From positions 64,001 through 128,000 of the IMG/VR virus record IMGVR_UViG_3300008117_000025: a stretch of 64,000 bases of DNA; one strand, 5' to 3'. The position numbers were made by a program, and so were the translations under genes. Below the pieces are notes generated by a model. That model made no database searches, was not told where the DNA came from, and saw only the letters and a program-made list of their open reading frames with translations. Source of the stretch: a virus. Below, piece after piece: positions 1 to 64,000 of this stretch (position 1 is the stretch's first letter; every line of letters starts with the position of its first letter).

Positions 1-446
1 ATTCCCATTGCAATTTCTACTGGTTGTCCTGTAGTACAATCATCTCCAATATTCTTAGTTGCAATTGAAAGTGCTACTGCTTGAATCAATGAACTAAAGA
101 TCTTGTTGCGATTAGGAACAACTGTATCTTTCATGTTGTCTTGTTCATAATGTCCTTCAGGAACATCATCACCACCTTCAACAAGTGATGAATTAAGTAG
201 TTTAGATAATCCATCTAATTTGATTACTTGGTGAGTTACATTACCATAAATTGCTTTTCCACCACAACCACAGTTTTTTTCATTTACATAAGCAACTAAT
301 GATGCTGCTCGTTCTAATTCTACTTTATGTTTTTGACCATAATCAAAACCTAAAGCTGTTACATCGTAACCGTTTGCAAGGAGGTGGAGGAGTAGTGTTG
401 ATGAATCCATTCCACCTGACAGTGATAATACTGCTTGTTTTCTCAT
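1..446 (-). CDS. queC: 7-cyano-7-deazaguanine (preQ0) synthase QueC, 3' end beyond the window edge; not in the ORF track
   Basis: Manual translation from ATG at 446: MRKQAVLSLSGGMDSSTLL...GFDYGQKHKVELERA...TVVPNRNKIF. SGGMDS PP-loop, YGQ(K/R)H and VPxRN are QueC hallmarks. Confidence 0.93.
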   Translation of the reverse strand, partial: MRKQAVLSLSGGMDSSTLLLHLLANGYDVTALGFDYGQKHKVELERAASLVAYVNEKNCGCGGKAIYGNVTHQVIKLDGLSKLLNSSLVEGGDDVPEGHYEQDNMKDTVVPNRNKIFSSLIQAVALSIATKNIGDDCTTGQPVEIAMG

Positions 447-475
447 TTTGTTTAATAATTAAAATTAAGAGCGTA

Positions 476-709
476 TTATTTTGTTACTCGATTAGCTCTA
501 GAACCGAAATATTCTTTCAAAAATGTCTCAGGATATAACATTACATCTCCTGTATATTTATTATTAGATACAAACCTAGTTTCGTGTTTAATTTTTTTAG
601 AAGAAGCTACAGTTGCTACTTCTTTTCCCAATTTGCTTCCTGCAGGGTAACCTAAATAATCAAAAAGCGATAACATTTTATCTGACATAACTTTTAAACT
701 TTTGTACAT
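476..709 (-). CDS. hypothetical protein (77 aa)
   Basis: ORF tightly packed between the dpdA-like gene and queC on the coding strand. Confidence 0.65.
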   Translation of the reverse strand: MYKSLKVMSDKMLSLFDYLGYPAGSKLGKEVATVASSKKIKHETRFVSNNKYTGDVMLYPETFLKEYFGSRANRVTK

Positions 710-1463
710 TAAATTTAATATCTTCTATTTTGTCAGCCAAATCTTTTTCAAAATAATATTCAAGCTTTTCTTTTGGCTTCCAAGCTAAACCACTATCACT
801 ATATTTTTCTCCTTCAGCACCTACTAGAATTGGATTAGATGTATCTACTGATTTGATAAATTTCCAATCTCCATAAGCCATAAACTCCTGAGGTAATGAG
901 CATCCAAGAAGATGATGATGGTAGCTTTCACGAATTAATTTATGTTGAACTAATCGTCTAATAAATTCCATTCTACCATACATTTGAGATTTTAATTTAT
1001 CCATTCCAGTATATTCTTTCTCATATGCAATACTAGAGTGATTAAAAGCAATATGTTTATATCCTAAATCAACTAATGTTTGATATGTAGTCATTAATTC
1101 ACCCATATCTTTACCTTGACATACTGCCATTAAATTAACACCTTCGGGTAAATTATTTTTATAGTTAATCATCCAATGTTTAGCATTTCGAATAGTTACT
1201 ATTGAATCATTCCAAGCATCAGGAACAATAAAGATATCTGGTTGGAGAAAGTTAATTTTTTCTAGTAGATCTTCTGTTGTATGGTTTACACCTTCAAACA
1301 ACCCATTATCCATAATAATAAATCGTTTGTCTTTTTTTGCTTTAGTAAAGAACAACTTATATTGTTGTGATTTATCTAATAAGTGAGGAAGACAATAATC
1401 ATAATCATTCCACTCATAAGCATGATGCATTAAGCTGAGAGGCAGCTCATGTGATACTTTCAT
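678..1463 (-). CDS. TGT-fold (tRNA-guanine transglycosylase-like) protein, putative DpdA-type 7-deazaguanine insertion enzyme
   Basis: IMDNGLFE, IVPD, AVCQG, HLLG and SVDTS occur in the order of the TGT catalytic motifs. It lies between queD and queC and has no CxCxxC Zn motif. Confidence 0.7.
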   Translation of the reverse strand: MKVSHELPLSLMHHAYEWNDYDYCLPHLLDKSQQYKLFFTKAKKDKRFIIMDNGLFEGVNHTTEDLLEKINFLQPDIFIVPDAWNDSIVTIRNAKHWMINYKNNLPEGVNLMAVCQGKDMGELMTTYQTLVDLGYKHIAFNHSSIAYEKEYTGMDKLKSQMYGRMEFIRRLVQHKLIRESYHHHLLGCSLPQEFMAYGDWKFIKSVDTSNPILVGAEGEKYSDSGLAWKPKEKLEYYFEKDLADKIEDIKFNVQKFKSYVR

Positions 1464-1651
1464 TGGAAACTCTTTAATTTATTCTTTAATTTTTCTAACT
1501 GGATTGTAATCCACCATTTTCCCATATTACTTGATGGTTGGTAGTTTTCCCAATACTCAAATTCACCTTCCCAATGCCCTTCAGTGTATGGGGGAGGAGC
1601 ATGTAATTCAATTTGTTTGCGAGCCGATTTCTTAGCCGTTTTTTTCTTCAT
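1460..1651 (-). CDS. hypothetical protein (63 aa, Trp-rich)
   Basis: ORF overlaps both neighbours within the operon. Confidence 0.5.
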   Translation of the reverse strand: MKKKTAKKSARKQIELHAPPPYTEGHWEGEFEYWENYQPSSNMGKWWITIQLEKLKNKLKSFQ

Positions 1652-2099
1652 AAATAGCGGTATTTTTATTGTGTTCCATAAATTCTACTCTTGCTATTTT
1701 AACTCTACCGCTAGTTTCTTCTTGAACGAATACGTTCAATTTTTCAAATATATATTTAGCAAACTGTTCTGCCCCAACAGCTGGGATAATTCTGAGTTGG
1801 ATAATGCCTAGTTGGTCCATTGTTTTGAATCCACCTAATCCTGGATCGTCTTCTGCTATGATTGTAGTGTGATCAAACATATAATCCATCCAGGCTTTAG
1901 GGTTCATACCGTCAATAGTGCCTTTAGCACGTTTCATACCTCCAAAATCCCAAACCCAATTACGTTCGTCTAGTTCACCTTCGAACCATACTCTGAATGA
2001 TATTCCATAGCCATGGAGAAATCTACAGTGTGTACCTTCGGCTTTCCATTGACGGAACACACAACTAAAACCGTCAAATAACTTAGTTGATTGAAACAT
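1632..2099 (-). CDS. queD: 6-carboxy-5,6,7,8-tetrahydropterin synthase QueD (PTPS family)
   Basis: HCRFLHGY motif, WVWDFG, FDHTTI, C-terminal EFMEH; near queC. Confidence 0.88.
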   Translation of the reverse strand: MFQSTKLFDGFSCVFRQWKAEGTHCRFLHGYGISFRVWFEGELDERNWVWDFGGMKRAKGTIDGMNPKAWMDYMFDHTTIIAEDDPGLGGFKTMDQLGIIQLRIIPAVGAEQFAKYIFEKLNVFVQEETSGRVKIARVEFMEHNKNTAIYEEKNG

Positions 2100-2311
2100 T
2101 ATTTTTCTTTTTTTATTGTTGTTGTTGATTTAAATAGAATTGTTGATAGTAGATTTAATCCTATTGCTTGCCACAATGTAATTTCAGGTAATTTGAATAT
2201 TACAGGCATTAACCAATTCCACAACAACATCAAAGGATAACCTAATATTACTATAACTATAGCTACCATTCCTAAAAACACAGCAATTGCTTCAAAACTA
2301 TTCTTCATCAT
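2099..2311 (-). CDS. small membrane protein
   Basis: Two hydrophobic segments; LWNWLMPxIFxLPEITxWQA pattern. Confidence 0.7.
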   Translation of the reverse strand: MMKNSFEAIAVFLGMVAIVIVILGYPLMLLWNWLMPVIFKLPEITLWQAIGLNLLSTILFKSTTTIKKEK

Positions 2312-2483
2312 TTATTTGATTTTCTATTTCGCTTATATCTAATTTTACTTCAGCTAACGATTGTTCTATTTGAGATACTATTTCAAGTAACTCTCCTAAC
2401 ATTAATCCTTGTTGTTGTGGATTTGCAGTTTCAATACTTTTTTGTATTTCCAAAACGCGTTCGTGTATTTTATCTGTTTCCAT
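2298..2483 (-). CDS. small coiled-coil hypothetical protein
   Basis: Heptad-like Q/E/L composition; packed in the operon. Confidence 0.6.
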   Translation of the reverse strand: METDKIHERVLEIQKSIETANPQQQGLMLGELLEIVSQIEQSLAEVKLDISEIENQINDEE

Positions 2484-2676
2484 TTTCTAAATTATCTTTT
2501 AAGTTAAGAAATTCTTTTGCCAATACCACATTTCCTTTTTCGTATTTTGGATTAAAAGGACAGTGCAAACATTTATTACCACAGCATTCTCCTCGTTGGA
2601 TGTGATAGAGGGCAGTGAAAACTACCCTCGTATCATCCATATAATAATGAACATCTTTTATAAATTCAAAAGCCAT
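2470..2676 (-). CDS. DUF5522-like Cys-rich protein
   Basis: VFTALYHIQRGECCGNKCLHCPF matches the FTxxYHxxRGxCCGxxCxHCP(Y/F) pattern. Confidence 0.75.
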   Translation of the reverse strand: MAFEFIKDVHYYMDDTRVVFTALYHIQRGECCGNKCLHCPFNPKYEKGNVVLAKEFLNLKDNLENGNR

Positions 2677-2677
2677 A

Positions 2678-4528
2678 TTATACTATCTCACAGCTTGCCC
2701 CAGAGCAAGCAACTTGATCACTAAGATTAGTTTCATCACTAAATTCTACTACTTTAGATAAATCAATAGAGTGAAGGTGTTGAGCCATTTCATCAAATTG
2801 TTCTTTAGTAATATCTTCAAACGGTGCTTGAGTATAAGTACCTCCAAAATAAGGTAATACTGATAAACCATTGAATGTTTCTTTATTTTCCCACATCCAG
2901 TTACCTACTACTTCCCATTCACCTTCTTGAACTGATACTGTAGCTGATACGTTGTTTGTATTTGCTCCTTTACGGTGGCCTTTTTTAACCCATTGAACGT
3001 TAAATTTCTTAGTACGTTCAAGCATATCAATTACGTTTTCATTTCTTAAAATAGAACCTTCTGGTGCTTTCTGAGGTACTGAAATTACAGCTTGGATAGT
3101 TGGTTTAAAGAAGTCATCTTCTACTAATTCAGGATGATTAACTGCAAGGTAAGAATAAATTGCTTCGTTTTTACCTACACGAATACGACGAATATAATAA
3201 TCATTGTGCCAAGCATGAATGCCAGATGATGTTCCTAATACTAATGAAGATGTACCTGATGGTTTAACTGTAGTAACACGAGCTGCTTTATTAACGCCAA
3301 TCTTTTCAGCTATTTCAGCATTTACTTCTTTAGCTAGATCAGCTGCTTCTTTTAAATTGTATTTTAATACAGCTCCAGAACCGATACCGGTCATTCCAAC
3401 ACCTAACAAAGCATCTCTTTCAGTTGTTTTCTGCCAGATCTCTCTTAAGTAATGGAAATCAGTGTATGCTGCTTGTAATGTGCCAATGAAAGCACCTACT
3501 TTTACTCTTTCGTTTAGATCTTCTTGTGATTCAACATTTGAAACGTTTACTTCACATAAGTTACAGAATTGATAAGGACGTAAAGCAATTTCACAACATG
3601 GGTTAGTACCCCAGTCTTTGTCGTTTGAAAAATAGATACCGGGTTCACCACTGCCGCTTAATTCAATTTTCTTCCACAATTTGCGGAATTCTTCTTCTGT
3701 GATCTTATGACGCAACACAACGGCAGAATTATTAGCGCGACCACGTTGTGGGTTTTCTTCCCACCAATTTCCAAACTTACAAGTCAACATATCTTCATCA
3801 TCCAAATCAAACAATGAAATTAATGCTGCTCTTCTAATACCACCACTTAATACAGCATCAGCAATGTGACAAGCCATATCGTGTGCTTCGATTGAGGTGA
3901 TTTTATCGCCATTCTTTTTGCGATCAAATACCTTCTGGAGATTAAATAGACATTCTTTCAATGGTTCAGGGCCAGGTGCTTTACCACCTACAGTAATTAA
4001 CTGAGCGCCTTTAGGGCGGATGTCTCTAAAGTCAAATAGTGGGAGTGGAGCGCCTTGAAAATATGCTTTACAAAGCATTCTGACGGCATCAGCCCATCCT
4101 TCAATACTATCTCCAATTAGATATCTTTTATGTTTAGTTGGTACTTTAATTTCTGGTAGTTGCTCAATATGGTGTGTTTGCACACTATATCCTACTCCAC
4201 AACCAGACAAAAGCAGAAACATTATTTCGCTAAATGAACGCCAGTCATCAAGAGGAAGAAAAGAGCAATTAAATATACGAGCATTATTAAGTTCAATGGG
4301 CTTACCTGCAAATTGCAAGCTGCGCATTGACGGAAGTACTTTTTTATCGTACACGAGTTTGTATGCTTCTTCGATTTCATTTTTTAATTGAGGGAATTTA
4401 GTTTGATGCATTTCTTTATTACGCGTAACTAATTCATTCCATGTTTCTCTCCTGTTAAATTCAGGTCTAAACTTAGCGTATTTCATGTAAGTAGTGATCT
4501 CGCTAAGTATACTTTGCGTTACATCCAT
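2678..4528 (-). CDS. nrdJ: class II (adenosylcobalamin-dependent) ribonucleotide reductase
   Basis: RIFNCSF, GCGVG, TNPCCEI (catalytic N-x-C-x-E), FCNLCEVN, TVKPSGT and C-terminal CSGASCEI redox pair; no small subunit nearby. Confidence 0.9.
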   Translation of the reverse strand: MDVTQSILSEITTYMKYAKFRPEFNRRETWNELVTRNKEMHQTKFPQLKNEIEEAYKLVYDKKVLPSMRSLQFAGKPIELNNARIFNCSFLPLDDWRSFSEIMFLLLSGCGVGYSVQTHHIEQLPEIKVPTKHKRYLIGDSIEGWADAVRMLCKAYFQGAPLPLFDFRDIRPKGAQLITVGGKAPGPEPLKECLFNLQKVFDRKKNGDKITSIEAHDMACHIADAVLSGGIRRAALISLFDLDDEDMLTCKFGNWWEENPQRGRANNSAVVLRHKITEEEFRKLWKKIELSGSGEPGIYFSNDKDWGTNPCCEIALRPYQFCNLCEVNVSNVESQEDLNERVKVGAFIGTLQAAYTDFHYLREIWQKTTERDALLGVGMTGIGSGAVLKYNLKEAADLAKEVNAEIAEKIGVNKAARVTTVKPSGTSSLVLGTSSGIHAWHNDYYIRRIRVGKNEAIYSYLAVNHPELVEDDFFKPTIQAVISVPQKAPEGSILRNENVIDMLERTKKFNVQWVKKGHRKGANTNNVSATVSVQEGEWEVVGNWMWENKETFNGLSVLPYFGGTYTQAPFEDITKEQFDEMAQHLHSIDLSKVVEFSDETNLSDQVACSGASCEIV

Positions 4529-4543
4529 TTCTAATTCGGTTTT

Positions 4544-4804
4544 TTAAATAAGTGATTTAATAAAATTGCTATAAGTAGTTTTGGGGTTAAGACCCACATA
4601 ACGTTGTACTGCTTTGCCATCGTGTTCAACTATAACAGTTGGAACAGAAGTAATCATATATTCCTGAACAGGATCAGGAGATGTATCTACATCAATAGTT
4701 TCAAAAGAAACATTGGGAAATTCATTTGCTAATTCATTAAATGCCGGAGCAAGCTGTCTACATGGGTTACACCATACGGCGGTGAACCTTTTAACCTTTA
4801 CCAT
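4544..4804 (-). CDS. thioredoxin
   Basis: WCNPC active site and SVPT cis-Pro motif; adjacent to the RNR. Confidence 0.9.
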   Translation of the reverse strand: MVKVKRFTAVWCNPCRQLAPAFNELANEFPNVSFETIDVDTSPDPVQEYMITSVPTVIVEHDGKAVQRYVGLNPKTTYSNFIKSLI

Positions 4805-4846
4805 AATTTTCTGATTGTGTAGTTATAAATATAGTATATACTTCAA

Positions 4847-6226
4847 TTAACTTTCAAGTTTAAAAAATTTCTTTTGGAGTAGTTGTCTTTCTTCTACATC
4901 TACACTTGAGAAATCATTTACCGGTTTATTGTTAGATATACTTGTTTCTATGTCGTCATCATCGATTGGATTAGCATCTACTTCAATGAATCCGTTTGAT
5001 GTATTGATTTTTGTCCTAAACGTCATTCCATCAGCTCCATATCTGTTTTTCATAATATGGAAACGTCCTGTACCATCAATTTTATCTTTACGTTTACGGG
5101 CTAAGGATATAATTATATCCCCAATCATTATTTTTTCATATGATCCAGCTGCATTATCGCCTTCAATAATATCTGATTTTGCAGCACCTCTATTTGCTTG
5201 TGAAGGTGACACAAGCGGAATACCTTTTTCTTTAGCAAACGATTTAGCAGCAACATAAACATCATCAATTTCTTCTTTACGATCTTTTCTTGAGCGTGTA
5301 CGCATATAATCAAGATAATCAATAATGATTAGGTCTGGTTTAAAATCGTTTTGGTGTTCTAGTTGCTGGAGGTGGGATTCTATTGTTTCAAATGATGCTC
5401 TTTTGGGTGGGTATTCTTTAATAATAACCTTACCTTTTACTTTTTTAACAATTTCATCTACTTCTGCTCTATGTAAATGAAGTTTATCTACTTCAATACC
5501 GGAAAAAACAGCATCGTATCTTTTACCAACATATCCTTCACCTAATTCAAGTGAATAATGTACTACGTTATACCCTAAAGCAGCAGCATAAGCACCCATT
5601 GCTGTAATAGCCCAGGATTTACCACCACCAGGATTACCAAACATTAATACTAGATCACCTTTGCCATATCCACCTTGTGTTAATTCATTAAATGTAGGCC
5701 AAGGGAATGGAATACACCCACGATCATCTTCACGGTATCTAGTTTCAATATCGATATTATAATCCAAACCGATTGTTTTATCTTCACCTGCTCGTACTGC
5801 TTTACTAATCAATTGAAGAATACTATCGAAATCATTCATTTCAAGTAACTGAACTGAATTTAGGATAGCGGTTTTTACTTGTTGGTTTCTACAGAATGAA
5901 CTAAATTCAGCTTCAACCCATTCCAAATCACTTTGATCAGATAATCTATATGCTTCTTTAAGTGATTCTACAACTGATATTCTTAATACTTCATTATCAA
6001 TTTTCTTCGCCTCAATAGACATTGTTTCTATTGTAGGTGTAGTATGATATTCTGAGAAGTATTTTTGGATATATTCTACAGTCCATTTATGAGCAGATGA
6101 TTCAAAATAATCTGAATCGAGAGAATCTATAATATTAATAAGGAACTGTCTTTGTGTTAGTAGAGCTCCTAATACTTTTACTTGAAAGACAGGACCATAT
6201 TGGTTCAATTTATTTAATGTTGTCAT
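4847..6226 (-). CDS. DnaB/gp41-like replicative helicase
   Basis: Walker A GNPGGGKS, SLEL, IIIDYLD, SQANR, KNRYG. Confidence 0.9.
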   Translation of the reverse strand: MTTLNKLNQYGPVFQVKVLGALLTQRQFLINIIDSLDSDYFESSAHKWTVEYIQKYFSEYHTTPTIETMSIEAKKIDNEVLRISVVESLKEAYRLSDQSDLEWVEAEFSSFCRNQQVKTAILNSVQLLEMNDFDSILQLISKAVRAGEDKTIGLDYNIDIETRYREDDRGCIPFPWPTFNELTQGGYGKGDLVLMFGNPGGGKSWAITAMGAYAAALGYNVVHYSLELGEGYVGKRYDAVFSGIEVDKLHLHRAEVDEIVKKVKGKVIIKEYPPKRASFETIESHLQQLEHQNDFKPDLIIIDYLDYMRTRSRKDRKEEIDDVYVAAKSFAKEKGIPLVSPSQANRGAAKSDIIEGDNAAGSYEKIMIGDIIISLARKRKDKIDGTGRFHIMKNRYGADGMTFRTKINTSNGFIEVDANPIDDDDIETSISNNKPVNDFSSVDVEERQLLQKKFFKLES

Positions 6227-6235
6227 AACCTAAAT

Positions 6236-7264
6236 TTATTTAAAAGAATTTAGATAACCAAACAGTTGAGTTAACCATGATTGCACATTAGGAATACTTT
6301 CTCCTAATTTATCATTTGAATATAACTGTAAGAATATCGGCATATTTAATTCATAAGAATCGGTAAATGCTTTTTTAACTAATTGTTTATTCTCTGGTGA
6401 TAGAAATTCTCCATTCAAAGACATCAGTTGTTGATTAACAAATAATTGTTGTCTTCTCTCTACAACTGAAAGATATAATTTGTTTTCATTTATTAATTCA
6501 GCTGATTTTTCTATGATACTTTCTAAAGTAACTTTATTATTGCCTGTTAATTCTGGGAATAGTTTAATTAGTTTTTTAGGACCTAATCCACTTACCCCAG
6601 GTATATTATCAGATGAATCACCCATTAGTATTTTATAATTGAGGAAATTAGTGCTTGTAACATTAAATTCTTCAAATACATCTTTTGGTTTGTATATTTT
6701 CTTTTTAGTTGGAGAATATACTTCTACCTTATCAGATACTAATTGTAGGAAGTCTTTATCAGCAGACATGATAGTTACCTTTTGAGTTTCCTCATGTGCT
6801 TCGAATTTATTAGCTAAATAACCTATAATATCATCTGCTTCTAATCCATCTACACTTATAACTGAAACAGGAATACATTTTAAGTATTGAATCAAACGTT
6901 CCATTTGATTATTTATACTTTCTTGTTCTTCAATTTTAGATTGAAATATAGAGTAATTAGTAATGCGATTAACATTACGATTAGCTTTATAACCAGGAAA
7001 TAAATTTCGTCTTGCGTTTGACCCACCAACACCATCAAATACTACAACTACTTTAGTTGGATCTACCATTCGAATTGCATAACCAATTGACTTTAAAAAC
7101 CCGGTAAGACCACCAATGTGGTGGCCATCCGGATTTATATGGTTAATCATGGTAAAATTCCTTAAGAAGGCATTTAACCCATCTATGATTAAGATTGAAC
7201 TAAGTTCTTTGCGAATATCTGGTTGGATGTTGACGAGTAAATCTGTGTATTTACTCTTCGACAT
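6236..7264 (-). CDS. 5'-3' exonuclease / flap endonuclease (T4 RNase H, PolI N-terminal-like)
   Basis: IIDGLN, VVFDG, YKANR, LEADD, SADKDFLQL, GDSSDNIPGV helix-3-turn-helix. Confidence 0.92.
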   Translation of the reverse strand: MSKSKYTDLLVNIQPDIRKELSSILIIDGLNAFLRNFTMINHINPDGHHIGGLTGFLKSIGYAIRMVDPTKVVVVFDGVGGSNARRNLFPGYKANRNVNRITNYSIFQSKIEEQESINNQMERLIQYLKCIPVSVISVDGLEADDIIGYLANKFEAHEETQKVTIMSADKDFLQLVSDKVEVYSPTKKKIYKPKDVFEEFNVTSTNFLNYKILMGDSSDNIPGVSGLGPKKLIKLFPELTGNNKVTLESIIEKSAELINENKLYLSVVERRQQLFVNQQLMSLNGEFLSPENKQLVKKAFTDSYELNMPIFLQLYSNDKLGESIPNVQSWLTQLFGYLNSFK

Positions 7265-8336
7265 CTATTAAACCACTTATATCTTTTACGTTTTCAGTCA
7301 TTTCATCTTCTTCAACAACATCAAAATCAGATGATCCAAGAATCTGGAGCCATTCGCTTGAATGTTCTTTCTTGTAAATATCAATTGCTTTTTTATCGTC
7401 TTCGATAAATCCATGAACTGTCATTACAGTGGTACCTTTGGTTTGTACACCCGTAATATGATTTTTATCTACTGAAATTTTAGTACGCTTAGCGAACTCA
7501 ACGTCTTTACCGTTTTTGGTTGCTTTGATTTTACTTGTACCACTATTAGTTACATTACCAAATGTTACTACGAGTGAGGAATCAAAGAACATAGTATCAC
7601 CACCTTTATTTTTCAACTTAGGCATTTCCATTGGTACTGATGGTTTTGCAACCCATACCTTATTAACTGCCACAAATGTATTTGTGTATGGTTGATTTTC
7701 TTTACGTGACAATATAATTTTCTGATTGATAAAGTTACCAAACTGTTGAGACATTGCTCCAGCATTCCATTCGTTGTTGTTCTTTTGTGATTCAACAGAC
7801 AAACGACAAGGTACTGAACCTACTGAATCCCAAAGAAAACACAGGTCAAATGGTAATTTACCTTTTGCTTGTTCGTTAAGTAGATCAGCCATAAATGCTG
7901 CTACGTCTTCAATTGTATTTAGTGATCCTCTATCAACATAAATAAAGAAACCTTTATAATCGATAATTTCACCTGTTTCAGGATCAGCTACCGGTTGAAT
8001 TTCAAAGCCCATTTGTACGGCATGCTCCCAATTCCACTTCATCTCAGTAACAATGAAAACAGGCAATACACCCATTTTTTGTGCTGCTACTGCTGCTTCA
8101 AGCATTGCTGTTGTTTTACCTGTATCCGAGTGACCACGTAATAAAGTTATGTGGCCCATCGGAATACCAGGAATAGACAATACATCTTGAAAAGCTTTAG
8201 ACAGTGGAATCCATCTTTGCGGTTTAAATTTAACCGATTGATCTAAGAATTTAGATTTCTTGAAGGCATCTATATCGAATGACTTTTTAAGTGATTCCGA
8301 TACTACTGATGTTAAACTGTCTTTACTTTTAGCCAT
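7251..8336 (-). CDS. RecA/UvsX-like recombinase
   Basis: Walker A GHSDTGKTT, Walker B FLWDSVG, GGDTMFF, VDKNH. Confidence 0.88.
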   Translation of the reverse strand: MAKSKDSLTSVVSESLKKSFDIDAFKKSKFLDQSVKFKPQRWIPLSKAFQDVLSIPGIPMGHITLLRGHSDTGKTTAMLEAAVAAQKMGVLPVFIVTEMKWNWEHAVQMGFEIQPVADPETGEIIDYKGFFIYVDRGSLNTIEDVAAFMADLLNEQAKGKLPFDLCFLWDSVGSVPCRLSVESQKNNNEWNAGAMSQQFGNFINQKIILSRKENQPYTNTFVAVNKVWVAKPSVPMEMPKLKNKGGDTMFFDSSLVVTFGNVTNSGTSKIKATKNGKDVEFAKRTKISVDKNHITGVQTKGTTVMTVHGFIEDDKKAIDIYKKEHSSEWLQILGSSDFDVVEEDEMTENVKDISGLIDVEE

Positions 8337-8338
8337 TA

Positions 8339-9163
8339 TTAGTCGTTAAAAAGGTCATTAAATTTGTCTGCATTGCTTGTTTTACCAGTATTGTTTTCCA
8401 AAGCATAAGCCGGAGTAACTGGTTTGTTAATTTCAGCAATAAAATCATCCTCTTCATCCTTAGATGCGATTGGAGTTTCGGTTGCAGCTGCTTCTTCTTC
8501 AGGATTCAACCATTTAGCCAAAATGTCTTTAAGTGCATCATAAGTATACTTACGATTAATAGACAAAATGTCAGGTTGTTCATCAAGTACCTTTTCTACC
8601 AACGCAGCATCTTCAGAGATGGAAGTTGATTTTACTTTAGGACGAAGAGCACATTTAATACCTTTTCTACCAGCAACTATATCTTCAGTTGCTTCAACTG
8701 TAAAGTCACGACCGTCAGTGATGTCTGTAAAGTCACCATAATCATCATCAGCAGCGATACCGAGAAGTTGATCGTGTGTCAATTTACCAAATTCCCACAA
8801 ACGAGCACCCATATGCTCTTCACCACGTACAATTACAGCAGCAAAGAAACGAGATTTAGGGCTAATTTTGTTTGCCAATTGCCAATCTTCTTTATCAGAT
8901 GATTTACGAAGTTGCTTTGCAAAATCAACAATCGGATCTGCTTCTTCCCAGTTAGTCAAAGACAAAATTGGTCCTTTAGCGAATCCATAATGGAATTGTA
9001 CTTCGCGAATTGGCCATGCCTTATCAAACTTAGAAGGCAAAATGCGAATTTGGTGTTTGCCGGGCTTTGGTTTCCAGAAAATTTTTGTGTAATCGATTTT
9101 TTCACGTTGTTGCCCTTTATTTTGAGCAGCGGCTAACTTCTGCTTTACGAGGTTTAAATCCAT
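8339..9163 (-). CDS. single-stranded DNA-binding protein (T4 gp32-like)
   Basis: WKPKPGKHQIRILP, DITDGRDF-type motif, acidic C-terminal tail; next to RecA. Confidence 0.8.
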   Translation of the reverse strand: MDLNLVKQKLAAAQNKGQQREKIDYTKIFWKPKPGKHQIRILPSKFDKAWPIREVQFHYGFAKGPILSLTNWEEADPIVDFAKQLRKSSDKEDWQLANKISPKSRFFAAVIVRGEEHMGARLWEFGKLTHDQLLGIAADDDYGDFTDITDGRDFTVEATEDIVAGRKGIKCALRPKVKSTSISEDAALVEKVLDEQPDILSINRKYTYDALKDILAKWLNPEEEAAATETPIASKDEEDDFIAEINKPVTPAYALENNTGKTSNADKFNDLFND

Positions 9164-9181
9164 AACTGTTTTATTTAGAAT

Positions 9182-9213
9182 TAAATATAAGAACCCTTAT
9201 TTAGACCACCAAA
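9182..9213 (-). promoter_or_regulatory. Bacteroidota sigma70-like promoter for ssb (TTTG-N20-TATATTTA)
   Basis: Minus strand TTTG GTGGTCTAAATAAGGGTTCT TATATTTA, about 20 nt upstream of ATG. Confidence 0.7.
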
Positions 9214-9552
9214 CTAAGAGATAGTCAAACTAAAATTTCCTGTTCCTCTTAAATAATATGTTGTGCCTGTTACTGCTGAAGCAGGAGCAAATGTAAGTGC
9301 AGATGAGCCAGGAGGAACAACAACCGAGGCAATATACGAGGACGAAACAAAACCCATTGATGATGATACAACCCATGTTCCTACAGTATTAGTAGGAGTA
9401 GAACCAGTATAAAAGCCATTTGGTTCTCTAACTGTTTCTAAAGTAAAGTAAGCAGAACCACCTGAGTTGGTAAATGCAAATGTTTTAGTACCAGATAAGT
9501 TTTCGCCTAATACGCCCTGTCCGGTCATTTGAGCTGCTGTATATGTTGCCAT
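9214..9552 (-). CDS. hypothetical T/S/G-rich beta protein, possibly virion-associated
   Basis: Composition resembles the structural proteins; coupled to the upstream ORF by TAATG. Confidence 0.6.
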   Translation of the reverse strand: MATYTAAQMTGQGVLGENLSGTKTFAFTNSGGSAYFTLETVREPNGFYTGSTPTNTVGTWVVSSSMGFVSSSYIASVVVPPGSSALTFAPASAVTGTTYYLRGTGNFSLTIS

Positions 9553-9968
9553 TATTTACCTAAATCTATAATTTTATGAATAGAAGTGTCTAATTTGCGT
9601 AATTCAGGACCGGTATTGAGTAATATACAATTTTTATAATCAGCCCAATTAACAATAAATCTAGTATCTAACATACCATTATTTAATGATCTAATCAATG
9701 CATTAAGGGCATTAATTGTATATAATGTATTTGATTCTTTTTTGCGATGCAACAATATAGTGTTAGGCAATGGAGTATCTGCAGTATTACCCATATCGAT
9801 ATTATATGTGCACATTAATTCTTTGCTTTGAGGTGACTCAAGTACAAATATTTTATTGTACAATATTGTATATCGACGGTTTATGTCCGACAGCACAGTG
9901 TCTAGTTCGTCAGGTGTAGTAAATGTGCAGAATAGCTTGTTCAAATCGAAAAATATATTGTCTGTCAT
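9552..9968 (-). CDS. hypothetical protein (138 aa)
   Basis: Clean ORF; ATATTTAT motif overlaps its start. Confidence 0.7.
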   Translation of the reverse strand: MTDNIFFDLNKLFCTFTTPDELDTVLSDINRRYTILYNKIFVLESPQSKELMCTYNIDMGNTADTPLPNTILLHRKKESNTLYTINALNALIRSLNNGMLDTRFIVNWADYKNCILLNTGPELRKLDTSIHKIIDLGK

Positions 9969-9974
9969 AAATAT

Positions 9975-11270
9975 TTATATTTTAGTTAAACCATGGTATG
10001 ATTTGCCTTGCTTGATGCTTATCGGATATTGCAACAGCTCTTTGATGGTAGTAAAAATTTCACCATCTTCTTTACTATAATCAAATAAAAACGCATCATA
10101 GGTATACAATACTATTTTGGTTTTTTTATCTTTTAAATAATCTAATACCAATTCGAGCAATTGAACATTAGTTAATGTTTCCGTGCTTTGGACCACATAA
10201 TTAAATAATTTTTGTGGGTTTATATCCTCTAATTGGTCACGTATAAATATTTTATTTTCAGTAGTAATGACTCCACCATATTGAAATGTATCCCACAGAT
10301 CATCAACATACATGGCTACTTCTTTAAAGAATGGCTTATCTTGATATTCGCTCCACACACCACCATATAACTGTTTAAATGTTAATTCTTTAGCTTCTTG
10401 TTGTGATACGCCGAGTAATTCACCTAAATAATCATATGTGTTTCTATCTTTAGGAAATTCAAATTTAACCATTTCACCTATCAAACGTGGATGATAACCC
10501 TGAAAATCGATTTCAACAAATTTATCATTTATTGGTCTATAACATTCACGTTCACCATTATCTTTATTTAATGCAGCAAAGTTGATACTATTACAGGTGT
10601 TAGAAGGGCGCGTAGTTGTATTGTATAAATTATATTGAGTGTATAATCTGCTCTTAGATAAGTTAAATTCGGGATATTGTATTTTATTTTGATAGTGGTT
10701 TATATAGCATTCTTTATCTACTTTAATGCCTTGTTTTTCAATTTGATAAAATATTTCAGTTGTTCTGAAGTTCTGGAATTGAAATGCTGTGTTAGTTAGG
10801 GTGTATTTTTGTATTGTGGGTAATGTAGCAGCAAATATTTTTTCACATTCCTCATAATGTTTGCTAATTGGAATTAGACAATTAATATTAGATAGATTAA
10901 TGTGGTGTCTATAATAATAATCAATACAATTATTACCTAGTGCTTCTGTTAAATTAACAAATTCAATTAAATGGGCATCAAATAATTTATTGGGGTAAGG
11001 AAACCAATGCATTGCTTCCTTTTTATCTATCACCCATATTCTATCAGTGTTGTTTACTAACCAACCAAATAATTCATCTTTATCCAGACTAAATGATTCA
11101 GTATGATCTAGGCACAGTATGTATCCTTTCTTATCATCAAGTGGTCTGATGTAGATAAGGCTTAAATCAGTAAGTGTAGGATGGAAGTTGTCGTTTTTAG
11201 GAATAAACCTAATAAAGCAATCTCCAAATTTAGATGGAAGTTGAGAGGGTTTCTCTATAACGTAAAACAT
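9975..11270 (-). CDS. short atypical family A DNA polymerase-like protein
   Basis: TTTRPS, motif A-like DFQGYHPR, motif B-like AKELTFKQLYG, NYVVQS, motif C-like TYDA; N-terminal exonuclease-like region appears degenerate. Confidence 0.78.
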   Translation of the reverse strand: MFYVIEKPSQLPSKFGDCFIRFIPKNDNFHPTLTDLSLIYIRPLDDKKGYILCLDHTESFSLDKDELFGWLVNNTDRIWVIDKKEAMHWFPYPNKLFDAHLIEFVNLTEALGNNCIDYYYRHHINLSNINCLIPISKHYEECEKIFAATLPTIQKYTLTNTAFQFQNFRTTEIFYQIEKQGIKVDKECYINHYQNKIQYPEFNLSKSRLYTQYNLYNTTTRPSNTCNSINFAALNKDNGERECYRPINDKFVEIDFQGYHPRLIGEMVKFEFPKDRNTYDYLGELLGVSQQEAKELTFKQLYGGVWSEYQDKPFFKEVAMYVDDLWDTFQYGGVITTENKIFIRDQLEDINPQKLFNYVVQSTETLTNVQLLELVLDYLKDKKTKIVLYTYDAFLFDYSKEDGEIFTTIKELLQYPISIKQGKSYHGLTKI

Positions 11271-11288
11271 ATTTCATAACCTTTGAAT

Positions 11289-11319
11289 TAAATATAAGAT
11301 AAAATCTTTGACTTACAAA
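11289..11319 (-). promoter_or_regulatory. Bacteroidota sigma70-like promoter for the polA-like gene (TTTG-N19-TATATTTA)
   Basis: Minus strand TTTG TAAGTCAAAGATTTTATCT TATATTTA. Confidence 0.7.
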
Positions 11320-11320
11320 T

Positions 11321-11827
11321 TTAATCTGGAGGGGGTTCACTTATAATAAAAGACTTTATGCCGGGCATTTGTTTCTCAGCATCGTCTAGACTTTTTTGAT
11401 TTCCAAAATAACCTCCTTCAGGAAACTCAATACTAATTACTTGATAATAAGGATTATTTTGAAACTTATCAAAAGTATTTTTATCAATTTCTCTTATTAA
11501 TATGGGGTTAGAATTAATTTTTTTAGAAAAATATCTTATGCCTCCATTAATATTACTTTTATTAATAATAGAAGTAGGAATACTATTATTTAATTTTACT
11601 TTACTTAAAGATCCATAAATAAATGTTTTTGGATCTGTTAGTAGAGGATTTATATCTGTACTGTTTGCTTTAACTAGTTTTGGAGCATTAGTATTAAATG
11701 TTTTTCCTGCAAAGTATTTTCCATTAAATTCATAATAGTATCCTTGATAATATTTGTAATTATAATCAAATACGAATTCATTACCAGAGGTATATTTTGT
11801 TTCTATTATGTTTGATGGTATTCTCAT
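11321..11827 (-). CDS. hypothetical protein, probably baseplate-associated (start likely MRIPSN at 11827 rather than 11842)
   Basis: Directly downstream of the baseplate hub gene; Tyr-rich. Confidence 0.6.
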   Translation of the reverse strand: MRIPSNIIETKYTSGNEFVFDYNYKYYQGYYYEFNGKYFAGKTFNTNAPKLVKANSTDINPLLTDPKTFIYGSLSKVKLNNSIPTSIINKSNINGGIRYFSKKINSNPILIREIDKNTFDKFQNNPYYQVISIEFPEGGYFGNQKSLDDAEKQMPGIKSFIISEPPPD

Positions 11828-11828
11828 A

Positions 11829-14800
11829 TTAAAAAGGTGCATCGTTTATTTGAAAGTGCATCCAATCTTTTCCTAATTCTCTACCAAAACTTTTCCATCC
11901 ATACTTATACCAAATATCAATAAATTGTTTATATTCTGGTTTAGAGAATAGGGCTTTTCCTGTTGGGGTATTTAATCCGTTTTCGGCGGCATAAAAATCT
12001 ATGGCAATTCCCCAAGAGTGAATCGAAGGATTACCAGGACAACATCTTTTATCTCTAGGATTATATAGACCGGAATATTGATCTAGTTTTAATTTTTTAA
12101 TTTTATCTAAACCATAAGTCGCTAATATATCTTTAAGTACTTTTTCTAAACTATCTTTTACTAATTTATGTACTTTAAAACTATTTACAGGAGTACTATC
12201 ATAATATAAAGTATAAGGAAGAGTAAGAGTTACTAATTGGCTAGAATCACCAGGTTGGCCATATTTTGAAACTACACCAGATAAATTACTTCCTACTTTT
12301 AATTTAGATTTGTTTGCTTCAATTTTCATTGCATCTTGGGTTGTTATTTTTCCGTTATTAGGATTTATTTGTATTAATTCTGAGAAGCTAAGGGTTCCTT
12401 CAGGTTCATCTAATATTATTGTTTGGGCATCAATATTAGTTGTCCAATCATTGTTTTGAATTGAATGTCCAATACCTGTAATTGTATGTCCTAATTTTGA
12501 TCCTAATGCATCTCCTTTATAGCCTCTAGGTAATAATTCTTCGGGAATTCTAAATAGGTGACCTATTACTAATCCTCCAATACCATCCATTGTGACTGAT
12601 AGCTTAGTAGGGATGATGGCTCTATTTTTGGCTTTTGATTTGGTTAGATTTTTAAAGAAATTAATTAAATCTTTTAATGAATTTTTATAATCACCTGCTT
12701 TATCAGCATCAAATTTACCATCAATAAACCAACCATATTCTTGGTCTCCAAAAAAATCATATAATGATTGTAGAGCATCAGCTACATTTTGTGCTTGACT
12801 TTTAATTTTTTCAATATCAGGTTGATTTGGATCTATTGTTGGATCATCTTTTTTAGGAATAATTCTATCAACTAAACCTTTATTAAAATCTAACATTGTA
12901 TTATTATCAGTTGCCATTGCTCCACCTCCAACTTGAGCACCAATTGCTACCGTAGAAGATTGGTCAGGAAATATTTGAGATTCTAATTTGTATGATCTAA
13001 CTGTAGATTTAGTGTTATGCATTTCTAACTGAAATAAGTTATCATATACCTCCTTTTTAGATTTAGCATCAACATAATTTACATCTATAATATATGTTGT
13101 ATCTCCTTTAATTGGGTCAATAAATAAATCAAAATTACTTACATTACCTGTTGCGGATGAAATTTCAGATAGAACACTTTTTAAAAAATTGTATAAATTA
13201 ATATCTTTTTTTTCTTTAGTATCTAAAGCTTCTAAATTATTATCTAAAGCTAATCTAAATAAGAAATTTAAATTAACATATATATTTCCAATAATACCTA
13301 GTTCTGTATCCCAATTGTCTTGATAAAAATAGGGTCTAGAAATATTTTTTATATATTGTATATTTTCAATAGCTGTAGATTGGGATTTTTCTATTTCTTT
13401 TTTTTGCTTATCTAATTCTGCCTGTTGTTTAGCATCCTCAGCACGTTGAGCTGCTACAGGATCTGATTTGGTAGATTCAACATTAGATCCAAAAGCTTCG
13501 TTAACTTGTTGTGTACTTAAATTAGTAAGACGACTAGTTGTTAAGAAACTAAATAATGAGGTACTACCTCCAACACCAGAAGCAGCTAATGATTTTCCTA
13601 ATTTAGTATTATCAATATTATCTCCTTCATCAATAGCAACATTAATTAAATCTGTATATTGTGGCTTAACAACTTTATAACTAACATCTTTTAACTTTTC
13701 GTAATGGCGTTTAGTTAACGCTTTAATTGTATCTGGATCTTGTTGGGTTACTCTTTCAAGATAATCTACAACTGCTTGTTTATCTTTAATTTTTTTAGTA
13801 GGAATTGATATATAGTATAATTGGTCTAATACACTATCTAATTGGACATCACTTAATTTACTTGGAAATGTTATTAAATTATTAGATCCTGTTACATTTG
13901 ATGGTATTATAGTATCTGGATTGACTTTAAATCCATTAGCCCAAACGGGATTTTTGATAATGCAAATTGTTGGATCTACAGATAATTGAAGGGGATGAGC
14001 TGAGCAGAGTAAATAGCCGTCTCCAGTTAATGGGTTGGGTTTAGTATTGCCAATTGCATATTCTCTATCTAATACAGAGCATTTTAAAAATGCTTTTTTG
14101 CTATTAGAATCTACAAAAGTAACATAATTGTTGATTAAATTACATAAACCTTCTAAAGTAATATATACTTGTTCATCACTTGCTCCAATTTTTCCATTAC
14201 TACTAGCCTCTCCTTGCCCTCCAGCAATGTTAAGAGTTTTTTTATATAAATCATAATAACTAGTAGTACCATCGGGGCGACCATCAGCAATTACAAAATT
14301 GGCTCCTTCATCTTGTGTGCCTGGTTTTTTTAGGTTCATTATAGTAAATAATTCATAGAATAATCCTGCAAGGATATTTTTAGAATATATTTTCTTTATA
14401 TCAGGAAAACTTGATATTGATATTCCTTCTACTCTAGGTGCTATCAATCCTTTTTTAGATATCTCAGATATATTATTAAACGGAGCATAATTTACCTTTA
14501 ATGATTCTAATACTTCTCCTACTGATATTATAGTGGTGGTGCAATCATATCCTCCATCTTCGCGGGCAGACCAGCTATAATTTTTAATATATCCAAACAT
14601 TGCATCATAATTACCACCATAGGTTTCAACAGCGGTTTTATATATGCTTTCAAATAACTGATCTTTAGTTGGTTTCTTATTTATGATATCATTAGTAGAA
14701 AAATCTATATTGCTTTTTAATTTTTTATCACTACCTAAATAAGGTGCCCATCCCCATTCTATTAAAGCAGTATAGCCTGGGCGCATATATAGAAGTTCTA

Positions 14801-15209
14801 GGTCTTCTAGTTGTTTAATATCCCAAGCAACAAATTTAACTTCAACTTCTCTTAAAGAACCATATGCTGATTTGGGTTTTATGTCTACTCCTGTAATACC
14901 AGGCATGGGGCGAATACCCAATCTGTGGGGATTGCCATTAGGAGTAGCAATATCATATGAGGAATTTTTAGTCAAAACACCAGCTCTTAATTGGAGTTGA
15001 TTTTCGTATAATACTCCTCCTTGTAATATATATTTTTTAGCTAGAGCCCCGTTATCTTCATTTACATCTACTGCAGAAGACATTCTTACCCATGCATTGC
15101 GAGCATTAAAATATTGAATAGCATCAGGAGTACGTTCAAATATGGCTTCTTGCCTAGCCTTTAATTGATTTTGTATTTCAGGTTTAAACGTATCTTTAAA
15201 TATAGACAT
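11829..15209 (-). CDS. baseplate hub / tail-associated protein with C-terminal M15-family (L-Ala-D-Glu or D,D) peptidase
   Basis: C-terminal YSGLYNPR...SIHSWGIAIDF...DWMHFQ is the M15 Zn motif; located after the LysM/gp53-like gene. Confidence 0.75.
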   Translation of the reverse strand: MSIFKDTFKPEIQNQLKARQEAIFERTPDAIQYFNARNAWVRMSSAVDVNEDNGALAKKYILQGGVLYENQLQLRAGVLTKNSSYDIATPNGNPHRLGIRPMPGITGVDIKPKSAYGSLREVEVKFVAWDIKQLEDLELLYMRPGYTALIEWGWAPYLGSDKKLKSNIDFSTNDIINKKPTKDQLFESIYKTAVETYGGNYDAMFGYIKNYSWSAREDGGYDCTTTIISVGEVLESLKVNYAPFNNISEISKKGLIAPRVEGISISSFPDIKKIYSKNILAGLFYELFTIMNLKKPGTQDEGANFVIADGRPDGTTSYYDLYKKTLNIAGGQGEASSNGKIGASDEQVYITLEGLCNLINNYVTFVDSNSKKAFLKCSVLDREYAIGNTKPNPLTGDGYLLCSAHPLQLSVDPTICIIKNPVWANGFKVNPDTIIPSNVTGSNNLITFPSKLSDVQLDSVLDQLYYISIPTKKIKDKQAVVDYLERVTQQDPDTIKALTKRHYEKLKDVSYKVVKPQYTDLINVAIDEGDNIDNTKLGKSLAASGVGGSTSLFSFLTTSRLTNLSTQQVNEAFGSNVESTKSDPVAAQRAEDAKQQAELDKQKKEIEKSQSTAIENIQYIKNISRPYFYQDNWDTELGIIGNIYVNLNFLFRLALDNNLEALDTKEKKDINLYNFLKSVLSEISSATGNVSNFDLFIDPIKGDTTYIIDVNYVDAKSKKEVYDNLFQLEMHNTKSTVRSYKLESQIFPDQSSTVAIGAQVGGGAMATDNNTMLDFNKGLVDRIIPKKDDPTIDPNQPDIEKIKSQAQNVADALQSLYDFFGDQEYGWFIDGKFDADKAGDYKNSLKDLINFFKNLTKSKAKNRAIIPTKLSVTMDGIGGLVIGHLFRIPEELLPRGYKGDALGSKLGHTITGIGHSIQNNDWTTNIDAQTIILDEPEGTLSFSELIQINPNNGKITTQDAMKIEANKSKLKVGSNLSGVVSKYGQPGDSSQLVTLTLPYTLYYDSTPVNSFKVHKLVKDSLEKVLKDILATYGLDKIKKLKLDQYSGLYNPRDKRCCPGNPSIHSWGIAIDFYAAENGLNTPTGKALFSKPEYKQFIDIWYKYGWKSFGRELGKDWMHFQINDAPF

Positions 15210-15213
15210 AACA

Positions 15214-15516
15214 TTATCTTGCTTTATTGAACTGTTTAAATAAATTTAAAACACTATTTAAATCAGTAGGTATTCTTAATTGAGCACCAGGTGTAGGATA
15301 TAAGGCTCCTTTAGTAGCATTATTATTTGCTGCTGCTATTACCCACCATAAAGTAGCATCTCGATAATAGCTATATGCTAATGAGTCTAGTCTATCACCT
15401 ACAGTAGTAATAACATACACATCAGATTCTGATAAAGGAATGTTTGGGTAAAACTTTCCTTTATAGTATGGTCTGTAGTTTTTAGTTAATATAGTTGAAT
15501 TTTCGTAGCGATCCAT
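15214..15516 (-). CDS. baseplate wedge gp53 / LysM-like (tail X) protein
   Basis: GDRLDSLAYSYYRDATLWWVIAAAN...PGAQLRIP. Confidence 0.8.
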   Translation of the reverse strand: MDRYENSTILTKNYRPYYKGKFYPNIPLSESDVYVITTVGDRLDSLAYSYYRDATLWWVIAAANNNATKGALYPTPGAQLRIPTDLNSVLNLFKQFNKAR

Positions 15517-15527
15517 TTTAATTTATT

Positions 15528-17608
15528 TTAAAAATCCCCAGTTGCTCCACCACCACCAAAAGATCCTCCACCAAATTTTGTTACTTTTTTTAAATCATCT
15601 AATATATAAGGTTTTTTTACATATGTTTTATCAGGTCTATCTCTTAAATCAACACGACCTATAGGATCAAGGTAAGAACCTGTAGAAGGAGTAAGAGATG
15701 AAGTTACTGGTGGAGTTGGGGGTGGAGGAGGAGGAGAGGGTGGTGGTGGCGGAGGAGGAGTTATAGGGTCGGGTTCTTTAAAAATAAATCCACATTCTGT
15801 ATATTGTGGAAGATAATTATGGATTAATGTAAATCCAAAATCAACTTTTAGGTAAAATGCTAATTGCGCATCTAAATCCCAAGATGAATCTTGAATAGGG
15901 GAAAAATTTAGATTAGTTATAATACCAGGTTGATTATTAATATAATTACCTACTTTTAATTTAGTTATGATTCCACCTAATAAAAGATTGTCTTTATATT
16001 TACCTGCTAACGTAGAAGCTAATTCACTTAAATGACAATGTTTTATAAGTAATTCATTGTAATTATAACATGGTATATTAAATGAAATATTAGCGGTGCG
16101 TTTGAATTCATTAAATATATAAAAATTTTCAGCACGACCTATATATTTTGTAGAATTCCATCCACTATTATAGTCTTCAGAATAATTATTTATATATCCT
16201 AAAAACTTTAATACTGTTAAAGCATCGCCAGTAAATGGATCTAAAGGAGTAAATTGTAAAGCTAAAGTATCATCTTTAACAATAGTATCGTTTGTTCTAA
16301 CAAATACATTATATTGTTTTGCTTTTTTATTTACTTTATCAATAGGAGCTGTACTAAAGTAATTTTGATTAATGGTATTACCTTTATTTATTTTTTTTCT
16401 TAATTCAGTATATGTTTTTAAAGCAGGATTGCTATAATTTATAACATTCTGATTGAGACTTTTATTTATATCATTAATATCTTTTGGAATATCTGTAGAT
16501 CCATTTATGTTTGATAGCCCTAAATCAGCGCTCGCTGTTAATCCCCCTTCTGGTTTCCCGCCATCATAAGTGATGGGGTTATTAATTAATGAAGATGGAA
16601 TTGGTAGTTTAAATTTATTAGAAGATAAAGATGAAGAAGTATGATTAGATATTTCTATATCATTGCTTATTATTACTTTATTATCTTTTTTATTTTCTTT
16701 ATATTGTTTAAAAGTATTATCTATAAAAGATCCATTAACTTTTAAATCAGTATCTTTTACTAAATTAAAACTAGAACTAGCTAAATTAGAATTAGTAAGT
16801 AAAGATATACCAAAATCAAAACTACTGCTTATTTTAACTTCAGGAATATGTTTAGCATTATAATTTTTATTTTTGGCTTCATCTATTCTAAGACTATCAT
16901 TAGTGCGCTCAGGAGTTCTTTTAATTAGTGTTCTACCAATACCATAAACTGAATTAGGGCCGCCTATATAATCAGCAATTCTACTATTTTGAATATCATT
17001 GTAGACAGAATTTGCAAATGGGACACCTCCAGCAAAAGTAGCAGCTATTGCTCCTAGAGTTTTTTGTTCTTTTTTTCTTAATTTAATATTACCTTTATTA
17101 AGATCATAATTAGTACCTAAACCAAATCTATTTCTTAATCCAGTTAATCTGTTGTTTTCTTCGTTATTATTATTTTGAACAACAGCTAGGTATTTCGTTT
17201 GTTCATTTTGAACAGGTAATAAACCATGTCTATTAAAATGTTGACCAAAAGCATTGACAGGAATCTGTGCTAGTGTATTAATACCTAAATTGTAAATGCG
17301 GGTAGGTCCAACAGCGTTAACTATTTTATTTGCTGTATTTAAAACAAAATTACCAACATTTCTTAATAACCCACCACCTTTAGTAGGATTATTTGTTGAT
17401 AATTTTTTAGTTTCTAATTGAGGATTAGATAATTGTAAACCAATTTGTTTAACAATAAATAAAGGACCTTTTGGAAAGTCCTTAAGAAATTTCCCTATAC
17501 GGAAAGTATCAACAATTGAAGCATTAGCAGCACCTACAACACCACCTCTAACTAAACCATCCCGTACTTAAGTGATTTTAAGTCGGTTTTTAAATCAAGT
17601 AGGGGCAT
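15528..17608 (-). pseudogene. baseplate / tube-initiator-like gene with broken N-terminus: 18-codon ORF (17608-17552) plus a -1 frame open for 679 codons (17567-15528)
   Basis: Manual translation: MPLLDLKTDLKSLKYGMV*, then in the -1 frame DGLVRGGVVGAANAS...KGPLFIVKQIGLQLSNP...FLGYINNYSEDYNSGWNSTKYIGRAENFYIFNEFKRT...poly-Pro...GGGSFGGGGATGDF*. No in-frame ATG was seen, so the ORF track missed it. Confidence 0.75.
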
Positions 17609-17618
17609 TTATATTATA

Positions 17619-17921
17619 TTAGTAACGTCCTTCAGTTGGTCCTAGGTCCTTATATCTACGGCCTTGCTTAGATTTGTATACTTGTGATACAACTCCGTTT
17701 GGTTTAAGATTTGGAGCTTTAGTATCTAATTCATCCAGAGTAGATGGCTGTGGTTTGTTGGATAAATTGCCTTTAATTAGGCGCCAATCAACATTTGGAT
17801 TACCATCAACTGAATATAATTGATGAAGTGAATCAGGTGGGATTGGGTTTACACCAAATTGTTGTGGTTTGTTACCACCTAATCCTAAAATGCTACTTTT
17901 TAATTTGTCTAATAATCCCAT
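17619..17921 (-). CDS. hypothetical protein (100 aa) downstream of tape measure
   Basis: Clean ORF with ATATTTAT motif 21 nt upstream. Confidence 0.7.
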   Translation of the reverse strand: MGLLDKLKSSILGLGGNKPQQFGVNPIPPDSLHQLYSVDGNPNVDWRLIKGNLSNKPQPSTLDELDTKAPNLKPNGVVSQVYKSKQGRRYKDLGPTEGRY

Positions 17922-17953
17922 GGTTTATCTATTTTATACGAATAAATATTTAA

Positions 17954-20470
17954 TTATGCTACTTTATATGAGCCTTGTACTAGTGTTGAACCTACTTTTT
18001 TACCATCCATGTTGATTGATGTATCTTTACTATACAATCTATCAACAGCTGCTCTTACTTCATTGATTGCTGCTATCATTGGGGTAAGATCTATTGATGG
18101 AGAACCATCCCCACCTAATATTTTATCAGCTTTGGGGGAATTTAGGGGAATTATTGCTTCAGGACCGGCTTCACCAACAGTTGCATTATTAATTTCACCA
18201 GTTACAATACCTCCTTCAGCAAATGCTGTTCCTTTAGCTAATCTTGTTACTAAACCAACACCAGCCAATGTAGCAGCTGTTGCTAAAATAGGACCTACAG
18301 GAAATATACCTCCTAAAGCCTTCCAAGCCCCTTGAGCCACAGAAAGAACAGCATTTATTAATAATTTAGCATTCATTGCTGCTATTAAACCCCCAATGCC
18401 TAATAATATTGGAGATAATGTTTTAAATCCTTCTACTATTAAACCAACAACATAAGAAATCCCTGTAATTACAGGGCTGATAATGTTAGTAAATATAGAA
18501 GCTATATTTGATACTAGATCAAATAATTGACCAAAAGGTCCAGCTACTAGATTACCTACTACATCCTGTATTTTTAATAAAGCCGCACTAAATTTCTCTT
18601 GTATTTGTTGTCTTTCAAGAGCTTGTTTTGCTTCTTCTTCTTGTATTTGAACTAATGATTTACCACTAGCTAGTGCTTCTTCTCTTTTTCTTAATGTTTC
18701 AGCTAATTGATCTGAGGTCATACCTACAGATTCAGCTAAGGCATTTTGTTGTAACCTATTCATTTTAGTAAACTCAGCTGCTGTACCTATATTTTTAGAT
18801 AATTCTTCAGCTAAAGTAACTTGATCACCAGCTAATGCTGCTGCTCTTGCTCTTTCAAGATTTATTTGTTTACCAGTTAATAATTCAGCTTTTAATTCAT
18901 TTTCAATTGATGAACCGAAATCAAGTAATTTATCACCAGCAGCAGCAACTTGTTCTAATGTCATACCAAATGCTTTAGCAGCTACTACTGCTTTAGCAAT
19001 TTGTTCTGGGTTGTTTCCTAGATTTGCTGCTAATTGTCCCGATACTTTGGAAGCTTCAGCTAATGCTGATTTAAAGTTAATTCCGACTTTAAGTTGATTT
19101 CTTGCTGCTGTTAATCCCCTAACAAAAGAAGAATAAGTTTCTTCAGAAGTTTTACCATTCAAAACAGCAAAACGTTGAATTTGAGCAGCTTCATCTGCTT
19201 GTAGACCAACTTGTTTAGTTAATTTAACTTGTGTTTCAAGCTGATCGGCAGAATATTGGGAAACATATCCAGTTGATTGGGCTAATTCTCCAAAAGCCTC
19301 AGTTATTGATTTAGAATTAACATTAATGTTAGGAGTAACCCCTGCTATAAAAGCAAAATTTTCTCTAAGTCTATCAGATCTGTCAGCTCCATATCCTATA
19401 ATTTTACCTAAATTAACAGCCTGTTCATTGGCTTGCAGAGCTTTATCTATAATAAAAGTAAGTATTGTGACTGGGTCTGTTAGTGATTTTTTAAGGCCAA
19501 CCCCCAATCCTTTAACAAATACTCCTAATGATTTAAATTTATTACCTAGATTGTCAGTTGAAGCAACGGCTTCTTGTTTTATTTTATATGATTCTTTTTC
19601 TAATGCTATTAATCGTTCTTGAGCTTGTTCTTGTGTTATAGAATTTCCTGCTTCATCTTTACCTATTTCTGCTAATCTTTTTTTTCTTTCATTTTCTAAA
19701 AGGTCATTTTTTACTTTTTCAGTAGATAAAGCATCTTGAATAAGCTTTTTATTAAAATCTTCAACAGCTTCTGTTGCTTCACCTACATTTAAAAAACTAG
19801 CTAATGAACCTCCATATTGAGAAACAAGTTTACCTGCAGCTTGGGCTAATCCTCCTAGATCTTTTCTAGTATCAGCTATTTGCTTAGTTAAATTTAATTC
19901 TTTTTCTAAAATAGGAATACCCGAAGATATAGCTTCAGTAGCATTAATTAGAAGTTCATTTTCTTTTAGTAGTTCTTGTAGTCTAGCTTTTTGTTTTGGG
20001 GTTCTTTCATCTAATGCATTTAATGCTTCGACTTCTCTTTGACGACTTGCTTCACTAGCTTTTAATCTCTGTACAACAAAATCTAATTCTTTTTTTTCAG
20101 CAGCAAGATTATTTTTTAATTTTTTAAATTTATTATCAGTAAGGTCATTATATCCTTTTTGATAAGAATTTAAATCCTGGGCAATGTTTGTAAATTCTTT
20201 AAATGCTCCTTTGCCTATTTTTAATAAAACATTTTGATTTTTTAATTCAGCTGTTATGTCTTGAAATGTTCTATAAATATAATCAGCATTATCTACAATA
20301 TCTTCATATTGTTTGTTTAATCTATCAACATATTCATTAAGTTTTTTAGTATCATTTCCGGCATTGCGAAATGCTTCTTGAAGGTCAATACCTAAGCCAC
20401 CTGCTTCTCTTAATTTTTTGTTAAGATCTGTTAATTGTTGTTGTAATTCTTGTACTGTAGGTTCTGCCAT
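17954..20470 (-). CDS. tape measure protein
   Basis: 838 aa, Ala/Leu/Gln/Glu-rich helical, hydrophobic G/A-rich C-terminal helices, FAEGGIV motif; follows tube and chaperone. Confidence 0.85.
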   Translation of the reverse strand: MAEPTVQELQQQLTDLNKKLREAGGLGIDLQEAFRNAGNDTKKLNEYVDRLNKQYEDIVDNADYIYRTFQDITAELKNQNVLLKIGKGAFKEFTNIAQDLNSYQKGYNDLTDNKFKKLKNNLAAEKKELDFVVQRLKASEASRQREVEALNALDERTPKQKARLQELLKENELLINATEAISSGIPILEKELNLTKQIADTRKDLGGLAQAAGKLVSQYGGSLASFLNVGEATEAVEDFNKKLIQDALSTEKVKNDLLENERKKRLAEIGKDEAGNSITQEQAQERLIALEKESYKIKQEAVASTDNLGNKFKSLGVFVKGLGVGLKKSLTDPVTILTFIIDKALQANEQAVNLGKIIGYGADRSDRLRENFAFIAGVTPNINVNSKSITEAFGELAQSTGYVSQYSADQLETQVKLTKQVGLQADEAAQIQRFAVLNGKTSEETYSSFVRGLTAARNQLKVGINFKSALAEASKVSGQLAANLGNNPEQIAKAVVAAKAFGMTLEQVAAAGDKLLDFGSSIENELKAELLTGKQINLERARAAALAGDQVTLAEELSKNIGTAAEFTKMNRLQQNALAESVGMTSDQLAETLRKREEALASGKSLVQIQEEEAKQALERQQIQEKFSAALLKIQDVVGNLVAGPFGQLFDLVSNIASIFTNIISPVITGISYVVGLIVEGFKTLSPILLGIGGLIAAMNAKLLINAVLSVAQGAWKALGGIFPVGPILATAATLAGVGLVTRLAKGTAFAEGGIVTGEINNATVGEAGPEAIIPLNSPKADKILGGDGSPSIDLTPMIAAINEVRAAVDRLYSKDTSINMDGKKVGSTLVQGSYKVA

Positions 20471-20497
20471 GATATAATGTTACATCATATAAATATT

Positions 20498-20524
20498 TAA
20501 AGCGCCTATTTTTTAGGCGCTTTA
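20498..20524 (-). terminator. hairpin TAAAGCGCCTA-N5-TAGGCGCTTTA at the end of the chaperone extension
   Basis: Perfect 11-bp inverted repeat overlapping the stop at 20506-20508; weak U-tail. Confidence 0.5.
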
Positions 20525-20790
20525 GCTACGTATGTTGGTGATTTAGATGGGGATATATTAGGACGAGATATATCTTTTCCTGATTTATTTTTCAACATAT
20601 TTTGTTGCTTTTCTGTTTCTTCTTTTTGTTTTTCGTAATATTCTCTTAATTTTTCAAATGTAAATTTACGCAACCAAAGAGGCATATTATAAACAGTATC
20701 CCAATCATATCCACCATTACTATGAAATACTATTTCATGTATTTGGGAAAATAGTATAGGTCTATATTCCAGAATCAGGCCAAAAAAAGT
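20506..20790 (-). CDS. tail assembly chaperone C-terminal extension (GT-like), reached by frameshift or by its own ATG at 20685; not in the ORF track
   Basis: +1 frame relative to 20762..21505: TFFGLILEYRPILFSQIHEIVFHSNGGYDWDTVYNMPLWLRKFTFEKLREYYEKQ...APKK*. Confidence 0.75.
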   Translation of the reverse strand, partial: TFFGLILEYRPILFSQIHEIVFHSNGGYDWDTVYNMPLWLRKFTFEKLREYYEKQKEETEKQQNMLKNKSGKDISRPNISPSKSPTYVAKAPKK

Positions 20791-21505
20791 TAACAGATAT
20801 TGGAATATCTATGCCCTCCCCTACATAATCTACATCTTCTGGTATATATTTTAAATTAATGTCTGGGGATACTTTTGCATAGTATTGGCGTAGTGCTCTT
20901 GAATCTTTAGCGATTAAGTAATTATCAACAAAATCACGAATATCTTTAGCATCACGCTTACCTTCAACAGATGTAACCATATATTTTAAACGAGTTGTAA
21001 CATCAGTAGTTACATTTGGGTTAATTTTTTGCAACCCCTTAATTTCAGCTTCAATTTTTTGTTCATCACCATGTGTTAATAACTTAAAAGTAATATTGTT
21101 ACCAGAATGAGGTAGAGTGAAGGGAAATTCATTTATTCCGCGCTTATATAAAGATTCATCAATTATTTTATCTTCTAGCTTGGATAGATCAATAGTAATT
21201 TCTTTACCACCATAATTAATATTATAGTCTTTACCATAACCTAAAACACGAGCAGCAACTAATATTGCGTTTTTATCACCAATTAACAATTCGTTATAAT
21301 CAATTGGTGTAACAATTAATGATTGAAGTAATTTATCAATAACAATACCACTTTTAATGTAGTTTACATTGGTAAGGATATCTTCTTCCTTAGCTGTCAT
21401 ATACTTCATTTCAATTTCGCCTTTAGCAAGCGGTGAGGTCTCGGGGTACAATAAACCTTTTGAGGGTAATGTAACTGTTTCTGTTGGGATTTTTAATTCG
21501 GCCAT
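20762..21505 (-). CDS. tail assembly chaperone / baseplate hub assembly protein (T4 gp26-like)
   Basis: LPSKGLLY, MTAKEEDIL, FKLLT, ends NFFWPDSGI; between tail tube and tape measure. Confidence 0.78.
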   Translation of the reverse strand: MAELKIPTETVTLPSKGLLYPETSPLAKGEIEMKYMTAKEEDILTNVNYIKSGIVIDKLLQSLIVTPIDYNELLIGDKNAILVAARVLGYGKDYNINYGGKEITIDLSKLEDKIIDESLYKRGINEFPFTLPHSGNNITFKLLTHGDEQKIEAEIKGLQKINPNVTTDVTTRLKYMVTSVEGKRDAKDIRDFVDNYLIAKDSRALRQYYAKVSPDINLKYIPEDVDYVGEGIDIPISVNFFWPDSGI

Positions 21506-21547
21506 AAACTATTTTATTTGTGTATATATAAATATATGCAGAAAAAA

Positions 21548-21569
21548 GGTGTCTGCGAAAGCAGACACC
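21548..21569 (-). terminator. intrinsic terminator after tail tube gene
   Basis: Minus strand GGTGTCTGC-TTTC-GCAGACACC followed by TTTTTT. Confidence 0.88.
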
Positions 21570-21594
21570 AAAAGAAAAAAATATGAAGGATCTT

Positions 21595-22083
21595 TTAGAA
21601 GTTGAGTACACAGTAATCCATAGCGATTGTTAAGGATAAAGTAATTGCAGCATCACCCTGGCTCCAGTCATATTCTCCGAAAGTAGCTGTTTTGCAATAA
21701 GCACCTTTGATAATCCACTCACCTACTACATCACCTACTGGGCCTAGAATGTCTAGTGTTAAATCTTTCTTATAAAAGTCGGAATATCCATCACGGCCTG
21801 TTACTGATTCGTGTGCTAAACGAGCCCACTCCATTACTGCTTGTGCGCCTGATGGGGTTACGGGATCGTATAATTCTAAAGTCATATCATTCCATTCAAC
21901 TTTACCTTTTACTTTACGGTAAACGTTGATGTGATCGAGTTTAATCATATTGGCTTCAAATCCAGGAGCTGATGCCTTTTTAATTAAATATGATGGAATA
22001 CCATCAATGTACATTATGAACCTATTGGGAACTTTTGGTTCAAAAGCGGTGAACATTATTTCGTTAGCGTCTAATACTGCCAT
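21595..22083 (-). CDS. tail tube protein (T4 gp19-like)
   Basis: FEPKxxNRF, W(N)D(M)TL(E)LYD, EWIIKGAY; follows sheath. Confidence 0.88.
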   Translation of the reverse strand: MAVLDANEIMFTAFEPKVPNRFIMYIDGIPSYLIKKASAPGFEANMIKLDHINVYRKVKGKVEWNDMTLELYDPVTPSGAQAVMEWARLAHESVTGRDGYSDFYKKDLTLDILGPVGDVVGEWIIKGAYCKTATFGEYDWSQGDAAITLSLTIAMDYCVLNF

Positions 22084-22133
22084 TTTATTTTAATTTTTTA
22101 TTGCTATCAATAAATATTAGCAACTACATCCCC

Positions 22134-23843
22134 TTATGCAGGGAATGTAGCGCCGGTTGGTTGTACGTTAAAGTTCAAGATAATGAATTCAGCAGTCTTA
22201 GTTGGTTGGATGTAGATCTGGCCTACTAATTGGTTGCGATCAATTACATCAGGTGTATTATTGGAATCATCCATTACTACCTTGTAAGCATATAAACCTT
22301 GACGTTGTACTACTGATTCAAGGTATGGATTAACTTGAGATAAAAAGCGATTGCGAGTAACGTTAGTGTTTTGTTCAAATACTAAATTATTACCTACTTG
22401 ACCAATATAGTCTTTTAATGCAATCAACAAACGACGAACGTTTACACGGTCAAGAGCTGTTTGTTTTTTCTGCAATGTTTTCTGACCAAATACTACAACC
22501 CCTTCTCCAGGGAATGTAGCTAATGGGTTAACATTTGCTTCATATAATGTATCGCGATCGCTTTGAGATAATTTTCTTTCAGCACGTAATACTGAAGGAA
22601 CACCACCACGATTTAAACCGGCAGGTGCAAACCATTCAGCACCAACTTGGTCGTTGAATGCAAATACACCACCCATTACTGTTGGAGCGGGAGCCCATAC
22701 TGCTTTACCTAAACCTGAGCTGAATAATTGAACCCAGGGATAGTAAGTAGCTGCGTAGTTGCTTGGTTGGCCAGCAGCAGCATTAGCAGCAGCTGAAATT
22801 GAAGTACCATAAACACCGGTTCCTACAATTGCAATTGCATCACCACGTCCTTCAGCTGTTGAGATTAATTGTGAAGCAGCGCTACAATCTAAACCAACAC
22901 CAGGAGCAAGCAATACATTAAATTGGTATTCATCCTTATTAGTTAAAATACCAAAAGCAGTAACATAATCAGCCGGAGCAAATCCTTGAATATTAGTTGT
23001 AGTAATATTTTCGTTCATAAGTTGAACAGTAGCTGTTGCTGCAACAGCACCCCCAAATGAACCACTTCCTAGAGCTGGTAGGCTACCACTGTATTGGGTT
23101 GCTTTAAAATTACCGTTATTGTCAATAGAATCTACTTGTGGTTTAGATATAGATTTAACACGAATGTATTGAGAAGCATTTGCGTAAGAACCAACGTAAT
23201 TGATGATATTGTTTGTAGCATCATATACTGGTTTTGAATCGCCTATTACACGAGAAATGTAGTTAGGTAACATTGGATCTAATGATAAGTTAGCCCAAGT
23301 TTCTAGATAATTCCTTTGAGCATTATTATCATTACCAGCACGAACTGCTAAAGTAAAGGTACCGCTTCCAGTATTTACATTTGTAACTTCCCAACGAACA
23401 TTCATTGCACTACCACTAGGTAAGGCACCACCAACTTCAGTACCACCAGCACTGTTCATTTGATTGCCCCAAGCTAATGTTTCAAGTACAAATGAATTAT
23501 CAATAGAATCATCATCAATATCAGCTACTGAAGAACTTGCATAAGTACTAAGATTAGCACTGCCACTAATAATTCTGGTAACTAATAATGTCTGACCGCC
23601 ATTTTGGAAGAAATCCTTAGCGGCTAAAGAAGTTAAATATTCATAGTAGTAACTACCACTTTTGAATGTTTCTCCGAATTTGGATACATATTCACTATAA
23701 GAAGTAACATAGGTAGGAACAAATGGTTGACCCATTACGGTTGGACCAACAACAGCGGTTGCTGCACCTACGATACCTCTTTGAACCAATGATTGATCTG
23801 ATTCATTTTGGAATACGCCAGGAGATAAGATTTTTTCTGCCAT
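22134..23843 (-). CDS. tail sheath protein (T4 gp18-like)
   Basis: SPGVF, GPTVMG, WFAPAGLNRGG, NVRRLLI, FEQN, PTKTAEFIILNF. Confidence 0.95.
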   Translation of the reverse strand: MAEKILSPGVFQNESDQSLVQRGIVGAATAVVGPTVMGQPFVPTYVTSYSEYVSKFGETFKSGSYYYEYLTSLAAKDFFQNGGQTLLVTRIISGSANLSTYASSSVADIDDDSIDNSFVLETLAWGNQMNSAGGTEVGGALPSGSAMNVRWEVTNVNTGSGTFTLAVRAGNDNNAQRNYLETWANLSLDPMLPNYISRVIGDSKPVYDATNNIINYVGSYANASQYIRVKSISKPQVDSIDNNGNFKATQYSGSLPALGSGSFGGAVAATATVQLMNENITTTNIQGFAPADYVTAFGILTNKDEYQFNVLLAPGVGLDCSAASQLISTAEGRGDAIAIVGTGVYGTSISAAANAAAGQPSNYAATYYPWVQLFSSGLGKAVWAPAPTVMGGVFAFNDQVGAEWFAPAGLNRGGVPSVLRAERKLSQSDRDTLYEANVNPLATFPGEGVVVFGQKTLQKKQTALDRVNVRRLLIALKDYIGQVGNNLVFEQNTNVTRNRFLSQVNPYLESVVQRQGLYAYKVVMDDSNNTPDVIDRNQLVGQIYIQPTKTAEFIILNFNVQPTGATFPA

Positions 23844-23919
23844 TTTGTATAATTGTTTTTGAAAATTTTAATAGGATTGACCTAATAATAAATATCCAAA
23901 AATCACTATAAAACGCAGA

Positions 23920-24189
23920 TTACTGTTGAATAGGCGTGATTTCTCCCGTTTCGGGATTAATAGAACCCGTTCCGTATTTATCCTGAAGGGATTTAATTAG
24001 GTCGTTTTCTTTTTGTTCAATTGTAGCAAGATCACTTAGCAATGTTTTTTTATTGCTTTCAAGTTTTTCGGCTTGCTCTACCAATGCTAAACGCTGCGCT
24101 TCAGCTACACCAATTTCGAATAGTGTTTGGTTGTACTTAGACTGGAGGTCTTTAATTGATTGTAATTCTTCTTGTGTTAGTTGTGTCAT
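23920..24189 (-). CDS. small coiled-coil protein, paralog of 24413..24667
   Basis: Ends KYGTGSINPETGEITP. Confidence 0.75.
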   Translation of the reverse strand: MTQLTQEELQSIKDLQSKYNQTLFEIGVAEAQRLALVEQAEKLESNKKTLLSDLATIEQKENDLIKSLQDKYGTGSINPETGEITPIQQ

Positions 24190-24195
24190 AACGTT

Positions 24196-24429
24196 TTATT
24201 TCTCCCATTTAGCTAATGGGCAAGCTTGAGGACCTGGTTTAGGGGAAAATACTTTTTTACTTAGTGGACAACCACATTGACCACAAATAAATGAATTAAT
24301 TGCAGTAATGTAAGTTTTTTTCTCACATGAATCACAAACAGTAGCACGATATTCGGCCACTGCTTGTTGTTCAGGTGTTGGGTTAGTAGCAGTAACCCAC
24401 GATTTAAATATTTCAGATATTTTGTTCAT
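24196..24429 (-). CDS. small Cys-rich putative Zn-binding protein (start likely MNKIS at 24429)
   Basis: CxxC...CxxCxC...CPxxKW. Confidence 0.7.
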   Translation of the reverse strand: MNKISEIFKSWVTATNPTPEQQAVAEYRATVCDSCEKKTYITAINSFICGQCGCPLSKKVFSPKPGPQACPLAKWEK

Positions 24430-24667
24430 CGGTATTAAAAGGAATAATTTCACCTGTATTTAAATCAAGACTACCATCACCATATTTAATAGAAAGTTTA
24501 TTATAATATTCCTGCTCTTGATTAGCAACATTTTTAAAAGAAGCAAGTAATGTTTCTTTTTCAATGCGATTTTTACCTAAAGCAAAAGTAATATTATCTT
24601 TTTGAGCCTTAAATGATTTAATCTGAAGTAATTCTTCTTCAGCAATAAACTTAGATTCGTCACTCAT
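24413..24667 (-). CDS. small coiled-coil protein, paralog of 23920..24189
   Basis: Ends KYGDGSLDLNTGEIIP. Confidence 0.75.
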   Translation of the reverse strand: MSDESKFIAEEELLQIKSFKAQKDNITFALGKNRIEKETLLASFKNVANQEQEYYNKLSIKYGDGSLDLNTGEIIPFNTDEQNI

Positions 24668-24969
24668 TATTTGGTCTTTTTAGAAGATTTTTTATTAGAT
24701 GTTTTTGCAGATTGCTTTGCAGGTTGTTGAACTGGTTGTTTTTTAGTTAAAACCTTTTTTTTAGCTTCTTTTAAAGTAGCAAGTTCTTCATCTGATGCAA
24801 TAGGTTCAACTGGTACTAATACTGGTGTTTCAGCTAGAACAACTGTTGGACGATCAGCGCCGTTGTCAGATACAACATCTTGTGGTGGGAATGAAGATTT
24901 CTTTTTGCTGTTTAAAATAACTGCAGCTACAATACCAGCTACAATAAGTACAATGATAAGTAATGTCAT
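24667..24969 (-). CDS. N-terminally membrane-anchored protein with basic tail
   Basis: TM helix LLIIVLIVAGIVAAVIL; Lys-rich C-terminus. Confidence 0.7.
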   Translation of the reverse strand: MTLLIIVLIVAGIVAAVILNSKKKSSFPPQDVVSDNGADRPTVVLAETPVLVPVEPIASDEELATLKEAKKKVLTKKQPVQQPAKQSAKTSNKKSSKKTK

Positions 24970-24991
24970 AAAATTGTTTTTGTTTCGTATA

Positions 24992-25023
24992 TAAATATAT
25001 AATAAGATTATGAGACAACCAAA
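24992..25023 (-). promoter_or_regulatory. Bacteroidota sigma70-like promoter (TTTG-N20-TATATTTA) for 24969 and downstream genes
   Basis: Minus strand TTTG GTTGTCTCATAATCTTATTA TATATTTA. Confidence 0.65.
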
Positions 25024-27104
25024 ATTTTCTCTAAGGTTTTTATTACTCTATCTGAAGATATTTCTTTAGAACATTCAAATTGGTGTTGTGTTCCTTTATG
25101 TACGGGGCACCAATTCCAATCACCTGCATCTAGCCTATGTGAGTTGAAACAACCCCTACATTTACCTAAAGGTGCATCAATGTGGTAACAACTAGTAGGT
25201 TCAGTATATTCTTCAGTAAAGCCAGATACTATTATTGTAGGTGTATCTGTAGCCCATGATAGCCAACTTAATCCACTGCTAATTCCTATAAATGCTTCAG
25301 ATTCATTAAGTACTTTTACAGTTGATTCCATATCAAATGAGTCAGGATACTTAATTCCAGTTGGGTTTTTATTTCCCATATATCCGTTTTCTTCTCTAGA
25401 TAACATTACTACTTCATATCCTTGATCTTTACACCAATCAACTACTTCTTGCCACCCTGTTGGATTATTCCAATATTTAGCTTGTGCTGTACTGTGAACA
25501 GCAATAGCAATTTGTTTTTTCTTTGCAACTAATGGCTTTTTTAATTTTGGTTTTACTTCTATAAAATCTAATCCTAGAATATCAGATGCTGTTTTCTGAA
25601 GGTTTTGTTGTTTAATGTCAAAAGGATTTTTATTAAAGTCAACATTATCATCACTATTGTAAAACCACCCTATAACATACATTGCGTATAAATTGTAAAC
25701 TGTATCTCCCGGTTTAACAAATTCAATTTCTGGGTATTGTGATTGGAAGAAATAATTATGAAATGTAGAGCAAATAACTTTACATTTGTGTTTTTTTCTA
25801 AATTCTTCAACATATGGAAACCAAGCTAAAGTATCACCCAATGATTTAGAATCTAAAGCAATATATACTCTTTTATCTTTAAGATCTAAATCATGTTGAT
25901 ATAATAAATTACCATTCTCATCTTCAATCTTTATTCTCCAATCTATATAATATTGTTTACTTGTTCTAACCCAACAATTACTTTCTATTTCTTGAGAATA
26001 TTCTACTGTGTTTGTTTTTTTATTAATAAAGCTTACTTTATGTTTTTTATAAGGTGAGTCTAACACTTCAGCAAAAGGACCATTAATAAAATTAATATTA
26101 AATTTAGGAATGTTTACTTTTGAAGGTATTCCTAGTTTTTTTGTTGATTTATAAATAGATATTAATTGATCTTTCATATTTATTTTATTGTCTTCATATT
26201 TTTTTAATAAATCTTTTGTTCTATTTTTCCAAGATAAATCTAATGCCTGTTGTCTTGCCCTAGATGAATATAATGTATGTGAATTAAATTTAATTTTATT
26301 AAAAGCATCAACAATTTCATCTACATCTCGATTTACAGCTATCATTCCCTTTAGTAAGTTATTATCCTCAAAAGTTCCAATAACAGGTAAGCCAGAAGCT
26401 AACGCTTCTAATAATGTTAAATTAGGATGTCCAGCCTCTAATATAGAAGCATGGATAAATACACTATGTTCTTTGTATATATTTTTTAATTGTTCTTCAT
26501 TAAGATCATATAAAATAGTTAATTTATCATAATCTGAAGGGAAGGTATCAAAATAGTTTTTATTATTACTTGGTCCGGCTATTGTAATAGGTAAATCTAG
26601 TTGTTTTGCTGCTTCAATAGCATATCCAAATCCTTTTCTGTCTTCGGCTTGATTATGAATAAATCCATTATTTGCTACACATAATAATTTGTGTTCTTTA
26701 AATTCTCCCGGAGTAAAATAGTCTGTATTTACTCCATGTGAAAAATATTCAGGTATTCCTTCAAAGTAATCAACTAAAAATTTAGCAGGCACAAAGGCTT
26801 TTTTAGCATTCTTGATTGCTTGTAAATTTTCTTTATAGGCAGTAGAATCTTTTCCATATAAAAAGGCATGATGGTCATGCATAGTAAAATAATATGGTAT
26901 TCCACGTTCATGTGCTAAATTAGCTAAATTAGCAACATGAATATGTACTACATCATAATCTTTTACATCATCTAAATATAATATTTGTGAATCATGTCCT
27001 AATTCTAATAGGGCATTGTGTGTCTCCCATATAATTTTTTCTACGGCTCCCCATCCATTTGGGGGAATAGGAATTAAACCAGGCGTAACATTAATTATTT
27101 TCAT
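25008..27104 (-). CDS. GT4 glycosyltransferase fused to an Aah/TibC-like (autotransporter) O-heptosyltransferase
   Basis: N-terminal GWGAVEK, KGF, EAGHPNLTLLEALASGLPV (GT4); C-terminal SLGDTLAWFPYVEEF, FIGISSGLSWLSW and CRGCFN...CPVH...FECS metal-binding Cys set. Confidence 0.82.
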   Translation of the reverse strand: MKIINVTPGLIPIPPNGWGAVEKIIWETHNALLELGHDSQILYLDDVKDYDVVHIHVANLANLAHERGIPYYFTMHDHHAFLYGKDSTAYKENLQAIKNAKKAFVPAKFLVDYFEGIPEYFSHGVNTDYFTPGEFKEHKLLCVANNGFIHNQAEDRKGFGYAIEAAKQLDLPITIAGPSNNKNYFDTFPSDYDKLTILYDLNEEQLKNIYKEHSVFIHASILEAGHPNLTLLEALASGLPVIGTFEDNNLLKGMIAVNRDVDEIVDAFNKIKFNSHTLYSSRARQQALDLSWKNRTKDLLKKYEDNKINMKDQLISIYKSTKKLGIPSKVNIPKFNINFINGPFAEVLDSPYKKHKVSFINKKTNTVEYSQEIESNCWVRTSKQYYIDWRIKIEDENGNLLYQHDLDLKDKRVYIALDSKSLGDTLAWFPYVEEFRKKHKCKVICSTFHNYFFQSQYPEIEFVKPGDTVYNLYAMYVIGWFYNSDDNVDFNKNPFDIKQQNLQKTASDILGLDFIEVKPKLKKPLVAKKKQIAIAVHSTAQAKYWNNPTGWQEVVDWCKDQGYEVVMLSREENGYMGNKNPTGIKYPDSFDMESTVKVLNESEAFIGISSGLSWLSWATDTPTIIVSGFTEEYTEPTSCYHIDAPLGKCRGCFNSHRLDAGDWNWCPVHKGTQHQFECSKEISSDRVIKTLEKILVVS

Positions 27105-28201
27105 TTTATTATATTAATAATTGATTGATAAGCTGCAAAATAATAACATTGATAATATTGAGGTATTCTAGATAATAATATATTAGTATATGGATTTTCG
27201 GCTTGGTTCCAAATTACAAGTTGGCATTTTTTTATGTTGTATTGCCTATCAGTATTTAAAAAATAATCTAGATCAGATTCATCTCTTAATACACAAACTA
27301 ATGCATCCTCATCTCCATCTATTTTATTTATATTTAATTCATGATCAAAAAATAATTCTTTAAGTAATGAATATTTTTTAAAATCTAATTGTCTATCTAA
27401 GTAAACTATTTTTTGTTGAGTATTTACATTATTTAAATGATGATCCATTAAACATAAAGATTCTTTATGAATAGGTTCAAAATATCTATTAAATGTATCT
27501 ATATCTTTATTAATACGCCTATTATTAACTTTTTTTATTAATTCACTACCTTCATCTACAGATTCATTTGCATAGAAGGTATGAGATATAGAATTTTCTC
27601 TATAGTTATAATAATATAAGTTTCTAGGGAGATGAAGTATTTTACCTTGTTCCTCTAAAGTACACAATATAGCTAAATCATTATAATAATATTTCATCCA
27701 ACCATTTGGATTAAAATCATAATCTATATTTGGGTTATTTCTCCATGCTCTTAAATAAGTTAAATAACCACAAGTCATATTTTTTTGGTCTGTAAAATCG
27801 GGATTGTGAAAATTCATCCAGTTTCCATCTTCTCTAAATGCGTTTCCAGCACCAGCAATTGCTATTGTATCTGGAAATTTGGTGAAGAAGTGATGGTATA
27901 CTTCTAATGCTTTAGGTAGAGGATAATCATCTTGATCTGCTTGTATTATTATTTCTGCTTCTTTGCAAAAATTTTGTGGGTTATAAAACATTTCTTTTTT
28001 GAAAGATTGTTCTACATACTTTACCTTTCTATCCCTACTAGAAATATATGATAAAATTTCTTTAGCATCTTCCGCATCAGATGAAAAATCGTCAGTAACT
28101 ATCCATTCCCAATTTGTATATGTTTGGGATTTTATTTTCTCATATAGTCTAGAAATAAAATGAGAACCATTATAAAAACTAGTAATTATAGTAAATTTCA
28201 T
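27101..28201 (-). CDS. GT2 (GT-A fold) glycosyltransferase
   Basis: IITSFYN, WEWIVTDDFSSD, ADQDD, YYYNYRENSIS. Confidence 0.85.
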   Translation of the reverse strand: MKFTIITSFYNGSHFISRLYEKIKSQTYTNWEWIVTDDFSSDAEDAKEILSYISSRDRKVKYVEQSFKKEMFYNPQNFCKEAEIIIQADQDDYPLPKALEVYHHFFTKFPDTIAIAGAGNAFREDGNWMNFHNPDFTDQKNMTCGYLTYLRAWRNNPNIDYDFNPNGWMKYYYNDLAILCTLEEQGKILHLPRNLYYYNYRENSISHTFYANESVDEGSELIKKVNNRRINKDIDTFNRYFEPIHKESLCLMDHHLNNVNTQQKIVYLDRQLDFKKYSLLKELFFDHELNINKIDGDEDALVCVLRDESDLDYFLNTDRQYNIKKCQLVIWNQAENPYTNILLSRIPQYYQCYYFAAYQSIINIIK

Positions 28202-28202
28202 A

Positions 28203-29186
28203 TTATTTAAATTCTACAAAGCTATTGCTATTAATTATTTGATCTTTTGTATATGTTATAACAGTATTTCCTAATCTTATAGTAAGATGGTTATTTGATT
28301 GTAAATGAGAAGGGAGTGGATTGGATTCATATTGACTTAGTAAATTTATAGTATCAATAAATTCATCATTTATATATAAATCTGCATATTGATTTTCATG
28401 AACAATATCAATACTATTCATATAAAAATAAGCAAAATCTGATGTGTTTTTTATTTTTAATAATTTAATATCAAGCTGATTGTTATCATCTTTAAGTCTG
28501 TTAATGTTTATTTTACTATTGGTAAAATAGTCATAGACTTGAGTTCCTTGTATTAATAGAGCATTATCTAAATAATTGTTTTGTTTTAAATTACAATAAA
28601 AGAAATTCTCTAATACTCCAAAACTTCCGATTTGACCACATAAATTTTGATAATCACCTACTGTTTTACATATAGGAAAAACCTTATTGAAAAAATCTAC
28701 TTTAGTGTAGAAAAATATTGTTTGTATACAATTATCAATTAAAAAGAAAAATGCTTCTTTATTGTTTTTTATTGTTTCTAATTTGGTATTTTTTAGTTGT
28801 TCTATGTCTTCTTTAGAAAATATAGAATCCCCTTCTACATAATAAAATCCATCATAATAATCTTTAATAAACGAAACTGCGCTCATCATAGATTTATATA
28901 TAGCGTATGAGTGATGATTATGGCCATTTTCACCATAATGATATTCTAAATAAAATTTAGGAGTATGAACGTAAAAATAAACATTTTCATTTATAAAAAA
29001 CTCATTTCTAATATCGTAAATATAATAATTTACTAATGATTGTATTTCTATATCTGCAGGATAATGAGTTACAAGTAATATATCAAAATGTTGATTTAAA
29101 CTTAATATTGTATCTTTTAATATTTGTTTTCTACTATCAGTAGAAGGATATCCACCTATAACAACAAGATCTCTATTATTTGACAT
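28203..29186 (-). CDS. hypothetical protein, possible GT-A-like; paralog of 29190..30269
   Basis: ILLVTH...YYIYD...YVEGDS; located in the GT island. Confidence 0.6.
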   Translation of the reverse strand: MSNNRDLVVIGGYPSTDSRKQILKDTILSLNQHFDILLVTHYPADIEIQSLVNYYIYDIRNEFFINENVYFYVHTPKFYLEYHYGENGHNHHSYAIYKSMMSAVSFIKDYYDGFYYVEGDSIFSKEDIEQLKNTKLETIKNNKEAFFFLIDNCIQTIFFYTKVDFFNKVFPICKTVGDYQNLCGQIGSFGVLENFFYCNLKQNNYLDNALLIQGTQVYDYFTNSKININRLKDDNNQLDIKLLKIKNTSDFAYFYMNSIDIVHENQYADLYINDEFIDTINLLSQYESNPLPSHLQSNNHLTIRLGNTVITYTKDQIINSNSFVEFK

Positions 29187-29189
29187 AAT

Positions 29190-30269
29190 TTAATTTAAAA
29201 CAAGTATGTTATTTATTAAATGTATATTATCTTTATTAATAATTACAGATCTAGTTTGATGATCATTCATAGTAATTTGTACTTCTACATTTTCTTCTGT
29301 TAAATCAAACGTTTCTACATAATTATCATTACTACTATATAAGTTATGTTCTATAATTTGTGGTTCTTGATTATTTCTTAGTATTTTAACAATAGATTTA
29401 TTATTATTTTCTGAACTACAATTCCATGTTATTATAGCAAATTTAGTATTGTCTGTAGGGGTATATTGTGGATCAACTCCTTCAACCGTATATCCTACTC
29501 TATGAATAGATGATATAAATCCATCTATTATCAGATCAGATTCTGAGGGGGATATAAGGGTATTCCAGGAAGAATCAGGGAAATCATCAAATATTATATT
29601 TGCTTGTTTATTTACTACATTATCAAACCCTCCTTCTGAGGATCTAACTATATTAAGAACAAACTCTTCAGCAATCATGAAATTTTCATCACTATTGAAA
29701 TTTCGTTTTGCTATAATATAATCATCTTCATTGTTTATTTTGGGGAAAATTTCAGTAAAATAATCTAAAGCAAAATACCAGAATTGGAAACAAATATATT
29801 TGTTTTGGTTTATATAGATGTATCCCTTTTTATTTTGTTCTTGGGTTTCAGCTATAATATTTTTAACATTTTCTATACTAGGAACTGTACAGTCATATTC
29901 TATTCTAAAAAAATGGGTATAACCTAAAGATAAGGCTAAATTAGTAGAATGATATAAATTAGACAAAACAGACAAACCATGTTTTTGAAATGCTTTAATT
30001 GCTATTGAAAAATATTTGTGGTTATCTCTATACCACATAGCAATAGTTTCTACATCTGAATAGTCTTTTTTAAATAGTCTGTTATTGTGATCGTATAGAA
30101 GATAATCTACTTCATCAATTAATGCTTGTTCAAATTTACTGTTTGTCACCAACATTATGGGGAGACCAGTTTTTTTAATAGAAGATAAATAATTTTTAAA
30201 AGTTCTTACACAATTGTCATTGTGAAAAAAAGCATCTACTATTATAATAGGTTTTATTTCTGGAGGCAT
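29190..30269 (-). CDS. hypothetical protein, possible GT-A-like; paralog of 28203..29186
   Basis: IMLVTN...YLLYD...RIEYDC; located in the GT island. Confidence 0.6.
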   Translation of the reverse strand: MPPEIKPIIIVDAFFHNDNCVRTFKNYLSSIKKTGLPIMLVTNSKFEQALIDEVDYLLYDHNNRLFKKDYSDVETIAMWYRDNHKYFSIAIKAFQKHGLSVLSNLYHSTNLALSLGYTHFFRIEYDCTVPSIENVKNIIAETQEQNKKGYIYINQNKYICFQFWYFALDYFTEIFPKINNEDDYIIAKRNFNSDENFMIAEEFVLNIVRSSEGGFDNVVNKQANIIFDDFPDSSWNTLISPSESDLIIDGFISSIHRVGYTVEGVDPQYTPTDNTKFAIITWNCSSENNNKSIVKILRNNQEPQIIEHNLYSSNDNYVETFDLTEENVEVQITMNDHQTRSVIINKDNIHLINNILVLN

Positions 30270-30273
30270 AGTG

Positions 30274-33200
30274 TTAGTTTATTCTTTTTAGGTATCCGTC
30301 TGGGTTGAAAGTAGAATTGGTTCCAAAATAATCACACCAATGTCTGTCTATAACAAAATCAGAATTTGTTTGCAAAAATTCATTAATAGCTTTACGAGGC
30401 CCTCCATTGTAAGTATCAGAAAGACCAGTAAAATCAATCACTCCATCTTCAACAATAAAGTAAGAATCTTTAGATACAATTTTACTAAATTTATTTAGGG
30501 ATTTTAATACATCTTCATAAGTGTGAGATCCATCATCTATAACTAGTATTTTTTCAAACCCTTTAGTATTTTTTTCTATATCATATTCTTCAAAACCACC
30601 ATAGAAAAACTTAATTTGACTATGATTAAATACTTTTTGATCGTGTATTTCATTATAGAGATTAATTGTATGAACTTCTCCTTTTCCTAATAAATACAAC
30701 AAATCAGCATAATATAAAGCTCCCCCACCCATATAGGTTCCGATTTCTATGATTAGGTCTGGTTTAATAGACATAATTAGCATTTGGTAGAGAGCATAAT
30801 CCATAGGGCATTTTAAATAGGGAACCTCCTTATATTGTACTGCAAAATGTCCACTATATATGTCTTGTAAATTTATATTAGATTCATGTACTAGGAAATT
30901 TTTATTCACATCTGGGTAAGCAGAGGTTATTACTTGGCTTTGCTTTGTAGTTACTTCTACTTTCCAGTCATGGCTTCTTTCTCCATAGGCACCATTGGGG
31001 GTAATTCTATAAACTCCTCCTACCCATTTATCATTTCTTCCTTTTCCTTTTTCTAAAAGTATAGTATTTAATGCCCAGTAAGCATCAAAAACATCTTCAT
31101 GGAAAAACCAATCAGGGAATTCCATGTCTTTAATAAGATTATTTCTAAACATAAAACCAAAAGAAATATAATTGGCTTTCATGTTATCTCTTAAGATTAC
31201 CTCTCCTTTTATACCCCAATAATAACTACTCATGAAATTATCATCACCAGGATTTTTTATATAATATCCAACACTGTAAACAGAATATTCTTTATTATTC
31301 TTTAAAAAGTTTATCTGTTTTTGTAATTTACTTTTATCGACATAGTAATCATCACCATCTAGAATAGTAACATATTCAGAACTAATTTTCTTTAAAAGAT
31401 CATAGGTCCTACGAATGACAGCTCCTTGATTTTTTTCATTTCTGTGTAGGATTACATTTGGAATATCTTTATATTTTTGTATGATATTCCAAGTATTATC
31501 TGTAGAGCAATCATCAGATATTAAGATATTGAAGTTAAATAATGTTTGTTGCATTAAAACACTATCAATACATTGTTCAATATATTCTTCATGATTGTAT
31601 GTAGGAATAAGTACAGTTAGTAACTTTTCCTCAGGAGATTTTTTAGCAAAAATAGTTCCAATAGGAGAAGATTTATATGCTTCTTCTATAATACTGTTGT
31701 TGTTTTCAGTATTTTGATCCCTAATTTGATCAACATCAAATCCCTTTTTAACTAAGGTTTGAATTAATTTTTCTACTCTTTCACCTTCATTATCATGAAA
31801 TTCTATAAGAAGATTATCTATTTTTTCAAAAATTTCATCTTCAAGATTTTCTATAATATCATATTCAGCCCCTTCAATATCCATCTTTAATAATGATAAT
31901 CTTTCAATATTATTTTGATCAAAGAATGTTTTTAAAGACACAGCAGGTACAGTTATTTGTTTTACCTCACTACCATTATTTTTAATATGATCTTCAGATA
32001 TACTTCCGATTGTAGTATTACTTGGGTCTATATAGAAAGTAAGATCTTCATCTTTAGTGTATATAGCTTTATCTATTACTTCTACATTTAAATCTTTTAC
32101 TAAGCAATTCAAATTAATTAACGATTCTTGATTAGGTTCAAATGCATAAACTTTTTTAGCTCCTTTATTAATTGCTAAAAGTGAAAATAATCCACTATTT
32201 GCTCCAACATCAAAAACAGTTTCCATTTTATCTAACTCATAGCAATCATATTTGTTCTGGAGGAACATTTCTCGATAATTGTTGAATAAACAATCAAATG
32301 GATTATCAATATTTAGTTTTACTTCTTTTTTAATAACATTTTTAACAAATAAATCCTTTAAAAATAAGAAGTTATCATTTTCATCATAAAATTCAACCGT
32401 TATAGTTCCTACAGCCGGGTCAGTAGCAAAATTTATGGATGATGTTGGTGTTGGAATTACCCACCAACTGCTATAGTTTATAAAAGTAACGGGAAACCAA
32501 TAGAGAGGAGCATTAGAATCTTTTTCCTTAATAGAAATTTTATAGGAATTAGGTTCAGCCCTTTTATAATTTATCGAAATTTTATTTTCTTCAGGTTGAA
32601 TATCAACATCAAAATAATTGCTTATGCTATTTGTGTTCATTTTTATATTTAGTTTGTTTAATATTTTTTCTATGTTTTGATTTTTATCACTAAAGTTTAA
32701 ATATTCAATATTATCGTACTTATTAAAGTAGTTTAAATATACGTCCAAATTATAAATTAAAGAAGGAACTCTCCAACTAATAGCTTCTCTAATTACTAAA
32801 GGCATTGTTTCTTTATCATTGATATGTCCTCTAGAAGTAAATAAGAATAGATCAGCCATTTGATAAAATGCATCTACATCACTTCTTTCTCCCCACCATT
32901 TACAGTTAGGAGGAAAATCCTTCATTATTGGTTCCCAATAATATTTAAAATTATCAGCTTGATTACCAATAAAATGGAATTGAATTGGATAATCCTGCAT
33001 TTGTTTTGCGTATTCAACAACTTCGGCTTGATTTTTTCTAGAGGTAAACAAACCTACATTAATAACATGTTTTTTATTAGGATCTAATCCTAACTCAGCT
33101 AATAATTCTTCTCTAGATTTTGTTTTTGTTTTGTATTCAATTGGGTATTCTACTAATTCACAAGGTATATTCAATGGTTTATATGCTTCAACTTGATATT

Positions 33201-33603
33201 GACTAACCATTGCAAAGTGATCAGGAAAGTGTTTTTTATTTGATATATCAAAACTAGAATCATGAGAAGTTTCAACTATCTTATATTTTCTATTTGAATT
33301 ATATAACTTTACAGCTAAATCATATGGCATAAACATTTCAGGAATTTCCTGGAGGTGAATAACATCTGGGTTTATTTTTTCAATATGTTCAAATAGTTTT
33401 TCTCTGGGTTCTCCTAGGGTAATTAGTCTGTTTCCCAATAAGTTGACGACTCTATTACGTTGAACTACTAAAACACCCCCTGTAATGTTATCCCATTCAA
33501 TACACCATACTTCACAACTTTCATTTAAAACCTCCATTTGTTTGTAAAGGTATTGAGGCATTCCTCCTGTAGATAGGTGAGGAGCAATAAAAAGTATTTT
33601 CAT
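30274..33603 (-). CDS. four-domain fusion: GT4 - FkbM methyltransferase - GT2 - CmcI-like O-methyltransferase
   Basis: HLSTGGMPQY and ETMPLVIREA (GT4); DVGANSG, AFEPN, KMDIEGAEY (FkbM); IPTYNHE, LDGDDY (GT2); KPDLIIEIGT, IDDGSH, VEDG (CmcI). Confidence 0.85.
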   Translation of the reverse strand: MKILFIAPHLSTGGMPQYLYKQMEVLNESCEVWCIEWDNITGGVLVVQRNRVVNLLGNRLITLGEPREKLFEHIEKINPDVIHLQEIPEMFMPYDLAVKLYNSNRKYKIVETSHDSSFDISNKKHFPDHFAMVSQYQVEAYKPLNIPCELVEYPIEYKTKTKSREELLAELGLDPNKKHVINVGLFTSRKNQAEVVEYAKQMQDYPIQFHFIGNQADNFKYYWEPIMKDFPPNCKWWGERSDVDAFYQMADLFLFTSRGHINDKETMPLVIREAISWRVPSLIYNLDVYLNYFNKYDNIEYLNFSDKNQNIEKILNKLNIKMNTNSISNYFDVDIQPEENKISINYKRAEPNSYKISIKEKDSNAPLYWFPVTFINYSSWWVIPTPTSSINFATDPAVGTITVEFYDENDNFLFLKDLFVKNVIKKEVKLNIDNPFDCLFNNYREMFLQNKYDCYELDKMETVFDVGANSGLFSLLAINKGAKKVYAFEPNQESLINLNCLVKDLNVEVIDKAIYTKDEDLTFYIDPSNTTIGSISEDHIKNNGSEVKQITVPAVSLKTFFDQNNIERLSLLKMDIEGAEYDIIENLEDEIFEKIDNLLIEFHDNEGERVEKLIQTLVKKGFDVDQIRDQNTENNNSIIEEAYKSSPIGTIFAKKSPEEKLLTVLIPTYNHEEYIEQCIDSVLMQQTLFNFNILISDDCSTDNTWNIIQKYKDIPNVILHRNEKNQGAVIRRTYDLLKKISSEYVTILDGDDYYVDKSKLQKQINFLKNNKEYSVYSVGYYIKNPGDDNFMSSYYWGIKGEVILRDNMKANYISFGFMFRNNLIKDMEFPDWFFHEDVFDAYWALNTILLEKGKGRNDKWVGGVYRITPNGAYGERSHDWKVEVTTKQSQVITSAYPDVNKNFLVHESNINLQDIYSGHFAVQYKEVPYLKCPMDYALYQMLIMSIKPDLIIEIGTYMGGGALYYADLLYLLGKGEVHTINLYNEIHDQKVFNHSQIKFFYGGFEEYDIEKNTKGFEKILVIDDGSHTYEDVLKSLNKFSKIVSKDSYFIVEDGVIDFTGLSDTYNGGPRKAINEFLQTNSDFVIDRHWCDYFGTNSTFNPDGYLKRIN

Positions 33604-33623
33604 AACTTATAAAACTAATTTAT

Positions 33624-33809
33624 TTATATTTCATTATTAATAGGAGCGGCTTTATATTGTCTTTCTGTTGGATCAGCTGATTGTAATTCAGCTGCTTTAT
33701 CTATTGCCTCTTGTTCAGTAGGGTAGATATATTCTGGGTCATTTGGGTTTAATTTGGCAACCCAAATTTGATCGTTTCCAGGGATAAATTGCATTAATAC
33801 TATATACAT
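33624..33809 (-). CDS. hypothetical protein (61 aa)
   Basis: TAATG coupling; ATATTTAT motif 21 nt upstream. Confidence 0.65.
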   Translation of the reverse strand: MYIVLMQFIPGNDQIWVAKLNPNDPEYIYPTEQEAIDKAAELQSADPTERQYKAAPINNEI

Positions 33810-34765
33810 TATTGTTTATTTATACTGTTATAAATATCATTTATATTAAACATTTCATTTGCATCTATATAAGGACATTCATGTAATATACCATCTAAAT
33901 TATAATCAAACATATATGAATCGATTAATTTAAGACCACCTTGTTTTGGTGGATTTGCTACAATATTGTTATGGATATCATATCCAAACACAACAGGTGA
34001 TGTACCAACCCATAACACAGTTGATGGAAGTTTAAAAGCAGCCGCGGCATGTTGCATGCAAGAATCAATTAATACACGTTTTTTAGCGTTTACCATCATA
34101 GCAAACAATTCCATATTCGTCATTGCTTTATCTATTACTTCAACACCATCTAATTTTTGTGAATCAGGTCTAGTAATTTGAAATATATGGTAATCTTTTT
34201 TATACTTATCTACTATTTGTTGAGAATAATCATACGGCATATCTCTAGCCCAAGAATAACCATATTTTTGACCAGTTAATGGACCACCATTAGTTTGTAA
34301 TATCATTGTTGGTTTATCTCTTAACCACAAACCAGTAGTCATTTTTTGAGCCATATTGACAAATATCTGTGGTTGTTGTCCCGTATAAGGTATATTTAAA
34401 ATATCACACCAATTGTTTATCAGGTGTTTTCTGCGCAGAATATGGTCAGTTTGGTTATATGGTTCTTGTTTAAAGAAAAGCGTATCTTTATCTTTTATAT
34501 AATCATCATAAAAGTAGGATTTATTTCCTGAGAAATAAACTCTATCAATAAATGGATTATTTAGAAAACATTCTGGATGAGATACAACCATAATTAATTT
34601 TCTATCGGGGTATGTTTCTTTTATTGTTTGGCATAGTGCTGTTGCAGCAATATTTTTTCCTAATCCTCCATCAATATGCCAAACTAAATATTTTTCTGTT
34701 TTTGGTGTTTCCGGTACAGAAATAATATTACCTTTTTTCTTCGCTTGGTAAGTGTATCCTTCCAT
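33809..34765 (-). CDS. GT9-like (ADP-heptose transferase fold) glycosyltransferase
   Basis: GGLGKNIAAT, FLNNPFIDRV, LIDSCMQHAAAAFKLPSTVLW. Confidence 0.75.
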   Translation of the reverse strand: MEGYTYQAKKKGNIISVPETPKTEKYLVWHIDGGLGKNIAATALCQTIKETYPDRKLIMVVSHPECFLNNPFIDRVYFSGNKSYFYDDYIKDKDTLFFKQEPYNQTDHILRRKHLINNWCDILNIPYTGQQPQIFVNMAQKMTTGLWLRDKPTMILQTNGGPLTGQKYGYSWARDMPYDYSQQIVDKYKKDYHIFQITRPDSQKLDGVEVIDKAMTNMELFAMMVNAKKRVLIDSCMQHAAAAFKLPSTVLWVGTSPVVFGYDIHNNIVANPPKQGGLKLIDSYMFDYNLDGILHECPYIDANEMFNINDIYNSINKQ

Positions 34766-35436
34766 TATCCTACTTTATTAAATAATAATTCAGTTAAACT
34801 ATGTTCATCACCAATTTTACCTTTTGGTAAAACATTAAATGCTAAACTTTTCCTTGTTAATTTACTTTTATTTACAGGAACAGAGTGAAATACATAAGAG
34901 GGAAATAACAATAATAATCCTGGAGTGTAATTAACTGAAAATGAATCCCAAGCGTATTGTGATTTTCTTCTATCTGATTGATATTTAGGTGCTAGGTAAG
35001 AAACATTTGTTCCTACAATTGGTTTATGAAATGAAATTGCAGGAATATCTTCATCTTCCTCACCATAATAAAATACACCTGAAATTAGGCTATTAGGGTG
35101 AGTATGCATTGTGTGGTGTTGGCCTGGGGATTTGTGTGAGATCCATGATTGTGAGAATGCATATTCATCGTATGCATACATCAATATTTCTTTTGCAAAA
35201 TGGAGTAAGGATTGCATTATAAAATCAGCTAATGGTTTGCATTCTTTATGTTCTAGAATATAAGTATCTTTTGAATGAAAACCATATTCGCTTGCTTTAC
35301 CTCCATCAATTAACTCACAGCTATCTAGATGTTTAATTGTTTTATCTAAATCACCATCAGTATAGACTGCTGTAAACAGAGGTGATGGAAATAGAGGTAA
35401 TACTTCAATTGTTTCTTTATTTAGCATAACGTCCAA
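34765..35436 (-). CDS. 2OG-Fe(II) oxygenase (TIGR02466-like)
   Basis: QSW, HTHPNSLISGVFY, FPSYVFHSV, RKSLAFN. Confidence 0.85.
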   Translation of the reverse strand: MDVMLNKETIEVLPLFPSPLFTAVYTDGDLDKTIKHLDSCELIDGGKASEYGFHSKDTYILEHKECKPLADFIMQSLLHFAKEILMYAYDEYAFSQSWISHKSPGQHHTMHTHPNSLISGVFYYGEEDEDIPAISFHKPIVGTNVSYLAPKYQSDRRKSQYAWDSFSVNYTPGLLLLFPSYVFHSVPVNKSKLTRKSLAFNVLPKGKIGDEHSLTELLFNKVG

Positions 35437-36070
35437 ATATTATTTCACTAATAGTTTCTTGATCACCTAATGTACCTTTAGTTAATGCATTAATACCTAA
35501 TGCTTTTCTTACTCTATTAGTATTATTAGGAGGAACACCGTGCATCAAATGCGAAGGAAATATAATAAGATTATTCTGCTTAGGTTGAAAGTATATTTCT
35601 TCTTGTGAATAAAGATGATCTTGATAATCAGCACATATTGAAGGTTCTAAATAGGAACGATGATATGATCTTACCTCTTTACTAAAACATATTGCTGAGT
35701 CTCCTTCTTGTACGTCATAGTAAAATACACCTGCAATTAGTGTGTTTGGGTGAGTGTGTGCTTTGTGAAATTGCCCTGGCATTTTGTATGTTAGCCAGGA
35801 TTGGGCAAACTGTAATTCATCATATGCATATCTCATAATGCCAGTAGCAAATTGATTGAAATGATACATTACAAAATCTGCTAATGGTTTACAAACAGGA
35901 TTATCAATTATATAACTATTTTTAGAGATCATTCCATAGCCACTACCGTGTGCTTCATTCATTTCACAACTATCAAGGTATTTTACTATTTCAGTTGTGT
36001 CACCGTCATATGTTGTAACATATAATGGTGTAGGAAATAAACTAAAAACATGCACATTATCCTTATTCAT
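35417..36070 (-). CDS. 2OG-Fe(II) oxygenase (TIGR02466-like)
   Basis: QSW, HTHPNTLIAGVFY, FPSHLMHGV, RKALGIN. Confidence 0.85.
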   Translation of the reverse strand: MNKDNVHVFSLFPTPLYVTTYDGDTTEIVKYLDSCEMNEAHGSGYGMISKNSYIIDNPVCKPLADFVMYHFNQFATGIMRYAYDELQFAQSWLTYKMPGQFHKAHTHPNTLIAGVFYYDVQEGDSAICFSKEVRSYHRSYLEPSICADYQDHLYSQEEIYFQPKQNNLIIFPSHLMHGVPPNNTNRVRKALGINALTKGTLGDQETISEIIFGRYAK

Positions 36071-36072
36071 AT

Positions 36073-36660
36073 TTAAGCATTTAAAGGAACAAAATTAAAA
36101 GCTACAGATATTCTTTCTTTATGACTTTCATTACGTTCAACATGGTGTTTAACCCAACTGGGAAATAAATAGAATGTGGATGTTTTAGCTTGTTTGCTAC
36201 AATTAAGAGCATTTGCCATTGTTTGCTCATTAATGTCTTTTAAAAAGAACTCAGCATTATCTCCTCTATGCAATACTAAATCACCCATATTTTCATCAGG
36301 TACATCTACATAATATACTCCGGACAGTACACTTTTTTGGTGGTCATGGAGTAAATTATAGTCATGATGACCATTAATATTAATCCATAAATTACCAAAT
36401 TTTAATTGTGTACCTGTATAACGATAGCAAACATCATTTACAAACACAGTCATATCATCTATTAGTGTTTGGAGTGAATCGGGTACGGGAAAAAGTAATT
36501 CGTTGCTGTGCCACCCTCCTCTATTAGAGATAGTAGCACCAGGTTTCTTTTCACGTACTTTTAAACAGTATTGTTTAATTTCATCGTTATCAATTCCAGA
36601 AACAGGACATTCCCACACTGGTGTTGCAAACCATAATTGTTCAAAAACCTTAAATTCCAT
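36073..36660 (-). CDS. 2OG-Fe(II) oxygenase (TIGR02466-like)
   Basis: SNRGGWHS, HDHQKSVLSGVYY, FPSWVKHHV, RISVAFN. Confidence 0.87.
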   Translation of the reverse strand: MEFKVFEQLWFATPVWECPVSGIDNDEIKQYCLKVREKKPGATISNRGGWHSNELLFPVPDSLQTLIDDMTVFVNDVCYRYTGTQLKFGNLWININGHHDYNLLHDHQKSVLSGVYYVDVPDENMGDLVLHRGDNAEFFLKDINEQTMANALNCSKQAKTSTFYLFPSWVKHHVERNESHKERISVAFNFVPLNA

Positions 36661-36672
36661 AACTATTATTTA

Positions 36673-37287
36673 TTATCTAAAGGGACGACCCCCTGTCCAA
36701 AAAACCAAACATTTTCTTGTTCCTTTTGTTATTGGTTTTACTCTATGCATACAGAAAGCAGGAAAAATAATTACATCACCTTTCTCTCTTGGTACAGTAA
36801 CAAAACCATCTTTACCACCCATCCAAATTTCAAATTCACCACCTTCATAATCAGTTGAATCTGATAATTGAACTGTCATTGCTAGTTTTCTTTTATTAAC
36901 ACCATATGCTCCAACATCCATATGCCAATCAAGATGACCTCCGTCTTCAGGATAAATAACATAGTGAATTGGATCAGTTACAACATCAATATCAAAATGA
37001 AATAAAGCATCGTTTGCTTGTAGTGCTAAAGGAAATAATAATTCATATAACCATTGAGAATGATTTGCTGGGGTGATGTAGGCAATATCTCTATTGTTTG
37101 TTCTGTAAGCATCTGTATCTGTACCTAATTCAGCAACACCTGTTCTGCCTTTAGAGAATTTGTAATTAGCATAAACCATATCCTCTAATTCTTTGATCAT
37201 TTGATCATTGAATACATTTTTAAAATAATAAAAATCATTCCAATTAGAAGTTGGTTTGAAATCGTTGTATGGTTTTAAAGGAAACAT
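36673..37287 (-). CDS. 2OG-Fe(II) oxygenase (PKHD / prolyl-hydroxylase-like)
   Basis: DWHMD, RKLAMTVQLSD, YEGGEF, HRVKPITKGTRKCLVFW. Confidence 0.88.
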   Translation of the reverse strand: MFPLKPYNDFKPTSNWNDFYYFKNVFNDQMIKELEDMVYANYKFSKGRTGVAELGTDTDAYRTNNRDIAYITPANHSQWLYELLFPLALQANDALFHFDIDVVTDPIHYVIYPEDGGHLDWHMDVGAYGVNKRKLAMTVQLSDSTDYEGGEFEIWMGGKDGFVTVPREKGDVIIFPAFCMHRVKPITKGTRKCLVFWTGGRPFR

Positions 37288-37290
37288 AAC

Positions 37291-37875
37291 TTACTTTTTA
37301 TAATGGGTATACCACCCTGTAAAAATATATTTTGTTTGTGTTGGTGAAGGAATTCCTCGGTGGGTATGAGTCCAATCAGTAGGCCAAATTAATAATTTGC
37401 CTTGTTCTGGTTGCTCGACATGATTTTGGTAATAGAATTGAGTTCCACCTCCATCATTTACTGTATTAAGATAAACCATCCAAACAAGCACTCTTGCCGA
37501 AGCAGGAATGCCTGCTCTTTCACAGTGCCACCCATAAAATGCTTCCCCAGGCTCATAGCGTTGCATATTAAATAAGGTATCTAATCTAAAGTCATCCATT
37601 TTTTGGAATGCTTGCTCGTGTCTAAAAATATACTTTGATATATTTTCTTCAACAACATCAACTAGATATCTTAAAGGTTTTCCCCAATCTGGGTGTTGTA
37701 GAAAGGTTGGATCAAAAGAAATATCCATTGATTTCTTCACATCGTGCTTTTGTACAACTTCTTCATTGTACCTAAAAGCACCAGGTTGCTTTAATGGAGA
37801 TTGCTCAAATAATTCTATAACCTCTTCACAAAACCCAGGATCTAAAGCCTTAGGGTTTGAATATATAAATTGCAT
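37291..37875 (-). CDS. 2OG-Fe(II) oxygenase (prolyl-4-hydroxylase-like)
   Basis: GWHCE, MVYLNTVNDGGGTQF, WTHTHRG, KYIFTGW. Confidence 0.87.
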   Translation of the reverse strand: MQFIYSNPKALDPGFCEEVIELFEQSPLKQPGAFRYNEEVVQKHDVKKSMDISFDPTFLQHPDWGKPLRYLVDVVEENISKYIFRHEQAFQKMDDFRLDTLFNMQRYEPGEAFYGWHCERAGIPASARVLVWMVYLNTVNDGGGTQFYYQNHVEQPEQGKLLIWPTDWTHTHRGIPSPTQTKYIFTGWYTHYKK

Positions 37876-38561
37876 TACTGCTTATTTTGTAACTGTTTTT
37901 GTGCCATAACTGCTTCGTGAGTTAAAGCATTTTGTTGTTTCAAACGCTCCATTGTTTGAAGCTGTCCCATTACATTTGCTACTTCGGTTGGGTCTGAGTG
38001 TTCATTTAATGCGCTTGCTCTGTAGGCTAATCTATGGTGTAAGCTAACGGCTTGATGTGTATTTACTTCTTTTGTATCAAATGACCCATCATCCAATTCT
38101 GTTTTTAATTTAGACCAAGTTTGAATTTCACGAACACGATCGTGAGCTACTTGTTCCATACAAGCTTTATTATATAGATTTTGATCTAAATCAATTTGAA
38201 GTGACATAATCTCCAATTGATCAGCAGCTTCTTCAGCTTCTTTCATTTTTTTCTCTAATTTAAGGCGTTCAACAGTTGAACGTCTCATATCAAATGAAAG
38301 ATTCATTAATGCATCAAAGTGAGCTGACATTTCTCTAACTGATTGCCAGTACTTAGCTGCTACTGTTGGAAATTTACCATCGTTAAGAACTGAAACACGC
38401 ATTTCGGTTTCTGTTCTAAAGATTTGTTTCTTATTCCAGTTGTCAGCTAATTCTTCTTTTAATTGAAGAATTTGTTGTGCATCATTTGGTTTAAGGATAG
38501 CAAGGATGTTCTTTAAATCTTCTGTAACTTGTATTTGGTTGTTTTCTGTGTTTTCAGACAT
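37875..38561 (-). CDS. coiled-coil hypothetical protein heading the oxygenase/GT operon
   Basis: Clean ORF, VLNDGKFPTxAAKYWQSVRE; promoter immediately upstream. Confidence 0.75.
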   Translation of the reverse strand: MSENTENNQIQVTEDLKNILAILKPNDAQQILQLKEELADNWNKKQIFRTETEMRVSVLNDGKFPTVAAKYWQSVREMSAHFDALMNLSFDMRRSTVERLKLEKKMKEAEEAADQLEIMSLQIDLDQNLYNKACMEQVAHDRVREIQTWSKLKTELDDGSFDTKEVNTHQAVSLHHRLAYRASALNEHSDPTEVANVMGQLQTMERLKQQNALTHEAVMAQKQLQNKQ

Positions 38562-38581
38562 AACAGATTTATTTTTATAAC

Positions 38582-38613
38582 TAAATATACGAAACTAAAT
38601 TTGTACTTCCAAA
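38582..38613 (-). promoter_or_regulatory. Bacteroidota sigma70-like promoter heading the oxygenase/glycosyltransferase island
   Basis: Minus strand TTTG GAAGTACAAATTTAGTTTCG TATATTTA, 20 nt upstream of ATG 38561. Confidence 0.7.
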
Positions 38614-38868
38614 TTAAGGAAGTACAATTGGTTGAGGATAAGGCATTCCAGATTCAGCAGTCCAATCTGCTTGTGCTTGTGCAACAACAGCATCAACAGC
38701 AGCTTGTGCTTCTGCTTGTGTTTTTTCAATAGCACTAACACGTGTTGCCCAAGTTGTGTTTTCAGTTACCCAAATATCGGCAGGATATCCCGCAACGTGA
38801 GCTAATTCGTTATCTTCATGGGTAATGAATCCTTTACCCCAATTAGTAGCTTGATAATAATAAGGCAT
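38614..38868 (-). CDS. hypothetical protein (84 aa), possible fibre accessory
   Basis: Directly downstream of the propeller fibre gene; own ATATTTAT motif. Confidence 0.65.
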   Translation of the reverse strand: MPYYYQATNWGKGFITHEDNELAHVAGYPADIWVTENTTWATRVSAIEKTQAEAQAAVDAVVAQAQADWTAESGMPYPQPIVLP

Positions 38869-38890
38869 ATTGTATTATTTACAATAAATA

Positions 38891-41800
38891 TTAATCTAAT
38901 AAAATAAAATATGTTCTGCCTCTAGCAGCAGCTGCTGATTCATAGAATGTCCAAAATATTGATGCTTGAGAAGAAGCAGCACCCAATGTTGGGTTAGAAA
39001 AGTATGAAGCAGTAGTTAAAATTCTAAATTCACCTCTTACACTTTGGTTAGTAATTACAGCGCCACCCGTAGTACCATCAGCAGATATTGTTGTATAGTT
39101 AGCTGTTGGTGTAAAAGTAGTAGTGTTTGTATTCTCAAATGCAACCCCTCTTATAAATAAATAGTTACCACTACCACTAGTTAAGTTGGCTAAGTTTATA
39201 CGAAGAGGTTGGGAAGTACCACCAGCTGCAGAAGATGTTACAGAACCTGTATAAGCGATGGCCCGCTGATCTGTAACAAATCTCCATCCAGTTGCTGCTT
39301 TGGCAGTAATAGATGCTGTAAAAGAAGCTGTGATTGCTGTGCCTGCAGGTATATCGTATGAAGCTGTTAAATAAAATAAAGCTAATGTTGAACCTGCACC
39401 TGCAGCATCGTTTGATGAACGTTCTGATATTTTTGACCATGTATTTCCTATTCCTGCAGCATCAACTGAACCGTTTGAATTAAGTTTGATGATACGATTT
39501 GGTTGTGGGGAGAATGAAGCAGAGTATGTTGTAAAACCACCTACTGCTATGATATCATCATCGGAGTGGATGTAATAATCTTCTACGTCTACTGCTGCGC
39601 CGAAGCCAGAACCTATGTTGAATGTAGTGTCTCTTGATCCACTTAATGATAAACGAACAGAACCACTAAATGTTGAACCAGAGAATTGAGTAAATGTACC
39701 TCCAATTAAAAGAGTATCTTCAGATGAGAAATATTCTTCAGTGCAAGAAACAATGGTTGGAGTACCTCCTCCAAAAGCTAAACCTGCATCTTGAGTGCCA
39801 GCTCCTGCTAATTGAATTCTACCAGTAATTAAAGCACCACCTGCTGTCCAAGTAGACCCATCATATTCTTCTGTACAACTTAGACTAGGAGATATAGCAT
39901 CTCCTCCTCCTACAGCTAAAGCGGCGTTTTGTGTACCTGCCCCTGCTAAACTATTTCTAGCAGTAATTAAAGTACCACCTGTTGCCCATGAAGTACCATC
40001 ATATTCTTCGGTACATGATACTGCAACTGAAACAAATCCACCAAAAGCAACAGCAGCATTTTGGGTGCCATCACCATTTAAATATTGTCTAGCAACTATT
40101 AAGTTCCCTCCGGCTGTCCAGGTAGAACCATCATATTCTTCTGTGTTATTTATGCATGCAGGAGCCGGTGCCCCAATACCTCCACCCATAACTAAAGCAG
40201 CATTTTGGATTCCTGCACGACCCATAAGCGCTCTAGCAGTAGCCATAGTTCCACCTGAGGCCCAAGTAGATCCATTATATTCTTCACTAATTCCTGTAGC
40301 TGTATTAGGTCCAACAAGAAGTCCACCAGCTACTAGAGCAGCATTTTGAGTACCCATACCTACTAACCAATATCTTGAGGTAATTAAATTACCTCCTGAA
40401 GACCAGGTAGACCCATTATATTCTTCTGCAAGATTACCAGCTGGAACACCTGGACCTCCACCAGCTGTTAAAGCAGCATCTTGGGTTCCGGTGCCGGCAG
40501 CAACTTCTCTAGCAGTAATTAAAGCGCCTCCTGCCGTCCAAACATCAACACCACTAGAAGGATAATTCACAACAACACTCCCAGTGTTATTCAATCCAGC
40601 ACCAATAGAAGCAGAAAATGCAGTATCTAATGTTCCATCAGTATTAATTTTTACTATACGGTTTATATTTGAACCGGAGTATGCTGTAAACGCTCCTACA
40701 GCAACGATGCTGTTGTCTGGTAGAACAGCGATGCTGTTGGCGGCTGCGTTGAAGCCTGCGCTACCTATGTTGAATGATGATGTTGAGATGAGGTCACCGG
40801 TAAGTGCATTGAGGAGAGCAATACGGTTACGTGTTGAGCCTGAGACTGAGGTGAAATTGCCTACTGCAAATAAGGAGGGGCTGTTATATTCTTCAGTACA
40901 AGTAAGAACCCCAGAAAATCCCCCACCAACTGCTAATGCTGTGTTTTGAGTGCCTACACCTGCTAGACTAAATCTATAAGTAATTAAATTATTACCATTC
41001 ACCCAAGAAGTACCATCATATCTTTCTGTAGAAAATTGTGTAATTGGTGTTTGAGATGATCCTCCAAATGCAAGAGCTGCATTTTGAGTACCTGCTCCTC
41101 CTAAATCAGTTCTAGCACAAGCCATAGTACCACCGGCTATCCAAGAGGTACCATTATATTCTTCTGTGCATGATAAACGAATTGTTGGACCCACCTGTGA
41201 AAATCCTCCAAATGCTAAGGCTTCATTTTGAGTACCTACACCTCCTAAATACCCCATAGCAGTAATTAAATTACCACCTGTTGTCCAAATAGACCCATTA
41301 TATTCTTCTACACTAGACCCAGCAGGTGTAAATCCACCAATAGCTAATCCTGCATTTTGGGTGCCTGCTCCTGCTGAAGCAAATCTAGAAACAATTAAAT
41401 TACCGCCTGCTGTCCAAGTAGAACCATCATATTCTTCTGTGCATGATACTGTTGTTGGTGTTTGTCCTCCAAAGGCTAGGCCTGCATTTTGAGTGCCGGC
41501 GCCTGCTAGATTATCTCTAGCATTAATTAAAGCACCACCTGCTGTCCATATAGAACCATTATATTCTTCAGTGCAGGATACTGCTACTGAGGGAAAACCT
41601 GTGCAATCTCCACCAAAAGCTAAAGCTTCATTTTGAGTGCCGGCGCCTGCTAGATTATCTCTAGCAGTTATTAGAGCTCCTCCTGCTATCCAAGCACCGC
41701 CATTATAAAATTGATAACATCTTACATCAACCGGACTAAAGCCATCGCCTATATTGAATGATGTATCTATAGCTCCACCTCCATCAATACGAGCACTACC

Positions 41801-44089
41801 ACTGTAGGTAATACCGTTGTAGCTGGTGAAGGCGCCGCCGAAGATGAGTTTGTTTGTGTATGTTGTACCAGTAATAGTATATTCTTCGGTGCATGCTACT
41901 GTAACGGGAACTGGTGTTGCTCCACCAAAAGCTAAAGCAGCATTTTGGGTACCGGCTCCTGCTAATGAACTTCTAGCAGTAATTAAAGTACCTTTTGCTG
42001 TCCATGAAGTTCCGTTGTATTCTTCTGTGCATCTGAATGTTAAACTTATAGTACTTCCACCAAAAGCTAATGCTTCGTTTTGTGTCCCAGCACCTGCTAA
42101 GCCTGCTCTGGCAACGATTAGTGTTCCTCCGGCTGCCCAAGTAGATCCGTTATATTCTTCTGTGCATCCTATTCGGATTCCTAGTGTATCTATTCCTCCA
42201 AAGACTAAAGCTGCATCTTGAGTGTCGGCACCTACTAGGCCAGATCTAGCAGTAATTAAAGTACCTCCTACTGTCCATGAAGTACCGTTGTATTCTTCTG
42301 TGCATGCGGTATTGGTAGGAGATACAAATCCACCAATAGCTAAAGCGGCGTTTTGTGTACCTGCCCCTGCTAAACCATTTCTAGCAGTAATTAAAGTACC
42401 ACCTGTTGCCCATGAAGTACCATCATATTCTTCTGTACAGGACAAACTTGTTGGATTATTTCCACCAAATGCTAATCCTGCATTTTGAGTACCGGTGCCT
42501 GCTAAGCTTGATCTGGCAACGATTAGTGTTCCTTCGGCTGCCCAAGTAGATCCATTATATTCTTCTGTACATGTTACATCTGCTGGGTTTGATCCTCCAA
42601 AAGCTAATGCTTCGTTTTGTGTCCCAGCACCTGCTAAGCCTGCTCTGGCAACGATTAGTGTTCCTCCGGCTGCCCAAGTGGCACCACCAACATATCCACC
42701 AGCAACATCTTGTACAATTATAGTACATACAGTATTATCAAAACCAGTACCTACATTAAATGATGGATCTTCAGTACCGTCTGGGTTAAGGCGAATAGCA
42801 CCATTAGGTATAGTGCCTACTGCTATGATTTTGTCTGAGATGCAAGTGGATGTTGTTGTGGCTGTGTATTCTTCTGTGCATGCGGTATTGGTAGAAGATA
42901 CAAATCCACCAATAGCTAAAGCTGCATTTTGAATACCAGCTCCAATATTAGCAGATCTAGCAGTGTTAAAAGTAACACTTATTGTTGACCAAGTAGTACC
43001 ATTATATTCTTCTGTGCATGTAGCAGGGGCTGTGCCGCCAAAGGCTAAAGCTTCATTTTGAGTACCAGCTGCCGCTACAATTCTAGCAGTATTCAAAGCA
43101 CCACCAGTTGACCAAGAAATACCATTATATTCTTCTGTACATGTTCTTGCGATTGGTGTTCCACCACCGATAGATAAGGCTGCATTTTGGGTTCCTGTAC
43201 CTGTTGCAGAATTTCTAAATGAATTAATTATGCTACCACCAGTAGTCCAAGAAGTACCATTATATTCTTCTGAAAGTCCTGGTGAGCTAGCAAGAATACT
43301 TAATCCAGCATTTTGGGTGCCTGTTCCTGCTGCATCATATTTAGCAATAGTCATTGCTCCTCCAGCTGCCCAAGTAGATCCATTATATTCTTCCGTAATA
43401 GTTTGTTGTGTAACTGCTGGGAGTGTAGTAGTTCCTCCTGCAGCTAAGGCTGCATTTTGGCTGCCAGCTCCTCCTATATATGATCTAGCAGTAATTAAGT
43501 TACCTCCTGCAGACCATGCAGATCCATTATATTCTTCAGTTAGATTACAAACAACCGAGCTGAGATCGCCTCCAAAAATTAAAGCTGCATTTTGAGTACC
43601 AGCGGATGTAAGATCTGCTCTAACATTAATAAATGCTCCTCCTACACTCCACACTCCGCTTCCACTATAATAAGACCCAGTTACATTAGGTTGTATAGCT
43701 AATTTAAAAACGGAGCCATCAACTAATCTATAATTAGGAATAAAACTAGTATCTAAAGTTCCATCTGTATGTAAACGAACAATATTAGGAGCATCTTGTC
43801 CATTATAAGTAGTAAAAGCACCACCAACCAATATTTTACCATCTGATTGTGATACTATTGAATATGCTGTATTATTAAAGCCTGTACCCTGCTGAAAGTT
43901 ATAGTTAATAGCGTTATCCCTTACACTAGTAACAAAGTTTGTTGCTGTACCTGCTGCTGAGTTATCTGCTGCAATAAACAATACTGCCAAATCACCAGAC
44001 CGTATAGCTTGTGAAGAAGTAAATGCAAGCGTTGTACCTGCAATTTTATTGTTAGTTGCTGCAAAGGATCCTGAACTTACTATTGCCAT
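38891..44089 (-). CDS. multi-beta-propeller virion/fibre protein: 7 delta-60-like blades carrying 4 inserted six-repeat Kelch-like cassettes
   Basis: 24 repeats of W..GG.L..AR..LAG.GTQNAALAFGG...CTEEY and 7 repeats of GF...V..I....KI..GG.FT.Y.G....RL..DG..D.SF. Confidence 0.85.
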   Translation of the reverse strand: MAIVSSGSFAATNNKIAGTTLAFTSSQAIRSGDLAVLFIAADNSAAGTATNFVTSVRDNAINYNFQQGTGFNNTAYSIVSQSDGKILVGGAFTTYNGQDAPNIVRLHTDGTLDTSFIPNYRLVDGSVFKLAIQPNVTGSYYSGSGVWSVGGAFINVRADLTSAGTQNAALIFGGDLSSVVCNLTEEYNGSAWSAGGNLITARSYIGGAGSQNAALAAGGTTTLPAVTQQTITEEYNGSTWAAGGAMTIAKYDAAGTGTQNAGLSILASSPGLSEEYNGTSWTTGGSIINSFRNSATGTGTQNAALSIGGGTPIARTCTEEYNGISWSTGGALNTARIVAAAGTQNEALAFGGTAPATCTEEYNGTTWSTISVTFNTARSANIGAGIQNAALAIGGFVSSTNTACTEEYTATTTSTCISDKIIAVGTIPNGAIRLNPDGTEDPSFNVGTGFDNTVCTIIVQDVAGGYVGGATWAAGGTLIVARAGLAGAGTQNEALAFGGSNPADVTCTEEYNGSTWAAEGTLIVARSSLAGTGTQNAGLAFGGNNPTSLSCTEEYDGTSWATGGTLITARNGLAGAGTQNAALAIGGFVSPTNTACTEEYNGTSWTVGGTLITARSGLVGADTQDAALVFGGIDTLGIRIGCTEEYNGSTWAAGGTLIVARAGLAGAGTQNEALAFGGSTISLTFRCTEEYNGTSWTAKGTLITARSSLAGAGTQNAALAFGGATPVPVTVACTEEYTITGTTYTNKLIFGGAFTSYNGITYSGSARIDGGGAIDTSFNIGDGFSPVDVRCYQFYNGGAWIAGGALITARDNLAGAGTQNEALAFGGDCTGFPSVAVSCTEEYNGSIWTAGGALINARDNLAGAGTQNAGLAFGGQTPTTVSCTEEYDGSTWTAGGNLIVSRFASAGAGTQNAGLAIGGFTPAGSSVEEYNGSIWTTGGNLITAMGYLGGVGTQNEALAFGGFSQVGPTIRLSCTEEYNGTSWIAGGTMACARTDLGGAGTQNAALAFGGSSQTPITQFSTERYDGTSWVNGNNLITYRFSLAGVGTQNTALAVGGGFSGVLTCTEEYNSPSLFAVGNFTSVSGSTRNRIALLNALTGDLISTSSFNIGSAGFNAAANSIAVLPDNSIVAVGAFTAYSGSNINRIVKINTDGTLDTAFSASIGAGLNNTGSVVVNYPSSGVDVWTAGGALITAREVAAGTGTQDAALTAGGGPGVPAGNLAEEYNGSTWSSGGNLITSRYWLVGMGTQNAALVAGGLLVGPNTATGISEEYNGSTWASGGTMATARALMGRAGIQNAALVMGGGIGAPAPACINNTEEYDGSTWTAGGNLIVARQYLNGDGTQNAAVAFGGFVSVAVSCTEEYDGTSWATGGTLITARNSLAGAGTQNAALAVGGGDAISPSLSCTEEYDGSTWTAGGALITGRIQLAGAGTQDAGLAFGGGTPTIVSCTEEYFSSEDTLLIGGTFTQFSGSTFSGSVRLSLSGSRDTTFNIGSGFGAAVDVEDYYIHSDDDIIAVGGFTTYSASFSPQPNRIIKLNSNGSVDAAGIGNTWSKISERSSNDAAGAGSTLALFYLTASYDIPAGTAITASFTASITAKAATGWRFVTDQRAIAYTGSVTSSAAGGTSQPLRINLANLTSGSGNYLFIRGVAFENTNTTTFTPTANYTTISADGTTGGAVITNQSVRGEFRILTTASYFSNPTLGAASSQASIFWTFYESAAAARGRTYFILLD

Positions 44090-44102
44090 AACTTGTTTAT
44101 AA

Positions 44103-45818
44103 TTATTTTATAAAATCAACTTGCACACCTATTTCTGTTAGAGAACCAGTAAAGTTTACTATATTAAAATATAATGTATCTCCTATATTAAAATTTGTAT
44201 TTTGTAATGTTGAGCTTGATACCCAAGATCCAGTTATGTTAACGGAAAGGTTTGAAGCTAACAAAGTAGTTGCAGCAGTATTTTTAAATGCATTTACTAC
44301 TAAACCAGATCCACTATCTCTAAATCCTGCTACTAAACTAGCTGTGCAGGTAAATGGAGCTCTCCATCCTACAAATGAGCCTGTATCGGATTGAGCAACA
44401 AGGCTATTATTAATTATGACAATTGATTTAGAGAAGCTAGTAAAACCAGCACTTATACCACTGGTACCACTACTTCCTGTTTGACCACTAGTGCCGCTTG
44501 AGCCTGATGTAATACCAGGAGCGGATGTGCCTGAGGTGCCACTTGAGCCTGTTTGACCGCTTGTACCGCTTGAGCCTGTTTGACCTGAGGTGCCGCTTGA
44601 CCCTCGTGTGCCACTAGTGCCGCTTGATCCGCTTGTTCCGCTTGAACCATTTTGACCAGAAGTACCACTTGAGCCAGTTTGACCAGAAGTACCGCTTGAA
44701 CCTGTTTGACCGCTTGTACCACTTGAACCGGTTTGACCTGAAGTACCGCTTGAACCTGTTTGACCACTTGTGCCGCTTGAGCCTGTTTGGCCTGAAGTGC
44801 CGCTTGAGCCAGTTTGACCGCTAGTACCACTACTGCCTGTTTGACCACTTGTGCCACTCGAGCCAGTTTGACCGGAGGTACCGCTTGAACCTGTTTGACC
44901 GGAGGTACCGCTTGAACCTGTTTGACCTGAGGTGCCGCTTGAGCCATTTTGGCCTGAAGTACCGCTTGAGCCGTTTTGGCCACTAGTACCACTTGAGCCT
45001 GTTTGACCAGAAGTGCCACTTGAACCGTTTTGGCCGCTAGTACCGCTAGAACCTGTTTGACCGCTTGTGCCGCTTGAGCCATTTTGGCCTGAGGTGCCGC
45101 TTGAACCATTTTGACCAGAAGTGCCACTTGAGCCTGTTTGACCACTAGTACCACTAGAGCCATTCTGACCTGAGGTGCCACTTGAGCCTGTTTGGCCGGA
45201 GGTGCCACTTGAGCCTGTTTGGCCGGAGGTGCCACTTGAGCCTGTTTGGCCGGAGGTGCCACTTGAACCGTTTTGGCCGCTAGTGCCGCTTGAACCGTTT
45301 TGGCCTGAGGTACCGCTAGAGCCTGTTTGGCCGCTTGTGCCGCTTGAACCATTCTGGCCTGAGGTGCCACTTGAGCCTGTTTGGCCGGAGGTGCCACTTG
45401 AACCGTTTTGGCCGCTAGTGCCGCTTGAACCTGTTTGGCCGCTTGTGCCACTTGAGCCTGTTTGACCTGAGGTGCCGCTTGACCCCCGTGTGCCACTAGT
45501 GCCGCTTGAACCGCTAGTACCACTTGAACCATTTTGGCCTGATGTGCCAGAAGAGCCTGCAGTACCACTAGTTCCACTAGTAGCAGCTGTATATGAAGTT
45601 CCGTTTATATTGAGAGAACCAGTTATGTTTACTGAGCCCGTAAATTGATGTGTGTTACTTGATAGGCTACCAAAGCGAGTAGATCCTGTTACAAAATCAA
45701 TAGATGAAGTTATTGTTTGTACATTAAGTGTTTGAGCAGTAATTGTATTAGTTACAACTACACTACCTGTAACACTTAAATCGTTAAAACTACCCGAATC
45801 TGTATAAAATATTGGCAT
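44103..45818 (-). CDS. collagen-like (Gly-X-Y, Ser/Thr-rich, Pro-free) fibre protein with C-terminal globular domain
   Basis: (GSSGTSGQT/N)n tract; N-terminal HQFTGS module shared with the neighbouring fibre gene. Confidence 0.82.
   Translation of the reverse strand: MPIFYTDSGSFNDLSVTGSVVVTNTITAQTLNVQTITSSIDFVTGSTRFGSLSSNTHQFTGSVNITGSLNINGTSYTAATSGTSGTAGSSGTSGQNGSSGTSGSSGTSGTRGSSGTSGQTGSSGTSGQTGSSGTSGQNGSSGTSGQTGSSGTSGQNGSSGTSGQTGSSGTSGQNGSSGTSGQNGSSGTSGQTGSSGTSGQTGSSGTSGQTGSSGTSGQNGSSGTSGQTGSSGTSGQNGSSGTSGQNGSSGTSGQTGSSGTSGQNGSSGTSGQTGSSGTSGQNGSSGTSGQNGSSGTSGQTGSSGTSGQTGSSGTSGQTGSSGTSGQTGSSGTSGQTGSSGTSGQTGSSGTSGQTGSSGTSGQTGSSGTSGQTGSSGTSGQTGSSGTSGQNGSSGTSGSSGTSGTRGSSGTSGQTGSSGTSGQTGSSGTSGTSAPGITSGSSGTSGQTGSSGTSGISAGFTSFSKSIVIINNSLVAQSDTGSFVGWRAPFTCTASLVAGFRDSGSGLVVNAFKNTAATTLLASNLSVNITGSWVSSSTLQNTNFNIGDTLYFNIVNFTGSLTEIGVQVDFIK
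44523..45575 (-). repeat. tandem 27-nt coding repeat, about 117 uninterrupted Gly-X-Y triplets
   Basis: Units GGN TCN AGY GGN ACN WSN GGN CAA A(C/A)N with synonymous variation. Confidence 0.92.
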
Positions 45819-45834
45819 GATCTAATATAAATAT

Positions 45835-48800
45835 TTAATTAGTTTCCCCATATGCTGTTGCTATCCAATATGTTGTTCCTGCTAATCCTACATTACTATT
45901 TGCATTTATAACAAAGCTACCAGATACTTTACTTTCTACAGTCCATGTTCTTGAATCTTCGCCTGTTATAACTACAGCATAGTTTGCATCAGCAAAAGCT
46001 GCAGCAAAAGTTATAGTTGATTTTCTAGGATTACCAGCAAAGGATCCTGCAGCTACTGATCCTGCTTTTGTTTTTAATCCAGAAACACCAGCATTTAAAG
46101 CATAAGAAGCAGTTGTTGCAAACGAAGCAGTACCTAATAATGAACCTGTAAAGTTAGTAGCAATTATTGAACTAGTTACATTCAAAATACCACCCGTAAA
46201 GCTCATACTTACAGATGCTGTTGCTGCATTAACTGTACCGTCTGATAATAGTATTCTTCCTGTAGCAGGACTATTAATTGTATTAAAACCAGTACCAGCA
46301 GTACCTGAGGAGCCACTTGTACCAGTAGAGCCTGATGTGCCACTAGAACCAGAAGTGCCAGATGAACCTGAAGTACCACTAGAGCCGCTTGTACCACTGG
46401 TGCCACTTGAGCCACTTGTGCCACTTGTGCCACTTGAGCCGTTTTGGCCTGAGGTCCCACTTGAGCCGCTTGTGCCAGACGATCCATTTTGACCACTAGT
46501 GCCACTAGATCCACTTGTACCACTTGAACCACTAGTACCTGATGAGCCAGATGTACCTGCTGTGCCTGAAGTACCAGTAGTTCCTGAAGTACCGCTTGTA
46601 CCTGTAGTACCTGATGTGCCACTAGTTCCACTAGTTCCTGAAGTAGCAGCTGTATAGGAAGTTCCGTTTATTGTAAGAGAACCTGATATATCTAAGCTGC
46701 CGCTTACTATAAAATTATTTGAAAATGAAGATGTTGCAGCATAGGATGCAGATGCAGGAATACCATTTACCCACAAACCAGCATTATAAACTAATGCTTG
46801 TCCTGTTGAAGGAGAAGAAATAGTTACATCACCTAAATCATTTAAGTTTGTTACTGCAGCACCACCACCACCTGAGGATCCGGCTGTGTTTCTGAATAGG
46901 CCAGCTTGGATTATTTTATTATTTGCTGTATCAGATAAATCAGTTGTATCACCTTTAGCAATAATGTAACCAATAAACGGTAATGCTAATTGACTAGTTG
47001 GTGATTCAACAAATTCTTCTGTTGTAATACTTTGAAGTGCTGTTGAAAGATTGTCATAAACATTTTGACCATAATAGACATATGATAAATTATTAACAAC
47101 ACCCTGGAATACTCTTTGTATTGTCCATTGACTTGCACTTACTGTTTGAAGTGTACCAGATCCATTGTCGTATTTAGTAGGATCAATAACTGTATAAGGA
47201 ACACCAGCATTAGTTGCAGCTCTATATCCCCCTGTTACTCCTGGATCTCTGTATACCCTAACTAAACTACCAGTAGCAATAGTAGTAGAATCATAAATTG
47301 AAGGTGAAGTTGGATTTTGACTATAAAAACCACCATAGCGATATGCTTGTCCAGAAGCAATACTAATTCTTAAACTGCTTGTTTGTGGAGTAATATCAAA
47401 TCCACTTATTTTTAATGGACCAAATGCTCTAACAAACTGATTTGATTGTTCTGATTGGCCATATGTTGTTACACGAGCATCAGCAAATGAACTAATACTT
47501 GATGTTGTTAAATTAAATATATAACCTAATGGGAATTGTTCATTATATTGTTGAGGAGTAAATGGAGAAGTTTGTTGTATTAAACTACCATTTGAATCAA
47601 TTAATAGATAAGTTACTTGAGATGAAGTTATATATTGAGCACTAGCTGTTATAGGGCCAAATTGAACATAGGTTGGATTTGTACTATTGTGTGAGCTGGT
47701 AATAGCATTGTGATCTATAATTAGACCAGCACCTGGTGTGACATAAAGTATAGAGCCGGAGAATGTGGTAACGCCACCCCAAACAATACCAGTATCAGTT
47801 CTTTCTTCTAACCAGTGTGTTTCCCAAAGAGCACTATTGTTTCTATAATGTAAATTTGGTATAGTATCATCTAAAGAAGAAGTTACAAAGAAATAAGATG
47901 AAGATACATTTGATCCACCTGGGTCAGTTCCAGGTTTTAATTCTAAATAGTTTCTAATTGCAAATATATTTGCAGAAGAAGCTGTTGAAGCAAAACTAGC
48001 TGTTGTTGCTGTAGCAGCATTACCACTTATAGATGCACTAATATATGATTCATTCTCCCATTTAGTAGAAGTAGAATTATATACTAATGCTTGACCGTCT
48101 GTAGGTCCTGATATCATTACATCAGATAAATCTACTAAACGAGTAGTTATTACTGATCCACCACCACCTGATCCTCCTACTGATCTAAATAGACCTCCAG
48201 GTACGATCGTGAAGTCATTAGCATTTGTAAATACACCACTTCCGTTAATTATAACAGCACCTAGATAAATTGCATTAGCAGCTGTATTAGGAGCTTCTAC
48301 GAATGGTTCTATGTTTATATTTGCAATAGCTTCAGATTCTGAACCGTAATAAGCATTACCATAATAAACAACTATTGCTTTAGCTACACTATTAGGAAAC
48401 CAGAATACTCTTTGAATAGTCCAGTTTAAATTTGCAGGTGGAGGTACTGCTGTTAATGTACCATTATTAGAATATTGTGTAGGGTCAATTGATGTAAATC
48501 CAGCTCCTCCGTTAGTTTGATAAACCCAAGTAGATCCTGATTGATAATATCTGTATATTTTAGAAATACTAGTTCCTGAGTCAACAGCATATGATGGTTC
48601 GTTTGGATCTATAGTATAATTAGATCCTGGAGAATAAGCGGTACCACTACCTACTACTAAACCACCTGTAGAAGATCCACTAGGTGTTAAAGTAAATCCT
48701 GATAATTTTAATGGACCAAACGCTCTATTGAATATATTTTGTGATTGTTCAAAACCATATGCTACAGAAGGCTGTGTTTTGACAGCATTAATTGTAGATC

Positions 48801-51800
48801 CATTTTGAAATAATACAACACCTATATTAATTAATGTATCAAACTGTCCATTACTAAAAGGAGTTCCTTGTTGGAAGATATTACCAGTCGAATCAACAGC
48901 AACAAAAGCTTGTTGGTAAGATGCTGTTAAAGGAGCAATACTAGCTGATAAATTGCCCCAGTTAAGGTATTGAATTGTTGGGTAAGGATTATCATTTAAA
49001 CTTGCATTTAAATCAACAATAATACCACTACCACTACTAATATTATATGTAGTAGATCCTGTAGCAGCTGTTATTACACCACCATTTAATAATCCAGTAT
49101 ATAAATTACCTTCTAACCAACGTAAACGAGTTGTATTAGAATATCCTCCTCCATTCTGAGAAAAATATAAGTCATTTGTAGATCCACTTACATAAATGTA
49201 AGAGGCAGATATTGAAGTATCTATATTTGTTGTTACAGGATCAAATCTATGATAACCTGATTGCCTAATATCACCATATATTTGTACTGATGCTGTTGCA
49301 GCTCCCGGTCCACTAGATCCAGAAATAGTAATACTACCTGATAATGAAGTATTTCCAAGTAATATATTGTTACCTATTTGGGTAGTAGAACCACTTACTA
49401 GGAAACTGCCTGTTATAGTTTGAATACCAATAAAAGTATTTGAACCGCTTGTATTTAATGAACCAGTTAATTTATAAGAGCCAATTAATTCTTTAGAATT
49501 AACCCAAACACTACCACTCTTTATAAATAAATCACCATATGATGAAGTAGTTGTACTATCAACTACATCATGTAATTCTCCTAATTCATATCCATTATCA
49601 ATCTTAATGTAGATTGAACCTACATTATTATCTATTCTTTCAGCATATCCTAATCTTACACCATGAAGTGGTGCTACAGGAGGAGTTTGAGTGAATTGAC
49701 CCGCTGAGCTACTTAAAAATATTAATTGACCTCCTACTAATCCTGTTGTATTTAATCCTCTTAAAGTACCTTCTGTTTGTACCCAACCTTCATCACCAGC
49801 GTTAATTGTTTCAGCAATAAAACCTAATGTATTAGCTGAACCTTGTTCAGCAGTTGCTGAAGCTAATTTAACAGCTATTCTATTACCTTGAGAGCCTGAA
49901 ATATATACTACTTGACCTTTAGTTAAGGTTCCACCACTATTATTGTAAACATATTGAAATAAATCTTCACCTATATTTAAAGTTACATTACCTCCAGCTA
50001 ATCCAAATTGTAAAGTACCTTCACCACTATCATATCCTAGTCTACCAAGAGCAGAAGCAAATGAAGCACTAGTATTAAAATCAATGTAATCTACATTAGT
50101 TATAGATCCTGATGTGTAATTTAATGAACCTGAAATATAAACAGATCCTGTTATATACAAAGCACTTCCACTATAAGTTAAATTAGCGGAAGCAGTTGCA
50201 GCATTTACACTACCGTCTGATAATAATATTCTGCCTACAGCAGGATCATATATTGTATTAAAGCCAGTGCCACTTGTGCCGCTAGAACCTGAAGTACCTG
50301 ATGAGCCAGAACTACCTGATGTTCCAGAAGAACCACTTGAACCTGATGTTCCAGATGAGCCACTTGTACCAGAGCTTCCTGATGTTCCTGAAGAACCAGA
50401 ACTACCACTTGTGCCTGAGCTTCCACTTGAACCTGAAGTTCCTGATGAGCCTGAACTTCCTGATGTACCACTTGAACCTGAACTACCACTTGTGCCTGAA
50501 GACCCAGAGGTACCGCTAGTTCCGGATGTACCAGAACTGCCGCTTGTACCAGAAGAACCACTTGTTCCTGAGGAGCCACTTGATCCTGCTGTACCACTTG
50601 TGCCTGAAGAGCCTGCGGTGCCGCTAGTTCCACTAGTAGCAGCTGTATATGAGGTTCCGTTTATAGTAAGGGAACCAGTTATATTTACTGATCCAGTAAA
50701 CTGATGGATATCACTTAATTCATCTCCAAATTTATTACTTCCACTGCTATATATAATAGAGGAAGTTATGTATTGTACATTTAAAGTTTGGGCAGTAATT
50801 GTATTAGTTACAGTTAAAGAACCACTAATAAAAGTACTACCAGTAATATTAAAATTACTATTACTATAAGTTAAATTGACAGAAGCCGTTGCTGCGTTAG
50901 CTGTACCATCTGAAAGTATTACTCTACCTTGAGAAGGAGAATTAATAGTATCAAAGCCTGTACCGCTTGTACCTGAACTTCCAGAAGAACCACTTGATCC
51001 ACTTGAACCTGATGTACCAGATGAACCTGAGGTACCACTAGATCCTGAAGAACCAGATGTACCTGAGCTGCCACTAGAGCCAGATGTTCCGGAGGAGCCG
51101 GAGCTTCCTGATGTGCCTGAAGAGCCAGAACTGCCTGAAGTTCCACTTGAACCCGAAGTACCTGATGATCCAGAGGTACCACTTGAACCACTAGAACCAC
51201 CAGTACCACTAGAGCCGCTTGTACCGGATGAACCAGAAGAACCTGCTGTACCGCTAGATCCTGCTGTACCACTTGTACCAGAAGAGCCTGCTGTACCACT
51301 AGTTCCACTAGTAGCAGCAGTATAAGAGGTACCATTTATAATTAAAGAACCAGTTATATCTACTGATCCGGTAAACTGGTGGGTATCTGTTAATAAAGAA
51401 CCAAATCTAGTTGATCCAGTTACATATTCAGTAGAAGATGTAATTGTTTGAGCGTGAATTGTTTGTGCTGTAAGAGTACCTCTTACTGTAAAATTATCTG
51501 CTGAAGAAGCGGTTGCTGCATTAGAAGCAGATATAATACTATTAGAACCATAAGGACCCCAAACATTAGCTCCTGTTATAAAAGATGCTGTTAATGCATT
51601 TTGTGCCCAACTAGAAGTACCATGTAAAGAACCAGTAATACCATTTAAAACAGTTAGTGAACCACTAATATTTAAAGAACCAGTTAATTCATGTTGATTA
51701 TTAGGATTTAATACTAATTTTTTATTTGCTTCTGTATCAGTACCACCAGCAAAAAACATTACTGGGTGGTTTGAGGCATTACCTATATGTAAGTGGTCTC

Positions 51801-52908
51801 CGGTAGAATATAGGTAAGCATCATTAGCCATACCTATAGCATTAGGTTGACTATAGTTACTACTATTGATACCCATATCAATGTAGTAACTAGATTCATT
51901 TCCTATATCATTAGTAGCAACTATATCAGCAGATGCTGTAGTTCCTGAATTTATATTTTGGATAGAAATTTGTGAGTAGTTATTTACATCTGATTCTGCT
52001 TGGATTAGATTGTATGTATTAGGAGCTGCAGGGGGAGCTACTATTCTTAACGCTGGTAGGGCAGGGCTTGCTGCGGAGCTTGTAGTATCAGTATTAAAAC
52101 TTGTTACACCTTCAGGATGAAACCAAATTTTAGCATTTGCTGTAGTGTCTAAACCACCATTAAATATAACAATTTTTTTATCAGCAGCAGCGTTTCCTAT
52201 ATAAAAGTCGTTTGCTTTAGAGAATAAATAACCATCATTTCCTAAACCAACAAAAAATGGATTATTATATGTACTACTATTAATACCAAAATCAACATAG
52301 TAATTATCTTCATCACCTATATCGTTTGTAACAACAATATCAGTTGATGCTAATGATCCACTACTTATATTTTTAAAGTTAACTTGAGAATAATTATCAG
52401 TATTGCTTCTACCAACAATTAAGTTATATGTTGTATCATCATGAGATACAATCAATAATGTTTCTGGGTTAAACTGGTCAAAAGAGCTAGTATTGATTGC
52501 AACACTACCGCTTTGATTGATAAGAAGTAAAGTAGTATTGCCTGAAGGGTCAGGAACATTATATGTTACTTCAAAAGCTCTCTCAGGATTAATGCTAACA
52601 CTAGCTGTAACACTACCTGTTACTATTCTGGAACTATCTACAACTGGTAGATTAGCTACATATGATGCTGTTAAAGCATAACTTGCGGTACCTAATAATG
52701 AGCCAGTAAATGAGCCTGAAAATGAGCCTGTAAATGCTCCTATTTTAGAGCCAATCGTAACAACTTCTTCACCGCTAGAACCTGACTTTTTCATAAAAGC
52801 CAGACCGTCGTATGTATTTAAAGCAATCTCTCCAAAATCAAGAGAAGAGGTAGTTGGTATTCTACCTGGTACCGCAGAACGGCGTAATTTTAAATATTGA
52901 TTCGACAT
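45835..52908 (-). CDS. giant tail fibre (2357 aa) with Mtd-N-like anchor, three Gly-X-Y S/T tracts and internally duplicated domains
   Basis: LKLRRSAVPGRIP...GEIALNTYDG anchor; tracts near 50960-51300, 50270-50640 and 46290-46640; duplicated RAFGPLK(L/I)SG domain. Confidence 0.85.
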   Translation of the reverse strand: MSNQYLKLRRSAVPGRIPTTSSLDFGEIALNTYDGLAFMKKSGSSGEEVVTIGSKIGAFTGSFSGSFTGSLLGTASYALTASYVANLPVVDSSRIVTGSVTASVSINPERAFEVTYNVPDPSGNTTLLLINQSGSVAINTSSFDQFNPETLLIVSHDDTTYNLIVGRSNTDNYSQVNFKNISSGSLASTDIVVTNDIGDEDNYYVDFGINSSTYNNPFFVGLGNDGYLFSKANDFYIGNAAADKKIVIFNGGLDTTANAKIWFHPEGVTSFNTDTTSSAASPALPALRIVAPPAAPNTYNLIQAESDVNNYSQISIQNINSGTTASADIVATNDIGNESSYYIDMGINSSNYSQPNAIGMANDAYLYSTGDHLHIGNASNHPVMFFAGGTDTEANKKLVLNPNNQHELTGSLNISGSLTVLNGITGSLHGTSSWAQNALTASFITGANVWGPYGSNSIISASNAATASSADNFTVRGTLTAQTIHAQTITSSTEYVTGSTRFGSLLTDTHQFTGSVDITGSLIINGTSYTAATSGTSGTAGSSGTSGTAGSSGTAGSSGSSGTSGSSGTGGSSGSSGTSGSSGTSGSSGTSGSSGSSGTSGSSGSSGTSGSSGSSGTSGSSGSSGTSGSSGTSGSSGSSGSSGSSGTSGTGFDTINSPSQGRVILSDGTANAATASVNLTYSNSNFNITGSTFISGSLTVTNTITAQTLNVQYITSSIIYSSGSNKFGDELSDIHQFTGSVNITGSLTINGTSYTAATSGTSGTAGSSGTSGTAGSSGSSGTSGSSGTSGSSGTSGTSGTSGSSGTSGSSGSSGTSGSSGSSGTSGSSGSSGTSGSSGSSGTSGSSGTSGSSGTSGSSGSSGTSGSSGSSGTSGSSGTSGTGFNTIYDPAVGRILLSDGSVNAATASANLTYSGSALYITGSVYISGSLNYTSGSITNVDYIDFNTSASFASALGRLGYDSGEGTLQFGLAGGNVTLNIGEDLFQYVYNNSGGTLTKGQVVYISGSQGNRIAVKLASATAEQGSANTLGFIAETINAGDEGWVQTEGTLRGLNTTGLVGGQLIFLSSSAGQFTQTPPVAPLHGVRLGYAERIDNNVGSIYIKIDNGYELGELHDVVDSTTTSSYGDLFIKSGSVWVNSKELIGSYKLTGSLNTSGSNTFIGIQTITGSFLVSGSTTQIGNNILLGNTSLSGSITISGSSGPGAATASVQIYGDIRQSGYHRFDPVTTNIDTSISASYIYVSGSTNDLYFSQNGGGYSNTTRLRWLEGNLYTGLLNGGVITAATGSTTYNISSGSGIIVDLNASLNDNPYPTIQYLNWGNLSASIAPLTASYQQAFVAVDSTGNIFQQGTPFSNGQFDTLINIGVVLFQNGSTINAVKTQPSVAYGFEQSQNIFNRAFGPLKLSGFTLTPSGSSTGGLVVGSGTAYSPGSNYTIDPNEPSYAVDSGTSISKIYRYYQSGSTWVYQTNGGAGFTSIDPTQYSNNGTLTAVPPPANLNWTIQRVFWFPNSVAKAIVVYYGNAYYGSESEAIANINIEPFVEAPNTAANAIYLGAVIINGSGVFTNANDFTIVPGGLFRSVGGSGGGGSVITTRLVDLSDVMISGPTDGQALVYNSTSTKWENESYISASISGNAATATTASFASTASSANIFAIRNYLELKPGTDPGGSNVSSSYFFVTSSLDDTIPNLHYRNNSALWETHWLEERTDTGIVWGGVTTFSGSILYVTPGAGLIIDHNAITSSHNSTNPTYVQFGPITASAQYITSSQVTYLLIDSNGSLIQQTSPFTPQQYNEQFPLGYIFNLTTSSISSFADARVTTYGQSEQSNQFVRAFGPLKISGFDITPQTSSLRISIASGQAYRYGGFYSQNPTSPSIYDSTTIATGSLVRVYRDPGVTGGYRAATNAGVPYTVIDPTKYDNGSGTLQTVSASQWTIQRVFQGVVNNLSYVYYGQNVYDNLSTALQSITTEEFVESPTSQLALPFIGYIIAKGDTTDLSDTANNKIIQAGLFRNTAGSSGGGGAAVTNLNDLGDVTISSPSTGQALVYNAGLWVNGIPASASYAATSSFSNNFIVSGSLDISGSLTINGTSYTAATSGTSGTSGTSGTTGTSGTSGTTGTSGTAGTSGSSGTSGSSGTSGSSGTSGQNGSSGTSGSSGTSGQNGSSGTSGTSGSSGTSGTSGSSGTSGSSGTSGSSGTSGSTGTSGSSGTAGTGFNTINSPATGRILLSDGTVNAATASVSMSFTGGILNVTSSIIATNFTGSLLGTASFATTASYALNAGVSGLKTKAGSVAAGSFAGNPRKSTITFAAAFADANYAVVITGEDSRTWTVESKVSGSFVINANSNVGLAGTTYWIATAYGETN

Positions 52909-52959
52909 GTCTTAGTATATACTAACGGTAAAAGCTATATATATAGCCGTTAATAAATA

Positions 52960-53175
52960 TTAATAGTCGCCTAAATCTACAGTAAAGAAACTACCACTAT
53001 CACCAAATGTATCAATATTTTGAATTGTAAGTGAACCTGTAGTAGTTGGAGTTGAAGTAACAATAGCAGAACCAGATATAATTAAAGCATTATTCTCACC
53101 ACTAATAGTAAGTTGATTTGAACCACTATCATAGGACATATTAGATAATACTTGTTTTAGTTTTAAATGTGCCAT
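52960..53175 (-). CDS. small structural hypothetical protein (71 aa)
   Basis: S/T/G-rich; TAA/ATG coupled to the upstream gene. Confidence 0.65.
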   Translation of the reverse strand: MAHLKLKQVLSNMSYDSGSNQLTISGENNALIISGSAIVTSTPTTTGSLTIQNIDTFGDSGSFFTVDLGDY

Positions 53176-54447
53176 TTATACAAATTTACCTATTGCTAGA
53201 ATTTGATCTGCTACTCCTCCGTCATTACTAAATGTAATTGGTTCTCCTCCTACTCCTAACTGAGCTGGGTCTATAGTTAATGTGCAGGTTCCATCTCCAT
53301 TATCAGCAAAGCTAACTATAGAAGAAGAATCTATTAATTGACCATTTAAAAAGAAAGTAAAATTAGAAACAGTAGTTGCCGGTAAAGGAGAAGGTGCTGT
53401 TAAGAAAGAAGTATTAAAGGTTGCTGTGGAGTCAGTAAAAGATACAGCATACTCTGTTTTATTTGCTAATAAATAATTAGATAAATTCTCGGGGATAGTG
53501 ATTTGAGAATTAACATTCACATTGTAAGAATCAGCAAATGAAGTACCACCCATAGCTGTTTTTGGTGCTGATTTTCCTCCTGCTATTGATATTTCAGAAC
53601 TACTATCAGTTTCAAATGTAAATTTAATTTGAGCAGGAGAATAATGGATATTTGTATCTGATAGATGTTGATTAATAGAGTCTGCTATTAAATATCCATT
53701 TACTTTTAAGCTAACTGTAGTAGATGATATTCTATCTTCACCTGTATTAATAATATTTGTTATACCAAATGAATCTAATGATGTTCTAAATTGCCATCTA
53801 TTAGCATCACCCCAATATGAATCAGAAGCATATTCAATTGCTTCAATTAATTTATTGTTCTGTTCAACGTAGTTTGTTAATAAAACACAGTCATATGATA
53901 TAGTAACATAATCAGGAACTACAGAAACGTAAAATTGTTTTGATGGTGTTCTATTTGTTAAAACAGAAAATTGATCATATTGGTTTCTTTGATTATATCT
54001 AGTTTCAAAAGTTTGAAATAAAGAAGCTAAGTTACCATCTATTTTATTACCTAATGTTCTATTTTTTTCAACATTTGTTCTTTTAAACATTATAAGGGGA
54101 AAAACAGCTTTTCCATTAGTATCTCTGTAATATCCGTCAGCTTGAACTGATTGCCAGCGCTCAGGAGAACCATACATTACTTGAACAGCTATTCTATTTC
54201 CATCTTGTACTATTGTTGGTTTAATAACATTTTGAAAATAATGCATTAATGCATAATCAATATCCTCTAAACCAATAGCAATATCCTTTATCTTATCAGT
54301 TTTACGAGTAGTATTTAATGCTCTGTTTTCACGATGAGTAAATACATTTTGACTAATCGGTTTACCCTGATTAAGAAAAGGAGTAATAGTATCTTGTACT
54401 ATTTCTGCTTGGTTTTTTGGTATTGGTTTTCTATCTCTAGTAGCCAT
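53176..54447 (-). CDS. tail terminator / sheath stabiliser (T4 gp15-like) with C-terminal extension
   Basis: IGLEDID, VMYGSPERW, PLIMFKR, PDYVTISY; position after the neck genes. Confidence 0.7.
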   Translation of the reverse strand: MATRDRKPIPKNQAEIVQDTITPFLNQGKPISQNVFTHRENRALNTTRKTDKIKDIAIGLEDIDYALMHYFQNVIKPTIVQDGNRIAVQVMYGSPERWQSVQADGYYRDTNGKAVFPLIMFKRTNVEKNRTLGNKIDGNLASLFQTFETRYNQRNQYDQFSVLTNRTPSKQFYVSVVPDYVTISYDCVLLTNYVEQNNKLIEAIEYASDSYWGDANRWQFRTSLDSFGITNIINTGEDRISSTTVSLKVNGYLIADSINQHLSDTNIHYSPAQIKFTFETDSSSEISIAGGKSAPKTAMGGTSFADSYNVNVNSQITIPENLSNYLLANKTEYAVSFTDSTATFNTSFLTAPSPLPATTVSNFTFFLNGQLIDSSSIVSFADNGDGTCTLTIDPAQLGVGGEPITFSNDGGVADQILAIGKFV

Positions 54448-54827
54448 TATATTCTACCTCTTTTTTTAAGGTCGATTAACTTATCAAGAGCAGTCATTGC
54501 TCTAAATAATTTATTATGAAGACTATTTATTTCTTTTGCTACTGCTTTAATATCAGGATCAGGAGAAAAAGTAAATACATCAAATTCTTTTTTATTTTGA
54601 ATAATGTCTCTTTTAACCTGATCCATCTTAGGTAAATTAATTACCTGAGAAGCACTAGTAATTTCAGGGCGACTAGGATCAATAGGGATCATAATAGATC
54701 CTTTTGTAAATAATTCATCACGCTCTTCAGGAGTTAAATCAGCAATAGTAAGTTCTCTGCCTGATGGCTTATCAGCGTAAATTTTTTTTGGTTTCTCTAG
54801 TTCTTTTAAAATATCTATTAATTTCAT
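54447..54827 (-). CDS. hypothetical protein, possible internal head protein
   Basis: N-terminal MKLIDILKE. Confidence 0.65.
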   Translation of the reverse strand: MKLIDILKELEKPKKIYADKPSGRELTIADLTPEERDELFTKGSIMIPIDPSRPEITSASQVINLPKMDQVKRDIIQNKKEFDVFTFSPDPDIKAVAKEINSLHNKLFRAMTALDKLIDLKKRGRI

Positions 54828-54832
54828 AATAA

Positions 54833-55174
54833 TTAGTATGATCCTACTTTAATAATTGTTGGGTATCTAGGTATAAACTGCAACAAACCAGGAACTTTAT
54901 TTTTAGTTACAGCGTCTATACCAATTTCTTTAATTGATGTCTTTGCATCTCCTCTACCAATATATTTTATTTTAAGTAAAGAATATTCGTATTTGTCAGT
55001 TGCTTTAGCATTTAAAAAGTCACTTTGTTCAATAGTAACAACAACTACACCACTTAATGCTCTAATCTCATTATAAACTTCTACTTTATTTTGATCAGCA
55101 GCTGTTTTAATAAGTACATCACATCTAAAAATTGTGATACCTTCGTTTAATAATATTTTACCTAATAATCCCAT
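54833..55174 (-). CDS. hypothetical protein, possible internal head protein
   Basis: N-terminal MGLLGKILLNE. Confidence 0.65.
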   Translation of the reverse strand: MGLLGKILLNEGITIFRCDVLIKTAADQNKVEVYNEIRALSGVVVVTIEQSDFLNAKATDKYEYSLLKIKYIGRGDAKTSIKEIGIDAVTKNKVPGLLQFIPRYPTIIKVGSY

Positions 55175-55785
55175 TAGCTATATTGAATTAAGTTAAGTCT
55201 TGTTGTTCTTGTTAAATGAGCACTTAAAGTAAATAATACAATTTGTCCTGGGGTTCCTAAGGAAGATCCTGCTCCTGTTCCTCCAGGTATTGTTATAAAT
55301 GATCTATCTACAGTAAATACTTCATAATATTTTTCTTGATCAGTTATTATATCACCTACTTCAGGAATAAAATCTAACTCTACTAATGCTATTTTTGATA
55401 TAGTAACTTTTATAGTTTGGTTTACATCAGGACCAAATTCAGTATCAGTATAAGCAAATTCACCTCTATCAATTAAACACCTTACTTCAACAGGAGGGTA
55501 ATACCATTTTTCTGTTGATTCACCATACATATTTACTTTAGTCTTATATAAATCAATTTTAAAATATCCAACTTTTTGGTTTGAATATTTTATAGCAGCA
55601 TCCGCTGCTTCATCAGGATATGTGTTAGGTCCACCACCTAATCCTGCACTTCCAGTTGGTGGTTGTGGAGGTGTAGTCGGTGCCCCTGGTTTGGTTGCTG
55701 AGGCAGTTGGAGCAGAATTTGGGAAATCTGCTAAATCACAGTCTCCTAGATTTATATATCGTTGTACTCCTCTAAACTGCTTCAT
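55174..55785 (-). CDS. neck / head-closure protein (T4 gp14-like) with Pro/Thr-rich insertion
   Basis: KVNMYGES, FGPDVNQ, PEVGDII, YYEV; follows the gp13-like gene. Confidence 0.7.
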   Translation of the reverse strand: MKQFRGVQRYINLGDCDLADFPNSAPTASATKPGAPTTPPQPPTGSAGLGGGPNTYPDEAADAAIKYSNQKVGYFKIDLYKTKVNMYGESTEKWYYPPVEVRCLIDRGEFAYTDTEFGPDVNQTIKVTISKIALVELDFIPEVGDIITDQEKYYEVFTVDRSFITIPGGTGAGSSLGTPGQIVLFTLSAHLTRTTRLNLIQYS

Positions 55786-57407
55786 TAGAAAACATATATT
55801 GGTAAAGGAATTTGTTGTAATGTATCACGCTGGAATTGAGATTCTTGTTGCTTGCGCTCTAATTGTCCTTTACGTGACGTTTCATTTAACATTTCCTTTA
55901 ACTCAGTTATTAATTGTTCTTTTTCTGTTCTAGAATCAGCTACTAATTCAGATCCTTGAAGTGAACCTACACCTTGAACATTTACATTTGCAAATTGAAT
56001 ACGAATGTGTGCTTCAATTTCACGACACAATGCTAAGGTATATTTAAAAATCCAAGTTCTACCTACAGTATTAATTTTAGCATAAATTGGATTACGATAA
56101 GGAACATTCATAATGTCTGTTACAACATTGTTTCTAGTATCCTTGATAACACTAAATTTATCACTTATAGTAACATATTCAAAAAATAAATTCTTATCCA
56201 TTGTAGGGATAGGAAATATTTTTAATTTATTATTTACTAAATTAAATGAATAAGCTGATTTTCTTATTTGATCATTAAATTCAATTGCTTGGATTTTTTG
56301 TACATCAAAATGAATTGGCATTAATAGGAAATTAACACCAGGAGAAAATTGACCAAATCCAAAAGTCTCAAGTAATGATTGTATACCAGTACCTGTACCT
56401 GCATATGGATCAAAGTAACGAACGATTGCAGGGGGTTCTTCATAAAATATTCTTCTAATTTCAATTCTATCACCAGGATCTAATGATGCTGAAGCTGCAG
56501 CCCATACATTTAAATCGTAATCTTGAACTCCCATAGACATTGAAACAGAACCAGTTAATACAGTGTATTTTCCTCCTACTCCTGTTTCTGATGCATAATC
56601 TTCAGCAATAGTAGTTGTTAATGTAGCAAGATTATTGCTTAATATTTTATTATTTAATTCTGGTTCTAGGCTATCTTGAATATAAATTGTTGGAATTGTA
56701 TTTCCTCCAAATATAGGGGATCCACCTGCTATATTATAGTCTGAGGTGAAAACATATACATAACTTTCCCCAGGAGTAATAACTCCATCTACTGTTGGTC
56801 CTCCCAATCTATTTAATTGATTATAGACAAAAGCACTTAAATCAATAATATTCCCTGAAACAGAGTCAGTGTATTCAGTTGCAAATGTAATTGATTTTAC
56901 ATAGTCTTTATTGGGTAAAACAAAATCAGAAACAGATGCAGAAATAATATACACATTACCATCATCAACTGATTGAGAGAAAGTTGCATTATATTCAATA
57001 TCGGCTTGAGTGGCCCATCTAGGTCCTGACCAATTTACAGGTGAGTTTATATCAATGCTATCAACATAAGTAACAGTAGCGTTATTAAGTTGAGCTGATG
57101 GAGATCCCTCCATGTTAAGGTACTGGTCTCTAATTTTATATTGGTAAACTAGATTACCATAAGTAGTAACTGCTTCTTCAAAAGCAGCATATACTGTTAA
57201 GTCAGAAATATTAAGTTGTGTATTACCTAATCCACTAGCGCCTAAACGTTGTGCAACAAAACGTGCACAGTTTTTAGCATCACGAACAAACTCAGGATCG
57301 TTATCGTAATATTCAAATGGTGTATTACATTTAACAGGATTTAAATACGATGTATCACCGTAATATTCATCCCACAGTCTTTTTAGATTGATTGCTTTTG
57401 CGGCCAT
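55785..57407 (-). CDS. neck protein / head-tail adaptor (T4 gp13-like)
   Basis: AQRLG, FEEAVTTY, WIFKYTLAL, LQGSELV, C-terminal PLPIYV. Confidence 0.75.
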   Translation of the reverse strand: MAAKAINLKRLWDEYYGDTSYLNPVKCNTPFEYYDNDPEFVRDAKNCARFVAQRLGASGLGNTQLNISDLTVYAAFEEAVTTYGNLVYQYKIRDQYLNMEGSPSAQLNNATVTYVDSIDINSPVNWSGPRWATQADIEYNATFSQSVDDGNVYIISASVSDFVLPNKDYVKSITFATEYTDSVSGNIIDLSAFVYNQLNRLGGPTVDGVITPGESYVYVFTSDYNIAGGSPIFGGNTIPTIYIQDSLEPELNNKILSNNLATLTTTIAEDYASETGVGGKYTVLTGSVSMSMGVQDYDLNVWAAASASLDPGDRIEIRRIFYEEPPAIVRYFDPYAGTGTGIQSLLETFGFGQFSPGVNFLLMPIHFDVQKIQAIEFNDQIRKSAYSFNLVNNKLKIFPIPTMDKNLFFEYVTISDKFSVIKDTRNNVVTDIMNVPYRNPIYAKINTVGRTWIFKYTLALCREIEAHIRIQFANVNVQGVGSLQGSELVADSRTEKEQLITELKEMLNETSRKGQLERKQQESQFQRDTLQQIPLPIYVF

Positions 57408-57981
57408 TATTTAAGTAGTATTTAACACGTATAAATATACTTAATCTATCTTTCAAGTCAATTTGTGCAGTATCACCACATATGAGCATTTTACTACCTT
57501 CACATATTCTTCCTAATAATAATTCCATTTGTCTGTGGGTGATGTTTTGACCTTCGTCAACTACTACAGCGCAGTTAGTAAGGTTACGACCACGCATAAA
57601 TGCTAATGGAATAACTTCAATGTGCCCTTCCATTATTTCTTTATCGATTTTTTCTTTATTGTATAATCGATACATGTTGTCATAAATGGCTGCTGTGTAT
57701 GGAGCTAATTTAGCATCTTTATCGCCAGGAAGATATCCAATTTCTTCTCCTGATGTTACAGCAGGGCGAGTAAGTATTACTTTCTCTACTTCATGGCGAA
57801 ATAATAAGTCAAGAGCAACTTGCGCTGCTAACATTGATTTACCACTACCAGCACTACCTTTTAATACTGTAATTTTATTTTGGAGGACAATTGCTTTAGC
57901 TTCTTTCTGCTCTTCGTTGAGAGTAACCGCAAATTTAATCGGATTTTTGAAGCTCTTCTTTTTGGGAAGGTGATCAGTCAT
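57367..57981 (-). CDS. phoH: PhoH-family ATPase, apparently C-terminally truncated
   Basis: GSAGSGKS, TRPAV, GYLPG, PLAFMRGR, VDEGQN, GDTAQIDL; the sequence after DLKD is not PhoH-like and overlaps the next gene by 41 nt. Confidence 0.85.
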   Translation of the reverse strand: MTDHLPKKKSFKNPIKFAVTLNEEQKEAKAIVLQNKITVLKGSAGSGKSMLAAQVALDLLFRHEVEKVILTRPAVTSGEEIGYLPGDKDAKLAPYTAAIYDNMYRLYNKEKIDKEIMEGHIEVIPLAFMRGRNLTNCAVVVDEGQNITHRQMELLLGRICEGSKMLICGDTAQIDLKDRLSIFIRVKYYLNNGRKSNQSKKTVG

Positions 57982-58010
57982 GTAACACGTTTGCTATAAA
58001 TATAAAAAAA

Positions 58011-58060
58011 AAGCCCAACCTTACGGGGTTGGGCTTAATTTACTAACCTTACGGGGTTAG
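58011..58060 (-). terminator. intrinsic terminator after the capsid gene, preceded by a second hairpin sharing a 14-nt core
   Basis: Minus strand AAGCCCAACC-CCGTAA-GGTTGGGCTT plus T-run; AACCCCGTAAGGTT occurs at 58017-58030 and 58045-58058. Confidence 0.88.
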
Positions 58061-58073
58061 ATTATATGTTGGA

Positions 58074-59693
58074 TTAGAGGGTATTTAAACCAGCAACATA
58101 TACTTTACCATAGTAGTCAGGACGGATCATCTTCTTAGCGTAACGAGTCATCAAACCTTTTCTAGGAGTGAAGGTTGTTGGATCGTAAAGAAGTGGAGTC
58201 ATGATCAATGGAACGTATGGAGCGAATACAGCACCGCACTCAAGGAACTGAGCACCTTTGTAACCCATGAGGATTACGTTCTCAGTCATGTATGGGTTCT
58301 TGTATACTTTGTAGCGGCTGTTCAAAGAACCAACTTTCTGAATACCGAAGTTGAATTCCATTTTCTCGCCGTCACCATCAGAAGCAAATCCAGGAATAGA
58401 TTCAAGGATAGTAGCTACAGAAGGAGAAGTAATAAGGAAATTAGCACCACCACGTAAAGTTAACTGATGGATTGTGTTGGAAACTTTCTGTAATTTAGTA
58501 CCTAAAGTTTGGAACCAACCGCCTTGAGTGTTGTAGTAGCCAAGATCAGTAGCAGCACCAGTAGAATCTAAAGACTTGTTATTAACAGCAGTCCAACGAT
58601 CAACAGTATAAGCATTCTGGATTAACATGTCAAGGATTTCGAGGTCGATTTCCATAGAGATGTACTGAGAAAGGATACCAGTTAATTCAGCTTCAGCATC
58701 AATGCTATGATAAGCATTCAAATCCTGAGCGAATTCTGGAGTCCATTGTGCTTTTAACTTACGAGTTTTAGCAACGATAGCTTCAGATTTCAACTGAACG
58801 TCAATAGAAGGGATGTCGATAGTAGCAGGAGCATTTGTAGCACCAACTTTGGTTTTTCCGTCTTCAAAATCACCACGGCTGTCAGGAGTGTTTTGGATGT
58901 CATAATACAATGTTACGCCACCAACTAAAACACCAGCAGCAATGTTGGTAACTTTAGAAGTAGGAACAATAAAGGAAGCGGTAGTGTTAGCAGCATTGAT
59001 AGTAGTGAAAGCCTGTAATACATCAGTAACACCAAGGGTAGAACCAGAAGCGATTACGAAAGCACGAACACCATTTACATCAATGTTTGAAGGAAGAGCA
59101 ACGTTAACTTTGTAGTAGCTAGTCACAGAAGCTGAGTAGTTAGAATCAAAGTTAAAGTCAGACCAACCGATAGAGCTAGTAACAGCAGCTACACCAGAAG
59201 CGGTGTATTGGTTAATAGAGTAACCAAAGCGACCAGCACCATACAAAGAAGCGGTGTTAGCGAAATCAGTTACATTGTTAGTTGGAGCAGCGCTATAGAG
59301 AGAATCACCAACACGAAAAGGTTTAATACCGTTAGCATATTTGAAATCAAGATAGAATACAAGACCAGAAGGTAAGTTCATTGGTTGTACACTAACGAAT
59401 TCTTTAGCTGCGATTTCACCAAATACGCGGCGAACTAAAGGCAAAGCAACACCAGCCCAGTTCTCACTGTTGTATCCACCACCAGACATGCTGTTAGTTC
59501 CACCAGTTACGTTAGCTTCGGTTACTAATTGTTTTGCTTGGTTTTCAAGCAACATTGCCATTGTGTTTTTGTCAGTAGTAGAGCTAATACCTTCTAAAAG
59601 GCCAGATTTAGCCCACTTGCTTGACAACTTTTTTGCATCATCCATCACCACTTTATATTGGTTAGATGATTCGAGGAGTTGTTGTACGTTCAT
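58074..59693 (-). CDS. major capsid protein (T4 gp23-like)
   Basis: LPLVRR, VQPMNLPSGLVFY, AKTRKLKAQWTPEFAQDL, YCPY-like FAPYVPL, PRKGLMTRY. Confidence 0.96.
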   Translation of the reverse strand: MNVQQLLESSNQYKVVMDDAKKLSSKWAKSGLLEGISSTTDKNTMAMLLENQAKQLVTEANVTGGTNSMSGGGYNSENWAGVALPLVRRVFGEIAAKEFVSVQPMNLPSGLVFYLDFKYANGIKPFRVGDSLYSAAPTNNVTDFANTASLYGAGRFGYSINQYTASGVAAVTSSIGWSDFNFDSNYSASVTSYYKVNVALPSNIDVNGVRAFVIASGSTLGVTDVLQAFTTINAANTTASFIVPTSKVTNIAAGVLVGGVTLYYDIQNTPDSRGDFEDGKTKVGATNAPATIDIPSIDVQLKSEAIVAKTRKLKAQWTPEFAQDLNAYHSIDAEAELTGILSQYISMEIDLEILDMLIQNAYTVDRWTAVNNKSLDSTGAATDLGYYNTQGGWFQTLGTKLQKVSNTIHQLTLRGGANFLITSPSVATILESIPGFASDGDGEKMEFNFGIQKVGSLNSRYKVYKNPYMTENVILMGYKGAQFLECGAVFAPYVPLIMTPLLYDPTTFTPRKGLMTRYAKKMIRPDYYGKVYVAGLNTL

Positions 59694-59724
59694 TTTTAAA
59701 CGATTTAAAATTGGGTTTTGTTAA

Positions 59725-60843
59725 TTAAAATTTATTAATACCTGCTAACATTTGCCATCTAGCAACAGTATCGTTTACTTCAACGATTTGTTTTTTAGGG
59801 GCTACACCAGCAGCTTTAGAAGCAAATCCTAATGATTCTTTGATTGTGCTTTTCTTAGATTTTGCAATAGCACCATTCATTGATTCAAAAATAGCTTTAG
59901 CTTCTTTTGTAGTAGTTGCTTTATCGAATTGAGCAATTACTTTGAGTTTTTGTGATTCGTTCAAATTCTTAGCTTTGAAGATTTTGTTAACGTAAAGTAA
60001 CTTAGCATTGAGTAAGTTAGTTTCGTTTAATTCGTTACGAAGAGCATTGATAGTTTCAATTGCTTCTTTCATTTCTTTTTCATCTTCTTTTTTCTTCTTG
60101 TCGTCTTTTTTCTTAGCTTCGTACATATCATCTTTATCGTCGTCAGCTTCGTCTAAGGCATCAAGTTCAGCTAATAATTCTTCTAAATCGAAATCTTCTT
60201 CGATTTCTTCATCACCAGCTTCAGCGTCAACGTTTACAGCCACTTCATCTTCACCACCCATGTTACCCATGTCAGCGCTCATATCACCCATTTCTGGGGC
60301 TTCGCCACTACCCATTTCGGCAGAGATAATGTCTTTGATAATGTCTTTCAATTCGTCAACTGTTAAGTCGGTAATTTTGTCGGCTTCTTCAGCTTCTTCT
60401 TCTTCGGATTCCTCTTCTTCAGATTCTTCCTCTTCAGATTCTTCTTCTTCGCCTTCTTCAGCTTCATCAAGATCTTCTTTATCTTCTTTTTTACCTTCTT
60501 CAAGTTCATCTTCTTTACTTAATTCAGCTAAAATTTCAGATAAATCGAAATCTTCTTCAAGCTCATCGTCGCCTTCTTCTAATGAGGCGTGTAATTTTCT
60601 AGCATTAACGCGTTGAATGTCATCGGTAGCATAGTTGTCTGTTCCGAGTTCCATTTCATCAAGCTCTTCCTTGTCTTTAGCTTCGTCTAAATCTTCATCC
60701 ATTTCTTGTAACTTTGCAGCTAACATGGATTGAAGTTTTGGAGCAAGAGCTTCTTCAAGGGCAGCTTTAGCGTTTGCTAAGGCAGCTTCGCGAACGGCTT
60801 TAGCGTCGGCGATAGCCTCTTTGAATAAGTCTTTGTTTGACAT
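59725..60843 (-). CDS. prohead scaffold/core protein (gp22-like); start likely MSNKDL at 60843
   Basis: Highly acidic centre, coiled-coil ends, LLNAKLLY, ends RWQMLAGINKF; directly upstream of the capsid gene. Confidence 0.85.
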   Translation of the reverse strand: MSNKDLFKEAIADAKAVREAALANAKAALEEALAPKLQSMLAAKLQEMDEDLDEAKDKEELDEMELGTDNYATDDIQRVNARKLHASLEEGDDELEEDFDLSEILAELSKEDELEEGKKEDKEDLDEAEEGEEEESEEEESEEEESEEEEAEEADKITDLTVDELKDIIKDIISAEMGSGEAPEMGDMSADMGNMGGEDEVAVNVDAEAGDEEIEEDFDLEELLAELDALDEADDDKDDMYEAKKKDDKKKKEDEKEMKEAIETINALRNELNETNLLNAKLLYVNKIFKAKNLNESQKLKVIAQFDKATTTKEAKAIFESMNGAIAKSKKSTIKESLGFASKAAGVAPKKQIVEVNDTVARWQMLAGINKF

Positions 60844-60993
60844 AAAATTGTTCTCCTTAAATTTAATTGAGGAAATAAGATTATTAGGAAATCTTAATAG
60901 GGGGTTTGTAATATACCCAGGTTGCATAAAGAATGGGCAACCTATTTAGGATGCCCATAAATATATGTAGATATGTAAAAACGCAAACTGTTT

Positions 60994-61599
60994 TTAAACA
61001 GCTGCTATCTTTTGTGCTAGTGCTATTACCTCAGATGTTTTAAAAGCGGATAAACCACCTTCTAAGCCTTTAACTATGGCAGTATGTGCATCTACTGCTC
61101 CCATTCCACTTGATATAGCAGCAGCTGCTAATATAGCAGCATATACACCATGAGCAGCATCATATAATTGTGATGATTTATCTTGTACTTCTTGTCCTTT
61201 AAATTTTTTAGGAAAAGATTTTTGTAAAATAACACCGATGGCATCTACGTATGCTTCTTCTAATTGATGACCCCAATGTTTAAGAGCATTACCTACTGCT
61301 GTTCCTTGTTTTTTATCTTTTTGAAAAATAGAAGCAATACCATTTACAGCTTTACCAGCTAAATTTATTAATCCAGGAGCACCAGCAATTAGGCCTAAAG
61401 CTAAACCAGCGGCTTCATCAATTTCACCATCATTTGGAGATAATTGAACTGAGTTTGCTCCTGATTTAAGCATATTTAGTGCTAATTTTAGTCCTTGTTC
61501 AGCATCTTTATCAGCTACAGGATCAACTTGTTCGGCTTCAGTAATAATACCGGCTAATTGTTGCCAACGTTTTGCTTCTTGTATTAACATAGTGGACAT
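60994..61599 (-). CDS. putative internal head / ejection protein
   Basis: N-terminal RWQQLAGIITE (matches the scaffold C-terminus); Ala/Gly-rich helices. Confidence 0.65.
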   Translation of the reverse strand: MSTMLIQEAKRWQQLAGIITEAEQVDPVADKDAEQGLKLALNMLKSGANSVQLSPNDGEIDEAAGLALGLIAGAPGLINLAGKAVNGIASIFQKDKKQGTAVGNALKHWGHQLEEAYVDAIGVILQKSFPKKFKGQEVQDKSSQLYDAAHGVYAAILAAAAISSGMGAVDAHTAIVKGLEGGLSAFKTSEVIALAQKIAAV

Positions 61600-62201
61600 A
61601 CTCCTGTTGCGTTACAAATAATTTCAGTTATTAAGCTATTTACTTTGCTATAATCTTTTATAGAACCAAATTTCTTTGACTCAGCTAATTGCATATATGC
61701 TTGTGGAGTTGAAGGTACTGATACTAGATCCCAACACAATAGTTCGAAATCATCTTGTACTTCAACTGTTTCGCCTAATTGCTTAACAGAGCCCATACCA
61801 CGAGATGAAATACCAAGTGGAATACCAGACATTACTAATGCTTTAGCGATATTGCCTGAAGGTGTAGGTAATAATTGTAATTTACCCATTAAATCATTTC
61901 CTTTCCACCATACCTCAGTAATAACGTGGGAAGTATTTGCAAGGTTTACAACAGATGCTTCAGGATGATCGAGTTCTCCTAAGGCAGTACGTGTTTTTAC
62001 TGGTCCATCTGTGTATTTTTTTACTTCTCTTTCAAGAATTTCGCGAGGATATACACGACCATTGCCATTCTTTTGCTCAGCTTCTTGTAATTTACCAACA
62101 AGGGTAACAAGGTTTTTACCTTCACCTAATTGTTTATTTTCAACAATGGTTAGGTTTGCTGTTTGGAATGGAGTGTGATCTATTAATAATGATTTATTCA
62201 T
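61584..62201 (-). CDS. prohead core protease (T4 gp21-like)
   Basis: NGNGRVYP, LGELDHP, GISSRGMGS, DLVSVPS. Confidence 0.93.
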   Translation of the reverse strand: MNKSLLIDHTPFQTANLTIVENKQLGEGKNLVTLVGKLQEAEQKNGNGRVYPREILEREVKKYTDGPVKTRTALGELDHPEASVVNLANTSHVITEVWWKGNDLMGKLQLLPTPSGNIAKALVMSGIPLGISSRGMGSVKQLGETVEVQDDFELLCWDLVSVPSTPQAYMQLAESKKFGSIKDYSKVNSLITEIICNATGVCPLC

Positions 62202-62202
62202 A

Positions 62203-64000
62203 TTAGTATTCGTTTTCAGCGTCTAAATTATCTCTACCATCATAATATTCAGCAATTACTTCACGTACAACTTCTTCTAATGATGATTTAAATTTATCAA
62301 ATGAAGCACCTAAATCTTTTTTATCACCAACAGAGGGTAATTGTCCCATAGCCTGTTTAACAGCGTGTCTTAATGATTTTTCATTATATACGGGGTGTGA
62401 TATAACTGTTTTATAGGTATCTTCTAATTCTTCTTCTTCAATTTCAACACCAGGAATAATTTTTTTTAATTCTTCTGCTTCTACATTATTCAAAGTACCA
62501 CTAAACATAAATTCACCACCAGCCTCATTTAACTTTTTTTTTGAATCTTTAACTTTAACCATTTGATTAGCTTTATCAACTAATTCAACTGCTTCTTTTT
62601 TCTTTCTAGCCTTTTTCTCTTCAGGTGCTTTAACTTTAGGAGCTGAAGGTGATTCAACGCCAGCTAATTTTAATGCTGTGTAGTAGAATGGATTTTCTCT
62701 TAAATGATCCAAAGCAATTTTCTTTGCTTTATCTAAATCATCTGTATGTTCCAATTCAACTTTAATACCCATTCTTACTTCTTGTGGATGGAATTGATTG
62801 GGATGATCTGCTACTGCTTCTTTTTTCTTTTTAGCTTCATTAATTTTTCCTTCTGTAGGAGCAGACATTTCATCACCCATATTTCCTGGGTATAAGTCAA
62901 CACTTTCACCACGATTTCTAACAAACTTATCTAATATATGATCAATAAGTCCTTCAGAATTATCAAAGTAATAACTTTTATCTTTTTTAAATTCAGGAGT
63001 ACGGAAATAAGCATCAATTTCTTCAAAAGATTCGTATGGTATTTCTTCTCCACTTTCTTTTTCGTATCTTTGGTTTATATAATCGTGTAATCTTTCAAGA
63101 TCATAAGATGTTTTATCACTAGGATCATCCCATCCATAATAACCTTCATCCATATTTTTTAAACTTTCACTTGCATCCATACCATAGGCATCAAACATAT
63201 CAGGATCTTCATAGTCTTCATCTTCAGGATAAAATTGATCATCAACGACTTGAATTGATTTAGGATCAACATATATAAATCCTTCTCTATCTATTGAAGA
63301 AATAGTAGCAGTATATCTAGTATCATCTTCATCATATAAATCTACTGTTCCTCCAGGAGCATCAGGTTCACCACTTTGATTATCAACATACAATGTTTTA
63401 CCATTATACTCATAAGTAGGTTCATCAGTATATTCTTCACTAAGTCCACCTTCAAAATCTTGGAATTTAGTATATTTGCCTGCTTCTTCTTCTTCACCTC
63501 TAGAGATCATGTCTTCGATATCAGCATCTTCATTACCACTGAACATTGCTACAATTTGTTTAGCAGCATCTAATGGATTTTCAAATTTATCTTTTAAATT
63601 ACGTTCAGTAGTATTATCCATATAATCCTTAATATCCTCAAATACTTCTGCTGAAATATCAGGATATTCGTTTTCAATTACACCCCATATACGTCCTTTG
63701 TAAGAAGCAGCATATTTTTCTTCTGGGTCGTAATACTCAGTTAAATCACCTTCATGTCCTTCAACATCAACAGCATCTTGTGGGAACATAGATTCTAATT
63801 CATCTGGGTCCATGCCTGTATTTTGGGCTAGGAGTTCTAAAGCTTCAGAATATGAGTATCCTTTAGCAAGAAGATTTTTAAAATCATTTTCAACACCACC
63901 TAATTCAGCGTTGCGGTTAAGATCACCTTCAGTTAAAATAGCCTTGTTTTTAAGGATTTTAACAGCATCTTTAAATGAAGTTACATTAGTAATGTATTGA
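62203..64000 (-). CDS. large acidic putative internal head protein with DUF5661-like domain; 5' end beyond the window
   Basis: The frame stays open from 63813 to the window edge (QYITNVTSFKDAVKILKNKAILTE...). MGIKVELEHT...IALDHL.ENPFYY motif; repeated L/I-x-E sites. Confidence 0.75.
   Translation of the reverse strand, partial: QYITNVTSFKDAVKILKNKAILTEGDLNRNAELGGVENDFKNLLAKGYSYSEALELLAQNTGMDPDELESMFPQDAVDVEGHEGDLTEYYDPEEKYAASYKGRIWGVIENEYPDISAEVFEDIKDYMDNTTERNLKDKFENPLDAAKQIVAMFSGNEDADIEDMISRGEEEEAGKYTKFQDFEGGLSEEYTDEPTYEYNGKTLYVDNQSGEPDAPGGTVDLYDEDDTRYTATISSIDREGFIYVDPKSIQVVDDQFYPEDEDYEDPDMFDAYGMDASESLKNMDEGYYGWDDPSDKTSYDLERLHDYINQRYEKESGEEIPYESFEEIDAYFRTPEFKKDKSYYFDNSEGLIDHILDKFVRNRGESVDLYPGNMGDEMSAPTEGKINEAKKKKEAVADHPNQFHPQEVRMGIKVELEHTDDLDKAKKIALDHLRENPFYYTALKLAGVESPSAPKVKAPEEKKARKKKEAVELVDKANQMVKVKDSKKKLNEAGGEFMFSGTLNNVEAEELKKIIPGVEIEEEELEDTYKTVISHPVYNEKSLRHAVKQAMGQLPSVGDKKDLGASFDKFKSSLEEVVREVIAEYYDGRDNLDAENEY

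Follow-up and report, generated by a model that had tools for sequence, protein, structure and literature searches.

To our knowledge, BAHT protein O-glycosyltransferases have so far been described only in bacterial virulence systems built on autotransporters, and experimental proof that phage-encoded enzymes glycosylate virions exists only for capsid and tail-tube proteins of mycobacteriophages. The hydroxyproline-poor triple helix of Riftia cuticle collagen carries O-glycans on the Y-position hydroxy-amino acid. Chlorovirus PBCV-1 encodes A064R, a cytoplasmic multidomain GT-GT-methyltransferase that acts on a virion protein and, with its alternation of glycosyltransferase and methyltransferase domains, resembles the multidomain proteins of the island described below; its genome also carries GDP-sugar synthesis genes, as does that of the phage studied here. 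Unlike this phage, PBCV-1 is a eukaryotic virus with N-linked capsid-protein glycans and no BAHT initiator.

Every characterised BAHT is a protein Ser O-glycosyltransferase (PMC4358343). TibC forms a dodecameric ring, contains a 1Fe-0S iron finger and transfers heptose from ADP-heptose to Ser, not Thr, at NSGG and VSGT sites (PMC4358343). Asp-110 is the catalytic base, Thr-226 and Lys-230 are beta-phosphate ligands, Trp-305 is a donor ligand, and Arg-286, which is needed for activity, contacts adenine N1 and is the basis of ADP-sugar specificity (PMC4358343). The known acceptors are Ser residues in beta-helix strand-loop-strand repeats of autotransporter passengers, not collagen (PMC4358343).

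Mycobacteriophage glycosyltransferases (GTs) were shown experimentally to decorate virion structural proteins (Freeman et al. 2023, cited in PMC12619734). Phage-encoded GTs for virion structural proteins are thus the feature in common with the present proposal, established there and suggested here; as far as the citing paper describes them, the mycobacteriophage enzymes modify C-terminal extensions of capsid and tail-tube subunits, are not of the BAHT family and have no collagen-like acceptor. In Bacillus BclA, as in the arrangement proposed here, O-glycans sit on the Y-position hydroxy-amino acid of a hydroxyproline-poor triple helix, and the glycan contains methylated deoxy-sugars; the BclA tracts are mostly Gly-Pro-Thr, whereas those of the phage are Ser-based and free of Pro, and the enzymes are unrelated (PMC8968730). 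The enzymes modifying mimivirus collagen are virus-encoded, as would be the case here, but act through hydroxylysine-linked sugars and are also unrelated (PMC8968730). The usual interpretation of a GT island in the fibre region of an aquatic phage is modification of host LPS (PMC7029224). No earlier description of a phage TibC or of fibre O-glycosylation, in general or for Microcystis phage Mel-JY01, was found in the literature.

The phage enzyme described here is approximately 40% identical over about 345 residues to TibC (ETEC) and AAH (DAEC) (PMC4358343), and its HMM score is above the equivalog threshold. The layout of beta-barrel, GT-B core, thumb and iron finger is alignable, and the catalytic Asp, the Thr, Lys and Trp ligands and four Fe-binding Cys are shared. 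All are soluble and cytoplasmic, and the phage enzyme, too, would add sugars to many Ser residues of a surface protein that is long, repetitive and rod-like. Unlike TibC and AAH, it is phage-encoded, and it and its homologues generally occur as fusions with, or neighbours of, GT4, methyltransferase or GT-A domains. Its Arg-286 is replaced, no autotransporter is encoded by the phage, and a collagen-like Gly-X-Ser repeat is presumed to take the place of the beta-helix as acceptor.

Genome setting and feature annotation

The window (the whole stretch of 64,000 nucleotides that was analysed) belongs to a complete myovirus genome of 183 kb from the Flavobacterium phage immuto / Microcystis phage Mel-JY01 lineage. 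A 13.5-kb minus-strand block, here called the island, is located between the fibre genes and the tail sheath. Features were assigned as follows:

25008..27104, minus strand: GT4 and BAHT/TibC-like fusion, 698 aa; GT4 at about residues 1-300, TibC-like protein O-glycosyltransferase domain at residues 351-694 (Pfam)
27101..28201, minus strand: GT2 (GT-A) glycosyltransferase, 366 aa (PF00535, E 3.2e-12)
28203..29186, minus strand: GT-A-fold glycosyltransferase-like protein with C-terminal beta domain, 327 aa (AF2 and Foldseek; no Pfam match)
29190..30269, minus strand: paralog of the 327-aa protein, GT-A fold, 359 aa (BLASTP, 24% identity, E 6e-8)
30274..33603, minus strand: four-domain protein, 1109 aa; GT4/GT1, FkbM methyltransferase, GT2 and CmcI/rhamnosyl O-methyltransferase-like domains (Pfam, NCBIfam)
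33624..33809, minus strand: putative small ORF of 61 codons filling the sole gap of the block; its start overlaps the upstream stop (TAATG; read from the sequence)
33809..34765, minus strand: GT-B protein, GT9-like (heptosyltransferase-like fold), 318 aa (AF2 and Foldseek)
34765-35436, 35417-36070 and 36073-36660, minus strand: three tandem 2OG-Fe(II) oxygenases of PF13759/TIGR02466 type (Pfam, NCBIfam)
36673-37287 and 37291-37875, minus strand: two 2OG-Fe(II) oxygenases of PF13640 (P4H/PKHD-like) type (Pfam, NCBIfam)
37875..38561, minus strand: first gene of the block, 228-aa protein; no Pfam or PHROG match, 97% identical in the two nearest relatives (L004, L005)
38891..44089, minus strand: DUF5122/Kelch-like propeller protein between fibres and island, 1732 aa (PF17164, E 1.3e-45; phrog_27227, E 8e-181)
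44103..45818, minus strand: fibre protein with one Gly-X-Y tract, 571 aa (Pfam Collagen; tail-fibre PHROGs)
45835..52908, minus strand: fibre protein with three Gly-X-Y tracts, 2357 aa (Pfam Collagen; PHROG search)

As the original prediction had stated, all ORFs from 38561 to 25008 are co-oriented on the minus strand. The single host-type promoter that it assigned to the block is unsupported: sigma-70-like sites were rarer than in shuffled sequence (78 versus 101 +/- 11). A stem-loop (38601-38627) is present immediately upstream of the first gene. The island had no megablast match among GenBank phages.

A second, separate glycan cluster elsewhere in the genome comprises GMD, GDP-fucose synthase-like, DegT, GT10 and GT11 genes. 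It was weighed as a possible component of the system and set aside as evidence: GMD-family genes are present in TibC-negative relatives too, and several TibC-positive genomes have none.

Enzymes of the island

The predicted GT4 and GT2 domains were confirmed with Pfam, both methyltransferase domains (FkbM and CmcI) were located within the 1109-aa protein (Pfam, NCBIfam), and all five oxygenases were recovered as 2OG-Fe(II) enzymes. The 318-aa protein, which the original prediction had called GT9-like, had no match to PF01075 or to any other Pfam or NCBIfam model. Its AF2 model (pLDDT 92) best matched GT9 structures (Foldseek: GT9 3tov, WaaC, WaaF and TibC, TMq 0.5-0.62), so the label appears to hold at the level of the modelled fold; an Atlas link to GT9 was found only in a neighbouring cluster, and the protein has 773 representatives in the global library. 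For the 327-aa protein (AF2 pLDDT 75), every top Foldseek match was a GT-A transferase. Both GT-A-fold paralogs (28203-29186 and 29190-30269) had been absent from the predicted gene list.

In a crude hydropathy scan, no TM-like segment was detected in the island enzymes; the only one was in a 100-aa ORF beyond the island (24667-24969). No GtrA-type flippase, polytopic transferase, polymerase or ligase was found beside the GTs, and a weak GtrB-like PHROG match stems from the GT2 domain alone. No resemblance to known DNA glycosyltransferase families was detected by Pfam, NCBIfam and PHROG scans of the island.

Across viral homologues, TibC-like domains were repeatedly found fused to GT4, methyltransferase or GT-A domains, and homologues of the 327-aa protein were fused inside TibC-containing ORFs at two loci (L019 and L076). 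The commonest neighbour of TibC-like genes was a GT4 domain of the 1109-aa type (59 of 81 loci). The five oxygenases, the GT2 and the GT9-like gene did not accompany TibC beyond the closest relatives. The oxygenases were therefore discarded as conserved partners of TibC, the three PF13759/TIGR02466 proteins being conserved only in L004 and L005; neither the five oxygenases nor the GT9-like protein are demonstrably members of the glycosylation pathway.

Family, active site and sugar donor of the TibC-like enzyme

Residues 351-694 of the 698-aa protein matched the NCBIfam equivalog TIGR04414 (hepto_Aah_TibC) with 292.9 bits at a cut-off of 200, and residues 351-693 matched TibC (PDB 4rap and 4rb4 chains) with E 1.8e-59. 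The Aah/TibC-like enzyme is thus a genuine member of the BAHT family, as predicted. Equivalents of Asp-110, Thr-226, Lys-230 and Trp-305 (D424, T539, K543, W614) were invariant in 171 viral homologues, as were the predicted iron-finger ligands C649, C652, C666 and C678, equivalent to Cys-339, 342, 358 and 370. Thumb residues were conservatively kept (Tyr/Phe-Met where TibC has Phe-Val).

The equivalent of Arg-286 is Thr-595. Across the 171 homologues this position was occupied by Val, Thr, Ala, Ile or Leu, never Arg, and no invariant basic residue was found near it. Replacement of the adenine-contacting residue throughout the viral clade suggests that its donor may not be ADP-heptose, and makes heptose, the sugar named in the original prediction, doubtful. 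An ADP-heptose pathway encoded by the phage was rejected: no SIS_2/GmhA gene and no PfkB (HldE-kinase) gene was found in the genome, and the sole CTP_transf_like match lies in a 1368-aa ORF, the immuto counterpart of which is annotated as NadR/NMNAT. In the complete phage genome no autotransporter barrel (PF03797) was detected. At another viral locus (L041), PfkB and cytidylyltransferase genes adjoin TibC, a putative HldE-like lead.

Proline-free tracts of the fibre proteins

The 571-aa fibre contains one tract of 117 triplets (44523-45575), made of GSS, GTS, GQT and GQN, and the 2357-aa fibre contains tracts of 39 (50956-51306), 41 (50263-50631) and 39 triplets (46288-46638). The four Pro-free tracts in two fibre genes described by the original prediction are therefore present, with not one Pro at X or Y in 236 triplets. 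The enrichment of Pro and Hyp that is usual in animal and most bacterial collagens is thus absent. Gly occupies every third residue without interruption (Pfam Collagen, PF01391, E 4e-54 and 1e-42). Ser and Thr make up 79-96% of X and Y, the remainder being Gln, Asn, Ala, Gly and Arg. Ser fills Y in 68-93% of triplets, a prevalence that would fit the Ser-not-Thr specificity of TibC and its NSGG and VSGT sites.

Ser and Thr also account for 24-30% of the non-tract parts of the fibres. The N-terminal 64 aa of the 571-aa fibre are conserved in relatives without a tract, and the non-collagen parts of the 2357-aa fibre align over 755 aa, at 45% identity, with a fibre from one tract-free relative (G117).

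Co-occurrence of tracts and TibC-like genes

For some genomes, tract presence was scored by scanning whole records. The co-occurrence test suggested in the original prediction was strongly positive in both directions, within and across lineages. A TibC-like gene was present in 22 of 63 tract-bearing IMG/VR records, and its share among tract-bearing contigs was 18/37 at lengths of at least 30 kb, 16/26 at 50 kb or more and 10/11 from 100 kb upwards. The background rate was approximately 395 in 2.9 million IMG/VR contigs and 4 in 50,697 GenBank phage records. Conversely, 19 of 44 TibC-positive records carried a tract (5 of 7 at a completeness of at least 40%); a reversed-pattern control for the tract gave 0 in TibC-positive records. 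One near-complete seeming exception (G084) contained short S/T/A Gly-X-Y runs.

Two of the four TibC-positive GenBank phages also had tracts: Mel-JY01, in which the tract fibre is directly upstream of the TibC-like gene, and the 735-kb LR756501. LR756504 carried TibC (36% identity) and no tract. Among tract-bearing contigs of 50-100 kb, roughly one in three had no detected TibC gene, and none was detected in one tract-bearing 148-kb record (84% complete). A 299-kb jumbo phage (MCP 37% identical) also showed the pairing, as did phages of 66 kb and 73 kb without an MCP match. In G108, approximately 27-55 kb separate TibC from the tracts, the nearest tract lying at about 27 kb and the main ones at 40-55 kb. 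MAG contigs with a BAHT at least 46% identical to the phage enzyme all had tracts nearby, and those with classical bacterial BAHTs (at most 43% identical) had none. The viral BAHT subfamily and the tracts are thus near-obligately co-distributed, a pattern that might also arise if both were inherited jointly or transferred as a fibre cassette.

Within the close lineage, neither TibC nor a tract was present in 19 relatives (sheath 70-80% identical) and phage immuto, and all TibC-positive close relatives carried tracts. The tract-free relatives have kept the same fibre modules, minus the collagen part and minus the island. TibC-positive phages of this lineage form one clade in the sheath tree, which indicates a single gain, and they enter the count once, not five times. 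The fibre-sheath site is a general cargo hotspot: the TibC-negative relative G121 carries an unrelated, carbohydrate-type cargo island in the same slot. Adjacency of island and fibres was for this reason dropped as an argument and counts as weak evidence.

Proposed pathway and alternative readings

Across many unrelated phages, the TibC-like gene occurs almost only in company with proline-free Ser/Thr tract fibres, which makes the tracts its likely target. From this co-occurrence and the recurrent fusions, a phage-encoded, cytoplasmic protein O-glycosylation pathway acting on the phage's own tail-fibre proteins is the best reading (probability roughly 0.6, judged from sequence). The lack of TM-like segments in the island enzymes and of an autotransporter in the phage was counted in its favour. 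The BAHT/TibC-like domain (C-terminal half of 25008-27104) would transfer the first sugar from a nucleotide sugar onto Ser hydroxyls, most likely at Y-position Ser (x-Ser-Gly context) in the tracts of the 571-aa and 2357-aa fibres. Extension of this sugar would fall to the fused GT4 domain and to that of the 1109-aa protein, with a probable contribution from the GT-A-fold paralogs and the GT2 domains; the FkbM and CmcI-type domains would O-methylate the glycan. We infer the order of these steps, and also that the tracts, and not some other portion of these fibres, serve as acceptor. Stabilisation of the helix or masking of the virion might, speculatively, be the effect. The glycan on Ser/Thr tracts envisaged by the original prediction is partly supported: BAHT membership, tract/TibC co-occurrence and domain fusions speak for it, heptose as the sugar is doubtful, adjacency is a weak argument, and the oxygenases, the GT2 and the GT9-like gene accompany TibC only in the closest relatives.

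Remodelling of the host envelope (LPS O-antigen, capsule or a surface glycoprotein), for example as a superinfection block, would leave the fibre link merely positional. It is the standard reading of GT islands in fibre hypervariable regions of marine myophages (PMC7029224); LPS and capsule pathways typically employ GT2, GT4 and GT9-like enzymes, and both the different carbohydrate-type island in the slot of G121 and the second glycan cluster, with its counterparts in TibC-negative relatives, are consistent with it. We consider it unlikely, since the BAHT family targets proteins, not lipid-linked glycans, the fusions join GT4, methyltransferase and GT-A domains to this protein-targeting enzyme, and the island enzymes include no flippase, polymerase, ligase or TM-like segment. 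Moreover, the TibC-like gene follows the tracts and not host or habitat, the 20 close relatives from similar samples lacking both. Hypermodification of phage DNA (glycosylated bases against restriction, with the oxygenases making hydroxylated bases) is highly improbable: DNA-modifying phage GTs are common (PMC12619734) and 2OG oxygenases could in principle hydroxylate bases, but no known DNA glycosyltransferase family was matched, BAHT enzymes are protein-specific, the island is located in the structural module, and the covariation with tracts would be left unexplained.

The acceptor could also be a virion protein region outside the tracts, either Ser-rich beta-structured fibre parts (ITGSL, ISGSL) or the 1732-aa propeller, the tracts co-occurring only as members of the same fibre family. 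Known BAHT sites in beta-helix repeats and the Ser and Thr content of the remaining fibre parts point in this direction, as does L041, where a 2255-aa fibre without a tract adjoins a GT4-MT/TibC pair. G108, the genome behind L041, however, has tract fibres elsewhere; the tract-free relatives retain homologous non-collagen fibre modules but not TibC, and it was a search for the tract itself that revealed the association (10 of 11 long contigs). These observations make a non-tract acceptor improbable and favour glycosylation of the tracts.

The BAHT family has a large viral branch, almost always accompanied by proline-free Ser/Thr fibre collagen. More tentatively, and at somewhat less than even odds, this widespread, hitherto unrecognised subfamily (usually fused or next to GT4 and methyltransferase) may be a dedicated modifier of proline-free (Gly-Ser/Thr-Ser)n phage-fibre rods in phages of 66 kb to 735 kb, with serial Y-Ser O-glycosylation replacing hydroxyproline in helix stability. 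If the enzyme-substrate link is true, it would explain the folding of Pro-free collagens and extend the BAHTs to a new class of acceptor and perhaps to another donor. It would also represent a phage-wide, so far unreported kind of virion glycosylation, call for changed annotation of fibre-region GT islands, and bear on receptor recognition, virion stability in water and glyco-collagen material design. Microcystis phage Mel-JY01, in which TibC-like gene and tract fibre lie side by side, is a cultured phage.

Genomic setting of the island

The source IMG/VR record is 182,846 bp long with direct terminal repeats, an estimated completeness of 100% and a GC content of ~33%; the window covers its bases 64001-128000. 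The phage is a myovirus, and its capsid-to-sheath genes lie on the minus strand throughout.

Main features (window positions)
11829-15209 (-): 1126-aa tail-module protein, C-terminal endolysin-like domain (phrog_17001, residues 975-1123); probably tape-measure or tail-associated lysin
22134-23843: tail sheath
25008-27104 (-): 698-aa protein, N-terminal GT4 and a C-terminal domain seen by Pfam as GT9 only
27101-28201 (-): GT2 protein
28203-29186 and 29190-30269 (-): two paralogous proteins, no family match
within the island (-): 1109-aa protein with Pfam domains GT4, FkbM, GT2 and CmcI
within the island (-): five 2OG-Fe(II) oxygenases
within the island (-): 228-aa protein without assigned function
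38891-44089 (-): 1732-aa propeller protein, DUF5122 and Kelch-like repeats (PF17164, E 1e-45; phrog_27227, E 8e-181)
44103-45818 (-): 571-aa fibre upstream of the island, 117 consecutive Gly-X-Y triplets
45835-52908 (-): 2357-aa fibre upstream of the island, three tracts of 39, 41 and 39 triplets
58074-59693 (-): major capsid protein (MCP), 61% identical to that of Flavobacterium phage vB_FspM_immuto and 50% to that of Microcystis phage Mel-JY01

When ORFs, domains and tracts were rechecked, the original prediction had described island and fibres correctly in almost all items. Its proline-free tracts were recovered as four tracts in the two fibres, with proline at zero X or Y positions, Ser, Thr or Gln at X, and Ser at Y in 68-93% of triplets. 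Its GT9-like call agreed with a confident structure model of the 318-aa island protein (pLDDT 92), for which GT9 enzymes were the best matches. The model of the 28203-29186 product (pLDDT 75) matched GT-A glycosyltransferases only. No TM-like segments were seen in the island enzymes. A single host-type promoter for the island, also predicted, did not hold up: sigma-70-like matches were fewer than in shuffled sequence, a comparison for which the consensus may not be that of the host.

TibC-like domain

Residues 351-693 of the 698-aa protein align with TibC (PDB 4rap, E 1.8e-59), and this domain scored 292.9 bits (cut-off 200) with the NCBIfam equivalog TIGR04414, 'autotransporter strand-loop-strand O-heptosyltransferase'. 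No PHROGs family covering it was found, and no autotransporter was found in the phage genome. In the TibC structure, Asp-110 is the catalytic base, Thr-226 and Lys-230 bind the beta-phosphate, Trp-305 touches heptose O4, and four Cys bind an iron atom; Arg-286 confers ADP specificity through a hydrogen bond to adenine N1, and the stereoselectivity position is Pro-300 (Ser-294 in AAH) (PMC4358343).

Conservation was assessed in an alignment of 171 non-redundant viral and metagenomic homologues. The catalytic Asp, Thr, Lys and Trp and all four Cys were invariant. The Arg-286 position was never Arg, Val or Thr standing instead with no conserved basic residue nearby, and the Pro-300 position was Gly or Ser. 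Catalytic machinery and architecture are therefore kept, but the donor nucleotide may not be that of TibC. Heptose is not established as the sugar, because no SIS/GmhA or PfkB/HldE-kinase gene was found in the phage. The predicted Aah/TibC-like O-heptosyltransferase stands as to family and is doubtful as to heptose.

TibC-like domains were either stand-alone (~380 aa) or fused to GT4 (in many architectures), to a methyltransferase, to GT4 plus a GT-A-like domain, or, in Mel-JY01, to GT4 plus a methyltransferase. At 59/81 loci the TibC gene was neighboured by a homologue of the 1109-aa protein's GT4 domain, and at 15/81 by an FkbM domain; oxygenases, GT2 and the GT9-like gene were common to the nearest relatives only.

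Co-occurrence of TibC-like genes and tracts

TibC relatives are rare (4 of 50,697 GenBank phage records; ~395 of 2.9 million IMG/VR contigs). Tracts were searched on IMG/VR contigs with a degenerate DNA pattern, and 72 whole records, an arbitrary sample among the matches listed, were then searched for TibC. Among these, a TibC-like gene was present in 22 of 63 records with a real tract and in 0 of 9 with a weak pattern match only. By size, the share of tract records was 18/37 at >=30 kb, 16/26 at >=50 kb and 10/11 at >=100 kb, as would be expected of a near-obligate pairing sampled via fragments.

The predicted association also held in the reverse direction: 19 of 44 TibC-positive records carried a tract (5/7 of those >=40% complete), and none of the 44 matched a reversed control pattern. 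One seeming exception, 94% complete, has short proline-free Ser/Thr/Ala Gly-X-Y runs that the pattern missed. In Mel-JY01, the one cultured carrier, the TibC-like domain ends a 1226-aa GT4-...-methyltransferase-TibC fusion, and the gene directly upstream encodes a fibre in which GSS/GTS/GTR/GTD triplets number in the hundreds.

Both gene and tract were absent from 19 IMG/VR relatives (sheath identity 70-80%, contigs of 25-119 kb) and from phage immuto; all TibC-positive relatives (G073-G078) had tracts. Two TibC-negative relatives retain capsid-to-sheath synteny and homologous fibre modules (71-77% identity over the N-terminal 64 aa of the 571-aa fibre; 45% over 755 aa of the 2357-aa fibre), with Gly-X-Y runs of <=4 triplets and no island genes.

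The close-lineage positives form one clade in the sheath tree (support 0.87) and so count as one event. The pairing recurs in a separate clade (~50% sheath identity), in Mel-JY01, in genomes with 61-62% and 37% MCP identity, in 66-kb and 73-kb phages without an MCP match, and in the 735-kb phage LR756501 (1473 pattern hits). The 168-kb genome G108 encodes the enzyme at ~87 kb and has its main tracts in two ~3,900-aa fibres at 129-155 kb, so the pairing does not depend on physical linkage. In prokaryotic genome bins, Ser/Thr tracts lay <=10 kb from the Aah/TibC-family (BAHT) gene on 5/5 contigs whose enzyme is >=46% identical to that of the phage, and near 0/9 BAHTs of <=43% identity, classical Burkholderiales genes included.

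Interpretation

The best-supported reading of these sequence data is that the phage encodes a cytoplasmic pathway for protein O-glycosylation, directed at the tract-bearing fibres. The viral BAHT would start the glycan on Ser, GT4 and the other glycosyltransferases would lengthen it, and methyltransferases would cap it. The x-Ser-Gly context, invariant in the tracts, is similar to the TibA sites that have been mapped (NSGG and VSGT), and the residue that TibC modifies is Ser, not Thr (PMC4358343). By analogy, the glycan could plausibly stabilise the proline-free triple helix. Riftia collagen, a proline-poor collagen stabilised by O-glycosylated Thr, is one analogue. Glycosylated BclA and mimivirus collagen are the others (PMC8968730).

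The main rival, modification of the host envelope, is the usual view in the literature (PMC7029224) and fits a fibre-sheath slot that is a cargo hotspot and a genome that carries another sugar cluster beyond the window, but it leaves the covariation with tracts and the protein-specific enzyme unexplained. A second rival places the acceptor in another part of the fibres. The computational association between tracts and TibC-like genes is strong, and the proposal could be tested in a cultured phage. In the literature searched, phage BAHT enzymes, Mel-JY01 and fibre O-glycosylation were not described; the BAHT family itself and the glycosylation of virions by viral enzymes are already known.

Additional observations

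Most TibC-positive loci lack a homologue of the propeller protein, which is located between fibres and island. Between island and sheath, a 100-aa ORF (24667-24969, -) has a strongly hydrophobic start (MTLLIIVLIVAGIVAAVIL), the only TM-like segment of the region.

In the tail module, an open frame of 679 codons (15517-17618, -) contains no ATG, GTG or TTG codon and was therefore missed by ORF lists. Three in-frame stops precede it, and an ATG lies ~18 codons upstream in a different frame (MPLLDLKTDLKSLKYG...), which suggests a programmed frameshift or else an assembly indel near GGGATGG. tRNA and Rfam searches of the stretch gave no match.

The Mel-JY01 record (L003, PP395634.1; positions 1-3052 and 9152-9986) begins within the fibre gene, and GenBank annotates the wrong strand there, so that the collagen-like Ser/Thr fibre is given as hypothetical proteins rich in Pro, Val and Glu. 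Further downstream, another fibre with a tract is apparently split by a frameshift. In IMGVR_UViG_3300042385_001265 (locus L041:194-6961), a tail fibre of 2255 aa, gp53-like at its C-terminus, adjoins GT4-MT and TibC-like genes; its Hint/intein-type domains (~residues 1675-1977) would constitute an intein within a fibre gene.

The second glycan cluster of the source phage (G000:C1 ~20000-34500; locus L296:3995-18531) encodes a GDP-mannose 4,6-dehydratase (GMD; 395 bits), a GDP-fucose-synthase-like SDR, two further SDRs, a DegT aminotransferase, a split transketolase/E1-like pair, a TylF O-methyltransferase, GT10 and GT11 fucosyltransferase-like proteins, two GT2 and two GT1. GMD-family genes are present in TibC-negative relatives too. 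One TibC-negative relative, G121, carries a different ~25-kb cargo island in the fibre-sheath slot (C1 ~66400-90600; loci L300-L301), with SGNH/GDSL hydrolase-like and carbamoyltransferase-like proteins, going by the appearance of their N-terminal sequences.
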